Shown: piece after piece, positions 1 to 64,000 of the stretch
Numbering within the stretch: the first letter of the stretch is position 1
How the letters are laid out: every line of letters starts with the position of its first letter
Source: an uncultured Verrucomicrobiae bacterium
GTDB taxonomy: Bacteria > Verrucomicrobiota > Verrucomicrobiia > Chthoniobacterales > Chthoniobacteraceae
Direction: 5' to 3'
Assembly: GCA_963769025.1 (NCBI GenBank)
Contig: CAVYKI010000003.1
Location: 704,001-768,000 of the forward strand
Length of the DNA: 64,000 bases
Translations under genes and position numbers: made by a program
Notes under the pieces: generated by a model
The model's database searches: none
The model's input: only the letters and a program-made list of their open reading frames with translations
What the model was told of the DNA's origin: nothing

Positions 1-1
1 C

Positions 2-3000
2 GCCCTCTCCGCCAGCGATCGGACGGGAAACGATGCCCCCATGCCAGTCCGGTGGATCTACATCCTCGCGGACGGCACCCTCACGACCCCCGTCCCCCTC
101 ACCCGGCCCGCGAACGGAACCTTGGGCTTGATCGCGACATGGTCCACCGTCGGGCCGGATGGCACTTCCAAGACGGGCGTCCCGACAAAAACCAACCCCA
201 TCGTCGGGCGCATGGGCTTCTGGACCGATGACGACTCGTGCAAGATCAACCTGAATACCGCGGGCGGATTCGTGCTCCCGTCCGGCGTGGACGAAGACGT
301 CAACCTGAACTACACGAAGCCCACCAAGACGCTGCCCGAAAAGAACCCCGGTTACTATGCGGGCTCCTTTTGGGATACGCCGCGGGTGCAGACGTATTTC
401 GACCGGGGCATCAATAACACCAATGTCGAAAACTACCGCGGCGGGCTTTCCAACTCCCAGCCCGGGCGGAACGAGTTCCAGCGCTACCCCGGCCATCCCT
501 CGACGACCTCCCTCGGACTCGTGTTCAAAAATCTCCTGCCGGGCGTCTCGACGGGCTTCAGCTCGGCCAAGCTGTACGCGATGACCCCGCGCCTCATGCC
601 CGGCGGTTCGAAGAATGGCAACGCCCGCCTTGAGACCAAATTCGACCTGCCGTTGCCAATCAAATCCCGCTACACGGCGAGCAAGCCCGGCACGGCCGGC
701 TATCATCTCTTTGGCTCCGTCGATGAGCTCGCCTTCACAACCCTCAATGGCGAACGGAAATCCGTGGAGGATGCCATCAACGAATGGGTGGCAAGCCAGC
801 CCACGCCGACCGATGGCTTGCCGCCAGAGGTCCCGCTGCAGGAGGGTTCGCTCACCCCCGATATGGTGGACAAAGTGCGCTTCTTCCTTACGGCAAAGGG
901 CCGCTCGCCGGAGCTGAACCTTTTCGGCCGTCCCCGGGTGGCGATCTGGCCGGTTCCCAGCGCGAAACGCGAAGCGCTTCTTCAGAGCTACAACATCCGG
1001 AATGCGAGCGACGATTTCATCCGCTTCTGCGCGACAGTCGGGCGGAACAGCGATCCGACGACGCAGGCCGTCACCCGGCAGGGCGAATTCATCTTCGACC
1101 GCGAGGATCCCTATAGTTCCACGGTTGATTTCAACCTGCCCCGCAATCAGCAGGTTTTCGGCTATCTGCGGGAACTCACCTCGTCCTCCGGTGGCCAGAT
1201 TCCCGGGTTCGGCGGCAACTTCGAAACGAAGTACGCCAACGGCGCCGGCGGGCGGGATCAGATATTGACCGAGATCTTCGACTACATCCGGACCATCAAC
1301 CAGAAGGACGGCTCCCGGGAACGGACGATCGACGAAAAAACCGTCGCTCGCTCGCTCGTGAACAATCAGCTCAAGGCCGCCTCCCGCTACGCCCCCCACG
1401 CCATCGTGATTCCCACGCGCACGACCTTCGCTGGCAGGAAGGTCTCAGGCTTTGGCCGCTATCCCACCATCTCAGAAGCCACGTTGGTATTCTACAATGG
1501 CGGCTACACGTGTCAGCCTAAGAAGGGAAGTGACCTCGAGAAGGCGGACCTGCCGGACGGCGGGTCTGCGCGGACTGGAGGAAACAACGCCCTGGTCACC
1601 ATCTATGACCTGACAAAATCCCCCGGCGATCCCCGGGATCCCGCGTCGGCCCAGGCGAATCTGGATCGTACATCCGACTGGGCGAAGGCAAATGTCGAGC
1701 GATGGACCGGACAGCTCATCCGCGCGTTCGTGATATTCGAAACGTTCAATCCCATGCAGGGCTACGCGCCGGTTGATAACTTTACCAACATCAGCCTGGT
1801 GGACACCACGAAAGTGGGAACCGACGGGAAGCTGCAGCGGTACAATTTTGCTGACACCAACAAGGGCTTCTTCGTCCACGAGCTGAAGATCAACGGCCAG
1901 TTTGCCATCCAGACGGCCGGGTCGGGCGGCGCAAAGCCCATCGGCATCGGCGCCGGCACTAGCGGCGGCACCATCAAGAACTCATTCACCCGCACCTCGG
2001 GCGAAACGTGGGGAGGCCGCAATTTTGGCGGAATGGAAGGCTTCTTCCACACGATGCAGGACGACATTTCCTCCATTCCTTCCGCTGCCAACTATTATGC
2101 ATTCCAGTCCAGATGCGAGGATCTCGTCCGCGACGGCGTGCGCGTCGGACTCGAAGACAAGACGTTCGACTTCTTCGGCGGCGACATGGACCTGTTCATC
2201 CGTTACGAGGACAAGGCCGGCCACAACGAACAGATTCAGAAAATCACCCTGAACTTTCCAAACGCCAAGGGGTGGCCGTTGCCGACCCCGTCGTACCGCC
2301 TCGATACCGGGGGATTTGACAATCGGAATCCGGCCTTTGACAGCAACGGGGCCGACTCATGGCACGCGTGGGGCACATACTTGAAAAAGCACAATCTGCC
2401 CAGCGGATGGGGAATGGGCTACAACTTGCCTTCGAGGATCGCATGGAGCCGGGAGCACTCCTACAATCCTTGGACGAAATTCGACAAAAACGGAAAGCAG
2501 GTGGGGGACGGCTACCGCTACGCCAATCGTTTCCTGCAGATCGTCCAGCCAGGAGATACGATCCGCAGTCTCGTGGTCGGCGGCGGCGACCCGGCGGCGG
2601 CAGACCCGCGGATCGGTGCGCTGCAGCAGGAAGGCGGGACCATGCAGCCACATCCCGACTATTTCAGCACCACCAAGCGCCGCGCCGAGACGCTCCGTTA
2701 CGCCAGCGGGGGGTTCTACTTTGATCCATCGACGCCCACGTATGCGGAGCCGCCGGAAAGTTCCACCCAGCCGACCACAGGCTCGTTCATCCCACTCGCC
2801 GGCACGAAGTACAAGCCTGGTTACGGCCCGGATCTGGTGCGGACGGATTCCAAGGGGCAACCGTTCGTGGCTAAGCGGTCTGACGGCCAGCTCGCCGATT
2901 TTGACACAGGCATTGGCAGCTTTCCGGACGGCGCATTTGCCGGGAAGGCCGACGAAGGCAATGTGGCCGAGTATTGGCAGGACATCTGGGGCGTGTGGCA

Positions 3001-4000
3001 CTATGTGGAGCCCTACTTTACGACATGGGTCTATGATCCGCCGCTCGACACCTATTTCTCCCCAAATCGCCAGGTCCCGGGGCCCGTGATGTTCGGCTCC
3101 TTGCCGGCACCGCACAAAGATTGGTCGAAGTCCGGTTGGAAGACGCTGCTCTTCTGCCCGAACCCCGCCGGAGCCGGCCATCCCGGTGCACAGTCGCCAC
3201 CGGACCACCTGCTGCTGGACCTTTTCAACATGCCGGTGGTCGAGCCCTATGCCATCAGCGAACCGTTTTCCACCGCGGGAAAGGTGAACCTGAACTACCC
3301 GATGGTGCCATTCAGCTTCATCAAGCGCACGACCGCCCTGCGCGCCGCCCTGCATCCCCTTCGGGTGACTGCCATCCCGCAGTTCTTTGTCGATGGGAGC
3401 AAGCAGTTCCGCTATAAGGGGCAGGATAATGTCGAAAACTTCCGCTATCTCGTGGATCGGGATGAGACGCTGAAGGCGTTCGACGATTACTTCGACCAAT
3501 ACAAGAAGAACAGAAGCGGCGGCTTCTTTAAGTCTGCCTCTCAGATCTGTGAGCGCTACCTCTACCCGAAGGGCACGACCGTCGATGGAAGCTCGGTGAA
3601 ATTCACGAAGGGCGAAGGGCAGATCAAGGCGTTCTGGGAGAAAAACCAGCTCACGGGCGACAACGTCCGCGAGAAGCCGTACGCGGACCTCTATCCGCGG
3701 ATAACCACGAAGTCGAATACCTATACCATTCACTACCGCGTCCAGACGCTGCGCCAGCGAAAGTACACGGGAGATGCCAAAGGCGAAGATGCCTATTATC
3801 GCACTTTCGATGAAAGCCGGGATCGCGTGCTGGCTGAATTCCGCGGCAATACGACGATCGAGCGCTATCTCGACCCCGAAGATCCGCGCTTCCAGCCCTC
3901 ATACGTCCCGGCCAAGGACAGGATCGATGTCGAGAAAAAGTCCCTCGAGGAGGCTTACCGGTTCCGGATCATCTACAACAAGCGCTTCTCACCTTGGTAG
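2..4000 (+). CDS. vccA: Verru_Chthon cassette protein A (TIGR02600-like), 5'-partial
   Basis: Frame open from base 2. Family motifs recognised: MPVRWIY..DG, NPIVGRMGFWTDDDSCKINLNTA, FQRYPGHP.TTSL, FSPNRQ..GPVMFGSLP, PPDHLLLDLF.MPVVEPYAISEPFSTAGKVNLNY, GDNVREKPY..LYPRITTKSNTYT. The N-terminus lies outside the window. Confidence 0.88.
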   Translation, partial: ALSASDRTGNDAPMPVRWIYILADGTLTTPVPLTRPANGTLGLIATWSTVGPDGTSKTGVPTKTNPIVGRMGFWTDDDSCKINLNTAGGFVLPSGVDEDVNLNYTKPTKTLPEKNPGYYAGSFWDTPRVQTYFDRGINNTNVENYRGGLSNSQPGRNEFQRYPGHPSTTSLGLVFKNLLPGVSTGFSSAKLYAMTPRLMPGGSKNGNARLETKFDLPLPIKSRYTASKPGTAGYHLFGSVDELAFTTLNGERKSVEDAINEWVASQPTPTDGLPPEVPLQEGSLTPDMVDKVRFFLTAKGRSPELNLFGRPRVAIWPVPSAKREALLQSYNIRNASDDFIRFCATVGRNSDPTTQAVTRQGEFIFDREDPYSSTVDFNLPRNQQVFGYLRELTSSSGGQIPGFGGNFETKYANGAGGRDQILTEIFDYIRTINQKDGSRERTIDEKTVARSLVNNQLKAASRYAPHAIVIPTRTTFAGRKVSGFGRYPTISEATLVFYNGGYTCQPKKGSDLEKADLPDGGSARTGGNNALVTIYDLTKSPGDPRDPASAQANLDRTSDWAKANVERWTGQLIRAFVIFETFNPMQGYAPVDNFTNISLVDTTKVGTDGKLQRYNFADTNKGFFVHELKINGQFAIQTAGSGGAKPIGIGAGTSGGTIKNSFTRTSGETWGGRNFGGMEGFFHTMQDDISSIPSAANYYAFQSRCEDLVRDGVRVGLEDKTFDFFGGDMDLFIRYEDKAGHNEQIQKITLNFPNAKGWPLPTPSYRLDTGGFDNRNPAFDSNGADSWHAWGTYLKKHNLPSGWGMGYNLPSRIAWSREHSYNPWTKFDKNGKQVGDGYRYANRFLQIVQPGDTIRSLVVGGGDPAAADPRIGALQQEGGTMQPHPDYFSTTKRRAETLRYASGGFYFDPSTPTYAEPPESSTQPTTGSFIPLAGTKYKPGYGPDLVRTDSKGQPFVAKRSDGQLADFDTGIGSFPDGAFAGKADEGNVAEYWQDIWGVWHYVEPYFTTWVYDPPLDTYFSPNRQVPGPVMFGSLPAPHKDWSKSGWKTLLFCPNPAGAGHPGAQSPPDHLLLDLFNMPVVEPYAISEPFSTAGKVNLNYPMVPFSFIKRTTALRAALHPLRVTAIPQFFVDGSKQFRYKGQDNVENFRYLVDRDETLKAFDDYFDQYKKNRSGGFFKSASQICERYLYPKGTTVDGSSVKFTKGEGQIKAFWEKNQLTGDNVREKPYADLYPRITTKSNTYTIHYRVQTLRQRKYTGDAKGEDAYYRTFDESRDRVLAEFRGNTTIERYLDPEDPRFQPSYVPAKDRIDVEKKSLEEAYRFRIIYNKRFSPW

Positions 4001-4045
4001 GCCTTGGAGCCGCCGGGCGCATGGAAGCGCCACCCGCAAAGCACC

Positions 4046-4171
4046 GGCAGGACGGGCACCAGCATCCGTTTACAAAACAGCGACGCCTCTCACAGGCCGC
4101 GTGTGCATTGGGCGATCGTTCGCGCGTGCTCCCAGGTCAGCGGAGCACGGATGCTGTATCCGTTTCCTGCC
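4046..4171. repeat. Imperfect inverted repeat between convergent genes (possible bidirectional terminator or REP/MITE-like element)
   Basis: Left arm ggcaggacgggcaccagcatccgt (4046-4069) pairs with right arm acggatgctgtatccgtttcctgcc (4147-4171). An alternative hairpin cgtgctcc/ggagcacg lies at ~4125-4149. Confidence 0.5.
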
Positions 4172-4285
4172 CTATTTGCGCCCGACGCGGCTGCGGACAC
4201 CGGTGAACCGGCGGCGCTCGCGGTAGCCGATGAGCGCGCACAGCGCGACCGCGCCGATGAGCGCCGTGGTCGCGGGCTCCGGCAC
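4172..4285 (-). other. PEP-CTERM protein-sorting signal
   Basis: VPEPATTALIGAVALCALIGYRERRRFTGVRSRVGRK*: PEP motif, hydrophobic helix, Arg-rich tail. Confidence 0.92.
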
Positions 4286-7200
4286 AGGGACGATCTCAAA
4301 TCCGCCACCACCGAAGGTAATCTGGGCGCCGCTGCCGATGAAGGTGCTGCCGGCATCCGAGAAGAACAGGATGTTGTCGAGTTGGCCGCTGCTGTATCCG
4401 CTGTCAACCGAGAACAGGAACCGGTCCTGCCCGTCGCCGATGGTTCCCATGTCGGTGTCGCCGATATTGTAGAACGGCCCCGTCCAGTTGAAGACCCTCA
4501 GCGTGCCCGTGAACCCGGCGTTTGCGTTGGTGAACGTCAGCGCGTTGCCATTGACGTTGGTCCCGAAGTCCAGCGTGGATGTCCCGCTGAGCGTGAGGCT
4601 CATGAAGGTCTGGTTCTGGCCGGAGACGATGTTGCCAATCTGCGCCGTCCCGTCGGCGACGGTCAGCGTCGCCGCGCCGCCGCCCACGATGGTGCTCGCA
4701 TTGTTGTTCATCAGCAGCGTGCCGCCGCTGTTCACCGTCACCGCGGACGTTCCGCTCAGGGTGCCGGTGACCTCCAGCGTGCCGCCGTTGACATTCGTCG
4801 CCGCGGTGAATCCGCTGTTGCTGGTGCCCGAGATGGTCACGGTTCCCGCTCCGACCTTGGTCAGATCCGCAACGCCGGTGCCGGTGATGGCCCCGCTCAC
4901 GTTGAGTTTGTCACCAGCGGTCGCCGCTCCGATCGAGCTCGCAGTCTGCAAGGTGACCGGGCCGCCGACGGATGCGCTGAGTCCCGTGCCCGTCAGCGCG
5001 CCTTGCGAAGCCGAGCCGGTGCCGTTCAGGAAGATCGCCTCGCTGGCGACCGTCACGTTATTGATGTCCAGCGTGCCGCCCGCGCTGACCGTGGTGCCGT
5101 TCGTGGCTGCGCCGAGGCCCGCCGCGTTCGCGACGCTCAGGACGCCGCCGGTGACGGCCGTCGTGCCGGAGTAGGTGTTGACCCCGCTGACCGTCCAGGT
5201 CCCGGTGCCAGCCTTCGCCACACCCGTGTTATTCGTTCCGGTGAGGTTGTCCACGATGGCTCCGGCGATTTCGCCGGTTCCTGCGGTGGAGCCTTGCAAG
5301 GTCAGGGTCTTGTTCGCCCCGGCTCCCGTCGCGGTGAAGTCGCTCGTGAACTTCACAAGGCCCGTGCCCGACTGGTCGAGGGTGCCGCCGCCGGTGGTGC
5401 CGGCGAGGTCCACGACGCGGTCGGTCGTTTCGCCTGCGCCGGTGTAGATGAGCGTGCCGGTCGTGGCTGCCGCACCGAGGCCGATGGTGCCGTTGGCGAC
5501 CGAGTTGGGCGCGCCGAGGTTGCTGCTGGCGCTTGGTGCCGGGGTGGCCACGCTGTTGATCGAGCCGACGCTGATGGCACCGTTCTGGATGGTCGTCTTG
5601 CCGGTGTAGGTGTTCGGACCCGACATCGTCATCGTGCCCGTGCCGGTCTTGGTCAGCGAGTTCGTCACGGTGGCCGGGGTCCCTCCGCTCATGATGCCTG
5701 AGTAGACGGTGCTGCCGCCATTACCGCCGGTGGTCAGCAAGCCCGGGATGGACGGAGTGAGGCTGCTCAGGGTGACGAAGCCGCCGCCCGCGAGGGAGCC
5801 GATGGTTTCGGTCTGGCTGTTGACATCGAAGGTCGCGCCGGCATCGACCGTCAAGGCCGAGCCGTTCGGGATCCTGTCACCGGTCGTGCCGAGCTGCAAC
5901 GTGCCGCTGGCGACGGTGGTGGTGCCGCCGTAGACGTTCGTCGCGGTGGTGAACTGCGTGACGCCGGGGCCGCGGGTCGTCAGGTTGAAGCCGCCTGAAA
6001 TCGCGCCGCTGACGGTGAAGAGCGTCCCCGCGCTGGTCGCGGCGATGGTGCTGTCCGAGGCCATGATCACCGTGCCGGACTGGATGGCCGTGCCGGTGCC
6101 GTTGAGGGCGCCCATCAGATCCGCCGGGCCGTAGCCGAAGGCGGCGAGGTTGCCCGCCGTCGTGTCGCCCGCGCCGTTGATGGTCACGCCGATTTCTGCG
6201 CTGGAGGCATTGCTGATGTTCAGCGTGGCTCCGTTCGCCACCACGGTCGTGCCGGCGGTCGTGCCGAGGCCGAGCGCATTGGTGATTGAGAGCGTGCCGA
6301 CATTGATGTTCGTGATGCCGGTGTAGCTGTTCGCACCATTGAGGATCAGCAGTCCGGTGCCGGTCTTGGTCAGCGTGCCGGTGGTGGTGCCGATGATGGA
6401 CGAGATGGTCGTATTGCCGGTCCCGGTGACCGTGAGTCCGAACGTGGCACCGGAGAGCGTGCCGGGGTTCGACAGCGTGAGCAGGCCCGCGTCGGACTGG
6501 ATGGTCGTGTTGCCGGACAGGTTCACCAGACCGCCGTAAACGTTGTTGCCGCTCAGGTTGCGCAGCGCGCCGTTGCCACCGCTGCCGGTGCCGTTGAGCG
6601 TGAGCAGTTCGTTCGGGTCCACCGCGATGTTGCCCGAGAGCGCGAGCGTGGCGCCGCTGGAGACCTCCGTGCGGGTGCCGGCCGTGGCGTCGGCGGTGCC
6701 GAGGGCGTCGCCGTTGGTGATGCTCAGGATGCCCTGCGCGACGAGCGTCGTACCGGAGTGCGCATTTGCCGCGCTCAGGACGAGGGTGCCGGTGCCGGAC
6801 TTCGTCAGCGAAGTCGCCCCGCCGGTCACCTTGCCGGCGAGCGTCAGCACGTTGCCGCTGGTGACTGCGATGGTCGGGGTCGCGTTCGTCAGGGCGATCG
6901 GCGTGTTGAAGGTCGCCGTGCCGGTGGCCGCGCTGTCGGTGATGGCCGCCGCATCAACGATCGTCAGCGTGAAGCCACCCGTATTTTGCAGCACGATCGT
7001 GGACGCGTCGCTGATTGTCAGGCCGCCGATGCTCATGTTGCTGCCGAGCACCATGCTGCCCTGGTTCGTGGCGCCGGTGGCGGAGAGGGTGACCGCCGTG
7101 GACGATCCGGGGACCTGCCCGGTGGCCATCGTGCCCGCGGCATCGGTGGTCCAGTTGCTGTTGGCCGAGCCATCGGACACGGACCACACGTTGGCACCAC

Positions 7201-10200
7201 CCGCGAAGCCGCCCTTCCAGAACGCACCGGTCAGTTCGGCTGCGGGGAGGGTGTCCAAGGTCACCAAGGTATCAGTCTGATTGCTCAGGAGCATCGGGAG
7301 GACCGTGAAGTTGGTGTTGTTGTAAACATTGCCGATCATGTAGCTGCCGGAGCTGCCGTTCGACGTGGTGAGGCCGCCGGAAGGCGCGCTGATCACGGTG
7401 TGGGTGCCGCCAGGAGCCGAGCCGGTGATGCCATAGACATCGATCGAGGTGATGCCTGCGTGCGAGGCGAGTGCGCCGGTGTTGAGGGCGAGCTGGCTGC
7501 TGAAGGCCCCGGAGCCGACTTCCATGCCGACACGCTGCGTTGCGCCGCTGAAGGTGAGGACCGTGCCGCTGTTCGCGCCGAGGGTCAGGATCTCATCGGC
7601 GTTGATGCCCGTCCGCATGTTGAAGGTCGCGCCGTTGCCCACCGTGAGGCTGCTGGTGCCGCTGATGCCGTCGATCACTCCCGCCGTGGCGTGGGTGACT
7701 TCCAGGATGCCGCCGCTGACCACCGTCGAACCGACGTAGGTGTTGATGTTGCTCAGCGTCAGCTTGGTCGAGCCGGTCTTGGCGAGGTTGATGTTGTACT
7801 GGATGACGCCGCCGTAGATGGAGTCGAGCGTCGCGCCGCTGCCGACGGTGAGGGTCTTCACCTCGGTCGAGCTGTTGGTCACGTAGCCGCTGCCGGTGAG
7901 GTTCGTCGTCGCGGCGGTCAGGCCGGTGGAAGGCGAGGTCAGGCGGCCGATGGTCTGGTTGAAGCCGTTCAGGTCGAGGACCGAGGCGCCCGTGGTGCTC
8001 ACGTCGCCCGTCGTGGGCAGCGAGTTGTTGGCACCGATGCGGAGCATGCCCTGGAGGAGGTTCGTGCCGCCCAGGTAGGTGTTCGCGCCGGAGAGCGTGA
8101 CGGTGTCGTAGCCCTGCTTGGTCAGCCCGCCGGGGCCGCCGATCGCGCCTTTGATCTCGAGGATGACGCCCCTGGCCGTGTTGCCGAACGGAGAGAACGG
8201 ATTCGCCTGCACGCCGTTGTCGTAGCCGTTGATGCCCTGGTTGATGTTCTGACCGAGGAACGAGTTGCCGGCCAGCGTGAAGGTCACGCCGCTGCCGAGG
8301 GTGCGATAGACCGCGAACTGGGTGGCGTTGGCCGCAATGCCCTGGTCGTCCACCTTCACGAAGCCCTCGATGGAGCCGCCATTCATCGTCACCGCCACGG
8401 TGCCGGTCTGGTCGTTGTTAATCTGAAGCGTCCCTGCGCCTAGATTGATGGCTCCGGTGCGGGCGCCATTCACACTCCAGCGCTCGATGCCGCCATCCTC
8501 GTAGGTCACCGTGTTGGTGACGCCGCCCGCCGCGAAGATGTCGAGGACGCCGAAGCGCTTCACATTCACCGCGCCCGTGCCGAGCGAGGCGGTGTTGAAG
8601 ACGCCGACCTCTCCCTGCTCGATGCTCACGTTGCCGGCAAAGGTGCTCGCGCCACGGATGTAGAGTTCCGCATTGCCCCACTTCTTAAAGGTCTGGTCCG
8701 CGCTGCCCGAGAGGCTCGCGATGGACAGGCCGATGCCGGAGCCGGAGGTGAAGTTGTTGTTAATGGACGTCTGGCCGATGTTCAGGATGGCGCTCGCGTT
8801 CGCACCGACCAGCGAAACGTCGCCGACCTGGAGCAGCGCGCGCTGCTGGTTGGCGGTGAAGGCCAGTTGCGCGTCGTGCAATGCACCGCCCGTGGAGGTG
8901 ATGACCACGTTCGAGAACGAACCGGCGGCGCCGAGCGACTGGGTGCGATCCGCCGCGCCGGGGGTGTAGTTGATCAGGGCGTTGTCCGTCACGAGCAGGT
9001 TGCCCATGGAGTAGAACTCGTTGAGCGCGCTGCCCTGGTTGGCGTTGAGCTGGAGCGTGGGCGTGCCGGTGGCGTTGGCGTGGAGGGCCACGGTGTTCGT
9101 GGCCGTCGCATTGCCGAGGGCGCCAAAGACGTTGGCGACGATCGAGCCTTCGTTGACGTTCCAGCCGTTCGAGTAGCCGTTTCCCGGGCCGCGGGCCGCG
9201 TCGCTCTGGTCCTTGGCAATGGTGATCGAGGAGGCACCGAACTTGGTGATGCCCGCCGCGCCGACATTCTGGATGTCGCCGTTGATGGTGAGCCCGGCCT
9301 GGCTGAAGATCAGCGCTTCCTTGCCGTTGAAGTTCAGGTTCGGGTTAATCACCGCCGCCGCGTAGGCGAGGATGCCGCCGCCGCGCCGCACCCGCCTGGT
9401 TGAGCGTGATGGTGTTGAACTGGCCGAAGGCGTTGTTGACCGTGAATGCACCGATGCGGAAGGCGAACGTGGAGACATCGCCGGCCAGCGTCGTGTTGGC
9501 CGTCACGTCATCGATCCGCGTGTTGTTGTTCCCGCCGAAGTTCGTGCTGTTGTAGGTGACGTTGATCAGCCGGTTCGTGCCGCCGCCCGCGTCGGTCAGG
9601 AAGGACTGGCCGACTGCGTTGATGAAGCCGTTCACGATGTAAGCCGGCAGCATGTTCACGCCACCGCCCACCGTCGCAGGCAGGCCACCGGAGGCCACGA
9701 AGTTGTCGGTGTTGCCCGCCGTTCGTGCCGAAGGTGTCGCCGGGCACGAAGACCATCGTGCCGGTGCCGACACGGGTCAGGGAGGCAGCGGTCAGGACAG
9801 TTGCGTGTGGCAGGCACGCCGGGGTTGATGATGCCGATCCGGGAACCCTTGTCGAAGGTGATATGCCCCGACCGTTTCGGTGATGCCGACGTGGCATTCT
9901 GCGACTGGAAGAAGAGCGACGAGCCGTTCAGCGCGATGGCCGCGGTGTCGCTCCAGCGGTTCATGTTGTTGCCGGCGGTGATGCCGTTGCCGTCGAGGCT
10001 CAGCGTCGAGCCGGGGTGGAAGACGTAGGTGTTGGCGTTGTTCGGCCGAGCAGATCGCCGGGCGTGTTCAAGGCATTGCGGAACTGGCCGTTCACGCTGA
10101 CGGCGCCGAGGAGGCCGAAGACATCCACCGTGCCCGAGCCGAGCGGCGTGTCGCCGAGCGTGACGCCGGAACGGATAAACAGCGAGCTGCCGCGGCTGAC

Positions 10201-13200
10201 CGTGGTGCCGCCGGTGTACGTGTTGTCATTGTTCAGGAGCACCGTGCCCTGGCCGTTGACGGCCAGCGCGCCGACGAGGAGCCGGTTTGCGCCGGTGAGG
10301 ACGTTGGCGGTCCCGACCACCGGGCTGAGATCCAAGCGGTTGGTGGCGGAGTCGTTTGCGCCGAGGCGGTAGGTGTTGCCGTTGCCAGCGCCGAGGGCGT
10401 TGGCCGTGTAGGCGATGGTGCCCTGCGAACCGAGGTAAAGGCTGCCATCACCGATGCTGCCGGCCGCGAGGCTCAGGGGATTGGCGTAGGTCGCCTCGAT
10501 GCGCAGCGTGCTGTTGGTCGAGGCGGGGTTGATCAGCGCGGCGAGTTGCGCCGGCGTGTTGGCCGCCAGGATGCGCACCGTGGCGAATCGCGCCACCGAG
10601 CCCATGGCGAGGACGCTCTGTCCCGATCCGGTGTCGATGTTCGTGCCCGCTTCGAGGCGGATGGCACCTTCCGGATTGATCTGGATCTGGCTCGTGCCCG
10701 CCGTGGCCAGCGTGCTCGCGCCGCCGAGGTTGCCGAAGCGCATCAGACCCTGGTTGATGTAGATTCCGCCCGTGAAGGTGTTGACGGCATTCGGAGCCGC
10801 TGAACCCGCGAGCCGGTCGTCAAACCAGATCTCGTTGCCGCCATTCTTCACGATGTAGAGGTTGCTGCCGCCGTCGCTCACGCCGCTCAGGACTGTGCCG
10901 AAGTTGCCCGTGAAGGTCGGCGTGCCGCTCAGATTCACGGCATTGAAACGCGTCGAGTAGTTGTTGCCCTGATTCACCGTCAGCGTCTGGCCGCCGATGT
11001 TCAGGGTGTTGAAGGCCAGCGTCTTGTTGGATGCACCGATCGCGGACGACCGGTTCGACGTGATCGTCGTGCTGCCGACGATGTTCAAATTCGGGACGTC
11101 GGCGAAGAGGTAAGTGCGGTTGGTGCCGGTCGCATCGCCATCGACCCGGAGGCTAAGTGCACCACCGAGGATGGTGATGTCGCCCGAACCGAGCTGGCTG
11201 AAGAGAACGTTGCCGCTGGAGGTGCCAAGGCTGGTGGAATTGCCGCCCACCTGAACGGTGCCGCCCTGAATGATCAGGCCGCCGGTGTTGTCGCTGGTCG
11301 TGGTGTAAACGGCCGCGTCCAGACCGAGGTTGAGCTGTCCAGCGGCCTGCTTGATGATCGTGGCTGAGCCGGTCAGCGCCTGGTTGCTCGTGACACCGCC
11401 GAGGGTCAGCGTGTTATCGAGCCGGAAAACCGCGTTCCCCACCGGGCCCAGATCGGTCGTGCCGTTGATCTGAAGCTGGTAGGTATTGCCCGAGGTGAGG
11501 CTGAAATTCTGGCCCTGGTCTCCGGGCGCACCGCCGAACGTGAGCGTGCCGGCGACCTGCATTTTCGCGCCGGTGAGCGTCGTGCTTGCGGCCCGATCCA
11601 CGTTCACCGTGACGAGCGCGTTGCCCGCAGCCAGCACGATGCTGTTGTTGAAGATCTCGTTGGTGACATCCCCGCGGAAGCCCAGAGTGGCGGCGTAGCC
11701 GTTGACGGTGATGACACTGCCGTTGCCGCCGTTGTTCGATGTGCCGGCGGTGGTGTCGCTGTCGCGGATAAAGAGCTGACCGCGGTTCAGGGCGATGGGG
11801 CCCGTGAAGCTGGTGTGATCCGAATCCAGGAAGAGCAGTCCGTCACCGGTCTTCGAGATGGCGGTGGCGGTGATCTTGCCGGTGCCGGTGGCGACGCTGT
11901 CGGCCACGTTGTTGGCCAGCGTGCCGATGATCATGTTGCCGACTTGGTTTCCGATATACAGCTCGCCCGTCGTCGTGATGGCCGTGGTGATGGTGTTGGC
12001 CACGTTGGAAATCAGGCCGCCGCTGCCGATGCTGAGGATGCCGGCGTTGGTGCCGGAGATGTTGGCGTCGGCACGGACGCCCCAGGTGCTCACCGTCACG
12101 CCGTCGGCGATGGTCGCCGCCGCATTGACCAAAAGGCGCTCGTTGGCGAGGAGCGGGTTGGTGACGAGCGCGCCGCCGATGGCGCGGTCAAAGCCGGCGT
12201 TGACGAAGCCGAAGTCGCTGTAAGTCACGAACTGGACATCGGTCTGGTTCCAGATCCACGGCGTCATCATGCCGTTGGCGAGCGTGGCACCGGAGATGTT
12301 CGCGAGCTGCGCCGCGAGGTTGGCGCCCGCCACGGTCACGCGTTCATCGCTGCCGAGCTGTCCGGCATTCTGCGGATGGATGGACACCTGGCCCTGGTTG
12401 AGGCGGGTGAGGCTCGCCATGTTCAGTTCCGTGATGCGGCCGGTGAAGCTGCGGTTCGGGATGATCAATGAACCGCCATCGATGCTGACGGCACCGACGA
12501 CTTCGCGGATGTCCGCGGCGTTGCTGCCGACGAGGCGGAGGATGCCGCTGTTCAGGACGACGGGCGTGGCGTCGCCATAGCGGCCCTGGGCCGAGATGCC
12601 GTTCGCGAGCAGGTCAAAGTCATTGCGAAGCTGGATTTCGCCGCCCTGGCGGATCGTGGGCTGGATCGCCGTGGCACCGTTGAAGAACCGGCCGCCGGCA
12701 CCGCCCACGGCGAGGGCGCCGAAGGTCTCGTAGCTCGGCGACGTCATCGTGCCGCGGATTTCCAGGACGCTGCCGCGGTTCACCAGCGTGGTGCCGGTGT
12801 AGGTCTGGTTGCCGATGATGATGGCCGTGCCCGCGCCGTTGCCCACGGTGACCGAGCCGCTGTTGGTGAGCGGCGCGCCGGTGACGAGCGAGGTCTTCGT
12901 GGAAGCGCCGAAGGTCACATCGCTCAGCGCATTGTTCGTGAAGTCGCTGCCGATGTAGATGATCGCGCCGCCGCCCGCGAGGCGGACGACCGAGTCGGTG
13001 TTGTTGCCACTGCCCGCACCGAAGTTGTACGACTTGCCGGCTCCGAGCGAGGCGGCGTTGTAGCTGCCTTCGAGGAAGGAGCCGTTCGTCGTGGAACCGA
13101 GGAACCACGTGCCGTCGCCGATCTTCCCGAGGTCGATCGTCTGGCTGTAGGTGGAGTTGATCGCGAGAACGCCCGCGCCGGTGTTCAGCGCGCGCTGCAT

Positions 13201-16200
13201 GTTGCCATCGAACGCGCCGCCCGCCTGCGGGACGCGCAGGTGGTAGTCGGCGAGCGCCGTGTTGTCGCCGATGCCGATGACGCCGTAGGTGTTCAGGTTG
13301 CTGCGGACATCCACGAGCTGGCCGCCGTTGACGTTGCCGATGCCAGTAAAGCGCAGGATCGCGCCGGGCTGGATGGTGACATTGCCCGCTGCGAGCGTGG
13401 AGGTGGTGTTGAGTTCGCGGGTGTTGCCCCGGAAGTTTGCAAAGTAGGTGTTGCCGGCCGCAAGCACGGTGCCGCCCGTGGCGGTGTTCGCGGTGGTGTT
13501 GATTTCCAGGTTCGCGCCGCCCTGCTTGAAGAGCGTGCCATTGCCGCTGACCGTCCCGCTGAGGGTGGTGGAGGTGAAGTTCAGCGAGAGGTAGGCGTCA
13601 TTCGTCATGGTCATCCCACCCGCGATCTCCAACGAAAAGTTGTTGGCCCCATTCAGGCTCAGGAAGTTGGTGCCGAGCGGTCCGCCGAACGCGATGCTGC
13701 CGATCTGCACCGTGTTGTTGTTCGCCGCGTTGCCGCTGCGGACGTCAATGACGGTGTTGATGCTGCTGATGAAGTTGCCGCTGCTCATCGTGGCTAGGGA
13801 GCCGTTGACGAAGTTGTTCCCGGCAAAGACGGACACGGTGGACGGGTCCGAGAGGTTGTCGTTGTCGGTACGGAAGTTGATCGTGGCTCCATTGAGCGTC
13901 ACGGTCGCCCCGGTGCCGAGCTGGTTCGAGCCGCCCTGCGACCGGCGCACTTCCAAGGTGCCTTGCATCACGTTCCACGCGCCCACGGCATTCGGGGCGG
14001 ATGGGTTCGAGCCGCTGCCCGTGCCGGTGTTGGTCAGGTAGAGCGCGCTCGCGCCAATCTTGGTGATCGTCTTGCCGCTCGCGTTGATCGTGCCGCCGAG
14101 GACAGCCTGCTGCGCCACGTTCAGCACGGTGTCGCCGGCAAAGGTGGTGTCGTTGCGCACGAGCAGGCCGTTGGTGCTGCCGCCCCCAAACGTGAGGACC
14201 GGGGCGTTGATCGTCAGGCTGTTCACGGCCTGGAAGCCGGTGGTGCTGTTGGTCGCAATCTGGCTGGTCGTGTTCGCCGAGCCGAAGTTGTTCAGCGCAT
14301 TGATCGTGAGGTCGTAGCCATTGCCGGGGCCGATGGTGATGACATCGATGTTGTCCTGAACCTCGTTCGGCGCGATCGTGTTGCGGATGTCGAGGATGCC
14401 GCCCGCGAGGTTCACCGGACCCGTTCCGAGCGAGTTGAAGGAGCCGATCTGCAGGCTGCCCAGCGGGGTGTAAAGGCCGGAGGCGCTGGTGATGTTGCCC
14501 GCGTTGATCGTGGTGCCGCCATTGTAGTCGTTGTTGTAGCCGAGGATGGCGGTGCCGATGCCGCTCTTGACCAGCGCAATGTTGCCGGTGATGAGGCCAT
14601 TCGAGTTGCTCGTGACGCCCGTCTGCGTCGCGATGGTCAGCGTCGCGGCGGCGCCGGTGTTGATGATGCGTCCCGTGGCGGCCGTGGCGGTCGTCTGTCC
14701 GCCGAGGGCGGCGATGGTCAGGTTCTGGCCGTTGATGTCGAACTCCGCGCCGTCCATCGGGGCGATATTGATGAGGCCGCCGCTGGGCAAGCTGCCCTGG
14801 CCGGCGAATTGCACCGAGCCGTCGTTGATCTGGATCGTCCGCAGGGCGGTGCTCGTCGGCGCCATCACGTTGCCGGTGCCCGAAATCAGCAGATCGCCGA
14901 GGCCGGACTTCGTGAAGTTCGTCGCAGTGAAGGAGCCGGAGAGCGTGTGCGCCGTGCTCGAGGCCGCGGTATATACCAGGGCTTCACCCGGCGCGGCGGC
15001 GGACGCCCCGAAGACGAGGTCCGTGCTGATCGTGACACCTGCATTGCCGCTGGCGGTGTTCGGATTGAGGATGAGGCCGCCGCTGGCAATCGTCAGGACC
15101 TGGCCTGGCGAGGTGATGCTTGCGCCGGTGCGGACGGCGTTCACCGTCTGTGGCGCGACTTGGGAGCTGTCCGCCACGGCCGACGCCGGGACGATCGCGT
15201 TGCCAGCCGCCGTCGTGGCGAAGACGGTGCTTCCGTCGCCGCCATTGGCCGCGCGCAGGGTGAAACCCGTGGCGCCGGAATTCTGGACAAAGTCGAGCTC
15301 GAAGGTCGAGGGGTTGCGCACCACGATGGTGGGCAAAGTCAGCATGCCGTTCGTGTTCGTGAACGTGGAGCCCGTCGCGAACTGCTCGGTCCCTCCGAGA
15401 TTCGCCAGCACGGACGGGACGATGACGATGGCGCCCTGGTTCACGCGGGTGAGCGCGGTGGCCGTGAGCTTGGTCGAAGTGGCCGCGTTCTTGGCGAGCT
15501 GGATCGAGGAACCCGCCCCGTAGGTGACGGTCCCAATGGTCAGGGCCTGGACACCGGCGGTGCCGACGAGGCTCAGCGTGCCGTCAAAGATGTCCACCCG
15601 GTTGCCGAAGGGCGTGCCGCTGAGGGCCGTCGTGCTCACGACGCCGCCGAAGGTGCCGGAAGGCAGGTTGGCCGCTGCCGCCGCGGGCGAGCCGCCGATG
15701 ACGATGCCGTTCAGCAAGTTGGTCCCGTTGTTCAGGGCCAGCGTTCCTGCACCCTGCTTGCCGAAGGAGAACCCCGTGCCGGCGACCTGGGTGTTGATGG
15801 TGAAGAGCCCGTTCGCGTCGCGCACATCGATGAAGCTCGTGTTCGTCGTGGTGATACCGAGGATGTGGTTGCTGCTCGCCGCATCCCAGAGGACGGGAGT
15901 CGTCCCGAGGAGCACCAGCGTGCCGGTTCCAGTGAGCGTGATGTTCGTCGCCGTCGTGGAGATGCGGCCGAGGTTGGCGTCGTTGAAGAAGCGCAGCACA
16001 CCGGCGCTGATGACGACCTGGCTGTTGCCGGCACCGGTCGGGAAGAACGTATTCGTGCCGCTCAGTTCCAGCGTGCCCGCTCCAATCTTGGTGAGCTTGC
16101 TGCCTGCGGCGCTGCTGTTGCTCAGGACACCGGAGAATGCAGTGACCCCTTGGCTGGCGAGAACGTTGAAGTTGCGCGTGCGGAGGGTGCCGTCCGAGTT

Positions 16201-19200
16201 CAGGTTGAGATCGCGGGTGAAGGTCAGGTTGTAACGCCCGCCGAAGGTGAGCGTGGTGTCCGCCGCAGTGGTGAGCGCGCCCAGCGCGTTGACAACGACA
16301 CGGTCCGCGCCGAAGGCAACGATTTCGCCGCCCGCGTTGGCATTGCCCGCGCCGAAGGTGAGCGTGCCGGTGCCGAGCGGGCCGCTGAGGATCGTCGGGT
16401 TGTTCGCCGGACCCGTGTAATACGTGTCCGCGTTGAGCTGGAGGCGGCCCGACGAGAGCGTGGTGCCGCCGCTGTAGGTGCTGGTGCCGAAGCCGTTCGA
16501 GTTGGCGCTCAGGCGCACGACACCCTGGACGTTGGTGTTGCCGATCGTGATGGCACCCGCGCCGCTGATGGATCCCTGGATGTCGATCACGCCGCCGCGG
16601 AAGGTGCCGTTGCTGGTCGAGACGTTGTCGATGAAGAGCGTCTGGCCGGCGGTCGGAATCGCAATGTTGCCGGTCACGACCGAGTTGTTGATCGTCTGGC
16701 CGCGCAGCAGGAACACGCCGGTGCCATTGACCGTCGTGAAGATGAGGTCGCGAGCGAACGTGATCTGGCCCGCCAAGCCAAGCTGGCCGGCGGTGTTCGT
16801 TCCGTTGTTGCCGAAGATGATCGGCGTGTCGCTCATGCCCAGCGCGCCGGCCACGTTCGGATCCGCGGACACGTCTCGTGCCCACGAGCAGGATGCCCTG
16901 GTTGACGGTCGTCGTGCCCTGGTAGGTGTTCAGTCCGTTCAAGATCAAGGCCGAGCCGCCGATCTTGATGATGTTGCTGCCCGGTCCGCCGGTGATCGAC
17001 CCTTCGAAGGCGAGATGATTCGTCTGGCCGATGTTGAAGGTGCGCGTGCCGCCCACACCGCCGGGGGCGAGGTTCACGGTGCCGGTGAAGGTCGCGCTGT
17101 CGCCACCGCTCGTGCTGAAGCCCGCTCCGATGAAGTCCACGTTATTCCTGATGGTCGGGACGTTGCCGAAGCTCAGGTTGCCGCCGTTGAGCCGCAGCAC
17201 GTTGGTCGCACTGCCATCACCGAGCGCGAAGGCGTTGTTGATCGTCAGGGTGCCGCTGTTGGCGCTGACGTAGCCCGTGTGGGCCAGGTTCCGTGCGTTC
17301 AGGGTGACGGTGCCGATGTTGCCGTTGATGTAGTGGGATCCGTTCGCATCGATGTCGGCAGTCAGTGCGCCGCTCTCGATTCCGCTGGCTCCGGTGAATT
17401 GGTTTTCGAAAACCGCGAGTGTATTGGTGCCGCCGCCGAACTGCAGGTTGCCCTGGTTGCCGCCGCCGCCGATGCGATAGACGCCGCCGCTGCCCGCGCC
17501 CAGAGTCTGGCCGAAGTAAATCGAGCCCACCGAGGTGCCCAGCCACATCGTGCCGTCGCCGATGGTCGCCATGTTGAGCGACGAGGTGTAGGCGTTGATG
17601 TCCAGCGCGAGCACTCCGCCAAACGGCCCGGTCTTGACGACATTGAGCTGCCCGGCTCCCGCGCCGAAGGCCGGCAGCGCGCCGTTGTAGGCCACCGCGA
17701 TGCCCGCGAGGCCGTAGTTGTCGCTGTTGAGCGTGACGGTGTTGCCCGCAATGTTCGAGAGGTCCGCGATGCGCAGCATGCCGCCCGGATTCACGGTGAT
17801 CGGCCCGGTGCCGAACGGCGTGCCGGTGCGCGTAAGGCTGCCGACGATGCTCGTGGCGGTGTTCGCCGTGGAGGCGTTGACGATGGTCCCCGTGTAGTTG
17901 TTCGCGCCGCTGGCCATGAGCACGGCTGCGTTGCCGAACTTGATCAGGTTGCCGCCGCTCACCTGCCCGCCGAGCACGATGCCCGAGAACGGAGTGAAGC
18001 TCACGTTCAGGTTGTTGTTGGTGCCTGCGAGGCTCGTGGTCCCGTTCACGTAGATGCCGCTGCCGCTAAACGTCGCCGTCACCGCGCTCTGGGCATTGAT
18101 TGTCCCGATGTTGGCGATGGTCAGGTTGTTGAAACGCTGCATGACCGCCTGGCCGTTGTTGGTAATCGTCGCGTCACCCGCAAAGGTGATGTTGCTGCCG
18201 AGGTTGGTCGTGGCACGGACGTTGGATCCCAGCACGTTGGCGGCGCTGTCGGTCCGGTTGCCGAGCAGGCCGTCGATGGCGAGCGTGCCGCCGTTGAGGA
18301 CGACCTCCTGCGAGTTGATCACGCTGAGCGAGGTGCCGTTCGCGCCGAGGGCATTGAGGAGCGTCAACTGACCGGCATTGATGGTGACAGCACCGGTGAT
18401 TGCGTTGACGGAATTGATCTGGATGTTGCCGCCGCCGAATTTGGTGATGCCGGCGGCCGTGATGGTGCCGGTGATGGTGTTGAACGTCGTGTTCGCGCCG
18501 CTCGGGCTGTAGAGGACCGCTTCCACCGGAGTCGCCAGCGAGCCGAAGACCAGGTTCGGGTTGACGTTGACCGTGTAGGTGCTGCCGCCCGAGTTGTTCA
18601 CGCTGCCCATGATCAACCCGCCGCTGGCGATGGTGATCGTGTTGTTGGCGCCGTTGGTGTTGATGTTCAGCGTCGAGTTGTTGTTCGGGCCGCTGCCTTG
18701 GAAGATGCGGAGGGCGTAAACGGACGGGTTGTCCTGCAGCGTGATGGCGGCGGTGCCGTTGAAGCCCGTCTGGAGCAGATCGACCGTCGCAGTGCCACCC
18801 GTCATCCCGGAAGTCAGGTTGATGTTCGCACCGCCGGTGGTCTGGACGTTCGTGTATCCGACCTGGTAGGGGCTGGGCGTCGTCGTATCCACGAGGCTCT
18901 GGAACCCGCTGTCCACTCCGGTGACCGGGCTGTAGGTCATGAACTGGTGCTCGGTCTGGTTGATCATCCACGGCGACACCATGCCCGCCGTGGCGATCCC
19001 GGCGGTCACATTCGCCCCGATCGTGGTCCTGCCGGCCAGGCTCACCCCGCCGGCGACGGTGATGCGTTCAAAGTTGTTGTACGTGCCCGTGGCCGCCAGT
19101 CCGCCCGGGATGCCGAGGGTGTTGGCGCTATTGGTAACGGAGAGTGTGCCGCCGGCCGAACGGGTGAGCCCTCCGAGAATCAAGGTGGCGGAACCCGAGC

Positions 19201-22200
19201 CGGACGGACGGATGACCGTCAGGACGCCGCCCTTGCTCACGTTGACCGTACCGATGGTCTCCTGGGACGTCACGGCGGTCGCGCCGTTGAAACGGAAGGT
19301 GCCGCCGTTCAGGTCCACTCCGGTCGTGTTGTTCCATGCGCCCTGGCCGCCGGCGTACTGGCCTGCGAAGTCGTTGATGATGATCGCGCCGCCGGGACGG
19401 AGCGTGAAGGCATTCGAATTCAGCCCGGTGAGCCCGTTGACGAACGAGCCGGTGCCGTTGTAGCCCTGCGGGTCCGCGGCGAGCTGGACGGTGCCGAAGA
19501 CTTCGACCGCTCCGGTGCCGAGCGGCGTGCTGCCGCCGGGGGCCGCGCCGGTCTCGAGTTCCAAGATCAGGCCCTTGGTGACGAGCGTACCACCCGAGTA
19601 GTTGTTCGAATTGCGGATGCGGACGGTGCCGCCGAGGTTGGTCAGCGCTCCGTTGTTTGCATTGCCCAGCAGCGAGCCGATCTGCACGGAGGCAGTGCCG
19701 GTGAGCACATTATCCGAGCCGCCAAAGCTGAGGATGCCCGACTGGCCGCCCGCGATGCGGTAGGCGTTCCCCAAGCCCACGCCGAGGGTCGGTGCCAGGT
19801 AGTTGGCTTCCGTTCCGAGGCCCGAGGCGAGGAAGGAGTCGCCGGCGCCGACGGTGGCGAGATTCAGCGCGGTGCTCCACATGGGCTGGCCGAGGAGAAG
19901 CGCAGTGTCGTACCTGCTGGCGAGGCCGGCGAGGATTCCGGCAGCCGGGGCGAAGTTGTTGTCCAGCGTCACCGTGCCGACGTTGTTGACGGCGCTGAGG
20001 ACGCGGAGATTGGCAGGCGTGCTGATGCTTCCATCCCCCGCGATGCGCAGGGTGGCTCCGGGATACACCCGCACGAGGCCCGAGCCGAGCGGCGTGCCGG
20101 TGGTGCCGGTGATCTGCACCGCTCCGGACTGGATGTTCAGGCCGCCACTCCACGTGTTGGCCGTGCCGGAGATGATCAGCGTGCGCAGTTCGTTGACGGC
20201 GCCGCTCGTCTTGTTCAAGGCACCGCTGCCCGCGATCACGCCCGCGAGTTCCACCACGCCGCTGGGACCGTTGCTCGGCGTGTTGATCGTCGCATAGTTG
20301 CCGAGGATGTTGGTGCCGTTCTGGACGAGCAGCCCGTAGCTGTTCGCGCCGGTGACGGTGAGCGTCTGGTTCGTGAGGTTCAGCGTGCTGAACTGGATGT
20401 TGTTGCCAATGTAGGTCGCATTGCTGAGCCGGTCCACGTTGACGGTCGCCGGGCCGCGGACGTTGACGTTCATGCCGTCCGTCGCCTGGTTGCCGAAAAC
20501 GATGCCGAACTGGCCCTTGGTGCCGCCGCCATTGCTGCGCAGGTCGAGCGTGCCGCCGTAGAGATTGAGATCGCCGGGCGTGCTGCCGGAACCGCCGCCG
20601 AGACCGGTGACGCTCAGCACCTGCAACGTGCCCTGGTAGAGATTCGTGCCGCCGACGTAGGTGTTCACGCCGGCGTCCGGCTGGTCCTGCCGCGCGGCGG
20701 TGATGGTGAGGGTGCCCGTGCCCATCTTGTTCAGCGTGGTGGATCCGACGGTGTCGAGGATGCGCCCGGAGAAACTGGTGCTGGTCGTGCCATTGACGGT
20801 GAGCTTCCCGGCCGTGGCGCTGGTGTTCGTGACAAACCCGCCCGAGCCGCTCTGCGAATTGCTCAAATCGCCAATTTTAACGTTCTGGCCGTTCAGGTCG
20901 AAGGTCGCGCGGCCATTGAGGTTGAGCGACGTCTGGAGCGAGTCAAACCGCCCGCTCGCGCCCATCTGGACCGTGCCTTCCTGGACGTTCAAGCCGTTGA
21001 TGCTGTTCGCGCCGAGGAGCAAGGTGGTGCCGTTGATGAGCAGCGTGCCGGGGCCGAACTTGGTCAGGCTGTTCGCCGTGATCGCGCCGGAGAGCGTGGT
21101 CGTGCCGGTGCTGCCGACGTAGATCAGGCCTTCGCCGGAGAGGTTCGATCCGACGACGGCGGAGGAAGCATCGAAGATGATGTTGCTGCTGATGGTCGGG
21201 CTGGTCCCGTAGGTCAGGATGCCGCCCTCGCCAGAGACGTGGGTCGCGCCGACACTGGTGATGCGCAGCGTGTTGCCGGAAATGTTGCTGTTCGTGCGGA
21301 GCGCGAAGGCGCTGGCGTTCGCCGTCAGCGTCTGGTTGCTCGTGATGTTGCCGACGGTCGTCGCCGTCGCGCTGTTGATGTCCGTGAATCCGAACGCCGC
21401 GAGCGGCACAAAGCCGTTGACCGCATCATTGGCCAGGAAGTTCGGCGTGCCCGCCGCATCCACCGTGATGATGCTCGGCGAGAAGATGCCGTTGATGACC
21501 GCCGAGGCCCTGGCGACGCCGAGGACGCTCGTGGAGATGACGCGCGCATCCGCGCCTGCGGTCGTCGTGCCGAGCGACAGGCTGTTTGGCTCGATGACGA
21601 GGGTGCCGAAGCCGGTGCGCGTCAGCGTGAGGGCCGAGAGCACGACGTCGTTGGTGCCGCCGTTGGACAGCGAGAGATGCGCTCCGCCGCTCATCGCGAT
21701 CGAGAGATTCGCCGCGGAACCGGCGTTGATGACCGCATTTGTATGGGCCAGCTCGAGCGTGCCCGCGCCGAGATTGAGCGCGAGCGCCGTCGTCGGGATG
21801 CCGGTGTTGGTCGAGGTGGTGACCGTGCCGCCGTTCAGGCGGAATGCGGTGAAGGTGTTGGCCGCGTTCAGCACGAGCGTGCCGCCGCCGGTCTTCGTCA
21901 GCGTGCCGCTCAGGACGCCGTTGGCGAGCAGCGTCGCCCCGGTGTTGATCTGGATGTTGCCGAAGTCCGCGCCGGCGCCAGTGATCGCATGGTTCGTCGC
22001 GAAGCTGTCCGTGATGCGCAGCGTCGCGCCCTGGTTGGCGTTGGCCGTGGTCGGGTTCACGCCGGTGATGGTGATCGTCCCGTTGGTGACCGTGTCACCG
22101 AGCTGGCTGTTCGCGCTGACGAGCACCGTGCCGCCCGTGATCGCGAGCGTGCCGAAGCTGTTGTTGCCCTGGAGCACCAGGTCGCCGAAGCCGATCTTCG

Positions 22201-25200
22201 TGAAGCCCGCTCCCGCGATGTTGCTGCCGGGGGCCTGGGTGAGCGTCTTGCCATCACCCACGTCGAATCCGCTCCCGGTCGAGGTCAGAGCGGTGACGTC
22301 ATTGGTCAGCGTGTAGTCGAAATCCCACACGCCGAGCAAACCGCCGTTCAGCATGATGTGGGAGGTCGCGGGGAGCGCGCCCACCGTGCCCACCACGAGC
22401 GTGCCCTGGTTGATCTGCGTGAAGCCGGTGTAGGTATTCGTGCCGCGCAGGCCGAGCGCGCTCAGTGCCGGTCTTGATCAGGCTGTTGAAGCTCGTGCCG
22501 ACCCCGTCGGTGATGTTGCCGGTGATGATTGCACGGGCGTTGACGTTGTTGACCGTGATCGTGCGCGCCGAGCCCTGTGCGGTGCCGAAGGCGCTGCTCG
22601 AAAGGCTGACATTGCCGGCGAGGAAGATGTTGACGCCGTTCGTGTCGATGATCGCGTCACCGAGGAAGGTGACGTCGTTGGCGAGCGTGATGTTGGGCGC
22701 GAGCCTGGGCAGGCCCAGATTTCCATTCGCGCGCAGCGTGCCGCCGTTGAACGTGATCGTGCCGGTGCCGAGCGCGCCGCTGTTGCCCAGTTCTACGAGC
22801 TGGCCGAGATTGATCGTCGAGCCGCCGGTGAAGCTGTTCGGGGTGTTCAGGAGCACCGTGCCGCCGCCGAGCGTGACCGCGACGGACTGCGCCTGGATCG
22901 TGTTGCTCACGACGCCGAACTGGACGCTGGCCGTGCCGGTGAGCACCGGGGAATTGATCGAGAACGAGCCGCCGCCGCCGCCGATGCGGTAGGTGTTGCC
23001 CGCCCCCACGCCGAGCGTGGTGGCCGTGTACGCCGAGAGGGCCTGGTTCGAGAGGCCGCCGCCGAGGAAGCTGTTTCCGTTGGTCGTGAGGGTGGCCTGG
23101 TTGAGCGCGGTGCTGAAGCCGGTGACATCGATCGCGACCACGCCGTCGTAGGTCGGATCGGAACTCACAAAAGTGACCGCGGGCAGCGCGCCGACATACT
23201 GCATGTTCAGCACGCCCGCACCGGCCTGATCGCTGTTGATGGTGAGACCGCCGCCGACGTTGGCCGCGTTGCTGATGCCGATGGCCGCGCCCGGGCTCAC
23301 CGTGATGGTGCCCGTGCCGAACGGCGTCTGGGCCAGCCCGTTGAGCGAAACCAGAGCGCCCTGGTTGACGGTGACCGCCGCGCTGTAGGCGGGAGAGTCG
23401 CCGCCGATGCTCAGCGTGCCCAGGCCCCACTTCTGCAACGCTCCCACGCCGGAGACCCCGCCGAGAATGGTCATGTTGCTGTTGGTCGCTGTCTCCGTGT
23501 TGATCGAAACCGGACCGTTGAACGTGGCGCTGCCGTAGTTGACAAAGGCGTTGTTCGTCACGCGAACGACCACCGGGGTGTTGAACGTGTTGTTCGCGTA
23601 AGGATTGACCGTCAGCTGATTGTAATAGGAGCTGTTGCCGCCCACGTTCGAATCCGCGTTCACCACCACGGTGCTCAGATAACGGGCCTGCCCCTCAGAG
23701 TACATCTGGCCGCCATTGAGGATGATTTGGTTCCCGTTGATGTAGGGGTTCACCGTGCTGCCGCCCAGTGCGTACTGGTTGTTCAGGCGGAACCAGTTCA
23801 GGCCGCTGACGGTCACATCGCCGGTGAGCGTGCCGCGGTTGTCGGCGTCGAGCCGCATGTCACCGGCGCCAAACTTCGTGATGCCGGTGGCCGTGATGGG
23901 ACCGGTAAAGTTCGTCGTGCTGGCGGTGTTGGGATTGTAGATGACGAGTTCACCCGCCGTTGCGATGGGCGTGGTGAAGGTCTTGGCACCGGAGCCATTG
24001 GTGACGATCAAGCCGCCGCTGACAATCGTGAGCACATGGCTCGGTGTGAGGGTCACGCTCCCCTGAGTCAGCGACGCCTGGTTGGACATCGTGATCGTGG
24101 AGGCACCGAGGGCGGTAATCACCGCACCTGCCGGGATGCCGGTGCCGGTGATGGGCTGGCCGACGCGGAGCGTGGCGATGTTGGCCCCGCTGACACCCGT
24201 GATGATATTGGAGCCCTGCGTGCTGGCACCCGTGACAGTCGCGGCGTTGCCCGTGGTGATGGCCGAGTCGGTGCGCAGCGCGTACACGCTTTGACTGGCG
24301 GTGAGCGCCTGGGTGACGCCGACGATGTCCACTGTGGCCACGCCGGTGGTCAGGCCCGTGAACGTGTTGGCGGTCGTCAGGCGGTTGCTGTAGGCCACCT
24401 GCCCGGCGCCCGGCGTGGCGATGCTGAGGAGCGGCTGGAGACCGAGCGTGCCGCCCTGGTTGCTGAGGAAGGTGAGATTCGTGCCGTCCACCATCCACAC
24501 CGGGGCGATGCCGCCGGTGGCACCTGCGCCGTTGTTGGTCGTGCCGGCGTTCGCGCCAAAGGTCGGAGTCGTCACGAGCAGGCGATCAAAGGCGGCGGCG
24601 CCGTTGAGGCTGCCCTGCGCTGTCATCACGCCCGCCGCGATCGTGGCGGCGGCGGCGCTGGTGACCGTGAGCGTGCCCTTCTGCGAGCCGCGGACGATGT
24701 CCGAGACCTCGAGGACATTCGTACCCGAATTCTGGCGGCTCAACTGGATCGTGCCGTTGTTGAGGCCGACGGTGACCGCGCCGATTTTCTCGTAGGTGTC
24801 CTGGTTGTTCGTGCCGACAAGGTTGAAAGTGCCGCCGTCGAGCGTGACGCCCGTTGCATCGGCCCAGCGGCCCTGGGTGCCCGAGCCGGCGAAGACGCCG
24901 GAGTTGTTGTCCAGACGGATCACGCCGAGGTTGCGCAGGACGTAGGTGTTGGCATTTCCCAGGGCGGGAACGTTGTACGCCGAACCGTCGCCACCGCGGA
25001 AGATGAGCACGCCGCTGTTACGGATTTCCACCACGCCCGAGCCGAGCGGCGTCGCTCCGCCAGGTCCGGGCGCTCCGCCGGTTTCCACGACGAGGGTGCT
25101 GCCACGGTTGATGAGCGTGCCGGCGCTGTAGCTGTTCGAGTTCTGGATGACCACCGTGCCCGTGGAGTTCAGGGGAGCCACGAGGCCGAGGGTGACCGTA

Positions 25201-28200
25201 GGGATGGAGCTGCCGATCTCGACCGAGTTCGCACCGGAGAGCACGTTGTCCGAGCCCGCGAAGGTGAGGGCCACGTTGCTGGCGCTGTTGGCACCGAGGC
25301 GGTAGCGGCTGCCGTTGCCGGCGGTGAGGCTGCTGGCGAGGTACTGCACGCCGGCGGTGCCAAGGCTCGCGCCGTAGGCGCCGAGGAACTGGTTGCCGTC
25401 GCCGATCTGCGTCATGTCGAGCGCCGTCGTGAAGGTCGGGATGCCGATCTGCACCGTGCCGCCGAAGGCGTCATTCTGCGTGGTCGCAGTCAGCGCGCCG
25501 GTGCCATTGGTCGGGCTGAAGTCGCCATCGAGCACCAGTGCGCCGAAGCCGGCCGTGCTGCTGAGGATGTTCACGCCGGCTGCACCCGTGGTGCTCGACG
25601 AGGCCGCGATGCGCAGGTAGCCGCCCGGATTCACGATGACCATGCCGGTGCCCATCGGCGTGCCGGTGGTGCCCGTCACCTGGACGGCGCCGCCGGTGAA
25701 GATGTTCGTGCCGCCCGTGTAGGTGTTCGCAGTGCCCGTGATGCGCACGGTGCCGGTGCCAGTCTTGTTGATGGCAAAGGCCACACTGCCGGTGTCCTGG
25801 ATCACCCCGGAAAGCTCGACGACCGAGCGCCCGGCAAGGGCCGCAGCGGTGGTGACGTTGAAGACCGCTGCATTGCCGCCGGTGACCGTGCCCGCGAAGC
25901 GGATGTTCTGGCTGTCCGTGGACGGCGTCGAGGTAAAGACGGTGTTGCCCACCGTGAGATTGCCGAACTGGAAGTATTGATCCAGGAAGCCGGTGCCGCC
26001 GATGCCGCCGTTGTTGTCGGTCACGATCGAGGTGCTGGTGCCGTTGACGATGACGCTCAGGCCGATGGTGTTCGGATTGCCGATGATCGTGGCCAGTCCG
26101 GGGCCGACGCCGCCGGCGAACAACTGGAGGTTGCCCCCCTGCAGTTCCAAGGTGGTGGGCGTTCCGGAAGCGTATCCGCCCAAGGCGGAGGGCGTATTGA
26201 GCAACACATTGCCCGACCGCAGCACAAAGCCGCCGGTGAAGGTGTTGAGATTGGACTGCGGGTTGCTGCCGCCGCTGTTATGGCTGCCGTTGAGCTGCAA
26301 GGTGCCGGTGCCGCCCTTGATGACGCGGACCGTGCCGGCGCCATCCTGGATGGTTCCGTTGAAGACCGAGTTGTTGGTCGCCTCGACGATGAGCGTTCCC
26401 GCCGTGGCATTGGTATTGGTGATGATGCCCGCCGATCCGGTGAGGCGCACCGACCTTCACGTTCGTCCCGTTCAGGTCGAGCGTGCCGGCGTCGTTGAGG
26501 ACGATGTTATGCGAAGCCGGCTGTGCGGTCGCACCGCTGAACTGCACGGCGCCGGACTGCACGGCGAGACCGCCGCTGATGCGGTTGCTGCCGCTGAAGA
26601 GCAGGGTGCCGGGGCCAAACTTGGTGAAGCTGTTCGCGACCACGCTGCCGCTGAGAGTGGGCGTGCCGCTGGTGAAGCCGGTGCTGGTGTACACCACGCC
26701 TTCGCCATAGTTCAGGCCATTGAGCTGGGTGGCGCCGTTGTTCACAAAGCCGAAGAACAGGTCGGAACTGATCACCGGGGCCGCGCCGCCCGCGCCGTTG
26801 ATGAGGATGCCTCCGAGCTGGACCTGGTTGCCGGTCGAGCCGTTCGCCACAATTCGCAGGACTCCGCCGGAGACGTTGGCCGTGGTCTTGAAGGCGTAGA
26901 TGCTGTTCGTGCCCGTGAGAACCTGGGGGGTGGTGATGTTGCCGACCGCAGTGGGCGCAAGCGCGGAAAGGGTCGTGACCGGCGTCGTCGGCGCGCCGGT
27001 GAGGAAGCCGTTCGTCGTGTTGTAGGTCACGAAGTCCGCATCGCTGTTCGGCGCACCGTCCGCGAGGCGGACGATGACCGGGGAGACGATGCCGTTGAAA
27101 TTCGAGGAGGCCACAGCCACGCCCAGAAGCTGCGTCGTCGCGAGCAGCCGCGCACGCTGGCCGGCGGTCGCACCAAGATTGGCCGTGGGCTGGATGACCA
27201 TCGTGCCCTGGTTCGTGCGCTGGATGTTGCCGAAGGTGAACTGGTCGTTGAAGGCAACGCTGTTGTTGATGTCAAAGATGCCGCCACCATTGATGTTCAG
27301 CGTGCCGGTGTTGCCCGTCGCGTAGTCCGCCACGCCGGCATTCGTGATGCGGATGGTGCCGCCGTTGAGCGTCGTGGTGCTGTTGGTGCCGAGCGGGGCG
27401 GCCCCGGCGGTCTGCAGGACCTCGATGACGCCCGCATTGGCGCTCCATGGCGTCGCCGCGGCGTTCGTCACCGTGAGCTGGAGAGTGCCGGCCCCGACCT
27501 TGTGGAGCACGCCCGTGCCCGCCGCCGCGACCGTGCTGGTGACCGTCTTGTTGGCCGCGACCTCGATGGCGCCCGTCGTGCTCATCGTGATGACCCGGTT
27601 CAGGTTCGCGATGTTTTCCGTGAAGCGCAGCATCGGCGTGCCGCCGGTGCCGTAGTTGGCGCTCGCGTTGATTGAAGACAATGGCCCCGGGCGTCGCAGT
27701 GTTGCCGAGCTGGTTGTTGCGCAGAGGCGCTCACCACACCGCTCATGATGGTCAGGCCCGCAAAGCTGTTGTCGCCCTGCAGGACCAAGGTGCCCGAACC
27801 GATTTTCTGCAGAGCTGCCCGCGCCCTGCCAGATGCTGCTGCCATCCTGGGTGAGGATGCGGCCCTCGGCCACGTCCACGTTGCTGGTGGCGAGGAAATT
27901 GAGGTTCTTGTTCAGCGTGAACGACGCCTCCCACGCGCTGAGCGTGCCGCCATTCATGTTCACGTACGGATTCGTGCCGAGCTGGTTGCCGTCCGTGATG
28001 GCGATGTTGCCCGCGTTGATCAGCGTGATGCCCGTGTAGGTGTTCGCATTCGTCAGGCGCAAGGCGCCCACGCCGACCTTGACCAGGCCATTGTAGGCGC
28101 TCGCGCCATCGCTGATGACGCCGGAAAAGGTGACGATGCCGCCCTGCGCCTGGGCGTAGGGCGCTTGTGTTCACCGTGATGGTGCGCATCGAGCCGCCCA

Positions 28201-31200
28201 CCGCGCTGTTCGAGAGACCGACCGCGCCGCTGAAGGTAAGGTCGCCCGCCGTGCCGTTGAAGGCGCTGTTGAAAATCACGTCTCCCGCAAAGCTGATGGC
28301 ATTCGTGACCGTGCGGCCGCCAGCAAAGCCATGGAGGCGCTGCATTGCGTCGCTCTGGATCGTGCCGCCGTTGAAGATCACGGTCGCTGGCGCCAAAGGC
28401 ATTGGCATTCCCGATCTGGACAGTCTGGCCCTGGTTGATGAAGACGTTGCTGGTCGCGTCGAGGTTGTTCGACTGGTTGAGGACCACGGTGCCGCCGCCG
28501 TTGACCATGCCCACGGACGCGCCCTGGATGCTGTTGTTGATGGCGCCAAACTGCACCGTCATGCCGGAGCCGCTGAGTTGGTTGGCCCATTCATGTTCAG
28601 CACGCCGCCGCCGCCGCCGATGCGATAGACGCCGCTGCTGTCCGTGAGCGTGCCGGTGAAATTCGCAGCCCCGCTGGCCGTCACGCCGGTGCCCGCATTG
28701 ATGCCCGCGGAACTTCCGAGGAAGCTGGTGCCGCTGCCGATGGTGCCCTGATTGATCGCGGTGTCAAAGCCGAGCACATCCACGGCGATGACGCCGTTGA
28801 ACGGGCCACCGTTGGTGCCGTTGTTGAACGTGATGGCCGGGAGCGCGCCGCTGTACGCGAGGCCGACGACACCGAGTCCGGTGAGGTCGCTGTTCACCGT
28901 GAGACCGCCGGTGACGGTGTTGGTCGGATGCGCGAGACGGACGGTCCCGCCCGGGTTCACCGTGACGAGCCCGGAGCCGAACGGAGTGTCTCCGAGGCTG
29001 CCCGCGGTGGAGACGAGGATGCCCTGGTTGACGACGGTGCCGCCGCTGTAGTTGTTCTGCGCGACGGTGGCCGCGGCGCCCGCGCCATTGGTGAGCACCA
29101 AGGTGCCAGGGCCCCATTTCTGGATGGCGCCCGCGCCGGTGACCTGACCTTGGAGGAAGGTGGCGTTCACACCGCTGGTGGTCGTGAGGAGATTGAAGGC
29201 GGCACTCTGATTCAGGGTGACCGTGCCCGTGTAGACCTGGCCGCCGGTGAGGGTCAGCACGGTCGGATCGGGAGCGCCGCCGGTCCGCGCGGCAAACGTG
29301 AGGCTGCCGAAACGGGGAAGCGTCGGCGTCGTGTTGGAAAGGATCGCCGAATCATTGATCACCGTGATTGCGCTGAGGAAATTGCCCGCGGCGGCCGTCG
29401 ATGGGCTGACGTCGAGGGTGCCGCCCGCAAGGCGGATGGCGGGCGCGTCCACCACATACGGCGTGGTGGTGGCCGCGGTGGTGTTTGCGCCGAGGCGGAC
29501 ACCGAGGGCGTTCGGCGTGGCGAACCGCAGCGAACCCTGGTTGATGGTCACAGTCCCCGTCAGCAGCGGAGTCGCGGCGACGGTGCCGCGGCTGTCGCCC
29601 GTGAGCGAAAGGGTGCTCGTGCCCGCCTTGGTCAGCCCCGTGGCGTTGATGCTGCCGGAGAGAATCTCCACGAACGCGCCGCCGTGGGAGTCCCAGATCA
29701 TCGCCTCACGGTTGCCGGCGGTGCCGAAAATCCAGTTGTTCGTGTGGGTGCGGTCGGCTGTCAGTGTGCCCGTAAAAATCAACCCGGCTGGATCGCCCAC
29801 GGGGGCGCTGGCGCCGATGGTGATGGCTCCGGTGCCGGTGAGTCCAAAGTCGCCGTTGACCCGAAGGGCGAGCGCATTGCTGCCGACGATGGCGGCGGTG
29901 GCGGTCTGGTTGACGGTGTTCGCAGCCGTCGAGGTCAGGATGTTCGTGGAGGCGTAGGTGATCGGAGTCACACCGCCAGTGGCATTGTAGCCGACAAAGG
30001 TGGTCGCACCGGTGTGATCCACCAACCACGCCGGGAGCAGCGCCGGCGTGCCGATGGCGCCGCCGTTCAGATTGGTGATCATGAAGCGCGTATCCGTCGC
30101 GCCCATGGTGCCGCCGGTGGTCACGAAGCCGAGCGAGCCCGCGTTGGAGCGGTTCAGGTCGGTGAGGTTGATGCGCGCATTGTCCGTGGCGGCTACGCCG
30201 CGGGAGATTTCGATGAGGTTGCCGCCCTCGAAGTTGATCGTCGCGAGATTCTGGATCGTCGTCTGCGCGGCCGTCGTGGAGCCGAGGAAGCGGAAGTTGC
30301 CGCTGCTGAGATTCAGCGCGGTCGTGCCGGCCAGGCGGGGCTGGGTGGCGCTGGTCGTGTACGCGTTGTTGTTCAGCACCAGGCCGACATTCTGCCCGAC
30401 TGCATTCGTGAACGCGGTGTTCATGATGTTCACCGGGTTCGTGAACGTCTGCTGCGGCAGCGTTGCGGCGACATTGTAGGCACCGCTGAAGAGCAGCTGG
30501 CCAAACAGATTCACCTGGCTGCCCTGCGGGATGTAATCCTGGACGTCCGCCGTGCTGGTGATCTGAAGCGTGCTGGCGCCGCCCGCGAAGCGGTTCACGG
30601 TGGTGGAGCCGGTGTAGTTGTTGCCGGTGCCGCTCAGGGTCACGGTGCCGTTCATGCCGCCCGTTGCTCCGACGATGTTCGATACCGTGTGGCCGATGAT
30701 GATGCCGTTCGTGATTCCGTTGGCGAAGGTCAGGTCGCTGGAGATCGTCATCACCGTGCCCGCGGCATTGTTGGTGCCGAGCCGCAGGATGCCATCCGTA
30801 TCCGCGGAGATCGCGCCGCTGTAGGTGGCCGTGGCGCCGGCGCCCAGCCAGAACCGGCCGTTGCCGGCGGCGTGATTGCCGAGCTGGCTCATGTCCACCG
30901 CGTTGGTGATCGAGCCTTGGTTGGTGCGCAAGGCGGCACCGATCACGGGGCTGGTATAGATGCCATTGGCCGAGGTGCCGATCGCGAAGTTCGCACCCAG
31001 TTCGAGCACGCCGGGCGCATTGCCCGCCGTGGTGGTGCTGGTCGGCCCGGTCGGGCCCTGGGAAACATTTACGACACTCCCCACCGTGGACTGGATGGCG
31101 ATCTGCGAGGGGCCGGTGAGGTTGCTCGTGTCGCTGATCCGCAGAATCGCATTCGGAGCGATGTAAACCGCACCCGATCCCATGGTCGCGCCGGTGCCGC

Positions 31201-32332
31201 CGGCAAAGTTCAACTGGAGCACGCCGGCGAAGACATTCGTGCCGCCGGAGTAGTCGTTGGCGGTGGCGGAGGTGTTCGCGAGGACGAGCGTCGCGCCGCC
31301 GACCTTGTTCAGCGCACCCGTGCCCGTGATCTTGCCTCCCGTGGCGCTGCCCACGTTCACAGTCGGAGTTCCGTTGCTGATGGTCGAGACTGCGCCGGCG
31401 AGATTCAGGTCGCCGGAGAGCAGGAGACCGAAGCCGTTCGCCGCCGTGACCAGGAGCGTGTCGTTATTCAGCGTGAGCGGGCCGCTGATCGTGTGCGTCT
31501 GGTTCGAGCCACCGCCACCGATGGCGCGATCCACGTTGATGATGGAGTTGCCGCGGATTTCGAAGGTGTTTGCCACCGTCAGCGCGGTGTCGTTGAGGAT
31601 ATCGAACTGCGCGCCCGTGTTCAGCGTGATCGTGCCGGAAGTCCCCGCGGCGGCAGAGCTAAGGCTGACGGCCAGACGGCCCGCGTTGATCGTGACGCCG
31701 CCGTCGAAGGTGTTCACCCCGGACAACTGCACGAAGCCCGCGCCGTCCTTGGTGATGCCCCTCGTGAAAATCCCGTCGTCGATGACCCCGGTGATGTTGA
31801 TCCCCTGCCCCGCAAGCGCGTTGTTGATGACGAGGTTGCTGTTGAGCGTGACGCCGGTGGAGATGGTGTCCATGCCCGCGAGACTCGTGATGTTGAGACC
31901 GCCGTGGTTCTTGAACAGCAGCGCCGAGCCGCTGCTGACATCAAAAGTCAGCGAGCCGCCGCCCGCCGCGAGCGTGTAAACGCTGGAGCCCAGCGCATCG
32001 CCCAATTGCAACGTGCCGATGGTGATCGCGGCAGTCATGTTGATGACCTGGTTCGCCGTCAAATCCGCCAGCGAAAGGATGGCGATGTCGTCCTGCGCAT
32101 TCGGGAAGCCCGTGTTCGGCTGCCAGTTTGCGGTATCATCCCACGCAAACGGACCGGCCCCCGTCGGGAGCCACGAATAGGTCGCGGCTTCGGAAGGAAG
32201 TGCGCTCAGCGTGAGCAGCGACGCGGCGACGGCGGCAATGGAACCGGCGAGTGCAGAAGGCTTCCGAGTTTTTTTGCCGGCGCGCTGTTTTTTCTTATGG
32301 AACGCGCGGAAATTGAGGTGGGTGGTTTTCAT
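4172..32332 (-). CDS. Giant (~9,380 aa) secreted PEP-CTERM surface protein with autotransporter-associated beta-strand repeats, broken by at least 13 apparent indels
   Basis: Minus-strand ORFs 28559-32434, 28053-28562, 27752-28549, 26278-28071, 27600-27845, 22299-26450, 15584-22396, 10000-16872, 9656-9964, 9508-9897, 9345-9773 and 4172-9478 join into one continuous G/T/N/A/S-rich reading. ATG at 32332 starts a basic n-region, hydrophobic core and SEA|A site. Many LTKxGxGTLxLxGxNTYxGxTxxxxGxL repeats (TIGR02601/PF12951 type). C-terminal VPEP-TM-RERRR. Frame switches near 28588, 28388, 28163, 27817, 27722, 27673, 26447, 22464, 16877, 10047, 9890-9805, 9720 and 9388. Confidence 0.85.
9245..30800 (-). 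repeat. Hierarchical ~5.5-kb (~1,850 aa) protein super-repeats inside the giant gene
   Basis: Recurring markers: TPFGxGxxTVxPG at ~28980/23320/17815; ANSxTKFGPGTLL at ~26620/21060 (variant ~14910); Px(W/Y) at ~30027/24496/18969/12257/9640; GITKFG or GLTKAG at ~29630/23880/18440/9245. Confidence 0.75.
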
Positions 32333-32493
32333 CTTGATCGGCTCGGTAACGGTTATTCTGCCTCTGGGTGGATAATTTCTTGACCCGACTGCGAGATGCA
32401 GCGGGTGGAATGCGAATCCTGGCCTGCCGTACACGGGGGAGCGGACGAAGCCGGATACAGGCGGGCACAGGGGGACGGGAGACGCACACCAGC

Positions 32494-32522
32494 ATTAAGC
32501 GGATCGTTCTGCCGTCTGGCAA
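32494..32522 (-). promoter_or_regulatory. Putative sigma70-type promoter of the giant gene
   Basis: Minus strand TTGCCA (32522-32517), 17-nt spacer, CTTAAT (32499-32494), about 160 nt upstream of the ATG. Confidence 0.45.
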
Positions 32523-32534
32523 AAAGCTCCAAGT

Positions 32535-32551
32535 GTAGTGAAAAACACTAC
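32535..32551. promoter_or_regulatory. Palindromic putative regulator-binding site
   Basis: Perfect inverted repeat GTAGTG-AAAAA-CACTAC, 12 nt upstream of the putative -35 box. Confidence 0.5.
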
Positions 32552-32670
32552 CCGAGTGCGATCGGAGACCGGCATTTTGCCTGCCCGCCCGCGGGCAGAA
32601 TGATAAAAAACGCTGTTTCGCGCTTCAGCCCGCCTCGATCAGGCCGAAATCTACCGTCTCGACCTCGGAC

Positions 32671-33342
32671 TCAAAGGTTTCGCTCCACCATCCATCTCAC
32701 CGCACACTGGTAGAGCGCTCCCGCATTTTTGAGTCCCAACTTTTCCTTAATCCTTTGTCGGTAATTGTCCACCGTACTGACTCCGAGATTTAGCTGCTCG
32801 GAGATCTCGCGCGAATTCATTCCCTTGCCCACGAGTTGGAAGACTTCGACCTCCCGGTCGGAAAGCAGATTCATCCCGGTCGTCTCCACGGATTTCTCAG
32901 TCTGCCCGAGCCTTTCCAGAATCGCCACGGTCATCCGCTCGCCGAGGTAGATCCCGCCGTCCATGACCTTCCGGATCGCCGCGACCACCTCGTCCGGGGG
33001 CGCCTGTTTTGAAATGTATCCCCGCGCACCGGCGCGCAGCACACGTTCCGCGTACAGCTTCTCCTCGTGCATCGAAAGCACCAGCACGGGAAGCGCGATG
33101 CCCCGCGCCTTCACGTCCTTGATCAACTCCAGCCCGCTCGATCCCTCCAACGTGATATCCACGACCGCCGCATCCGGCTGCGTGCTCTCGATGATCTCCA
33201 TCGCGTCCTTGATGCTGGCGGCCTCGCCGCACACCGTCATCCCCATATCCTGCCCGATGAGCTGCACCAGCATCGCTCGGAAAAGCGGGTGATCCTCGAC
33301 GATGAGGATTTTCTTTTTTTCAACGGCGACGGAGTCGGTCAT
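32671..33342 (-). CDS. NarL/LuxR-family response regulator (REC + HTH_LuxR)
   Basis: KILIVEDHPLFR, phospho-acceptor VVDITL, VLVLSM, GARGYISK, and C-terminal LSDREVEVFQLVGKGMNSREISEQLNLGVSTVDNYR. Confidence 0.93.
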   Translation of the reverse strand: MTDSVAVEKKKILIVEDHPLFRAMLVQLIGQDMGMTVCGEAASIKDAMEIIESTQPDAAVVDITLEGSSGLELIKDVKARGIALPVLVLSMHEEKLYAERVLRAGARGYISKQAPPDEVVAAIRKVMDGGIYLGERMTVAILERLGQTEKSVETTGMNLLSDREVEVFQLVGKGMNSREISEQLNLGVSTVDNYRQRIKEKLGLKNAGALYQCAVRWMVERNL

Positions 33343-34372
33343 GGTCAGGGATCTCGGTTGGTGGCCGCGCGTCGGGCACCTCGCAGGAGACGATCGTCCC
33401 CTCGTTCGGCTTCGATTCGACCTTCAGTTCGGCCCCGAGAGCACGCGCACGGTATTGCATCGAACGCAAGCCCATACTTCTCGCGCCGCTTTTCAGGGAA
33501 TCCATGCCTTTCCCCTCGTCCGCGACGACGAGCCGCAACGAGTTGGCACCCTTGGTCAGCGCGATGGTGATCAGCTTCGGCCTGCCATGCTTCAAGGCAT
33601 TGGTCATCGATTCCTGCGCGATCCGGAAAAGGTGCATGGCGACTTCCGGATCTTCGACACGGGTCTGACCGGTTTCAAAAAATGAAATCGAGATTCCTGT
33701 CAGCGCCGCCGTGGTCTGGGCCAGATCCGCGAGCGCCATCGAGAGACCCGTGCCGTCCATTTGCACGGGAAATATTCCCCGCGCGAGCCCGCGGGCGAGT
33801 GAGATGGCATGGACCGCCATCTCGTGGATCTGCTCGGCTTTGTCCGCCTCCGGCTGCCCGCGTTTGCGCAATTCATTGGCCATGAACGACGCCGCGTAGC
33901 TGATCGCGGCGAGGTGCGGGCCGAGGCCGTCGTGCAGATCCTCGCCGATGCGCCGCTTTTCGTGCTCGCTCGTCCGGAGAATCTCCCGCTCCAGCTCCCG
34001 CTCGTGCTCGAGCCCGCGGATGCGCATCCTGTACAGGTCGCGCCGCTCCTTCGCCGCGGCCACGGCGACGACCAGGACCGCGAAGTAAAACAGCCGGCTC
34101 GTGCCCGCGAGCGCAAAGCCCCATCCGGTCTGGTACGGATGATTGGGAGTATTCGCGACGAACCAGACTCCCGTGCAAAGCAGCGCAAACAGGAATCCCA
34201 TTTCGCGGCCGATCCTCCGGACCACGAGCACCATGGGAAGCGCATAGAGCACGAACAGACTCCACTCCCATCCGGTGAGGTTGTCGAGCCACCCGACCAC
34301 CACCACCAGCACCGCGCTCACGGTGACGACGAGCCATCGCGGCTGACGGTCGATAAATTCGCCAAAGGACAT
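33320..34372 (-). CDS. Membrane sensor histidine kinase (HisKA_3 + HATPase_c)
   Basis: N-terminal hydrophobic helices, EKRRIGEDLHDGLG H-box, LFRIAQESMTNALKHG N-box, DEGKG and MGLRSM G-boxes. Overlaps the regulator start. Start chosen at MSFGE. Confidence 0.9.
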   Translation of the reverse strand: MSFGEFIDRQPRWLVVTVSAVLVVVVGWLDNLTGWEWSLFVLYALPMVLVVRRIGREMGFLFALLCTGVWFVANTPNHPYQTGWGFALAGTSRLFYFAVLVVAVAAAKERRDLYRMRIRGLEHERELEREILRTSEHEKRRIGEDLHDGLGPHLAAISYAASFMANELRKRGQPEADKAEQIHEMAVHAISLARGLARGIFPVQMDGTGLSMALADLAQTTAALTGISISFFETGQTRVEDPEVAMHLFRIAQESMTNALKHGRPKLITIALTKGANSLRLVVADEGKGMDSLKSGARSMGLRSMQYRARALGAELKVESKPNEGTIVSCEVPDARPPTEIPDHDRLRRR

Positions 34373-34602
34373 GGAGCACCCATAGGTGCTCACACGAAAG
34401 ACAACAAGGACGGGCTGCCTCGATGGTGCGTCGGCTCGCGCAAGGACTGCATCCTGCCGGTGCACGGAAAGTTATCCCTAATCGCACGCCGCGCGGCGGC
34501 TACTCATTGGTGAACCGCCCCACACGACCCTCCCCCGTGACGATTCGCCTCCCTTTGAACAACCGATCAGCAGCATCCCGCGCGGGCGGGATTGTCATTT
34601 TC

Positions 34603-37452
34603 ATGGCGCGGACCGCCGCGTGGTGCGTGGCCGTCTCGATGCTGGCACTCGCGGTGAAAGTGCGCGCCGCGGAGCCGCTCCATGCGAAAATCGACGCGCT
34701 GATCGCCGCAGCGCATCCCGGCGGACAGGCGCCCATCGCGGATGATGCGGACTTTCTGCGCAGGACCTATCTCGCGCTGCACGGGGTCATCCCGACGGCG
34801 GCGCAGGCGCGCGCATTTTTCGCGGACACCGCGCCGGACAAGCGCGCGAAGCTCGCGGAGACGCTGCTCGCCGACCCGCAGTTTGCGCGATGGATGGCGG
34901 TGCGCTTCGACGTGATGCTCATGGAGCGCCGCGCCGAGGTGCAGACCAAGGAGGCGCCGTGGCGCGAATGGCTCGAGCAGTCGTTTGCGGCGAACAAACC
35001 GTGGGACGAGCTGGTGCGCGAGATGATCGCCGCGGACGGCTCGGACGAAAAAACGCGCCACGTCGCGCGATGGCTCCTCGAGCGCGAAGCGGACCCGAAC
35101 GCCCTCGCGAAGGATGCCGGGCGGCTGTTCCTCGGCCGCGACATCGCGTGCTCGCAATGCCACGATCACCCGCGCATCGACGACTATCTGCAGCGCGACT
35201 ACGCGGGCCTGCAGGCGTTCTTCAGCCGCACGTATCTCTTCCGGCCCGACACGAAAAAGCCGGGCCTCGTCGGCGAGCAGGCGGCGGGCGACACGACCTA
35301 TCTCTCGGTCTTCACGAAGGTCGGCGGCGGCACGAAGCCGCGTCTGCCCGGCGAGGCTGAACTCACGGAGCCCGCGGCGGGCGAATGGACGGTGGCGCCT
35401 GATGCCAAGAACAAGGCGTTGCGCCCGGTCCCGAAATTCAGCCGCCGCGCGCTGCTCGCGACGGCCCTTGGCGACGGGCATCACCCGGCGTTCCGGCGCA
35501 ACATCGCGAACCGGCTGTGGGCGGTCGTGTTTGGCCGCGGACTCGTGGAGCCGCTCGATCTGCATCACTCGGCGAATCCGCCCGCGATTCCGCCGCTGCT
35601 CGATCTGCTCGGCGACCAGATCGCAGCGATGAAATTCGACATGCGCGCCTTCATCCGCGAACTCGTGCTGACGCAGGCATTCCAGCGCGCGCTCGATCTG
35701 CCGGATCCGTCGGCGGAGGTCGCCGCCGCAGCGGCAAAGCTGGCGGAGTTGGAGAAGCAATCCGAGAAACTCGCGCTGGCCGCGCATTCCGCGGAGGAGC
35801 GGTTCATCGCGGAGCAAAAAGCGACCGCCGACGCCCAGCGTGCAGCGGCTCCTGCGCTGGCGGAACAATCGAAGCTCGATGCCGCGGCCGCAGCCGCGAA
35901 GAAGCCGCTGGACGACGCGCTCGCGGAACAGAAAAAATCCGAGGACGCGCTCGCAGCGCGGCGCGCGCAGGACAAGGCGCTCGCCGATGCGGCGGTGACG
36001 TCGGGCGAGTCGCCCGAGATCGTCGCGGCGGGAACGCCGGCTCCGGCAAAAGCCGTTCCCGTCGCCGCTGCCGAGAAGGACGCGGCCGCGAAAAAAGCCA
36101 CCGCGGACGCAAAGGCGAAAGTTTTTGAAACAGCCCGCCAGGCGGCTGTCGCAGCGAAGGCCAAAGCGGACGCAGCCATGGCGCAGCTCGCAGCCCGGCA
36201 GCCGGCACCGGACGAGGCGGCCGCGCGCAAGGAGTCCGAGCGAATCCAGGCCCCGCAGCTCGCGTCGGAGGCAAAGGCGGCAACCGCATGGCGCGAGGCC
36301 GTGACTGCCAGCCGCGCCGCGCTGACGGCTGCCGAGACGCTGGCGACCGCGAAGAAGGCGGACGCAGACGCAAAGGCGAAGAATTTCGAAACAGCCCGGC
36401 AGGCTGCCCTCGCGGCCAAAGGGAAGTCGGAGACGGCCACGGCGCAGATCGCAGTCCGTCAGGCAGCGCTCGACAAGGCGGGCGCGCAGAAGGAATCGGA
36501 TCGAATCCGCGCGAAGCACGCCGCGCAGCTCGTCACGGAAGCGAAGGCGGCGATCGCGTGGCACGAGGCCGCGGGCGCCGGGCGCGCGGCACGGCAGGCG
36601 GCGGCGAAAGCGGACGACGCTCTCCGCAAGGCGAAACGCAAGGCCGACCAGCTGGCAGCCGAAATCGCGAACGCACCCGCGAAGATCGCAGCGTTCGAGA
36701 GCACGTCCGCAGCGGATGCGCAGACCGCGTCAAAGGAGATCACCGACGCGAAGGCGGCGCTCGCCGCAGCGACGGCCGGGTTTCCCACGCTCAAGGCGCA
36801 GATTCCCGCGCTCGAAACGGCTGCGAATGCAGCGCGCGCAAAGGCGAACGAAACCGAACACGCCGAGGCCCAGGCCCGCGAGGCGGTCTCGGCCGCGTGG
36901 GGTCATGCATTCGCCTCGATGGAACTTCTCCCGCTCGCGCCGGAGCAGCTTTGCTGGTCGCTGATGCAGGCGACGGGGCAGCTCGATCCGCTCCGCACTT
37001 CCGCCGAGGCCGAGTGGGACAAGAAGAACAAGCTGAGCGACGCCGACAAGGCGAACCCGGCAAAACAGGCGGAGCGCACGGCGGGGATCAACAGGCTGTT
37101 CCGCGAAAAGCTGCGCGGTCAGGAAACTCAGTTCGTGAAATTTTTCGGCGGAGCCGCCGGGCAGCCGCAGTCGGACTTTTTCGCGACTCCCGAGCAGGCG
37201 CTCTATTTTGAAAATGGCGGCGTGATCCGCCAGTGGGCCGCCAGCCTCGCCACGCGCGCCGCCGCGCTGCCGGACGCGAAAGCGATGGCCGAGGAGATCT
37301 ATCTCGCGACGCTCACCCGCCTGCCCGACGCGACCGAGGTCGCCGAGCTCGGGGCCACGCTCGCCTCGCGCCCGCCGGAGCAGAAGGCCGCTGCGCTCGG
37401 CGATTTCGCATGGGCCCTCCTCGCCTCGCTTGAATTCCGCTTCATCCACTAA
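34603..37452 (+). CDS. DUF1549/DUF1553 (PSCyt2/PSD1) protein with a long Ala-rich helical insertion
   Basis: Signal peptide, DDADFLRRTYLALHGVIPT, CSQCHDH, NIANRLWAVVFGRGLVEP..D, C-terminal WALLASLEFRFIH. An Ala/Lys/Glu-rich block spans ~35692-36925. Confidence 0.85.
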   Translation: MARTAAWCVAVSMLALAVKVRAAEPLHAKIDALIAAAHPGGQAPIADDADFLRRTYLALHGVIPTAAQARAFFADTAPDKRAKLAETLLADPQFARWMAVRFDVMLMERRAEVQTKEAPWREWLEQSFAANKPWDELVREMIAADGSDEKTRHVARWLLEREADPNALAKDAGRLFLGRDIACSQCHDHPRIDDYLQRDYAGLQAFFSRTYLFRPDTKKPGLVGEQAAGDTTYLSVFTKVGGGTKPRLPGEAELTEPAAGEWTVAPDAKNKALRPVPKFSRRALLATALGDGHHPAFRRNIANRLWAVVFGRGLVEPLDLHHSANPPAIPPLLDLLGDQIAAMKFDMRAFIRELVLTQAFQRALDLPDPSAEVAAAAAKLAELEKQSEKLALAAHSAEERFIAEQKATADAQRAAAPALAEQSKLDAAAAAAKKPLDDALAEQKKSEDALAARRAQDKALADAAVTSGESPEIVAAGTPAPAKAVPVAAAEKDAAAKKATADAKAKVFETARQAAVAAKAKADAAMAQLAARQPAPDEAAARKESERIQAPQLASEAKAATAWREAVTASRAALTAAETLATAKKADADAKAKNFETARQAALAAKGKSETATAQIAVRQAALDKAGAQKESDRIRAKHAAQLVTEAKAAIAWHEAAGAGRAARQAAAKADDALRKAKRKADQLAAEIANAPAKIAAFESTSAADAQTASKEITDAKAALAAATAGFPTLKAQIPALETAANAARAKANETEHAEAQAREAVSAAWGHAFASMELLPLAPEQLCWSLMQATGQLDPLRTSAEAEWDKKNKLSDADKANPAKQAERTAGINRLFREKLRGQETQFVKFFGGAAGQPQSDFFATPEQALYFENGGVIRQWAASLATRAAALPDAKAMAEEIYLATLTRLPDATEVAELGATLASRPPEQKAAALGDFAWALLASLEFRFIH
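36103..36600 (+). repeat. Tandem 261-nt (87 aa) intragenic duplication
   Basis: ADAKAKVFETARQAAVAAK...KESERI...EAKAATAW at 36103 versus ADAKAKNFETARQAALAAK...KESDRI...EAKAAIAW at 36364. Confidence 0.8.
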
Positions 37453-37465
37453 CCCACTCCACTCC

Positions 37466-38765
37466 ATGAAACCCTGCAACTACTCCTGCCAGACGCTCGA
37501 CCACGTCCTCAGCCGGCGGCGCTTTTTCCAGACCCTCGCGGCGGGCGGCGCGGCCGCTGTGCTGCCGAATTTCGGCCTCTTCACGTCGCCGACCGTCGTG
37601 GCCGAAATGGCGCGGAAACAAAAGCGGATGATCGTCATCAACATGGCCGGCGGCCTTTCGCAGCTCGAAAGCTGGGACCCGAAGCCGGGCACCGCGACCG
37701 GCGGGCCGTTCCGCGCGATCCCGACTTCCGTGCCGGGCATCCACATTTCCGAGCTGCTGCCGAAGACGGCGAAAGTGATGCATCACCTCGCCCTGGTGCG
37801 CAGCATCAACACGAAGGAGAACGACCACGGCAAGGGCGCCTACGTCATGTCCACCGGGCGGCACAAGACGCCGGCGCAGGATTATCCCGTGCTCGGTGCG
37901 GTGATGGCGCGGGCGCTCGACGCCGGCGGCGGCAGCGCGCTGCCCGGGCACATCGTCATCTCGCCAAATGGCAGCGGCGGACGCAGCGCCGACTCCGCCT
38001 ACCTCGGGCCGAAGTACGGAAGCGTGACACTCGGCGGCGCGAAGCCGCCGCAGTTTTCCGAGCGCCCGGCGAGCCTCGCCGCGGAGGCCTCCAACTGCGC
38101 GAACGATCTGCGCAGGAAAGTGAACGATCGCTTTGCGCTCCGCAGGCGCACGGCGGAGACGGACGCGTACACGCAGAGCTTCGAGCAGGGCCTGGAGCTG
38201 ATGAAGCAGCGCGACGTCTTCGACATCACGAAGGAATCGCAGAAGGATCAGGAACGCTACGGCTCGCACGATTTCGGCCGCCACTGCCTGCTCGCGCGAC
38301 GGCTCTGCGAGAGCGGCGTGACCTACGTGCGCGTGACGCACTCGAACTACGACACGCACTGCGAGAACTTCAATTTCCACTTCGAGCAGGTCGGCGAATT
38401 CGACGGGCCGTTCGCGACGCTCGTGGGCGATCTCGCCGATCGCGGGCTGCTCGAGCAGCACGCTCATCGTCGTGCTTTCCGAATTCGGACGGACGCCCCG
38501 CATCAACGCGAACTACGGCCGCGACCACTGGGGCACGGCGTGGAGCATCTGCCTCGGCGGCGCGGGCATTCATCGCGGCGCGGTCATCGGCGAAACCGCT
38601 GCCGATGGCACCTCGGTGAAGTCACGGCAGGTGGATGGCGGCCATCTTTTCCACACGTATCTCGCGGCGCTCGGCATCAAGAGCACGGGGCATTTCAATG
38701 TCGCCGGACAGAAGATGCCGATGGCGGATCCCGCGTTTGAGCCCATCGAAGAACTCCTCGCCTGA
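37466..38765 (+). CDS. DUF1501 domain protein (Tat-type signal), one frameshift near 38458
   Basis: SRRRFFQ twin-Arg motif, GGLSQLESWDPKP, GRHCLLARRL, YDTH. Continues in ORF 38472-38765 with SEFGRTP and GRDHW. Confidence 0.88.
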
Positions 38766-39756
38766 TGCCCGCGGATCCCAAGCTGGCGCACGTCGCGAAG
38801 GAACTCCCCGCGGAAGCGCCGCTCATCGCGTGCCGCTTCGATCCGACGGGGAAGTTCGTCTTTGGCACGGCTGAAAACCGCTCGATTTACCGATGGGACC
38901 TCACGGACGGGAAACGCACCGCGCTCACCGGCCACGACTCGTGGGTTTTCGATGTCGCGGTCACGAGCGACGGTCGCACGCTGATCAGCGCGGGCGGCGA
39001 CGACACACTGATGTGGTGGCCCATCACCGACGAAGCACCGCAGCCCGCGAAAAAGGTGAAGGCGCACGACGGCTGGATCCGGACTCTCGCGCTGAGCCCC
39101 GATGGCAAATTGCTCGCGAGCGGCGGAAACGACCGCATGGTCCGGACATGGAATCCGCTCGACGGGGCGAAGGCGGGCGAATTCGCCGGAGCCGGGCGCG
39201 ACATCTACAGCGTGCTTTTTCATCCCGGCGGCGAGTGGATCCTCGCCGGTGATCTCGACGGAAAAATCCACCAGTGGGAGATCGCGCACGGGCAAGCTCG
39301 TCCGCACACTCGATGCCTCGCCGCTGCACAGCTACAATGAGGGCCAGCAGGTCCACTACGGCGGCGTGCGCGGGCTCGCGTTCAGCCCGGACGGAAAGTC
39401 ACTCGTTGCCGGCGGGCTTCACAAGGGCACGAACCCGCTCGGCAATGTGCAGCAGCCGCTCGTCGCTCCGCTTTGACTGGGAGACCGGCAAGGTCCTCCG
39501 CAATCACCTGACTGACGGGACAAACAACGAGCGCATCTGGAGCCTGCAATCCCATCCGCAGGGATTCCTCATCGGCTGCATCGGCGGGCAGAAAGGGCAG
39601 CTCATTTTCTGGAACGAAGCTGAGGAAAAACCGTTCCACACATTCGCGCTGCCGAACACGGCCCGCGGCATGTCGCTCGCGAGCGACGGCCTGCTCGTCG
39701 CCACGGCCCACCACGACAGCAAGCTGCGGATCACGAAGCTCGCGGCCAAGGCGTAG
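38765..39756 (+). CDS. WD40-repeat beta-propeller protein, frameshifts near 39288 and 39470
   Basis: GHDSWVFDVAV, AHDGWIRTLALSPDGKLLASGGND, VRGLAFSPDGKSL across ORFs 38765-39340, 39102-39476 and 39274-39756. Start overlaps the DUF1501 stop (TGATG). Confidence 0.85.
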
Positions 39757-39782
39757 GGGCGCTTTCGGACAGCCCGACAAGG

Positions 39783-41174
39783 TCAACCGCAGACTGCCGC
39801 GGCTGTCGCCTCGTCGATCATCTCCCGGCGCTGCGAAGGCTGCGTCCAGCGCCATTGCGCCTCGGCGTCGAGCGAGGAGATGGGATCGAAGAAGAGGAAA
39901 TTTTTTCCCGGCTTCACGCCCGGTGCGCTGAACGACGAGACGCCGGTCTGGCGGTTGTAGTAGTCGGCGGTATGCACGTCGCGCTTGCCGCCGCCGCCGG
40001 GGGCGTCGAGGACGAAGGCCGGCGTGTTGAAGCCCGCGGTCGTGCCGCGCACGTGGCGTTCGATGTTTTGTGCGACATGGAGCGGCGTGCGGAGGTCCTC
40101 CACGCCGGGCACCATGTCGTGCACATAGACGTAGTACGGGTGAACATTGATGTAGCTGAGCCGGCGCACGAGGAGCGTCATCGCCGCGGCGGTGTCGTTC
40201 ACGCCGCGCTGGAGGACGGTCTGGCAGCGCACGGTGATGCCGCGTTCGGTCATGAGGCCGAGGGCGTCCTCGGTGAAGCCGGTGATTTCGTTCGGATGGT
40301 TGAAATGCGAATGCACGACGACGTCCTTGTGCAGTTTGCGGCCGAGTTCCACGACGCGGGTGAGCGCATCGAGCCACGCGGTGTCGGTGACGATTTTTTG
40401 CGGGAGCACGCAGAGGCCCTTCGTCGCATAGCGGATGCGGCGGATGTTCGGCATGCCGAGCAGGCGGCGGCCGATCTGCTCGATGTGCTCGGCCTTGAGA
40501 TTGTACGTGTCGCCGCCGCTGATCACGATGTCCTCGAGCTGCGGCTGCGATTCGATGTAGGCGAACGCCGCATCCCAGCGCCCGGCCCCCGCGCCGAGCT
40601 TCATTTTCTCCACGACCTCCGTGTCGTTTCCCACCGCGTAGCTGCGCGTGCAGAAGCGGCAGTACACCGGGCAGCTCGGCTGCGGGAGGAAGAGCGCCTT
40701 GTCCGGGTAGCGATGCGTGAGGCCGGGCACGGGCGAATCCTCGCGCTCGTTCAGCGAATCGAAGCGCAGCATCGGATGATCCGGCTCCTGCTGCGAGCGC
40801 AGCGGGAGGAATTGCGTGCGGATGGGATCGGTGAGCGGCGCGGACCAGTCCGCGAGCGCGAGGAGGTAGGGCGAAATGCGAAGCGCCATCGGCGCATGGG
40901 CGATCCCGGCTTCGAGGTCGCTGTAAAAAATTTCCGGCACGAGCGTGCCGAGGGTCTCCCGCAACTGGCGGGCGTTGGTGACTGTGTGGCGCTGCTGCCA
41001 CTGATGGTTCCCAAACTCGGCCGCGCTCACCTGCGCCCAGGCCGGAATGTCACGCCAGAATTCATCGCGGCGGAGGTCGCGATGGCCCAGTCCGGCGTGG
41101 AGCTGGGTTCTCGGAGCGGAGTCCGCGGGGGGGTCAACGTGGTGCGTTTCGTGGATGATGTGGGAGTCGAGCAT
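39783..41174 (-). CDS. KamA-family radical SAM enzyme (lysine 2,3-aminomutase-like)
   Basis: GLTHRYPDKALF, CPVYCRFCTR (CxxxCxxC), DIVISGGD, HFNHPNEI, QTVLQRGVND, PYYVYVHD and PLP-lysine motif DAPGGGGKR. Confidence 0.9.
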   Translation of the reverse strand: MLDSHIIHETHHVDPPADSAPRTQLHAGLGHRDLRRDEFWRDIPAWAQVSAAEFGNHQWQQRHTVTNARQLRETLGTLVPEIFYSDLEAGIAHAPMALRISPYLLALADWSAPLTDPIRTQFLPLRSQQEPDHPMLRFDSLNEREDSPVPGLTHRYPDKALFLPQPSCPVYCRFCTRSYAVGNDTEVVEKMKLGAGAGRWDAAFAYIESQPQLEDIVISGGDTYNLKAEHIEQIGRRLLGMPNIRRIRYATKGLCVLPQKIVTDTAWLDALTRVVELGRKLHKDVVVHSHFNHPNEITGFTEDALGLMTERGITVRCQTVLQRGVNDTAAAMTLLVRRLSYINVHPYYVYVHDMVPGVEDLRTPLHVAQNIERHVRGTTAGFNTPAFVLDAPGGGGKRDVHTADYYNRQTGVSSFSAPGVKPGKNFLFFDPISSLDAEAQWRWTQPSQRREMIDEATAAAVCG

Positions 41175-41401
41175 GGTGGTTTTGGAAAAAGGTAAGTGGC
41201 AGCGCGGAGAAGTGCCCGCACGGGGCTCCGCACGCCGGGAAAAATCAATCCATCCGGAAAGAGGCCTGCGGTAGCGATGAAGCCAAAGGTTTCACAGTCA
41301 CTGAATCGCGCGGATGCTCGGCTTGGTTGCCTGAGACTGCAAGCCCATCTTGCGCCCGGAACCGGGCCCGCGCGCGGGCAGCAGGCCGCACCGGCGCCGG
41401 T

Positions 41402-42754
41402 TCACCCGAGGATGCCGGGGACCACGTTGCCCTTGAGATTCGTGAGCCGGTAGTCGCGGCCTCCGTGGCGGTAGGTGAGCTTTTCGTGATCCAGGCCGAG
41501 CAGATGGAGGATCGTCGCGTGCCAGTCGTGGATGTCCATTTTCCCGTCGGTGACGTCGTAGCCGTGCTCGTCGGTGGTGCCGTAAATGTGGCCCGGCTTC
41601 ACTCCGCCGCCCGCCATCCACATGCTGAACGAACTGACGTGATGATCGCGCCCGTCGCTGCCTTCCGCGTGCGGCGTGCGGCCGAATTCGCCGGACCAGA
41701 TCACCAGCGTGTCCTTGAGCAGCCCGCGCGCGTCGAGGTCCGTGAGAAGGCCGGCGATGGGCTTGTCCACCGACTTGCAGAGCGCCGGCATCCGCTGCGT
41801 GTGATTGAAATGCGTGTCCCAGTCGCCATGCGTCACCTCGACGAAACGCACGCCCGCCTCCACCATGCGGCGCGCGAGCAGGCACTTCCGCCCGCAATCG
41901 TCGGTCTCCGTCTCGCCGATGCCGTAGAGCTTCAGCGTCTCGGCAGTGTCCTTGGTCAGGTCCATCACCGCGGGCATCTCGCTTTGCATTTTGTACGCGA
42001 GCTCGAAGGACTCGATCGCGCCCTGCACCTGCGGGTCCGCGCCTTCGCGCGCGAGACGTGCGCGGTTGAACGACTGCAGGAGGTCCAGCTCCGCGCGTTG
42101 CGCGGCGGGCGGCAGAACGGGAGTGAGGTTCGGAATCACCGTGCCCGCGATCGGCTGGCCGTCCGTGCCGATGGGCGAGCCCTGATGGATGGCGGGCAGA
42201 AATGCGTTGCCGTAATTCAGCGGTCCGCCAAAGCACGACGGCGGCGTGATGGTGATGAAGCCGGGCAGGTTTTCGTTGAGCGAGCCGAGCCCGTAGTGCG
42301 TCCACGAGCCGAGCGAAGGCCGCGCGCCCTGCGTCACCCCGGTGTGCATTTTCAAATACGCCGGCGCGTGCGCCTGCAGATCCGTGACCAGCGAATGGAT
42401 CACGCACAGCTTGTCCGCGTGCGACGCCATGCCGGGCACCAGCTCGGACATCCAGTGCCCGCTCTGCCCGTGCTGCGCGAATTTCCAATCCGTGCCGCGC
42501 AGCGTCGTGCCGGGGCGCCGCCCGGGCTTGCCGGCGTCGGCGTTGAGCCGCGGCTTGTAGGAGATGGTGTCGAGGTGCGACGGCGCGCCTTTCATGCAGA
42601 GGAAAATGACGCGCCGCGCGCGGGCCGCGATCCGCGCGAGATTCCTCACCTCCGCCCCGCCTGCCAGCGCGGAAAATGCCAGCCAGCCGAAGCCGAGCGC
42701 GCCGGTGCGCAGCGATGCGCGTCGTGTGAGTGGACGGTCGAAAATCGTGCTCAT
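41402..42754 (-). CDS. DUF1501 domain protein (Tat-type signal)
   Basis: LTRRASL, RVIFLCMKGAPSHLDT, RPSLGSW..YGLGS, CLLARRMVEAGVRFVEV, WDTH, GEFGRTP, GRDHH, LGLDHEKLTY. Confidence 0.9.
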   Translation of the reverse strand: MSTIFDRPLTRRASLRTGALGFGWLAFSALAGGAEVRNLARIAARARRVIFLCMKGAPSHLDTISYKPRLNADAGKPGRRPGTTLRGTDWKFAQHGQSGHWMSELVPGMASHADKLCVIHSLVTDLQAHAPAYLKMHTGVTQGARPSLGSWTHYGLGSLNENLPGFITITPPSCFGGPLNYGNAFLPAIHQGSPIGTDGQPIAGTVIPNLTPVLPPAAQRAELDLLQSFNRARLAREGADPQVQGAIESFELAYKMQSEMPAVMDLTKDTAETLKLYGIGETETDDCGRKCLLARRMVEAGVRFVEVTHGDWDTHFNHTQRMPALCKSVDKPIAGLLTDLDARGLLKDTLVIWSGEFGRTPHAEGSDGRDHHVSSFSMWMAGGGVKPGHIYGTTDEHGYDVTDGKMDIHDWHATILHLLGLDHEKLTYRHGGRDYRLTNLKGNVVPGILG

Positions 42755-42758
42755 GGGT

Positions 42759-45353
42759 TTACAGAAAGCGAAACTCCGCGCTGCCGAAGAGCGCGCGGCA
42801 AAGTCCCGTCCACGCCGCAGTTTCATCAGTGGATTCGCGCGACTGGATGAACTGGCGTGCGGCCTCGGCCTCCTCCGCACGCGGCGGCCTGCCGAGGACG
42901 AGCATGCACGCGAGGCGGAAGCGCGCATCGAAGCCGGTGCCCGCCGCGCACACGCGCCGTGCGAGCAGCGACGACTGGCGCGCGACGAACCCGCTGTTCA
43001 TGAGGAAGAGCGCCTGCGCCGGGACGATCGTCGTTTCGCGCGCGCCGACCACCGCGCTGGCGTCCGCGCTGTTGAAAATCGCGAGGGTGGAATGCGGAAG
43101 GTCGCGCGCGACCGGCAGGTAAATGGAACGGAAGTCGCCCTCCGCCGTCGTCACCGCCTCCGCTTTCAAGACGGGGAAGCGCAGCCCGTCGATGGGGCCC
43201 TGGCCCGTCATCGCCAGCAGCGATCCGCGCCGCGGCGTGAGATCCAGCGTGCCGCTCGCGGCCAGCATCGCGTCGCGCAGGGACTCGGCGTCGAGGCTGC
43301 GGACGTTGGCGCGACGCAGCATCACGTTGTCGGGATCGATCAGCGAAGCCGCCGCTTCGGCGGGCGCGCCGCCGGGACCGTCCGCGCGCGCGAGCTGCCA
43401 GGCGCGGCTCAGCACGATTTCGCGCACGAGCTTTTTCACCGACCAGCCCTCCGCCACGAACCGCGTCGCGAGATGATCGAGCAACGCCGCGTGACTGGGA
43501 GCCGATCCCGTCCTTCCAAAATCATCCACGCTCGCGACCAGACCGCGGCCGAAGAGCCAGTGCCACGCGCGGTTCACAAAAACGCGCGCCGTGAGCGGGT
43601 TCGCCGGGGAGGCGATCCAGCGCGCCAGTTCCAGACGGCCGCTGCTGTTTGCCGGAATGGCGATATTCCTGCCGCCATTGAGAAACAGCGGCACGCCGCG
43701 CGCGACCGGATCCTGCTCCCGCGCGATCTGGCCGCGCGCGAAAAGCGGACTGTCGCCGACGGTGCGGAACGCCAGTTGCGGCGCGAAGGCGAACGAATGC
43801 GGCGGTGCCGGCGGCGCACCGGCCGGCGGCTTCTCGATCACGCCCATGAGGCGCGGCTTCAAGGCGCCGTTCGGGCGGAAGGCGCGGATATCCACCTCGA
43901 TCGCGCGGGCGCGGAAAAGCAGTTCCTCGAGCACGGTCCCGTCCTTCGTCATCATGCCCTGGCGCGGCGCACCGTCGCCGCTCGTGGCCATCGTCTCGAA
44001 AAAGGTCTTCATGATCGCCGTGTGCTCCGCGGTGAGCTGCGCGAGCTTTTCCGGCTCGATGCGGCGTTCGATCATCGGCAGGCCCAGCGAATCCGGCGCC
44101 TCGATGAACGCGGTGCCCATGCGCCCCTGCGCGCCGCCGGGCGTGCCAAAGCGCGTCTCGCTCGACAGGAAAATCCCCGCGAGGGCCGTGTAATCCTCCT
44201 GCGTCACGGGATCGGCGCGATGCTCGTGGCAGCGCGCGCACGCGATGGTGAGCCCGAGGAAGCCGCGCGACACCGCGTCGATCTGCTCGTCGGCCAGATC
44301 GACGGCAAACTGGGTGCTGTTCGTTTCGAGGAGTGATTTCGGGCCGATTGCCAGGAAGCCCGTGGCGACGAGATTCCGCGCTCGCTCGGCGACGCCGGTG
44401 TCCGGCAGCAGGTTGCCCGCGATCTGCTCGAGGATGAAGCGGTCAAACGGCTTGTCCTCCTGGAATGACTCGATCACGTAGTCGCGATACCGCCACGCCT
44501 CGGACTGGATGCCGTTCACATCGCGGCCGTTCGTCTCCGCGTAGCGCGCCACGTCCAGCCAATGCCGGCCCCACCGCTCGCCGTATTGGCGCGTGGCGAG
44601 CAATTCGTCCACCACCCGTTCCAGCGCGCGGGGATCGTCGGTCGTGGCAAAGGCGTCGATCTGCGCCGGGGTCGGCGGGAGCCCCGTGAGCGCGAAATGC
44701 ACACGCCGCAGCAAAAGATACCTGTCCGCATCGGCGGCGGGCTTGAGCTGCTTTTCCTCCAGCGACGCGAGGATGAAGCGGTCGATGTCCGTGCGCGGCC
44801 ACGCTGAGTCCTTCACCTGCGGCACCGGCGGCGCCTGCACGGGCTGAAAGGACCACCATGTGCGCGCCTCCTGCGACAGTTCCCTGGCGACGCGTTGCGA
44901 CGGACCGCCCGTGCGCGGATCGGGCGCACCCATCCGCACCCAGCGCTCGAAATCCGCGATCACCGCATCCGGCAGTTTCCCGCCCTTGTCCTTGGGCGGC
45001 ATCGACAGGTCGGGGTCTTCGTAACGGATGGCCTTGATCAGCGGGCTTTTCTCCGGATCGCCCGGAATGACCGCAGGCCCGTGCTCGCCGCCCCTGAGAA
45101 TTCCGTCCTTCGTGTCCAGCCGGAGGTCGCCCTTGATCTTGTTGCTCGGCGAATGGCAGCCGTAACATTTCTCGGCCAGCACGGGACGGATCTTTGCTTC
45201 AAAGAAGCGCACCTTTTCCGCCGCCGTCTCCTCGGCCCCTGCCGGGACGGCCGCAAGCACTCCCGCCAATGCGACCACGCAACAAATCCCTCGGCCCGAG
45301 CAGGGCTCAAATGGCCGGATCAATTTCCGCGAAAGCCAGCGGATCACGTTCAT
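42759..45353 (-). CDS. Planctomycete-type cytochrome c (PSCyt1) + DUF1549 + DUF1553 protein
   Basis: FFEAKIRPVLAEKCYGCH...MPP...WVRMGAPDPR, WSFQP, YGERWGRHWLDVARYAET, CARCHEH, NPLTARVFVNRAWHWLFGRGLV, QALFLMN. Start uncertain (45353-45371). Confidence 0.9.
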   Translation of the reverse strand: MNVIRWLSRKLIRPFEPCSGRGICCVVALAGVLAAVPAGAEETAAEKVRFFEAKIRPVLAEKCYGCHSPSNKIKGDLRLDTKDGILRGGEHGPAVIPGDPEKSPLIKAIRYEDPDLSMPPKDKGGKLPDAVIADFERWVRMGAPDPRTGGPSQRVARELSQEARTWWSFQPVQAPPVPQVKDSAWPRTDIDRFILASLEEKQLKPAADADRYLLLRRVHFALTGLPPTPAQIDAFATTDDPRALERVVDELLATRQYGERWGRHWLDVARYAETNGRDVNGIQSEAWRYRDYVIESFQEDKPFDRFILEQIAGNLLPDTGVAERARNLVATGFLAIGPKSLLETNSTQFAVDLADEQIDAVSRGFLGLTIACARCHEHRADPVTQEDYTALAGIFLSSETRFGTPGGAQGRMGTAFIEAPDSLGLPMIERRIEPEKLAQLTAEHTAIMKTFFETMATSGDGAPRQGMMTKDGTVLEELLFRARAIEVDIRAFRPNGALKPRLMGVIEKPPAGAPPAPPHSFAFAPQLAFRTVGDSPLFARGQIAREQDPVARGVPLFLNGGRNIAIPANSSGRLELARWIASPANPLTARVFVNRAWHWLFGRGLVASVDDFGRTGSAPSHAALLDHLATRFVAEGWSVKKLVREIVLSRAWQLARADGPGGAPAEAAASLIDPDNVMLRRANVRSLDAESLRDAMLAASGTLDLTPRRGSLLAMTGQGPIDGLRFPVLKAEAVTTAEGDFRSIYLPVARDLPHSTLAIFNSADASAVVGARETTIVPAQALFLMNSGFVARQSSLLARRVCAAGTGFDARFRLACMLVLGRPPRAEEAEAARQFIQSRESTDETAAWTGLCRALFGSAEFRFL

Positions 45354-45484
45354 GAATGCCATCCAACGCATGTGCGCATGAAGTATCTGCAACGAACTTG
45401 CTGCTGCAAGGAGTTTGCTTTTTCCAATCGAACCAATCTCCCACTTGTCAGTGGGGGCAGGAAGCGCCAGCGTGGCGGAACACC

Positions 45485-48265
45485 ATGATGCCCGCGACCC
45501 GGTTCCGACCCATCCGTCATTCCCTGTGGATTCTTGCTGCCGTGGCCTTCGCCATCGTGCCCTCCGGCTGCGACAGGGCACCTGCCCCCGGCGGCGCGAG
45601 CCAGTCATCGGCCGGCTACACGCTGGTCCACCAGTTGATGGCGCGAAATACCGACTTGGTCGACATGCAGGGCAGGGTCGTCCATCGCTGGAAAAGCGAG
45701 AATGGGCTGGCGGGTGGCGCCCGGATGCTGCCGAACGGCGACCTCATCCGTTCCGTGCGGTTGGACAACAACCCCTTCACCATGTCCGCGCCCGGGATCA
45801 CCGGGATGGTCGAGCGGATCGACTGGAATGGGAAACGGGTGTGGGCGTTCGTCCATGCCGAAAAAAGGAAGATCATCCATCACGACGTGGAAGTCCTCCC
45901 GAACGGGAACTTCCTGCTGATCGGTGCGGAGCTGAAAACGGAGGAGGAACTTCTCGCCGCCGGCCGGGACCCAGCCCGGATGCGCGGCGACATCTTGGCG
46001 ATCGACTATCTCATCGAGGTCGCCCCCACGGGAGGCTACGGGGGCAAGATCGTGTGGCAATGGAACGCATGGGATCACCTCGTCCAGGATCACGATCCCG
46101 CGAAGAAGAATCACGGCGTGGTTGCCGACCATCCGGAACGGATCGACCTGAACTACATCGAAACCCCGACGCCCCTGACCGGCTCGCGCCTGCAGGCCCT
46201 CCAGTCGGTCGGCTATGTCGCCGGCGGAAAGAAGAACGCGGCGGAAGAGCCGCAGTCACCCGATTGGACGCACGCGAACTCGGTCTCCTATAACGCCGAG
46301 CGTGATCAGATCATGCTCACCATGCGGAATCTCGGCGAGATCTGGGTCATCGATCACAGCACGTCTACCGCGGAAGCGGCGGGGAAATCCGGGGGTCGCT
46401 ACGGCCGCGGAGGAGACCTGCTTTACCGCTGGGGGAACCCGCAGGCCTACCAGCGCGGAAAACCCGCCGACCAGAAGCTCTTCGGGCCGCACGATGCGCA
46501 TTGGATTCCCGCCGGCCTTCCCGGGGCGGGCAATGTGCTCATTTTCAACAACGGCGAAGGCCGCAGGGATGGCGAACATTCGGCCATCGAGGAAATCCAG
46601 ATTCCGGCCGCAGGCGACGGGAAGTTCAAGATCGATGCCGGCAAGCCCTACGGTCCGGATGCACCCGTGTGGCGCTACGTTTCCAAACCGAAGACCGCGT
46701 TCTATTCCTCGTTCCTTTCAGGGGCGCACCGGCTTCCCAATGGCAACACGCTCATCTGCTCCGGCATGCAGCGCAATGTCTTCGAAGTGGATCCGGCGGG
46801 CAATACCGTCTGGAGCTACCGCGTCGAAACGGATGGAGACCCCGCGGCTCAAGATCCGTCCCACATGCCTCCACCGCCGGCAGGACCCGGGATGCCTGGA
46901 GCGCCGGGTGGGGGTGGAGGCCCGCCGCCACCGCCGCTCATCACGATACTGGACATCAATGGCGATCGCTCCATTGACGCCGCCGAGACTGCGCAGGCTT
47001 CCACGCGCTTGAAGATGCTCGATCGAAATGGCGACGGTGTCCTGTCGCTTGAGGAATGTCTTCCGGCACCGGGCGGGCCGGGAGGACTGCTGGGCGGTCT
47101 CTTCGGAGGGCCACCGGGAGGACCGGAAGGCCCGTCAGGAGGCGATTCCGGACGGCCTCCGTTGCCGCCGATTTTTACGGCGTTCGACAAAAATGGCGAC
47201 GGCAAGATCGACGCTGCCGAGATCACCCAGGCACCGGCGAGTATGGCGAAACTCGACCGCAACGCGGACGCGAAAATCAGTTTCGAGGAATGTCTGCCCA
47301 TGGGAGGCCCCGGCGGCCCGGGAGGGCCGGGAGGGCCGATGGCAGCGCCCGGCGGTCTGGCCGATCCGCTGGGAGCCGGCGCCCTTGGCGATCCTCTTGG
47401 AGCCGGTGGTCCGGCAGGGCCCGACAGCGGGCCACCGCCGCCGCCGCTCATCACGATTTTGGATATCAACCGCGACGGGTTCATCGACGCCGCCGAAATC
47501 ACCCAGGCCGCCACGCGCGTGAAGATGCTCGATCGGAATGGCGACGGAGTGCTGGAAATCGGGGAATGCCTCCCGGCACCGGGTGGGCCGGGTGGGCCCG
47601 GAGGACTTGGAGGTCCGCAAGGGGATGATTCCGGACGCCCGCCGTTGCCGCCGATTTTTACCACGCTGGACAAAAATGGCGACGGTAAGATCGACGCGAC
47701 GGAAATGCCCCAGTCACCTGCGGGCTTGGCGAAGCTCGACCGCAACGGTGACGGAAAGATCAGTCTCGATGAGTGCCTGCCCATGGGAGGTCCGGGTGGC
47801 CCGGGCAGTCCCGGCGGTCCGTCCGGGCCAGGCAGTTCGCCACCGCTTCCTCCGATCATCACCATTTTCGACCCGGATCGGGCTGGCACGATACCCACGA
47901 CATCCATCGCGCGCGCCGCGGAGCTCTTGCCGAAACTCGACCGCAATGGCGACGGCAAGCTCACCACGGACGAATACCTGCCCGGCACCGGAAACCGTGA
48001 CAACGGCTCCCGACCCATGCCTCCAATTGTCACCGCACTGGACGCGGATGGCGACGGCTCCATCGATGCGAAAGAGGTGGCCGGCGCTCCGGCTGCGCTG
48101 GCAAAGCTCGATGCGAATGCCGACGGAAAGCTCAGTCGCGACGAATACCTGCCGGGTGCCCCGGACGGCGCGGTAGGCGCGCTTCATGGCGGCCTGTTCC
48201 GTGCCCAGCGTTTTCCGACGGACCACCCCGCCTTCAAAGGACGCACCCTCACCCCGCTTCCCTAG
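45485..48265 (+). CDS. Arylsulfotransferase (ASST)-like lipoprotein with 12 EF-hand motifs and Gly/Pro linkers
   Basis: Lipobox-like IVPSGC. ASST-type motifs IIHHDVEVLPNGN, VWQWNAWDH, DWTHANSVSY, GDLLYRWGNPQAY, GPHDAHWI, SGAHRLPNGNTLI. DxNxDGxIxxxE loops at ~46950-48150. Confidence 0.85.
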   Translation: MMPATRFRPIRHSLWILAAVAFAIVPSGCDRAPAPGGASQSSAGYTLVHQLMARNTDLVDMQGRVVHRWKSENGLAGGARMLPNGDLIRSVRLDNNPFTMSAPGITGMVERIDWNGKRVWAFVHAEKRKIIHHDVEVLPNGNFLLIGAELKTEEELLAAGRDPARMRGDILAIDYLIEVAPTGGYGGKIVWQWNAWDHLVQDHDPAKKNHGVVADHPERIDLNYIETPTPLTGSRLQALQSVGYVAGGKKNAAEEPQSPDWTHANSVSYNAERDQIMLTMRNLGEIWVIDHSTSTAEAAGKSGGRYGRGGDLLYRWGNPQAYQRGKPADQKLFGPHDAHWIPAGLPGAGNVLIFNNGEGRRDGEHSAIEEIQIPAAGDGKFKIDAGKPYGPDAPVWRYVSKPKTAFYSSFLSGAHRLPNGNTLICSGMQRNVFEVDPAGNTVWSYRVETDGDPAAQDPSHMPPPPAGPGMPGAPGGGGGPPPPPLITILDINGDRSIDAAETAQASTRLKMLDRNGDGVLSLEECLPAPGGPGGLLGGLFGGPPGGPEGPSGGDSGRPPLPPIFTAFDKNGDGKIDAAEITQAPASMAKLDRNADAKISFEECLPMGGPGGPGGPGGPMAAPGGLADPLGAGALGDPLGAGGPAGPDSGPPPPPLITILDINRDGFIDAAEITQAATRVKMLDRNGDGVLEIGECLPAPGGPGGPGGLGGPQGDDSGRPPLPPIFTTLDKNGDGKIDATEMPQSPAGLAKLDRNGDGKISLDECLPMGGPGGPGSPGGPSGPGSSPPLPPIITIFDPDRAGTIPTTSIARAAELLPKLDRNGDGKLTTDEYLPGTGNRDNGSRPMPPIVTALDADGDGSIDAKEVAGAPAALAKLDANADGKLSRDEYLPGAPDGAVGALHGGLFRAQRFPTDHPAFKGRTLTPLP
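46922..47830 (+). repeat. Tandem ~510-nt duplication of a four-EF-hand block
   Basis: PPPPPLITILDIN...KMLDRNGDGVL...ECLPAPGG...SGRPPLPPIF...DKNGDGKIDA...AKLDRN...ECLPMGGPGG starts at both ~46922 and ~47432. Confidence 0.85.
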
Positions 48266-48390
48266 CGCCGGTGGCGACGCTCGCTCTGCCGCGCTTGGCG
48301 AAAGTGTTCCAGAGGCGCCCCGCTTGGTGACACCGTTCGCTGCTCCCCACGTCCAGATTCTCCGTTGTCCCTCTGAAAATTCCCGCGGAG

Positions 48391-48466
48391 TGGTGGATCG
48401 TGTCGGACTCGAACCGACAACCTAGTGATTAAGAGTCACTTGCTCTACCGATTGAGCTAACGATCC
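48391..48466 (-). tRNA. tRNA-Lys (anticodon CTT)
   Basis: GGATCGTTAGCTCAATCGGTAGAGCA-AGTGA-CTCTTAA-TCACT-AGGTTGTCGGTTCGAGTCCGACACGATCCACCA: 76 nt cloverleaf with encoded CCA. Confidence 0.96.
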
Positions 48467-48554
48467 TTGGTGAACGAGGGCCGGGAAGTTATGCGTCCAC
48501 GGCGGCGGCTCAAGTTCTTTTTTCCGCGGATGAAAATGAGGAGCGATTTTTTCC

Positions 48555-50792
48555 TCAGAGCAGATGCTGCGCGTCCACGTCCACGGTGACGAAGACGTCC
48601 TCGGGGAACGTGAGCTTGTCGAGGACGTCGCGGAGGGCGCGGCTGAGTTTCAGGATGGCGCGCGTGCGCAGCATGAGGTGGAAGCGGTAGTTGCCGTGCG
48701 ATTTTTCCAGCGGCGCCGGCGCGGGCTCGCCGAGCGTCGTGCCGGGCGGGAGCGTCGTCCTTGAGCCGGCGGTGCAGCGTCTCGGTGGAAAATCGCGCGC
48801 GCTCCTGATGCGGCGAGCGCACGGTGATGAGGACGAAATGCGTGAACGGCGGGTAGTTCCACTGTCGCCGGAACTCGATCTCCTGCTCCCAGAAGCCCTC
48901 GAAGTCGTGATGCCGCGCGAACTGGATCGCGGGGTGAAACGGCGTGAAGCTCTGCACGAAGACCTCGCCCTCGACATCGCCGCGGCCCGCGCGCCCGGCG
49001 ACCTGCGTGAGGAGCTGGAAGGTGCGCTCGCCCGCGCGGAAATCCGGCAGGTGCAGCCCGAGGTCGGCGTTGACGATGCCGACGAGCGTGACGTTGGGAA
49101 AGTGCAGCCCTTTCGCGATCATCTGCGTGCCGACGAGGATGTCGATCTTGCCGGTGCGAAAGGCGCCGAGCGTGTCGCGGTAGGCGTTCGCGCCGCTGCA
49201 TCACGTCGGCGTCCATGCGCTTCACGACGGCCTTCGGGAAAAATTTCGCCACGGCGTCCTCGACCTTCTCGTGCCGGTGCCGGTGTATTTGATGCCGGGA
49301 TCCTTGCACTCGGGGCACTTCGTCGGCGCGACGGCGTGGTGGCCGCAGATGTGGCAGACGACGCGGCTCGCCGCGCGGTGAAAGGTGAGCGCGACGGAGC
49401 AGTTCGGGCATTCGCAGACGTAGCCGCACTTTCGCGCAGATGCAGCGAGGTGCGAGAAGCCGCGGCGGTTGAGGAAAAGGATCGTCTGCTCCTTTTTCTC
49501 GAGCCGCGTCGTTGATCGCGGTGATGAGCCGCTCGCTGAGGATCGGCGCCGATTTTTTTGCGACTCCATCCGCATGTCCACGATGCGGATGAACGGCATC
49601 TTCTTGTCGTCCACGCGCAGCGTCAGGCGGAGCAGTTCGTACTTGCCGGCTGACGGCGTTGTGGTAGCTCTCCAGCGAAGGCGTGGCGCTGCCGAGCAGC
49701 ACCGCGCATTTCTCCATGTGGCCGCGGAGCACGGCGAGGTCGCGCCCGTGGTAGCGCGGCGTCTCCTCCTGCTTGTAGGTGTTCTCGTGCTCCTCATCGA
49801 CGACGATGAGGCCGAGCTTTGCGCACGGCGCAAAGATCGCCGAGCGCGCACCGATGACGATGCGCGCGCGGCCGCTGCGGATCTTGTGCCATTCGTCGTG
49901 GCGCTCGCCTTCGCTGAGGTGCAGTGCAGCACGGCGACCTCGTGCTGCGTCGCGGCGAAGCGCGACTTGAAACGCTCGACGGTCTGCGGCGTGAGCGAGA
50001 TTTCCGGCACGAGCATGATCGCGCGTCTGCGCCGCGCTCGAGCACGAGCTGGATCGCCTGGAGATAAATCTCCGTCTTGCCGCTGCCGGTCACGCCGTGG
50101 AGCAGCAGCGGCTTCGGCGCGGGGTCGGAGCCGTTCGCCGCGATTGCGGATTGCACACGCGCGAAGACGACGGCCTGCTCCGCGTTCAGTTCGAGCTTCG
50201 CGTTCGGGACGAAGGTTTCCGTGCCATGCGGATCGCGCTCCACCGTCTCCGGTTCGACGGTGAGGATGCCCTTTTTTGCGAGCGCCTTGATCGTCTGCGG
50301 CGCGACGGAACACTGCTCCGACAGAGCGGCGACGGCGATCGGACCTTGCGCCGCGCGCAGCGCGGCGACGACCTCCGCCTGATTCGGCGCGCGTTTGCGG
50401 ATCGTTTCGATTTCCTCATCGGAAACCTCGCGAGCGAGCCGAGCGACGAGCCGCTTCTTGTGCTGGATTTCCGCCTTGCGAATCACGCTGGGGAGCACGG
50501 TTCTCAGCGCGGCCTCCAGCGGGCAGCAGTAGTAGTTTGCCACCCATTCAGCGAGGCGGATGAGCTGCGGACTGAGCGCAGGCTCGTCGCTCACGAGCTC
50601 GGAAATCAGCCGCACTCCATCGGCCCCGGTCGTGTCCGAAATCCCGACGATCGTGCCGAGCATCACCCGCGTGCGCACCGGGACGCGCACGCGGCAGCCG
50701 ACGCCGGCCGTGTCCGCCATCGCCGCCGGGATTTCGTAGTCGAACGCACGCCCGCCGGAGTCATCGACGAGGACGAGGGCGTATTTGGGCAT
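48555..50792 (-). CDS. priA: Primosomal protein N' (replication restart helicase), several frameshifts
   Basis: [49 protein letters not shown], CxxC zinc pairs, [24 protein letters not shown], distributed over overlapping ORFs. Confidence 0.93.
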
Positions 50793-50927
50793 GACGTGAG
50801 AATGCAGACCGAGGCGGCTTTGTCCAAGGCGGAGCAAGCAACGCTTGCGCGCAGTGCCCACTGCCCGGCTGCAAAACCCGGCGCATAATTCTGGCATTCC
50901 GCGCCGACGCGCCTCTAATCGCCGACC

Positions 50928-51515
50928 GTGAAACGAAACATCCGGCGCATCCTCGTCGCGGTCGTGTGCGCCGTGAACATCGCGCTCGCCGTGGTGCTCT
51001 GGCGTTCCGGCGATCCGGCGTACCGGCTGCAGGAGCTTCTGGCGCTCGGGCGATTTTCCGAGCACGACGACCTCATCGCCCGCGCAGCGAAAAGGCACGG
51101 CGTGGACCCTCTGCTCGTGAAGGCCGTCGTCTGGCGGGAGAGCCGGTTTCACCCTTCGCAAGTCGGTGGTGCCGGCGAGCGCGGGCTCATGCAGGTCGGC
51201 GAGGCTGCGGCGCGCGACTGGGCCGCGGCACGCAAGATCGAGGTCTTTGTCTATGCGGATCTTTTTGACGCCAAGACGAACCTCGAAGCCGGCACGTGGT
51301 ATCTCGGCCGCGCGCTGGAGCGGTGGAAGGATCGCGACGACCCGGTTCCGTATGCGCTCGCGGAATACAATGCCGGACGTTCCCGCGTGGAGAAATGGGC
51401 GGCGAATGCGGACTCCGCGGGCGAGATGTTGCGCGAGGCGTCGGGGACCACCACACGCCAGTACGTGGACGATGTGATCCGCCGCTATCAGCGCTATCTC
51501 GCGCAGGCCCGGTGA
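50928..51515 (+). CDS. Lytic transglycosylase (SLT domain)
   Basis: N-terminal TM helix, AVVWRESRF, GLMQV, NLEAGTWYL, ALAEYNAG. GTG start. Confidence 0.88.
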   Translation: MKRNIRRILVAVVCAVNIALAVVLWRSGDPAYRLQELLALGRFSEHDDLIARAAKRHGVDPLLVKAVVWRESRFHPSQVGGAGERGLMQVGEAAARDWAAARKIEVFVYADLFDAKTNLEAGTWYLGRALERWKDRDDPVPYALAEYNAGRSRVEKWAANADSAGEMLREASGTTTRQYVDDVIRRYQRYLAQAR

Positions 51516-51530
51516 GCTAGATTCGTGGCG

Positions 51531-53138
51531 ATGGCCGCTCCCCGCGAACCCACGGATCTAAAGGCGAAACTTGGCGATGTGCCGCACAAGCCGGGCGTGT
51601 ATTTGCACCGCGACCGATTTGGCCGCGTGATCTACGTCGGCAAGGCGCGGGATCTCCGCAAACGCCTGAGCCACTACTTTGCGCCCTCGCGGCTCATGCG
51701 CGCGGATCCGAAGGTGCGGGCGCTGATCGAGGCGATCCATGACTTCGACTGGCACGTCGCGGGCAGCGAACCGGAGGCGCTGCTGCTCGAGGGCAAGCTG
51801 ATCAAGGAATACCGGCCGCGCTACAACGTGAGCTTCCGCGACGACAAGCGCTTCCTGCTCGTGAAGGTGGACGTGAACGAGGAGTGGCCGCGCTTCCGGC
51901 TGACGCGCGTGAAGAATCCCGACGACGGCGCGCGGTATTTCGGGCCGTTCGCCCATTCGGGCGCGCTGCGGCAGACGCTCACCTTCATGCGGAAAAGATT
52001 TGGCGTGCTGACCTTCGGGCGCGGCTCGCCCACCGAGCGCGAGCGCAAGTCGAGCACCTACCAGGTGCCTATGAAGCTCGCGGAGACGACGCCGGAGCAG
52101 TACGCGGAGCGCGTCGCGCTGGCGTGCCAGTTCATGGAGGGCCAGTCAAAGGAACTGCTCACGGGACTCGAAGACGAAATGCGCGCGGCAGCGGCGAAGC
52201 TCGATTTCGAACGCGCCGCGGAGCTGCGCAACATGCTCGACGATCTGCGCAAGACCACGAAGCCCATGACGCGCTACACGACGACGATGCGCCACCGGCT
52301 GAAGCTGCCGGGCGCCATCGCCCCCGCCGCGGATCTCGCGGAACTCGGCGAGGCGCTCGGCCTCGCGGGGCCGCCGCGGCGCATGGAGTGCTTCGACATT
52401 TCCAACATCAGCACCACGCACATCGTCGCGAGCATGGTGTGTTTCATCGACGGTCGTCCCACGACCCACCTCTACCGGCGCTACCGAATCAAAACGGTCG
52501 AGGGCCGGCAGGATGATTTTGCGAGCATGGCTGAGGTCGTGCGGCGCCGTTACACGCGGGCGCTGCGGGAGATTTCGGAGACCGGCACGCAGGGAGCGGA
52601 GACGGAAAGCGGAGTCGTGCAGGAAGTCGTGGACTACTCGTATTCGCAGGAGGCGAATGTGGAGATCGCGCGGCGCTTCGCGAAGCCCGGCGAAGTCGGG
52701 ACGCTCCCGGATTTGATCATCGTGGACGGCGGCAAGGGGCAGCTCAGCTCAGCATGCGCGGAATTACAGCAGCTCAGGCTTTCCGACGTCCCGATCATCG
52801 GGCTCGCGAAGGAGTTTGAGGAAATTTACCGGCCGGGCGTTTCGCTGCCGCTGCATCTGCCGCCCGATAGCGGCGCGCTGAAGCTGCTCCAGCGCATCCG
52901 CGACGAGGCGCACCGCTGGGCGAACGGCTACCACCAGTTGTTGATGAAGCGGCGCATCGCCGAGAGCATCCTCGACGACTGCCCCGGCGTGAGTGATTCG
53001 CGCAAGCAGGCGCTGCTGCGGAAATTTGGGAGCGTCGCGCGGATCCGGCGCGCGGGCGCGGAGGAAATCGCGAAGGTCCCGGGGATCGGCGCGCGGCTGG
53101 CGGAGACGATCGTGCAGTTTTTGAAGGAGCGAGGCTAA
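51531..53138 (+). CDS. uvrC: Excinuclease ABC subunit C
   Basis: GIY-YIG domain (PGVYL..IYVGKARDLRKR, EALLLE), UVR domain (LDFERAAELRN), RNase H-like domain (ECFDISN, DDFASM, DLIIVDGGKGQL, RDEAHR) and HhH. Confidence 0.95.
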   Translation: MAAPREPTDLKAKLGDVPHKPGVYLHRDRFGRVIYVGKARDLRKRLSHYFAPSRLMRADPKVRALIEAIHDFDWHVAGSEPEALLLEGKLIKEYRPRYNVSFRDDKRFLLVKVDVNEEWPRFRLTRVKNPDDGARYFGPFAHSGALRQTLTFMRKRFGVLTFGRGSPTERERKSSTYQVPMKLAETTPEQYAERVALACQFMEGQSKELLTGLEDEMRAAAAKLDFERAAELRNMLDDLRKTTKPMTRYTTTMRHRLKLPGAIAPAADLAELGEALGLAGPPRRMECFDISNISTTHIVASMVCFIDGRPTTHLYRRYRIKTVEGRQDDFASMAEVVRRRYTRALREISETGTQGAETESGVVQEVVDYSYSQEANVEIARRFAKPGEVGTLPDLIIVDGGKGQLSSACAELQQLRLSDVPIIGLAKEFEEIYRPGVSLPLHLPPDSGALKLLQRIRDEAHRWANGYHQLLMKRRIAESILDDCPGVSDSRKQALLRKFGSVARIRRAGAEEIAKVPGIGARLAETIVQFLKERG

Positions 53139-53150
53139 ATTTCGCGCGCA

Positions 53151-53603
53151 ATGAGAGCCGTGATCCAGCGTGTCCGTTCCGCCTCGGTAAAAATCGCCGG
53201 CGAGGAGGTCGGCGCAATCGGGCGCGGGTTGCTGGTGCTGCTCGGAATCGAGGAGACGGATGCCGCCGCGGACATCGGGTGGCTGGCGGGAAAAGTGGCG
53301 GGGCTGCGGCTGTTCTCGGATGCCGGGGATGCATGGAACCGCAGCGTCGCGGAGGATGGAGGCGAGGTGCTCGTGGTGAGCCAGTTCACGCTTTTCGCGA
53401 GCACGAAAAAGGGGACGAAACCGAGCTGGCACCGCGCCGCAAGGCCGGAGGTGGCGGAGCCGCTGTGCGAGGCGTTTGTCCGGCAGCTCGGCACGCTGCT
53501 GCCGGGGCGGGTGAAGGCCGGGAAATTCGGCGCGATGATGGCGGTGTCGCTGGAGAACGACGGCCCGGTGACGCTGTGGCTGGACACGCGCCAGCGCGAA
53601 TAG
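53151..53603 (+). CDS. dtd: D-aminoacyl-tRNA deacylase
   Basis: MRAVIQRV, VVSQFTL, GKFGAMMAVSLENDGPVT. Confidence 0.95.
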   Translation: MRAVIQRVRSASVKIAGEEVGAIGRGLLVLLGIEETDAAADIGWLAGKVAGLRLFSDAGDAWNRSVAEDGGEVLVVSQFTLFASTKKGTKPSWHRAARPEVAEPLCEAFVRQLGTLLPGRVKAGKFGAMMAVSLENDGPVTLWLDTRQRE

Positions 53604-53642
53604 CGCGACCTTCAGTCCGTCGCTCCGCCTCCGAACGCTGAT

Positions 53643-54526
<884 letters not shown>

Positions 54527-56021
54527 TTAGAGGACGTAGCCCTCTTCCCGTGGTCGGTGAGGTCGAGGCCGGCGGTCTCTTCCTCCGGCGTCGGACGCAG
54601 GCCGATGACCGCTTTCACGATGAAGGCGATGACCGCGGTGGCCACGACGCTGAGCACGATGGTGACGGCGATGGCCTTGAACTGCTCCATCATCAGGCCT
54701 GCCTTGAGGCCGCCGACCACGCTGTTCGCCTTTTCGTCGGCGAGGACGCCGGTGAGGATGGCACCGAGGGTGCCGCCGACGCCGTGGACGCCGAAGGTGT
54801 CGAGCGCGTCGTCGTAGCCGAGCATGTTCTTCAGGAAGACCACGGCGAAGTACGGGATGATGCCGGCGAGCGACGCCGATGATCATCGCGCCGTTGGCGT
54901 TGACGAAACCGCACGCCGGCGTGATCACGACGAGACCGGCGACGATGCCCGAGCAGAAGCCGAGGACGCTAGGGTGGCCGCGGTGCATCCATTCCAGCGA
55001 CGCGCCCAGACGAAGCCGGCGGTGCGCCGCGGCGAGCGTGGTGGTGGTGAAGGCGTTCGAGGCGATGGCGTCGGCGCCGAGCGCGGAGCCGGCATTGAAG
55101 CCGTACCAGCCGACCCAGAGCATGCCGGTGCCGACCATACAAAGCACCATGCTGTGCGGGGCCATCTTCTCTTTGCCGAAGCCGAGGCGCTTGCCGAGGA
55201 TGATGCAGAGCACCAGCGCGCTCCAGCCGGAGGTCATGTGCACGACGGTGCCGCCGGCGAAGTCGATCGCCTTGATGCGCGGCGTCCGGATTCAGCGGGC
55301 CGCACATGAAGCCGGTGGTGCCCCACACCATGTGGGCGAGCGGGAAGTAAACGACGAACATCCAGAGGGCGACGAAGAGCAGGACGGCGGAGAATTTCAT
55401 GCGCTCGGCGATGGCACCGACGATGAGCGCCGGGGTGATGATCGCGAAGGTGAGCTGGAACATGGCCCAGATGGAATCGCTGATCCAGTGGTAGCCCGCG
55501 CCGACATTGCCGGGCTCGACGCCCTTGAAGAATGCGTAGGCTGAAGTCACCGATGAAGGCGTTGCCCGCGCCGAAAGCTCAGGCTGTAGCCGCACGACCC
55601 ACCAGAGGATGGTGACCAGGCCGGCGATGCCCAGGCACTGCGCGAGCACGGAGAGGACGTTCTTCCTCCGCACCAGGCCGCCGTAGAACAGCGCGAGGCC
55701 GGGCAGCGTCATGAAGAGCACCAGCGCGGTGCTGGTCATCTGCCAGGCATTGTGACCGGGGCCGGGGCCGGCGACCTTGGAAGCCACGCCTTCCTCCTTC
55801 TTGGACCGCTCGCCATTGTTCATGTAGGCCTCGATGTCCGCCAGGCGCTGCTCGATGGTCGGGTCCTTTTTGGGTTCCTCGGGCTTCGCAGCCTCCTCCT
55901 TCTTTTCAACGACGGGTGCTGCAGGTGCAGGGTCCTGCGCTCGCAGGTTCGGTGCTCCGAGCGTCCCGAGCGCGACGGCGGCCGCGATGGCGAGACTGGA
56001 GATGATTTTGGTCAATTTCAT
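54527..56021 (-). CDS. amt: Ammonium transporter, frameshifted
   Basis: NAWQMTSTALVLFMTLPGLALFYGG, FQLTFAIITPALIVGAIAER, HMTSG, WVGWYGFNAGS, YDDALDTFGVHGVGG, GLDLTDHG. N-terminal signal peptide and extension. Confidence 0.93.
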
Positions 56022-56141
56022 TCGAGTGTTTGGGATGTTGTTGGTTTGTTGATGCCTCACTCCCCTCCCCCGCTGTCGAAAAGCGCCCATGGGGCTGGCG
56101 CTCGCGCGATTTCCGGGTAAGTCAGTTGGCAGCGCCCCGTT

Positions 56142-56158
56142 AGCAACGCCTGTGCCAA
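56142..56158 (-). promoter_or_regulatory. Sigma54 (-24/-12) promoter of amt-P-II
   Basis: Minus strand TTGGCACAGGCGTTGCT matches the TGGCAC-N5-TTGC consensus, about 120 nt upstream of amt. Confidence 0.8.
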
Positions 56159-56459
56159 CGCCTGCCACGGCCCCGCTCCATCAGAGGAAAAAAGTTCCAG
56201 AGCCCCACATTTCGCGCATTTTCTGCGTGGCTAGAAACGTCCATCCCTGTCCCGTTTGTGCAAAAAACGACAGGGGCGCCCAATCAGCTCAAGCCGGAGT
56301 CTCCGCCTTCACGCACCGCCTTTTAGAAGCCCTCACCTTCCACCGCAGTGGTCGCACTGCCGACCACGCGTGGACGCGCCTCCCCACAAACGGCACCGTG
56401 ATATTCACGAAACGTTCGCGCCCCCCCGGGCGCTTCGCTCCGCACGCCGCAATTCCCGC

Positions 56460-57971
56460 CTACCGGCGCGGCTGCCGGTAGAGGGCGTTGATTTCCACCG
56501 GCGTGAGCGCGCGTTTGTACACCCGCACTTCGTCGATGATGCCGTCGAAGTTCTGCCATGTCCCGTCGTCCACCGCGCCGACGGTCGTCCACATTTTCTC
56601 CACCGGATAGTTCACCGTCTCCTCGGTCAGCACTTCACCTCCGAGTTCGCCATTCACGAAAATACGGAGGGCAGATTGGCTGGCCGAGATCTTTCCGATC
56701 GTGCCCGCCACGAAATACCACGTGTCGCGGGCGAGGGCCTTGGAAGAAGCGACACCGACGTGCTGGCTGAGCATCGGCGTGCCCTTTGGTGAGAGATAAA
56801 TCTCATTTTCGACGACCACAAATTTCACCCCCTTCGTGGCCGACCGATCCGAGCGGATCTCCATCCTCCCGTCGTTCAGGAGATGCAGCACCCACGAGTC
56901 GCGCCCGAACTGCGAGTCCCCGTGAAAAACGATCTGGCTGCCCCACCTCCGCGCAATGCCCGAATATTTCACCCACGCGGAAATCGTGAGATTCTCCGTC
57001 AGATCGAGCTTGGGATTCGCAGGCACAGTCATCGAGTCCCAGCGCACCTTGCGCGCGGAGGATGGATTCTTCCGCAGCCGGATCGCTTTTCCGAAAAGCC
57101 CGTCCACCATCTGCACGCCGCCATTCATCACGCCGTTGAGCTGGTTACCGCTCGCGTCGGAGCCGTTCCCCTGGTCGAAAGTCCAGCGCGCCACGAGGTC
57201 GGCCGTCGCGGGTTCCGTGAACGCCTGCCCCGCCGCCGGAACTGCCGCCGCCGCATACACCGCAAGCGGCGCCGGCGTGGTGGAAGTCCCCGCCTTTGTA
57301 GTTGCCGTCACAGTCGCCGCCTTCGCCGGCTCGATGGACACCTTGCTCGCCACCGCGACCTGCTGGATGCTTTTCACCAGCGGATTTTCCGGGCTCAGCG
57401 GGTCGCCGAGCACGCGCGCAAGTTCCGCCAGTTCCTCCTTCACCGGCGTCCCCTCGATCACGACCGGGTAAAGCACGATTCCATGCACGCTCACGTCGCC
57501 CTTGATCCGCCGGATGACGATGCGCTCGGCCGTCGGGTACTTCTTCAGCGGGATGACAAAGGTGTCCGTCGAAACCTCGTTGCCCACGTCCACGATATTG
57601 CCAAAAAGATCCACGGCCACCACCTGCCCGGTCGCATCCGCGAGCTGGATGGCGATGTCCGCATTCTCGTTCCGGTCGAACAGGATCGTTGCCACGAGAT
57701 TGTGTTTCATCTTCTCGCGATCGATCACGAGCGTCAGCCGTCCGGCCCCCTCGCCCGCCCCGGCCCCGACCTCCCAGCGCCCCGGTTCATCCAGAAAGCG
57801 CCCGCCCTGCTGCTCGATGCGGCTCAGCCACGCCGGCGTTTCCTTGCCTGCGGAAACCTCGCCACTTCCAAATCGCGAATCAAAATTCAGCTCCACAGTC
57901 TCCGGTGCAGCCGCGGAAAGCGCAAACTGGAGGGCGGCCCCGAGGCTGAGGCAAATGGCGATGATGCGCAT
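56460..57971 (-). CDS. Secreted protein with C-terminal LamG/ConA-like jelly-roll domain
   Basis: Signal peptide MRIIAICLSLGAALQFALSAAA, LVARWTFDQGNGSDASGN, LTISAWVK, WYFVAGT, FDGIIDEVRVYKRALT. Confidence 0.8.
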   Translation of the reverse strand: MRIIAICLSLGAALQFALSAAAPETVELNFDSRFGSGEVSAGKETPAWLSRIEQQGGRFLDEPGRWEVGAGAGEGAGRLTLVIDREKMKHNLVATILFDRNENADIAIQLADATGQVVAVDLFGNIVDVGNEVSTDTFVIPLKKYPTAERIVIRRIKGDVSVHGIVLYPVVIEGTPVKEELAELARVLGDPLSPENPLVKSIQQVAVASKVSIEPAKAATVTATTKAGTSTTPAPLAVYAAAAVPAAGQAFTEPATADLVARWTFDQGNGSDASGNQLNGVMNGGVQMVDGLFGKAIRLRKNPSSARKVRWDSMTVPANPKLDLTENLTISAWVKYSGIARRWGSQIVFHGDSQFGRDSWVLHLLNDGRMEIRSDRSATKGVKFVVVENEIYLSPKGTPMLSQHVGVASSKALARDTWYFVAGTIGKISASQSALRIFVNGELGGEVLTEETVNYPVEKMWTTVGAVDDGTWQNFDGIIDEVRVYKRALTPVEINALYRQPRR

Positions 57972-58036
57972 TCGGCGAAAGTCCCAGCGCCGACAACACC
58001 CTTCAAGCACCAATCCGTGCCGCTCCCGCGAGGCGT

Positions 58037-58678
58037 TCATGCATCGTCCGGATGCCGGAGACGCAGCAGCGGGCGCACGGCCAGCCAGAGCAGCGGCGGC
58101 ACGAGCACGCTCAGCGCAATCGCGAGCCGAGGCCGGTCCTGCCCGGCCGCGCCGATCGCGGCATAGACAAATCCCATCGGAACCGCGCCGCACCCCAGCG
58201 CCGCGGCGAAGATGCGCAGCGGCATCCGGGTCAACCCCGCGAGGCACGAGATCACCTCCGGCAAAAGCGGCAGCCATCGCGAAGCCGCAACCAGCCACGG
58301 ACCGCTGCGCTGGAAGAGCGTCTCATGCCGCGTAAGTTCCGCTTCCCCGGCGAGTCGCGCCGCGATGCCGCGCCCAAACGCCCGGCAAAGCCCGTAGCCC
58401 GCCATGCCCGCCGCGAACGAACCGACGACACTGATCATCCCTCCGATCAGTGGCCCGTACAGATAGCCGCTGGCGGCCATGACGGCTGTCGCGGGCAGCG
58501 GCAAAACCAGATCCGAAACGAGCAGCCCGATCACCGCGAGCCAGCCCCACCGGCCGCAGCCCCGAATCCACGCGATCGCCGCATCGCCGGTGAACCATTC
58601 CATGAACTGGCCTCCCCAAATGACAAAAGGGATGCAGAGCACGATCGCGAAAACGATGGCGGTGACGAGCAGGCGCAT
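58037..58678 (-). CDS. DedA/VTT (TVP38/TMEM64) family membrane protein
   Basis: SDLVLPLPATAVMAASGYLYG, GYGLCRAFG, SRWLPLLPEVISCLAGLTRM. Confidence 0.85.
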   Translation of the reverse strand: MRLLVTAIVFAIVLCIPFVIWGGQFMEWFTGDAAIAWIRGCGRWGWLAVIGLLVSDLVLPLPATAVMAASGYLYGPLIGGMISVVGSFAAGMAGYGLCRAFGRGIAARLAGEAELTRHETLFQRSGPWLVAASRWLPLLPEVISCLAGLTRMPLRIFAAALGCGAVPMGFVYAAIGAAGQDRPRLAIALSVLVPPLLWLAVRPLLRLRHPDDA

Positions 58679-58722
58679 GGCGTCCGCAACCTCGTAGGGA
58701 TCGCGCCGCGCAATGTCACGCC
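58630..58722. repeat. Diverged ~93-bp direct repeat, copy 1 (DedA start and upstream region)
   Basis: Ungapped alignment with 60241-60333 gives 68/93 identical by hand count. Confidence 0.7.
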
Positions 58723-58870
58723 GCCGCGGATGGCGGTTCATTTTCAAAATCAAAGTCATCCTGAACTCGGGCAGGACGCGGCAACGGATGGCCGCGCGCC
58801 GTGACGGGTTCCGCTTGCCGGGAGACCGCTGCGTCTGGGAAAGAGCAGCGCGCGCAGACACCGCACCAGG

Positions 58871-60205
58871 ATGAACATCACCGCCAATCCCCCGCCAGCC
58901 GCCGGCCACGTGCGCTGGGTCGTTTGCGGCCTGCTCTTTCTGGCCACGGTGATCAACTACATCGACCGCCAGGTCATCGCGCTGCTGAAGGGGCCGTTGC
59001 AGGGGGAATTCAAACTCAGCGAGGTGGACTACGCCGCGATCGTCTTCAGCTTCCAGTTCGCGTACGCGATCGGCTTCCCGCTGGCCGGGCGCATCATGGA
59101 CACGCTCGGCACGCGGCGCGGATTCGCGCTGGCCGTCGGCGTCTGGAGCGTCGCGGCAATGGCGCACGCCGCCGCGCATTGGTTCCCCGGATTGCAGATG
59201 CCGACACTGCTCCTCAACCCGCCGTCCATCGTGATGCTCGTCGGCGCGGCGGCGGGCTTTGCGGTCGCACGCTTTGCGCTCGGGCTCGGCGAGGCGGGAA
59301 ATTTCCCCGCGTGCGTGAAGACCGTCGCCGAGTGGTTCCCGCGCCGGGAGCGGGCATTTGCCACCGGCATCGTCATCTCCGGCGGCAACGTCGGCGCCAT
59401 CCTCGCTCCGCTCACCGTTCCCTGGATCACCGTGCAATGGGGCTGGCAATGGGCCTTCGTCATCACCGGTGCCATCGGCTTTCTGTGGCTCGCACTGTGG
59501 CTCGCCGTCTATCGTGCGCCGGGCGAACACCGCAGCGTCTCCGCCGCCGAGCTCGCGCACATCCGCAGCGACCCGCCCGATGCGCCGGGCAAAGTGCCAT
59601 GGCTCCGGCTCCTCCCGCACCGGCAGACATGGGCGTTCTCCCTCGGCAAATTCCTCACCGACCCCATCTGGTGGCTGTATCTGTTTTGGATCCCCGATTT
59701 CCTCTCGCGCAACCACGGCCTCGACATCACCAAAATGGGCCCGCCCATCGTGATCATCTACCTCGTCTCCGACGCCGGGAGCATCGCCGGCGGCTGGTTT
59801 TCCTCCGCGCTGATCAAGCGCGGCTGGACCGTGAACGCAGCGCGCAAGACCGCCCTCCTCGTCTGCGCGCTCGCCGTCATCCCCATCGTCTTCGCCGCGA
59901 AGACCACCAATCTCTGGGTCGCCGTCGGCCTCCTCTCGCTCGCCGCCGCCGCGCATCAGGCCTGGGCCGCGAATCTCTTCACCGCCGCCTCCGACATGTT
60001 CCCGCGCCAGGCCGTCGGCTCCGTCGTCGGCATCGGCGGAATGGCGGGCGGCATCGGCGGGATGCTGATCGCACTCGTCGTCGGCCAGATTCTCGAGCGC
60101 ACCCGCAGCTACGACTCCATTTTCATCATCGCCGGCTCCGCCTACCTCGTGGCGCTGCTGGTCATCCACCTCCTCGCCCCGAAGATGAAACCGGCGGATG
60201 TGTAA
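58871..60205 (+). CDS. MFS transporter, ExuT-like (hexuronate/sugar-acid) family
   Basis: RWVVCGLLFLATVINYIDRQ, LGLGEAGNFPA..KTVAEWFPRRERA, GKFLTDPIWWLYLFWIP, AAHQAWAANLFT. Confidence 0.88.
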   Translation: MNITANPPPAAGHVRWVVCGLLFLATVINYIDRQVIALLKGPLQGEFKLSEVDYAAIVFSFQFAYAIGFPLAGRIMDTLGTRRGFALAVGVWSVAAMAHAAAHWFPGLQMPTLLLNPPSIVMLVGAAAGFAVARFALGLGEAGNFPACVKTVAEWFPRRERAFATGIVISGGNVGAILAPLTVPWITVQWGWQWAFVITGAIGFLWLALWLAVYRAPGEHRSVSAAELAHIRSDPPDAPGKVPWLRLLPHRQTWAFSLGKFLTDPIWWLYLFWIPDFLSRNHGLDITKMGPPIVIIYLVSDAGSIAGGWFSSALIKRGWTVNAARKTALLVCALAVIPIVFAAKTTNLWVAVGLLSLAAAAHQAWAANLFTAASDMFPRQAVGSVVGIGGMAGGIGGMLIALVVGQILERTRSYDSIFIIAGSAYLVALLVIHLLAPKMKPADV

Positions 60206-60240
60206 GGCCTCCCGCCACCGGCGCGGCTGCTGCGAGAACG

Positions 60241-60333
60241 GGATGCAGAGCACGAGGGCGAAAATCACGGCAGCCGCGAGCAGGCGCGTGGCTTCGGGAA
60301 GCTCCTGCCGCCGCCTCCCCGCGATGTCACGCC
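60241..60333. repeat. Diverged ~93-bp direct repeat, copy 2 (decayed DedA 5' remnant)
   Basis: Minus strand reads TRLLAAAVIFALVLCIPF versus DedA MRLLVTAIVFAIVLCIPF, with ATG changed to ACG. Confidence 0.7.
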
Positions 60334-61304
60334 AGCGGCAGCGCAGCGCCGGCCCGGCTCAGCGCATCGTGAAGACGCTGCACAGCGGCGGCTCCGGGAT
60401 GCACCGTTCCATTTCCCATCTCCTCGACGAAATGGCATGAAGCGTAGCCGGTCGCCTTCCTCTCATATTCCTCCACCCACTGCCGCCGCGTGGGCAACTG
60501 CTCCGGCGCAACCGGCCACACGCCGGGCCTCGGTCGCAGGTGGTCGGTGATGCCGATGCGCCACGGCTTCGGGCTCACGCGGGCGCGGAAGCAGTGCTGA
60601 TTCCCGCACATCCGCACATACACCGGGTCGGTCCCCAGCGCCGCGAAGAACTCCGCCACCGCCGGCTCCGCCGGGTCGAAGGTCCGGTGCATCGCCAGCA
60701 CACGAAATCCCGCCGGCGTCCGGTAAAGCCGCAGCCGCCAGTCGGGGTGTGCCGCCGCAAAAGCCGCGATCCGTTTCCGCGCGCGTTTCTCCGCGCCGCC
60801 GCTCGCGCGGTCCCGCGCACGGTGGAGCACCTTCGCAACCTTTGGCGCGAGCAGCAGCGCCACGGCTGCCCCGATGAGGCCCGCCTTTACGGAATGCCGG
60901 CTCCACCCCAGCCCGATCGCCACCACGAGGAAGAGCAGCAGCACCGCGCAAGTCATGCGCACCCCCGAAGACCCGGTGAAATCCACATCCGCAAAAAGCA
61001 CATCCGGCGTATTCAGGCACTGCGCGCCGTAGCTGTTGCGCGTGATGATCACCCCGCCCTCCCGCCGCAGGATCTCCTCGCGGATGGGCACTCCGGCCGC
61101 GCCATTGTAGGGCACCTTCGGCTCGCGGCGATCGATCGCCTCGCCGGTCGCCACCCGCTGGAAAGCGTCCTTGGCCCGCGCCACCGCGAGCGCCTGCGCC
61201 TCCTCCTGGCTCACATCGGACCAGCCAAAGCGCCGCACCGTGATCTGCTTTTTCCCCGAGCGATACTGGATGCGTTCTTCAGCCCAAAATTGCGGGACTA
61301 TCAT
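60327..61304 (-). CDS. Hypothetical membrane protein
   Basis: 325-aa ORF with two central hydrophobic helices and motifs RRFGWSD, ITRNSYGA.CLNTPDVLFADVD, LYRTPAGFRV, CFRARVSPKPWR. Confidence 0.75.
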   Translation of the reverse strand: MIVPQFWAEERIQYRSGKKQITVRRFGWSDVSQEEAQALAVARAKDAFQRVATGEAIDRREPKVPYNGAAGVPIREEILRREGGVIITRNSYGAQCLNTPDVLFADVDFTGSSGVRMTCAVLLLFLVVAIGLGWSRHSVKAGLIGAAVALLLAPKVAKVLHRARDRASGGAEKRARKRIAAFAAAHPDWRLRLYRTPAGFRVLAMHRTFDPAEPAVAEFFAALGTDPVYVRMCGNQHCFRARVSPKPWRIGITDHLRPRPGVWPVAPEQLPTRRQWVEEYERKATGYASCHFVEEMGNGTVHPGAAAVQRLHDALSRAGAALPLA

Positions 61305-61391
61305 GCCATCCCACTACCAGACCCGTGCGCCTCACGGCGAGCGCGTGCTTGAAACCTCAGCGAAATTCCGAGGATGAAGCCGCGGGAGGAA

Positions 61392-61449
61392 CCACGGATG
61401 GAAGAATTCTCCTCTGCAAACCATCCGTGGCATCCGTGCAATTCGCGGT
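61392..61449. repeat. REP-like palindromic element
   Basis: ccacggatgg (61392-61401) and ccatccgtgg (61421-61430) form a perfect 10-bp inverted repeat, followed by a second catccgtg unit. Confidence 0.55.
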
Positions 61450-62078
61450 CAAATATCCGCCCCATCCTTGTGCGGGTGACCGTCGTGGATGTCTCTGTTT
61501 TCCCGCCCCGCCTTGTAGCCCTTGCAATACCCATCCGACTCGTCCACCGGCTGCCTGTTTTTCAGGTCCACATCATTCGCGCTCTCCCCCGTGCCCCAGC
61601 CGAAAAGCCGCTGAAAGAGGGGCATCAGCCTGCTCGCCTTGATCTGCTCCAGGAAGTACACCTCGTGCTCCTTCTCCTTCATCCCCATCTCATAGAGCAT
61701 CGCATCGTGCTCCGTGATGCCCAGCGAGTGAAAGTGCCGCATCATCACAAAGTATTCGCACACATTCCCGCTCTCCAATTTCCCCGCGAAAAAGAACGGC
61801 ATGAACCGCCCGATGACATGGCAGCTCGCCGAGATGATCCGCCCGATGACGTGCAGCTTCACCTCCAGCCAGCGCGACACCGGCACCTCGTAGCGCCGCA
61901 TCAGCCCCAGCACATTCTCGCGGTGCTTCCACTCATCCGCCTCGATCTGCCGCACCGCCCCCTTCGCCGCCGGATCCCGCAGCGAACGCGCATGCCCGAT
62001 GTACGCAAACGCCGCCGCCTTCTCCCCCGAGTAGGCCCTCTGCAAAAGTTTCACCAGCGCGGGATGGTCGAGCTTCAT
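61449..62078 (-). CDS. Ferritin-like di-iron protein (Coq7/rubrerythrin-like fold)
   Basis: E...ExxH...E...ExxH pattern: AYSGEKAA, DEWKH, KLESGN, KEKEH. Confidence 0.75.
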   Translation of the reverse strand: MKLDHPALVKLLQRAYSGEKAAAFAYIGHARSLRDPAAKGAVRQIEADEWKHRENVLGLMRRYEVPVSRWLEVKLHVIGRIISASCHVIGRFMPFFFAGKLESGNVCEYFVMMRHFHSLGITEHDAMLYEMGMKEKEHEVYFLEQIKASRLMPLFQRLFGWGTGESANDVDLKNRQPVDESDGYCKGYKAGRENRDIHDGHPHKDGADI

Positions 62079-62138
62079 GACGCCTGAAGCCTGATGCAAC
62101 GAACGTGGCGCGACAACCCCCGTTCCCCGTGCGCTCGA

Positions 62139-62446
62139 TCATACCCGCCGTTTCCAATGTCTGTCGTGACGCGCAGCGCGGAGAACCGCGGCCACGATCA
62201 CTGTCCGCTCAGCCTCCAGCACTTCGTAAATAATGCGGTAGGGGAAACGGTCGGGGTATCGCCAGCGGATGTCTTCGCCGGGTGTCGATGGCTGTTCAGC
62301 AGCGGGTTGTCGCCCAGCGCGTCATAAATCCGGAAGACTTCTTCGATGAATTCCGCGCCGAGCCCCGCGCGCCGGTCTTCATACCACGTGGCAGCCTCGG
62401 CCATGTCCCGCTCCACTTCGGGGCGGAACTCCACACGCCAGTTCAT
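62139..62446 (-). pseudogene. RelE/ParE-family toxin, frameshifted near 62273
   Basis: MNWRVEFRPEVERDMAEAATWYEDRRAGLGAEF continues in another frame as DIRWRYPDRFPYRIIYEVLEAERTVIVAAVLRAARHDRHWKRRV*. Confidence 0.78.
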
Positions 62447-62611
62447 CACGGAAACCGGGAACGCAGGCGGGCCTTCATCTCGTCCAGAGGAACGGCCGAG
62501 TCCGGATTCCGATGATGCTCGGCGAGGCGTTCCTCCACCAGCTCCACATCCTCCGCCAGCAGCCCCGGCTCATCCAGTTCGAGCGCGCGACGGATCTTCT
62601 GCGAAGCTCAT
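62446..62611 (-). pseudogene. Addiction-module antitoxin-like gene, out-of-frame N-terminus (not in the ORF track)
   Basis: RRALELDEPGLLAEDVELVEERLAEHHRNPDSAVPLDEMKARLRSRFP* ends in TGATG coupled to the toxin start. The only nearby ATG (MSFAE, 62611) is out of frame. Confidence 0.6.
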
Positions 62612-62703
62612 GGCTGGAAGCTAGCCCGCGTCCGCGTCGGTGCCAGCGGGAAATGCGGGGTGAGTGCGAAGTGAACGTGTATTCCCAAAGGAATAATCAG
62701 TCT

Positions 62704-62729
62704 GTCCCCGCTTCTGGTCCCCGCTTCTG
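62704..62729. repeat. 13-bp perfect tandem repeat
   Basis: gtccccgcttctg x2. Confidence 0.7.
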
Positions 62730-62876
62730 ATTCTCGGCAGCAGGCCCGCTACAATGCAGAGGATCGGGATGAGAAGGCGCATCGGTGAGTTGTGACCAAA
62801 ACAAGCATCCGTGTTCTGGCAAACGCCAAACGCACCCCTTGCGCAAACGGTCGGCTTCCATAATGTCCGCGGCCCT

Positions 62877-64000
62877 ATGAGTACGACCACTGCACCGGAG
62901 AAACATGAATTTCAGGCGGAGATCGCGCAGCTCCTCGATCTCGTTGTCCATTCGCTTTACACCGACAAGGAGATCTTTGTCCGCGAGCTGATTTCCAATG
63001 CGGCGGATGCTTCGGAGAAGCTGCGCTTCCTGAAGACGAGCGGGCAGGAAATCACCGAGCCCGATGCGCCGCTGAAGGTGACCATCACGACGGATGACAC
63101 GGCGAAGACGATCACCTTCACGGATGCGGGCATCGGGATGTCGCACGGGGAGTTGATCGAGAATCTCGGGACCATCGCGCATTCCGGATCGAAGGCTTTC
63201 CTCGAGCAGCTCAAGGCGAAGGCCCAGGCTTCGGGAAGCGGGGCGGTGGATGCGACGCTCATCGGGCAGTTTGGCGTGGGCTTTTACTCGGCATTCATGG
63301 TGGCGGACAAAGTCACGGTTTACTCGAAGAGCTGCCGTCCGGGTGAGACGGGATGGAAGTGGAAGAGCGACGGAAAGTCGGGCTACGAGATCGAGGCTGC
63401 GGATGACCTTTGCCGCGCGGAACGAAAATCGTCCTGCATCTCAAGGACGATGAATTTGCGAAGGCTTACCGCATCGAGAGCATCATCAAGCGATACTCGA
63501 ACTTCGTGCCGCTGCCGATCGAGGTGAACGGGAAGGAAATCAACACGGTGCAGGCGCTGTGGACGCGCAACAAATCGGAGATCAAGGACACGGAATACGA
63601 CGAGTTTTACAAATACATCGGGCACGACGCGGAGGCGCCGCTCTACCGGCTGCACTTCAATGCGGACGCGCCGCTGGCGATCCGCGCGCTGCTGTTCATC
63701 CCGTCGAAGAACCTCGAACTGGCGACCTTCACGCGCGAGGAGCACCACGTGGATCTCTATTGCAAAAAGATCCTCATCCAGTCGCGCGCGAAGACGCTGC
63801 TGCCGGAGTGGACGCGCTTCCTGCGCGGCGTCGTGGACAGCGAGGATCTGCCGCTGAATATTTCGCGGGAGACGATGCAGGACAGCGCGCTGGTGGCAAA
63901 GCTGCGCGAGGTGCTGGTGAAGCGGCTGCTGAAATTCCTCGACGAGGAATCGAAGGCGGACGCGGACAAGTATGCGCGCTTTTTCAAGGAGCACGGCCAC
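62877..64000 (+). CDS. htpG: Molecular chaperone HtpG (Hsp90), 3'-partial, frameshift near 63412
   Basis: HEFQAEIAQLLDLVVHSLYTDKEIFVRELISNAADA, NLGTIAHSG, IGQFGVGFYSAFMVA; second frame IIKRYSNFVP, QALWTR, FLRGVVDSEDLPLNISRE. Confidence 0.95.

Follow-up and report, generated by a model that had tools for sequence, protein, structure and literature searches.

The 64,000 nucleotides analysed here, referred to as the window, hold together with the DNA upstream of them a tandem of two modules, each made of a sensor kinase, a response regulator and a giant surface-protein gene, with a single gene of the Verru_Chthon type, vccA, lying between them. In our judgement it is probable that the kinase HK1 and the regulator RR1 switch on the giant gene of their module (giant 1) through a palindromic box, and that vccA encodes a lone GspK-like tip of the upstream module. 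The locus is a composite and not a self-contained export system.

The two-component pair and giant 1

HK1 (33320–34372, reverse strand, 350 aa) is a HisKA_3 sensor kinase and RR1 (32671–33342, reverse strand, 223 aa) a response regulator of the NarL/FixJ family, as the regulator tree also indicates. The HisKA_3 and HATPase_c domains of the former and the Response_reg and GerE (LuxR-type HTH) domains of the latter all score over the Pfam cut-offs, which places the two in the broad family of NarL/FixJ pairs, and coordinates and domains agree with the original prediction of a sensor kinase and a NarL-type regulator directly upstream of, and co-directional with, giant 1. The NCBIfam equivalog cut-offs are missed for NarL (115 vs 250), UvrY/GacA (132 vs 280), NarX (57 vs 578) and UhpB (110 vs 408), and RR1, having no AAA+ domain, is not a sigma-54-interacting regulator of the NtrC type. 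The N-terminus of HK1 is a short hydrophobic domain that weakly resembles DUF4118 and no other named family, and because HK1 is without a large periplasmic domain its signal would probably be sensed in or at the membrane.

Giant 1 runs on the reverse strand from an ATG at 32332 to a stop at 4172. The 28-kb PEP-CTERM gene that had been predicted is real, with a product of about 9,394 aa, but it is not one open reading frame in the assembly, where 13 frame breaks have to be read through. PATR repeats were matched by Pfam in all three pieces that were scanned. The C-terminus (4175–4285, reverse strand) carries a PEP-CTERM sorting signal, with VPEP, a hydrophobic helix and an Arg cluster, that scores 18.4 bits with TIGR02595 (cut-off 16) and just below the cut-off with Pfam PF07589 (17.8 vs 20.7); the N-terminus, judged by eye, has a basic N-region, a hydrophobic stretch and Ala-x-Ala. 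No C-terminal beta-barrel translocator of a type Va autotransporter was found in the last 1,709 residues, where Pfam gives PATR and PEP-CTERM only. Three exosortase genes (PF09721, over cut-off) are encoded in the genome, as are secretins, and the giant would be exported via Sec, cut by exosortase at its PEP-CTERM signal and presented at the surface, either as an adhesin or as part of a matrix. The search for an orthologue among 15 other giant sequences gave nothing above 250 bits, and that for internal repeats nothing at E<1e-15.

The frame breaks could also be read as the decay of a pseudogene, the module being inactive in the source strain, but we hold this to be very improbable. In favour of decay, the same genome has two further giants that are free of breaks, and 7 of the 13 are without a match in any listed contig. 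Against it, the remaining 6 coincide with single-base differences in the contigs of related strains, each time in one low-depth contig, the best read-through path leaves no in-frame stop, and the genes beside this pair in relatives are unbroken reading frames of 7,330–8,765 codons. A crude genome-wide screen, moreover, took in 5,343 coding-like segments and flagged 693 candidate frameshifts, housekeeping genes included. None of the contigs listed spans the junction of vccA and giant 1. Most likely, the 13 breaks are assembly errors (indels).

The box and the candidate promoter

Between RR1 and giant 1 lies the 6-5-6 palindromic box GTAGTG-N5-CACTAC (32535–32551, no strand assigned; consensus GTRGYG-N5-CRCYAC), the candidate operator of RR1. 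Inverted repeats with arms of 6 bp are at chance level by themselves, since 61% of 300 shuffled versions of the intergenic sequence contained at least one, and the palindrome was therefore dropped as stand-alone evidence; the box counts because it is conserved across loci and not because it is palindromic. The original prediction of a palindrome and a promoter in this place stood for the palindrome, whereas a simple sigma-70 consensus scan between RR1 and giant 1 found no promoter. The promoter call therefore rests on a conserved TTG in the candidate −35 element TTGCCA (32517–32522, reverse strand), 12 bp downstream of the box, and on a weak candidate −10 element, CTTAAT (32494–32499, reverse strand), 17 bp from the −35 and at an aligned position in five orthologous loci. 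The arrangement of box, 12 bp and TTG is present in 5/5 orthologous regulator loci, which are the training set, and TTG recurs at the 12-bp distance in 11 of 20 untrained regions, some of which were picked after the boxes of two later loci (G470 and G448, below) had been seen.

Conservation among relatives

The box matrix was trained on 7 sites from 5 related loci, which as kin are not independent. RR1 belongs to a regulator clade of 17 members (support 97/94), and a box scoring at least 11.5 within 450 bp downstream was found for 9 of the 12 untrained regulators in this clade vs 0 of the 13 outside it, two of the regulators compared being identical; shuffles reach the threshold in 2.2%. In two of the three clade misses (G201 and G222) the giant gene lies upstream of the pair, and the box, again followed by 12 bp and TTGC, stands at the giant's own promoter with scores of 9.4 and 14.2, respectively. 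Another genus later contributed two loci: in G470 the order is kinase, regulator, box and giant (7,498 aa), whereas in G448 the giant (8,256 aa) is convergent and two boxes, scoring 18.4 and 15.1, stand at its promoter. Scans with the regulator alignment were dominated by unrelated receivers; the 80 metagenome loci included one orthologue, the 80 genome loci none.

Of the 9 informative kinase loci, 8 have a giant surface gene as a neighbour, this locus among them (7 PEP-CTERM and 1 Rhs). Since the layout of pair, box and giant recurs in related soil Verrucomicrobia, the pair likely switches giants on, and the predicted gating of giant 1 by the pair is well supported by comparison of sequences, through the conservation of the box, the regulator clade and the giant neighbours. 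No match to the regulator clade and its operator was found in the literature searched (main texts outside subscription journals).

Within the genome, the top untrained match to the box (19.8) stands before another giant. Boxes of at least 12.5 precede 3 of the 9 other large PEP-CTERM genes, vs 19 of 1,755 intergenic windows; the other 6 have no box, and many high-scoring boxes fall inside genes. Paralogous pairs from the same regulator clade stand in front of genes of other kinds, namely DUF7694, an efflux adaptor and a pilin. Major pilins were also considered as general targets of the box, with a mostly negative outcome: 5 of 45 upstream regions reach 12.5 (shuffles 1.7%), and three of these five were known before the pilin test.

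Boxes also occur before genes with no adjacent pair, and in one relative (G456) the pair has no giant for a neighbour, which would suit the idea that another factor binds the box, or that RR1 represses there, the pair being a passenger beside giants. This is unlikely, in that the box tracks the regulator tree and holds a fixed place upstream of the −35 without overlapping it. In activation by NarL-family regulators, a site so placed is the position of an activator. The reading that we favour is a switch in which membrane-bound HK1 likely phosphorylates RR1, and phosphorylated RR1, on our prediction, would occupy the palindrome that precedes the −35 by 12 bp and turn on the 28-kb gene, by activation rather than repression, we infer.

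vccA and the module upstream

The Verru_Chthon families of NCBIfam are TIGR02600 (A), TIGR02598 (B), TIGR02599 (C) and TIGR02596 (D). vccA encodes 1,559 aa and starts 680 bp before the window, so that its 3′ part occupies positions 2–4000 of the forward strand; with 650 and 780 bits against TIGR02600 (cut-off 332) its product is a protein A. Giant 1, stopping at 4172, converges on it as had been described. A Verru_Chthon cassette had been proposed as well, but vccA is alone: reading upstream revealed no vccB, C or D and, in their place, a divergent kinase gene, which rules out a full cassette upstream of the window. The DNA upstream instead holds the second kinase–regulator–giant module, with HK2 and giant 2. 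HMM searches of the whole genome located vccB, C and D only at C3:954-961k and C9:590-592k, apart from weak or partial matches. The claim that the cassette exports giant 1, for which the absence of vccB–D upstream had been set beforehand as refuting, is accordingly given up.

The upstream regions of vccA and giant 2 share 64 of 99 bases in an ungapped alignment (the next best site in the genome has 50), and this duplicated 99-bp promoter element is not found at giant 1. A box within the element of vccA scores only 9.7, a value reached by 7.9% of background, and by its spacing of 12 bp it is oriented towards HK2 and not towards vccA. Most likely, vccA belongs to the module of giant 2.

These results bear on the reading in which the pair, giant 1 and a Verru_Chthon cassette of their own make up a single conserved system for export and display, which we consider quite unlikely and, as a conserved unit, already largely refuted. 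It could draw on the convergence of vccA and giant 1, on vccBCA operons without D, which at 8 of 16 other loci have a PATR/PEP-CTERM gene of at least 1,800 aa no more than two genes away, and on the closest homologue of vccA (P0002) and a kinase of the HK1 family (P0197), each on a single 8,151-base contig that may be the same one. Besides the missing vccB–D and the promoter element, what speaks against it is that vcc genes are absent from the DNA examined at all 12 further loci of the kinase/regulator group, contrary to the proposed co-localisation of pair, giant and vcc, and that vccC directly precedes vccA in 14 of 14 other close homologues. As to the RR1 switch, no box was found at vccB promoters, and it counts against the switch that the seven giants linked to vcc genes in relatives lack a clear one (best scores 3.1–11.4). 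A weaker form of the cassette idea remains plausible, given the resemblance of vcc products to pseudopilin tips, the vccBCA operons beside giants and the element common to vccA and giant 2. In the same literature no paper on the Verru_Chthon cassette was found.

Predicted folds of the Vcc proteins

The fold of VccA was modelled on a 1,154-aa homologue (P0121) and not on the window protein, which aligns to it at both ends (33% over 721 and 44% over 377 columns). The P0121 model (residues 43–1154) matches GspK and XcpX with Z 10.6 and an rmsd of 3.4–3.5 over 237–253 residues (3.4 over 253 of 280 for GspK), and shows the long N-terminal helix and the sheet completed by C-terminal strands that mark the GspK fold, which is discontinuous in VccA. 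Searches of the PDB with VccA gave nothing significant, whether by HMM or by Foldseek (threshold E<=0.001), and Pfam PilX_N matches 4 of 25 VccA proteins, one of them over the cut-off. The model of VccC matches GspJ-type folds (Z 9.0–9.8), while VccD scores over the cut-off of Pfam GspH. The product of vccA is thus predicted, from these models, to be a GspK/XcpX-like tip pseudopilin with a large insertion. Lacking partners at the locus, VccA would have to borrow VccB and VccC encoded elsewhere, and it might plausibly help giants to cross the outer membrane.

VccA might alternatively be a swappable adhesive or substrate-binding tip of a type IV-like pilus and not an export adaptor, its co-regulation with a giant reflecting a shared attachment programme; we rate this as a real if lesser possibility. 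The inserted region of VccA includes a beta-sandwich part, with only weak structural matches, VccC has its top match in a type IV-like pilin from Thermus, with GspJ proteins scoring equally, and the genome has a four-gene array of major pilins. Most vccA loci, moreover, have no giant neighbour: none of 7 cassettes with D, none of 5 other orphans, and the other 8 of the 16 loci without D. The best matches of VccA, however, are the type II secretion (T2SS) proteins GspK and XcpX, far ahead of ComZ (Z 5.4), and related C-terminal sorting systems, according to a preprint (bioRxiv 10.1101/2023.06.07.544157), depend on T2SS for delivery to the surface. Both points speak against the pilus reading.

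A broader reading, which we hold doubtful, is a surface programme of the Chthoniobacteraceae in which the regulator clade and the box would switch on interchangeable giants and co-induce swappable GspK-like tips, with export through a secretin. The giants concerned would be PEP-CTERM proteins of 7,000–9,400 aa and in one case an Rhs protein, and the stand-alone tips, placed on a shared pseudopilus, would serve as cargo-specific adaptors.

Comparison with known systems

A close parallel is PrsK/PrsR (PMC1569441, PMC9850573), where PEP-CTERM genes are likewise controlled by a kinase in the membrane together with a response regulator and a DNA site conserved upstream of the genes; exosortases are encoded in the present genome too. 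PrsR is a sigma-54 activator of the NtrC type from Proteobacteria, whereas the present locus has a NarL/LuxR-HTH regulator, a HisKA_3 kinase, a 6-5-6 palindrome, a TTG −35 and targets of 7,000–9,400 aa. The paper of Haft et al. 2006 (PMC1569441) lists no PrsK/R/T for Verrucomicrobium and leaves further regulators and motifs to be found.

The combination of a HisKA_3 kinase, a receiver–LuxR HTH regulator and a palindromic upstream site is shared with NarX/NarL, UvrY/GacA and UhpB/UhpA. The scores are far under the cut-offs of these systems, however, HK1 has no nitrate-sensing periplasmic domain, and RR1 falls, within the NarL/FixJ family, in a Chthoniobacteraceae clade with a box of its own.

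Verru_Chthon cassettes reportedly adjoin, according to a TIGRFAM comment, very large PEP-CTERM/autotransporter-repeat proteins. vccA resembles them as a member of TIGR02600, but the locus has A only, and orphan A genes recur in the genus, where the order is B-C-A(-D) and D occurs mostly in one cassette type without a giant. With the T2SS tip GspK-GspI-GspJ (PDB 3ci0) and with XcpVWX (5vtm) there are three points in common: the model of the VccA homologue shows the GspK/XcpX fold running from one terminus to the other, VccC has the predicted GspJ/XcpW fold, and VccD matches Pfam GspH. VccA differs by some 850–1,250 extra residues inserted into the fold and in that each genome carries it in several paralogous sets, at sites apart from other T2SS genes, its role in secretion being putative.

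PEP-CTERM control outside the Proteobacteria was left open in the founding paper (PMC1569441), and the locus offers a regulator clade, an operator and a promoter geometry for it. Tip-pseudopilin folds are now assigned, as model-based predictions, to the unstudied Verru_Chthon proteins, and the crossing of the outer membrane by anchored proteins of 1 MDa becomes a testable question in a widespread soil lineage.

The kinase/regulator pair and its giant neighbours

The source genome is a 5.34 Mb bin of 13 contigs (83% complete), of which the window covers C3:704001–768000, and the named homologues of the window proteins originate from Chthoniobacteraceae. The original prediction placed a sensor kinase and a NarL-type regulator directly upstream of the giant PEP-CTERM gene (giant 1), and both genes were confirmed by their domain content: the kinase HK1 (33320–34372, minus strand) carries HisKA_3 and HATPase_c domains behind a short, hydrophobic, weakly DUF4118-like N-terminal part, and the regulator RR1 (32671–33342, minus strand) combines a receiver with a GerE helix-turn-helix. 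Both scored well under the NarX/NarL, UvrY/GacA and UhpB/A cut-offs and were therefore assigned to the broad NarL/FixJ family only. Divergent from HK1 runs a common PVC cluster of DUF1549/DUF1553, DUF1501 and WD40 genes (34423–39340), for which no link to HK1 was seen, the region upstream of HK1 having no palindromic box of the kind described below (score 3.3); a KamA-family radical SAM gene lies at 39783–41174.

HK1-family kinases, counted at E ≤ 1e-85, are present in 11 of the 150 other genomes of the family, and one further RR1 orthologue was found on a metagenome contig (L151). Four pair loci stop at contig edges (G005, G398, G454 and G455); in eight of the nine informative loci, window included, a giant surface gene adjoins the pair. 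The PEP-CTERM giants of the relatives are all intact, with 7,350 codons in G014, 7,330 in G004, 7,498 in G470, 8,256 in G448, 8,765 in G201 and 8,054 in G222. On the metagenome contig (L151:1543–7434) the orthologous pair and box are followed not by a PEP-CTERM giant but by an Rhs-repeat/DUF6531 protein, 1,964 codons or longer, and in G456 the pair has no adjoining giant. The giants are not orthologues of one another: giant 1 gave no match above 250 bits against 15 other giant sequences. What is conserved is the switch, and its cargo varies.

A palindromic box as candidate operator

The palindrome noted between the regulator and giant 1 is found there as a 6-5-6 box (GTAGTG-N5-CACTAC, 32535–32551). 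An inverted repeat with 6-bp arms is expected by chance, and was present in 61% of 300 shuffles. In all five orthologous intergenic regions, however, the same 6-5-6 site is followed, after exactly 12 bp, by TTGCCA, TTGCTC or TTGTAA, with a weak −10 located 17 bp beyond the TTG element. Seven sites from the five loci were combined into a symmetric matrix, which was then tested elsewhere. In a tree of 30 regulators containing a clade of 17 (support 97/94), a box scoring at least 11.5 within 450 bp downstream was found for nine of the 12 untrained clade members, versus none of the 13 regulators outside the clade and 2.2% of shuffles. G201 and G222 have their giant on the upstream side of the pair, and the regulator has no downstream box at 11.5 or more; there, the giant promoters carry the box, 12 bp and TTGC, at scores of 9.4 and 14.2. 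The loci of G470 and G448, which were found later, also fit the pattern. Across 20 untrained regions, some of them chosen after the G470 and G448 data had been seen, a TTG was located exactly 12 bp past the best box in 11, other offsets from 5 to 24 occurring only twice.

The top untrained box of the source genome (19.8; C12:348818) precedes a giant of roughly 6,850 aa, and among the nine other large PEP-CTERM genes three have a box of at least 12.5, compared with 19 of 1,755 intergenic windows; at the other six none was found. These six, the many strong matches that fall within genes, the paralogous pairs of the clade that precede other genes and the low count at pilin promoters (below) all speak against a neat regulon. 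The C12 giant, a PEP-CTERM gene (G000:C12:328016–348540, about 6,850 aa), has 28 frame breaks, and between two giants of this contig, at about 348900–349120 (L314), a direct repeat of 34 bases occurs three times, with two spacers of 32 bases, resembling a tiny CRISPR array.

The box is present at just 5 of the 45 promoters of major pilins, which were therefore rejected as its general targets. In G178 (L145:2180–2651), a near-perfect box lies 10 bases past the stop of a clade regulator and is followed by a major-pilin gene, and at G000:C12:514195–516423 (L358) four major-pilin-like genes are arrayed with a box (15.5) before the fourth. A sigma-54-like TGGC...TGC pattern was seen by eye at many pilin promoters of the family. 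Two tandem membrane-protein genes in G004:C6 and G014:C9 (L316, L318, L320, L323) are each preceded by box, 12 bp and TTGC; we take their products to resemble TMTC-type glycosyltransferases, and their partial ORFs had no Pfam match. DUF7694 genes with upstream boxes flank paralogous clade pairs at L148, L149, L150 and L359 (by resemblance only in the last).

The giant gene and its product

Of the predicted 28-kb giant PEP-CTERM gene (4172–32332, minus strand), the PEP-CTERM C-terminus and the length of the product stand, but it is not a single ORF in the assembly. A codon model, for which three intact giants from the source genome served as training set, placed 13 frame breaks at a strict penalty and 17 at looser penalties, with a read-through of about 9,394 aa and zero internal stops; control runs on two of these training giants needed 0. 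The breaks resemble long-read errors: crude screening of the genome gave 693 frameshift candidates in 5,343 coding-like segments, and housekeeping genes are also split. One base is missing in relatives' contigs at 9385, 16878, 22464, 27718, 27814 and 28162; among the contigs listed, one-base differences coincide with at least six of the 13 inferred break sites, each supporting contig being single and low-depth, and runs X3 and X4 looking like one data set. The product is rich in Gly (15.6%), Thr (13.9%), Ala (11%) and Asn (9.3%), a pattern search found 25 PATR-like motifs in it, and its last 1,709 residues contain no recognizable autotransporter barrel.

An orphan vccA and a second module

Giant 1 had also been predicted to converge on vccA of a Verru_Chthon cassette. 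It does converge: vccA (TIGR02600, 1,559 aa), which begins 680 bp ahead of the window, ends at 4000, 171 bp from the giant 1 stop. The cassette, however, was not there: reading upstream revealed no vccB, vccC or vccD, and instead a divergent second pair, HK2/RR2 (L001:15314–17151), and then a second PEP-CTERM giant, giant 2 (G000:C3:687164–700562, just before the window; about 4,470 aa, 10–12 frame breaks). The locus therefore consists of two tandem modules with vccA between them. HK2 is 35% identical to HK1 and RR2 49% to RR1, and since the recognition helices of the two regulators are similar, cross-talk between the modules may be possible.

The 99 bases before vccA (C3:703177–703275) match those before giant 2 (C3:700933–700835) at 64 positions, ungapped, the runner-up site in the genome reaching 50. 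The box in this element is a variant, scoring 9.7 at vccA and 13.7 at giant 2; before vccA the 12-bp geometry faces HK2, and on the vccA side the TTG stands at a distance of 56 bp. Because they share it, vccA is probably wired with giant 2 and HK2/RR2, and thus the orphan would belong to that neighbouring module, outside the window.

The vccB and vccC genes of the source genome exceed the cut-off only at C3:954–956k and C9:590–592k, and vccD only at C3:960k. Of its four vccA genes, one sits in a B-C-A-D cassette that has no giant beside it, one in a B-C-A operon with a 5,910-aa giant two genes away, and the remaining two are orphans. The search of 151 family genomes found 14 further close homologues of the window vccA, and every one has vccC directly upstream. 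Orphans that lack B, C and D as well as a giant occur at G003:C3, G010:C219, G015:C23, G014:C3 and G000:C9:862–866k, and this recurrence in the genus suggests that vccA products are mix-and-match tips.

Co-localisation of vcc genes with giants was seen in one class of operon. The tally covered 28 further vccA loci with sufficient flanking sequence (excluding five short contigs, two in G011, one in G013 and two in G010; the loci of G045 and G440, seen later, lie outside it) and counted as giant neighbour any PATR or PEP-CTERM gene that reaches 1,800 aa and is no more than two genes away. Such a neighbour was present in 8 of 16 D-less operons, but in none of seven cassettes with D and none of five orphans, and no vcc gene accompanied the 12 other pair loci within the DNA examined. 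The eight operons with a giant fall into about two related groups and are therefore not independent. The adjacency of the cassette to very large PEP-CTERM proteins is reportedly already noted in the TIGRFAM comment.

A divergent vcc-like operon at L015:6593–14732 (G000:C3:36593–44732), below the TIGR cut-offs, has its genes ordered D-B-C-A-A, the two A-like ones being shorter (about 990 and 1,030 codons). The closest vccA homologue (P0002) and an HK1-family kinase (P0197) were each traced to a contig that measures exactly 8,151 bases, which may point to the same kinase and vccA layout elsewhere.

Predicted folds of the Vcc proteins

The VccA fold was predicted on a 1,154-aa homologue, P0121 (mean pLDDT 77, pTM 0.83), to which the window VccA aligns at both ends. 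The model matched GspK (3ci0_K; Z 10.6, rmsd 3.4, 253/280 residues) and XcpX (5vtm_X; Z 10.6) over residues 43 to 1154, the next row being at Z 5.4; Foldseek returned nothing at E ≤ 0.001 for P0121. For VccC of the source genome, a Thermus pilin, EpsJ, GspJ and XcpW tied at Z 9.0–9.8, VccD matches Pfam GspH over cut-off, and the methylation motif is the sole Pfam match of VccB. With a GspK-like A, a GspJ-like C and a GspH-like D, the cassette thus reads as a set of minor-(pseudo)pilin tip proteins whose K subunit is giant.

Proposed mechanism and comparison with known systems

The layout, the domains, the conserved box with its geometry, and the folds can be joined as follows. HK1 would sense a membrane-level cue and phosphorylate RR1, which would bind the box centred near −56 and activate the giant 1 promoter. 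For the predicted gating of giant 1 by the pair, the layout and box conserved with giants in relatives speak in favor; the activation itself we infer. Sec would then export the protein, and one of the three exosortases encoded in the source genome would process it; one of the three exosortase genes (G000:C3:774152–774886) is located about 6 kb past the window end. Floc formation in Aquincola and Zoogloea is mediated by PEP-CTERM proteins (PMC9850573; bioRxiv 10.1101/2023.06.07.544157), and by this analogy an adhesin or matrix role of giant 1 is likely. The latter report also describes GlyGly-CTERM and MYXO-CTERM proteins as requiring the T2SS to reach the surface. Given that secretins are present in the source genome, it is a fair hypothesis that the giants would be exported through a pseudopilus tipped by Vcc proteins, an adhesive pilus tip being about equally probable.

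In searches of the openly accessible main literature, no paper was found on Verru_Chthon or its TIGR numbers, nor, among the papers listed, on the HK1/RR1 regulator or its box; PMC4960237 and PMC10957091 provide general background only. PMC1569441 lists no PrsK/PrsR for Verrucomicrobium and expects further PEP-CTERM regulators and motifs to be found. PrsK/PrsR exerts sigma-54 two-component control of PEP-CTERM genes in Proteobacteria, whereas HK1/RR1 is NarL-type; what appears to be new, on the sequence evidence, is a NarL-type switch with a definable candidate operator for giant surface proteins in Chthoniobacteraceae, at a locus that also holds an orphan GspK-like gene probably belonging to the neighbouring module.

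Follow-up and report, generated by a model that had tools for sequence, protein, structure and literature searches.

Does the 28-kb stretch on the minus strand of this contig hold about a dozen hypothetical genes or a single giant one, and what kind of protein would a single gene encode? In the window, i.e., the whole 64,000-nucleotide stretch of DNA that was analysed, one reading path runs for 28,161 nt from an ATG at 32332 to a TAG at 4172 and needs no in-frame stop (Table 1). Codon-usage Viterbi decoding places 13 frame switches along this path, identical at all four penalties (8, 12, 16 and 20), of which 11 carry an extra base and 2 a missing base. The path consists of 14 in-frame segments with 9,381 sense codons, no nonsense codon and a product of about 930 kDa (9,383 aa by arithmetic, if every break is one base). 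A preliminary description had proposed one gene of about 9,380 aa and 0.9 MDa, fragmented over about 12 ORFs; the single gene and its size stand, but the pieces number 14. That annotation would report such pieces had also been foreseen, and the last one is stored in the public protein set as a separate 1,739-aa protein (P0001), so pipelines do report fragments.

Assembly error is the most likely origin of the breaks. No reads of this strain were found (in the sequencing-run search the best run shared 0.07 of the words, and no RNA run was listed), so this reading rests on rates and on relatives. Among 96 conserved genes of the assembly, 39,984 aligned codons contain 68 frameshifts (0.57 per kb; 60 with an extra base and 8 with a missing base) affecting 29 genes, and 8 of them fall in one gene that we take to be rpoB. 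At this rate 16 breaks would be expected in 28.16 kb versus the 13 seen (P(<=13) = 0.28), a Poisson test that is only rough because the number of breaks per 28 kb shows overdispersion (mean 6.8, variance 21.7). Under one common filter, the rate is 0.25 events/kb in the giant gene against 0.24 in the genome, and the 11:2 bias toward extra bases is no different from 60:8 (Fisher p = 0.66). Two other genes of the window, priA and amtB, are split as well. Contigs from relatives, which are 92 to 96% alike, are one base shorter at 16878, 22464, 27718 and 28162, and the piece of one such contig across 27813 and 27725 is 2 bases shorter. The extra base is absent from relatives' contigs at 5 of the 9 breaks examined (28588 to 16876), while the other 4, plus the 4 at 10044 to 9383, have no read-level support. 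One run, X5, covers 22464 and 27718 with the deletion not listed, although its pieces may not bridge the sites.

The breaks could also be 13 real indels in this strain, making the locus a true pseudogene of a once-intact giant gene. The absence of reads leaves room for this, three giant paralogues in the same assembly (5,896, 5,838 and 4,578 codons) are without any break, and two homologous loci elsewhere (G081a and G071) likewise end in out-of-frame tails. However, the giant gene shares its rate and extra-base bias with conserved housekeeping genes, not all of which can be dead; there are 0 nonsense codons in the whole path; and of the 40 listed substitutions that separate it from relatives' contigs, in a comparison with 1,418 further rows, 30 are at third codon positions. 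We regard a pseudogene as very improbable. A set of separate genes, or a locus with programmed frameshifting or phase variation, would be barely credible. Each large frame does have a formal start codon and one piece has its own protein entry, but 7 internal start codons were checked and none is followed by a signal-like sequence, past most breaks the old frame continues as noise rich in Arg, His, Cys and Pro, and the breaks sit within repeats that run unbroken in homologues. In-frame homologous sequence spans all 13 junctions, and all 13 are crossed by the alignment to an intact 17,622-aa protein, whose frame (G166) aligns to residues 1063 to 8691 in one piece (40%). The preliminary description had likewise noted one repeat grammar through each frame switch and no sign of internal gene boundaries. 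Slippage and phase variation were rejected, as neither long runs nor slippery tracts occur at the breaks (mean longest run 2.54 versus a background of 2.53). The 28-kb stretch is very probably a single gene that is whole in the cell and interrupted only through indels of the assembly, and its fragmentation, most likely a sequencing artefact, is a reminder that error-rich assemblies conceal the largest genes. Methylation-motif errors were considered and are not claimed: GCGC occurs close to 6 of the 13 breaks, against a background of 14.6%, yet the housekeeping breaks have it nearby in only 16 of 68 cases, and none of the k-mers near breaks is clearly enriched.

Table 1 Features of the giant gene and its surroundings (positions in the window)
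Feature	Position	Strand	Basis
Single giant gene, ~9,380 aa, 14 in-frame segments	4172..32332	-	Reading path and homologue alignments
Frame switches (13)	28588, 28385, 28159, 27813, 27725, 27673, 26445, 22466, 16876, 10044, 9799, 9717, 9383	-	Codon-usage Viterbi
Cluster of 7 breaks (28588 to 26445)	26445..28588	-	Viterbi; relatives' contigs
Two isolated breaks (22466, 16876)	16876..22466	-	Viterbi; relatives' contigs without a base at 22464 and 16878
Cluster of 4 breaks (10044 to 9383)	9383..10044	-	Viterbi; homologue alignment as sole support
Signal-peptide-like leader with basic n-region and hydrophobic stretch (residues 27-45)	32186..32332	-	Sequence and hydropathy
Internal cap 1 (autochaperone-like, predicted)	29881..30346	-	Cap profile, 83 bits
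Internal cap 2 (predicted)	26919..27384	-	Cap profile, 41 bits
Internal cap 3 (predicted)	24413..24878	-	Cap profile, 92 bits
Internal cap 4 (predicted)	21319..21784	-	Cap profile, 34 bits
Internal cap 5 (modelled)	18883..19348	-	Cap profile, 129 bits; structure model
Internal cap 6 (predicted)	15126..15591	-	Cap profile, 28 bits
Internal cap 7 (predicted)	12126..12591	-	Cap profile, 134 bits
Internal cap 8 (predicted; two breaks inside)	9500..9961	-	Cap profile, 63 bits
Terminal cap	4285..4693	-	Structure model; HHalign to internal cap
PEP-CTERM sorting signal: VPEP, membrane helix, basic tail, stop codon	4172..4285	-	TIGR02595, PF07589, hydropathy
HisKA_3 kinase and LuxR-type response regulator, upstream	32671..34465	-	Domain matches
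Verru_Chthon cassette protein A, convergent, starts before window	2..4000	+	TIGR02600, 650 bits vs cut-off 332

Homologues are present in 28 of the 151 genomes searched. The 13 complete relatives range from 4,318 to 17,645 codons and all have a PEP-CTERM end, so the size is not exceptional in the family. Two NCBI matches to the C-terminus are labelled Verrucomicrobia, and a search for related loci with the C-terminus gave 1 locus from 235 candidates; a search of near-length proteins with an internal unit gave 3 matches among 8,000 scored, and an Atlas search returned PATR clusters and unnamed clusters only. A protein of 3,545 aa (P0126; source name Chthoniobacter flavus Ellin428) is 41% identical across the whole 620-aa unit. 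As this cultured relative holds a named homologue, tests are feasible.

The leader of the giant protein was called by inspection and hydropathy, and similar leaders are seen in G014, G004 and G003. Judging from its sequence, cleavage is likely after Ser-Glu-Ala, at about residue 49. Its h-region and the VPEP helix at the opposite end are the two most hydrophobic 19-residue windows of the protein (1.94 and 1.67). Scanned alone, the 52-aa tail passes both TIGR02595 (20.5 vs 16 bits) and PF07589 (25.8 vs 20.7); at E<=0.001, the PEP-CTERM family is listed neither for the last frame as a whole nor by the genome-wide scan. The only Cys of the protein sits in the C-terminal membrane helix. Each of the 6 large frames scores above cut-off for both PF12951 and TIGR02601, and 26 PATR core motifs can be counted with our own pattern. 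With Pfam and NCBIfam, an autotransporter barrel family is listed for 0 of 9 frames scanned, and the last 342 residues are modelled as a beta-helix plus one helix. The preliminary description, which had a single signal peptide, a single VPEP anchor, an essentially Cys-free mature repeat region and no autotransporter beta-barrel, and which had suggested the TIGR02601/PF12951 search, agrees with these results throughout. A special 'GYRERRR' tail class was set aside: the tail is common among the giant paralogues of this genome but occurs in only 3 of the 13 complete homologues, and the likeness of PEP-CTERM tails within a species has already been described.

What is new beyond the preliminary description is a set of eight internal cap copies, homologous by profile to the terminal cap, which in its model superposes on the autochaperone ends of autotransporters. 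HHalign pairs the internal and terminal cap profiles at 93.8% (E 1.7e-7), and 5 of 5 windows without the cap's first half, used as negative controls, score <1%. Structure models cover 2 of the 9 caps (internal cap 5 and the terminal cap). Segment-wise prediction, which had been recommended, gives a beta-helix both for the C-terminal segment (pLDDT 91.6, pTM 0.87) and for the internal unit (pLDDT 90.3, pTM 0.91). In one comparison, the top four matches of the C-terminal model are all passenger ends of autotransporters, namely pertactin (Z 14.0, rmsd 4.1, 254 aligned), EspC (13.9), Ssp (13.7, rmsd 3.0, 186 aligned) and IcsA (13.4), and each finishes at model residue 309 to 312, which is the VPEP. 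In the case of the internal unit, IcsA aligns with Z 11.7 (rmsd 4.3, 223 aligned), and the IcsA, EspC, Ag43 and Ssp alignments all end at model residue 447 to 451. The isolated IcsA autochaperone (3ml3) falls in the expected place, unit residues 273 to 450, with a weak score (Z 5.7, rmsd 4.2, 125 aligned). The best match of the C-terminal model in a wide search is a metagenomic beta-helix domain, no autotransporter (Z 14.9), and Z-scores from 5.7 to 14.9 are in a range that repeats can reach through a common arrangement. With both models Foldseek found nothing at E<=0.001, a PDB sequence search (alignment A2) gave 0 matches, and no Pfam autochaperone family is listed for the protein.

Taken as predictions, these models suggest that each segment of 800 to 1,250 residues forms a right-handed beta-helix whose end resembles that of an autotransporter passenger, with PEP-CTERM in the place where the passenger's linker and barrel would start. 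The intact gene could instead encode one continuous beta-solenoid in which what recurs is a common irregular rung rather than an autochaperone-like folding unit, a reading we find unlikely. The middling Z-scores and the lack of significant Foldseek or PDB sequence matches would suit it, as would EtpA and VacA, which align loosely over most of the unit (rmsd 16-18). It does not sit well with a module that is homologous to the terminal cap in controlled comparisons, or with four passenger ends that halt at one model residue while other beta-helices align only from ~460 onward. According to the models and cap profiles, the probable structure is a succession of at least nine beta-helix rods, with an autochaperone-like cap closing each one. 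The fibre first proposed keeps its predicted beta-helical fold but probably loses its continuity. Across 14 complete proteins, cap number tracks length (r = 0.96; 3 caps at 4,716 aa, 14 at 17,622), in a sample of kin of which several were also used to build the cap profile.

Judging from gene order, the HisKA_3/LuxR pair upstream of the gene is a possible regulator, and another pair, paralogous to it, lies ahead of the genome's next giant gene. A conserved two-component regulator is not claimed, since only one of 26 loci (G100) has a close pair beside it, and weak regulator matches occur at 2 others. Only cassette protein A adjoins the giant gene, TIGR02596 and TIGR02599 matches lying elsewhere. 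A dedicated Verru_Chthon export cassette was rejected as a rule, with cassette genes at 1 of 26 homologous loci, many of which have short flanks or none. In TIGRFAM notes on these cassettes, PEP-CTERM proteins of unusual size that have an autotransporter-type domain are reported nearby, so the kind is known to curators. The genome has three secretin loci above cut-off and three exosortase genes (PF09721 above cut-off), the nearest ~38 kb beyond the gene start.

The account as a whole, i.e., one intact gene encoding capped beta-helix rods that serve as a surface adhesin or matrix fibre, seems to us fairly likely. The Cys-free chain would be exported by Sec and retained by its C-terminal helix, after which an exosortase may cleave and re-anchor it. 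Each cap, if its predicted autochaperone role is correct, would nucleate the folding of its own segment. The outer membrane would probably be crossed through a type II-like secretin machine, by analogy with other C-terminal sorting signals, which need the T2SS; for the giant protein itself, we hold the chances of this route to be evenly balanced. Alternatively, a beta-barrel acting in trans (a stand-alone autotransporter barrel or a two-partner system) could export the chain, and its vectorial folding at the surface would then be driven by the caps. Autochaperones act in barrel-mediated export and can work in trans, according to the available part of PMC5767081, and the genome has 5 PF03797 matches. 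However, none of these 5 is on this contig, 0 of 13 complete homologues end in a barrel, and the T2SS requirement of other sorting signals points the other way, making this route rather unlikely.

On the surface, the chain would be displayed as a jointed fibre of roughly 150-200 nm (our estimate from passenger dimensions), its length adjusted through duplication or deletion of whole segments. The adhesive or matrix role itself is reasonably likely. A glycan-degrading or glycan-binding, lyase-like beta-helix, or an envelope spacer tethered to the inner membrane, is a decidedly weaker candidate. The structural neighbours include polysaccharide lyases, tailspikes and lyase-like folds, and Arg, Glu, Asp, Tyr and Trp columns are conserved within the unit; yet neither Pfam nor NCBIfam gives a catalytic family, Asp and Glu make up just 4.1% of residues against 58% for Gly/Thr/Asn/Ser/Ala, and PEP-CTERM proteins are described in the accessible text of 10.1101/2023.06.07.544157 as mostly structural and required for floc formation.

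The interest of an adhesin or matrix fibre of this kind lies in its architecture, nine homologous caps predicted along one chain with no barrel found. In the portion of PMC5767081 available, the autochaperone is described as one domain upstream of the autotransporter barrel. The giant protein bears on two questions, i.e., autochaperone-nucleated folding without a barrel and the outer-membrane crossing of PEP-CTERM proteins. If true, the capped-rod arrangement accounts for the folding of a megadalton beta-helix and for length change across the family. More tentatively, and with somewhat less than even confidence, these proteins may be viewed as barrel-less passenger concatemers: each ~1,000 residues would have their own autochaperone, rods would fold singly, growth from 4,000 to nearly 18,000 residues would proceed by segment duplication, and PEP-CTERM would replace the barrel, handing the chain to exosortase and secretin. 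That would be a family-wide route to surface fibres of 0.4-1.8 MDa in which autochaperone-led folding is uncoupled from type V export. A literature search largely outside subscription journals found no paper on repeated autochaperones or giant PATR/PEP-CTERM proteins, and supplements with giant-protein lists may include the family.

Several known systems can be compared with this protein. Proteins of at least 10,000 aa are reported as frequent in Verrucomicrobiota, and Omnitrophota giants, which have many membrane segments and reach >30,000 aa, are found near type II-like secretion genes (10.1101/2023.11.21.568195; PMC11573180); the parts of these texts that are available do not contain the word PEP-CTERM or mention the PATR repeat. 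With PEP-CTERM/exosortase substrates, as far as the accessible text of PMC1569441 describes them, the giant protein shares an N-terminal leader, a C-terminal PEP motif, membrane helix and basic cluster, a Ser/Thr/Asn-rich body, many paralogues per genome and encoded exosortases. Its length is well beyond that of PepA, the tested member (261 positions in the NCBIfam model), and, unlike these substrates, it has a body predicted to be a multi-segment beta-helix. PATR repeats are shared with the 'Autotransporter-associated beta strand repeat' proteins of Verrucomicrobiota (TIGR02601/PF12951), e.g., P0126, whose automatic names say nothing of a segmented cap architecture. Type Va passengers (IcsA 5ke1/3ml3, Ssp 8e7f, pertactin 1dab, EspC 9mne and Ag43 7koh) are alike in their PATR, a Cys-free body, a right-handed beta-helix and a C-terminal cap in structural register, the last two being predictions for the giant protein, at an identity of only 11-18%. 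Unlike a type Va autotransporter, with its one cap upstream of the barrel (PMC5767081, in the part available), the giant chain is predicted to have one cap per segment, nine in all, and ends in PEP-CTERM and a stop codon, with no translocator barrel found.

All long frames between 4172 and 32332 lie on the minus strand, and each consists of a Gly/Thr/Asn-rich repeat that gives way to Arg/His/Cys/Pro-rich noise, while the repeat resumes in a neighbouring frame. With five clean stretches as training data, a codon model placed 13 frame switches, 11 extra-base and 2 missing-base, identically at the four penalties tried. Reading through them, with an X at each break, gives a product of 9,381 codons and ~930 kDa that contains no stops, and homologous sequence spans every junction, bearing out the single hidden gene of the preliminary description. 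The one signal peptide proposed at its start is likewise upheld: no window of the protein is more hydrophobic than those of the leader and the VPEP helix, and none of seven internal starts checked carries a signal-peptide-like sequence. The tail, proposed as a VPEP anchor, exceeds the cut-offs of both PEP-CTERM models (TIGR02595 and PF07589) when scanned as a short piece and is without a PEP-CTERM listing in longer scans. The HMM check suggested for the autotransporter-associated beta strand repeat (PATR; PF12951/TIGR02601) puts it above cut-off in all six large frames. The mature repeat region is indeed essentially Cys-free, the only Cys of the product lying within the C-terminal helix, and the view that no autotransporter beta-barrel is evident holds, as no barrel family was found in the gene and the five barrel matches in the genome are all on other contigs.

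Fragmentation of the giant gene is most likely an artefact. The source assembly (13 contigs, 5.34 Mb, rated 83% complete) was compared with 249 proteins called from stretches of three same-genus genomes; in the 138 that match it (at least 55% identity and 60% cover), which total 60,454 residues, 77 frame changes fall in 36 genes. Frameshift-aware alignment of the 96 genes with at least 70% identity and at most 1,300 aa found 68 events in 39,984 codons (60 extra-base versus 8 missing-base; 29 genes affected), 8 of them in one gene, which we take from its sequence to be rpoB. At the conserved-gene rate 16 breaks are expected in the giant gene versus 13 seen, with a similar extra-base bias (p=0.66), and when codons are scanned across the whole genome with a single filter, breaks run at 0.25 per kb in the gene versus 0.24 in the genome. 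Overall, the assembly carries ~0.24-0.57 frameshifts per kb, clustered and with a strong extra-base bias, and priA and amtB in the same window are likewise split by frame breaks. Break counts are overdispersed and the errors patchy: of 12 PATR/PEP-CTERM genes read through, 8 contain no break, including three of 4,578-5,896 codons. Given this frameshift rate, split genes elsewhere in the genome deserve suspicion.

No sequencing runs of the source strain were found. Contigs from four of five listed runs were aligned to 16000-33000, which covers 9 breaks, the 4 at 10044-9383 lying outside; because these contigs come from relatives (92-96% alike), they show the state of the family, not that of the source strain. 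They carry single-base deletions at 16878, 22464, 27718 and 28162, each at most 7 nt from a predicted extra base, and one contig piece across 27813 and 27725 is 2 bases shorter. Among the 12 indels listed of 46, the other 8 are in frame or cancel pairwise. One run covers two of the deletion sites, and the deletion is not among its indels listed.

One internal stretch of the gene matches 4 of 41 genomes and another has matches in 28 of the 151 genomes searched from the family, representing 10 of 29 genera, where misses in incomplete genomes do not amount to absence. Half of the 26 homologous loci (13) contain a complete single frame, 4,318-17,645 codons long, with PEP-CTERM at the end; 2 more are PEP-CTERM-ended with a start outside the sequence compared, 9 continue past that sequence and 2 have out-of-frame ends. 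A 17,622-codon frame (genome G166) aligns in one piece to residues 1063-8691, crossing all 13 breaks, and a 9,272-codon frame (G048) matches residues 209-3998 (51%). The length of ~9,380 aa stands and is mid-range for the family. Its members are already known under automatic names, one unit of the giant protein shares 41% identity with a 3,545-aa protein (source label: Chthoniobacter flavus), and very large proteins are reported in Verrucomicrobiota in the available text of two sources (10.1101/2023.11.21.568195; PMC11573180). Together with the Verru_Chthon genes, the Chthoniobacter flavus match suggests a Chthoniobacter-like verrucomicrobium as the source.

A module recurs eight times within the giant protein, spaced 812-1,253 residues apart, and the block of residues ~890-2780 is duplicated at ~2800-4650, one copy being absent from genomes G004 and G003. 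For the last 342 residues (43-sequence alignment) the model combines a beta-helix with a single helix (pLDDT 91.6). A wide structural search with this model returned beta-helices (top Z 14.9), and in a second comparison four autotransporter passenger ends rank first, each terminating at VPEP. A 620-residue internal unit, with 80 of 105 candidate sequences kept in its alignment, was modelled at pLDDT 90.3. On this unit the alignments of IcsA, Ssp, EspC and Ag43 run to residue 447-451, where their passengers end; the IcsA autochaperone spans residues 273-450 (a weak match, Z 5.7, structural Z-scores being middling for repeat proteins), and many other beta-helices align from ~460 onward. The terminal cap is matched by a profile built from residues 295-450 (93.8%, E 1.7e-7, 89 columns) and by an overlapping window (90.1%); as controls, five other windows all gave <1%, and against the internal cap two further windows of the C-terminus stayed below 9%. 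Cap count grows with length (r=0.96, 14 complete proteins, mutually kin). On this evidence, with models for two of the nine caps, the beta-solenoid fibre proposed earlier, whose beta-helix is indeed predicted, is better read as nine putative capped rods, and the final gap between caps, 1,758 residues long, could conceal a further one.

The first 8,300 residues of a 15,222-codon homologue (L011-L015, G014:C18:57659-103327) do not resemble the window protein in blastp and nonetheless hold 8 weak cap matches, which suggests whole-segment swaps. In the source genome (contigs C3, C4, C9, C10 and C12; loci L040-L051) no fewer than 12 PEP-CTERM genes bear PATR or caps; seven exceed 3,000 codons, and most share a Gly-Tyr/Trp/Phe-Arg-Glu-Arg tail, whereas the one on C9, ahead of a Verru_Chthon cassette, has the generic tail.

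Features around the giant gene (window positions unless a locus is named)
Feature	Position	Strand	Remarks
Verru_Chthon cassette protein A	2-4000	+	convergent with giant gene; other cassette genes not adjoining; sits between two giants
Second giant PATR/PEP-CTERM gene	L040:3209-16562, just before window	-	~4,360 codons, 10 frame breaks, 4 caps
Two facing DUF1549/DUF1553 + DUF1501 pairs	34423-45608		WD40 gene and KamA-family radical SAM gene between them
969-aa protein	45356-48265	+	arylsulfotransferase-like region joined to many EF-hand motifs
priA, uvrC, amtB	48650-56168		

The second giant gene has its own kinase-regulator pair ahead of its start, and the pairs ahead of the two giants are paralogous (regulators 49% identical). 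As a general rule neither adjacency held: cassette genes on the one hand, and a nearby two-component pair on the other, were each matched at 1 of 26 loci, many of which have short flanks. The giant gene of G004 likewise has a DUF1549/DUF1553 + DUF1501 pair upstream, and what we take to be the priA-uvrC-amtB block lies ahead of the G003 giant gene, there on its other side. Within the EF-hand part of the 969-aa protein, lanmodulin and XopAW matches fall below cut-off.

The genome encodes three exosortases and three secretin loci. The chain would be exported by Sec, fold segment by segment and pass through a secretin, its PEP-CTERM tail presumably being processed by an exosortase. An adhesive or matrix role is the likely one. 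No catalytic family was found in the giant gene, but with lyase-like folds among the structural neighbours an enzyme or glycan-binding role is conceivable. In the available text of the sources cited here, PEP-CTERM proteins are proposed to undergo cleavage and to reach or cross the outer membrane as matrix components (PMC1569441), Zoogloea floc formation requires them, GlyGly- and MYXO-CTERM proteins require the T2SS (both 10.1101/2023.06.07.544157), flocs form again in Aquincola when PepA is overexpressed (PMC9850573), and 9 of 23 PEP-CTERM proteins of Akkermansia were seen by mass spectrometry (PMC4960237). The literature searched, main texts with few subscription journals among them, yielded no account of repeated autochaperone-like caps in a chain that lacks a barrel and has a PEP-CTERM tail. 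Among known systems, in the text available, autochaperones initiate passenger folding and are able to work in trans (PMC5767081), and Ssp, which contains a PATR, terminates in rungs resembling an autochaperone and bearing a hairpin cap (PMC9977779).
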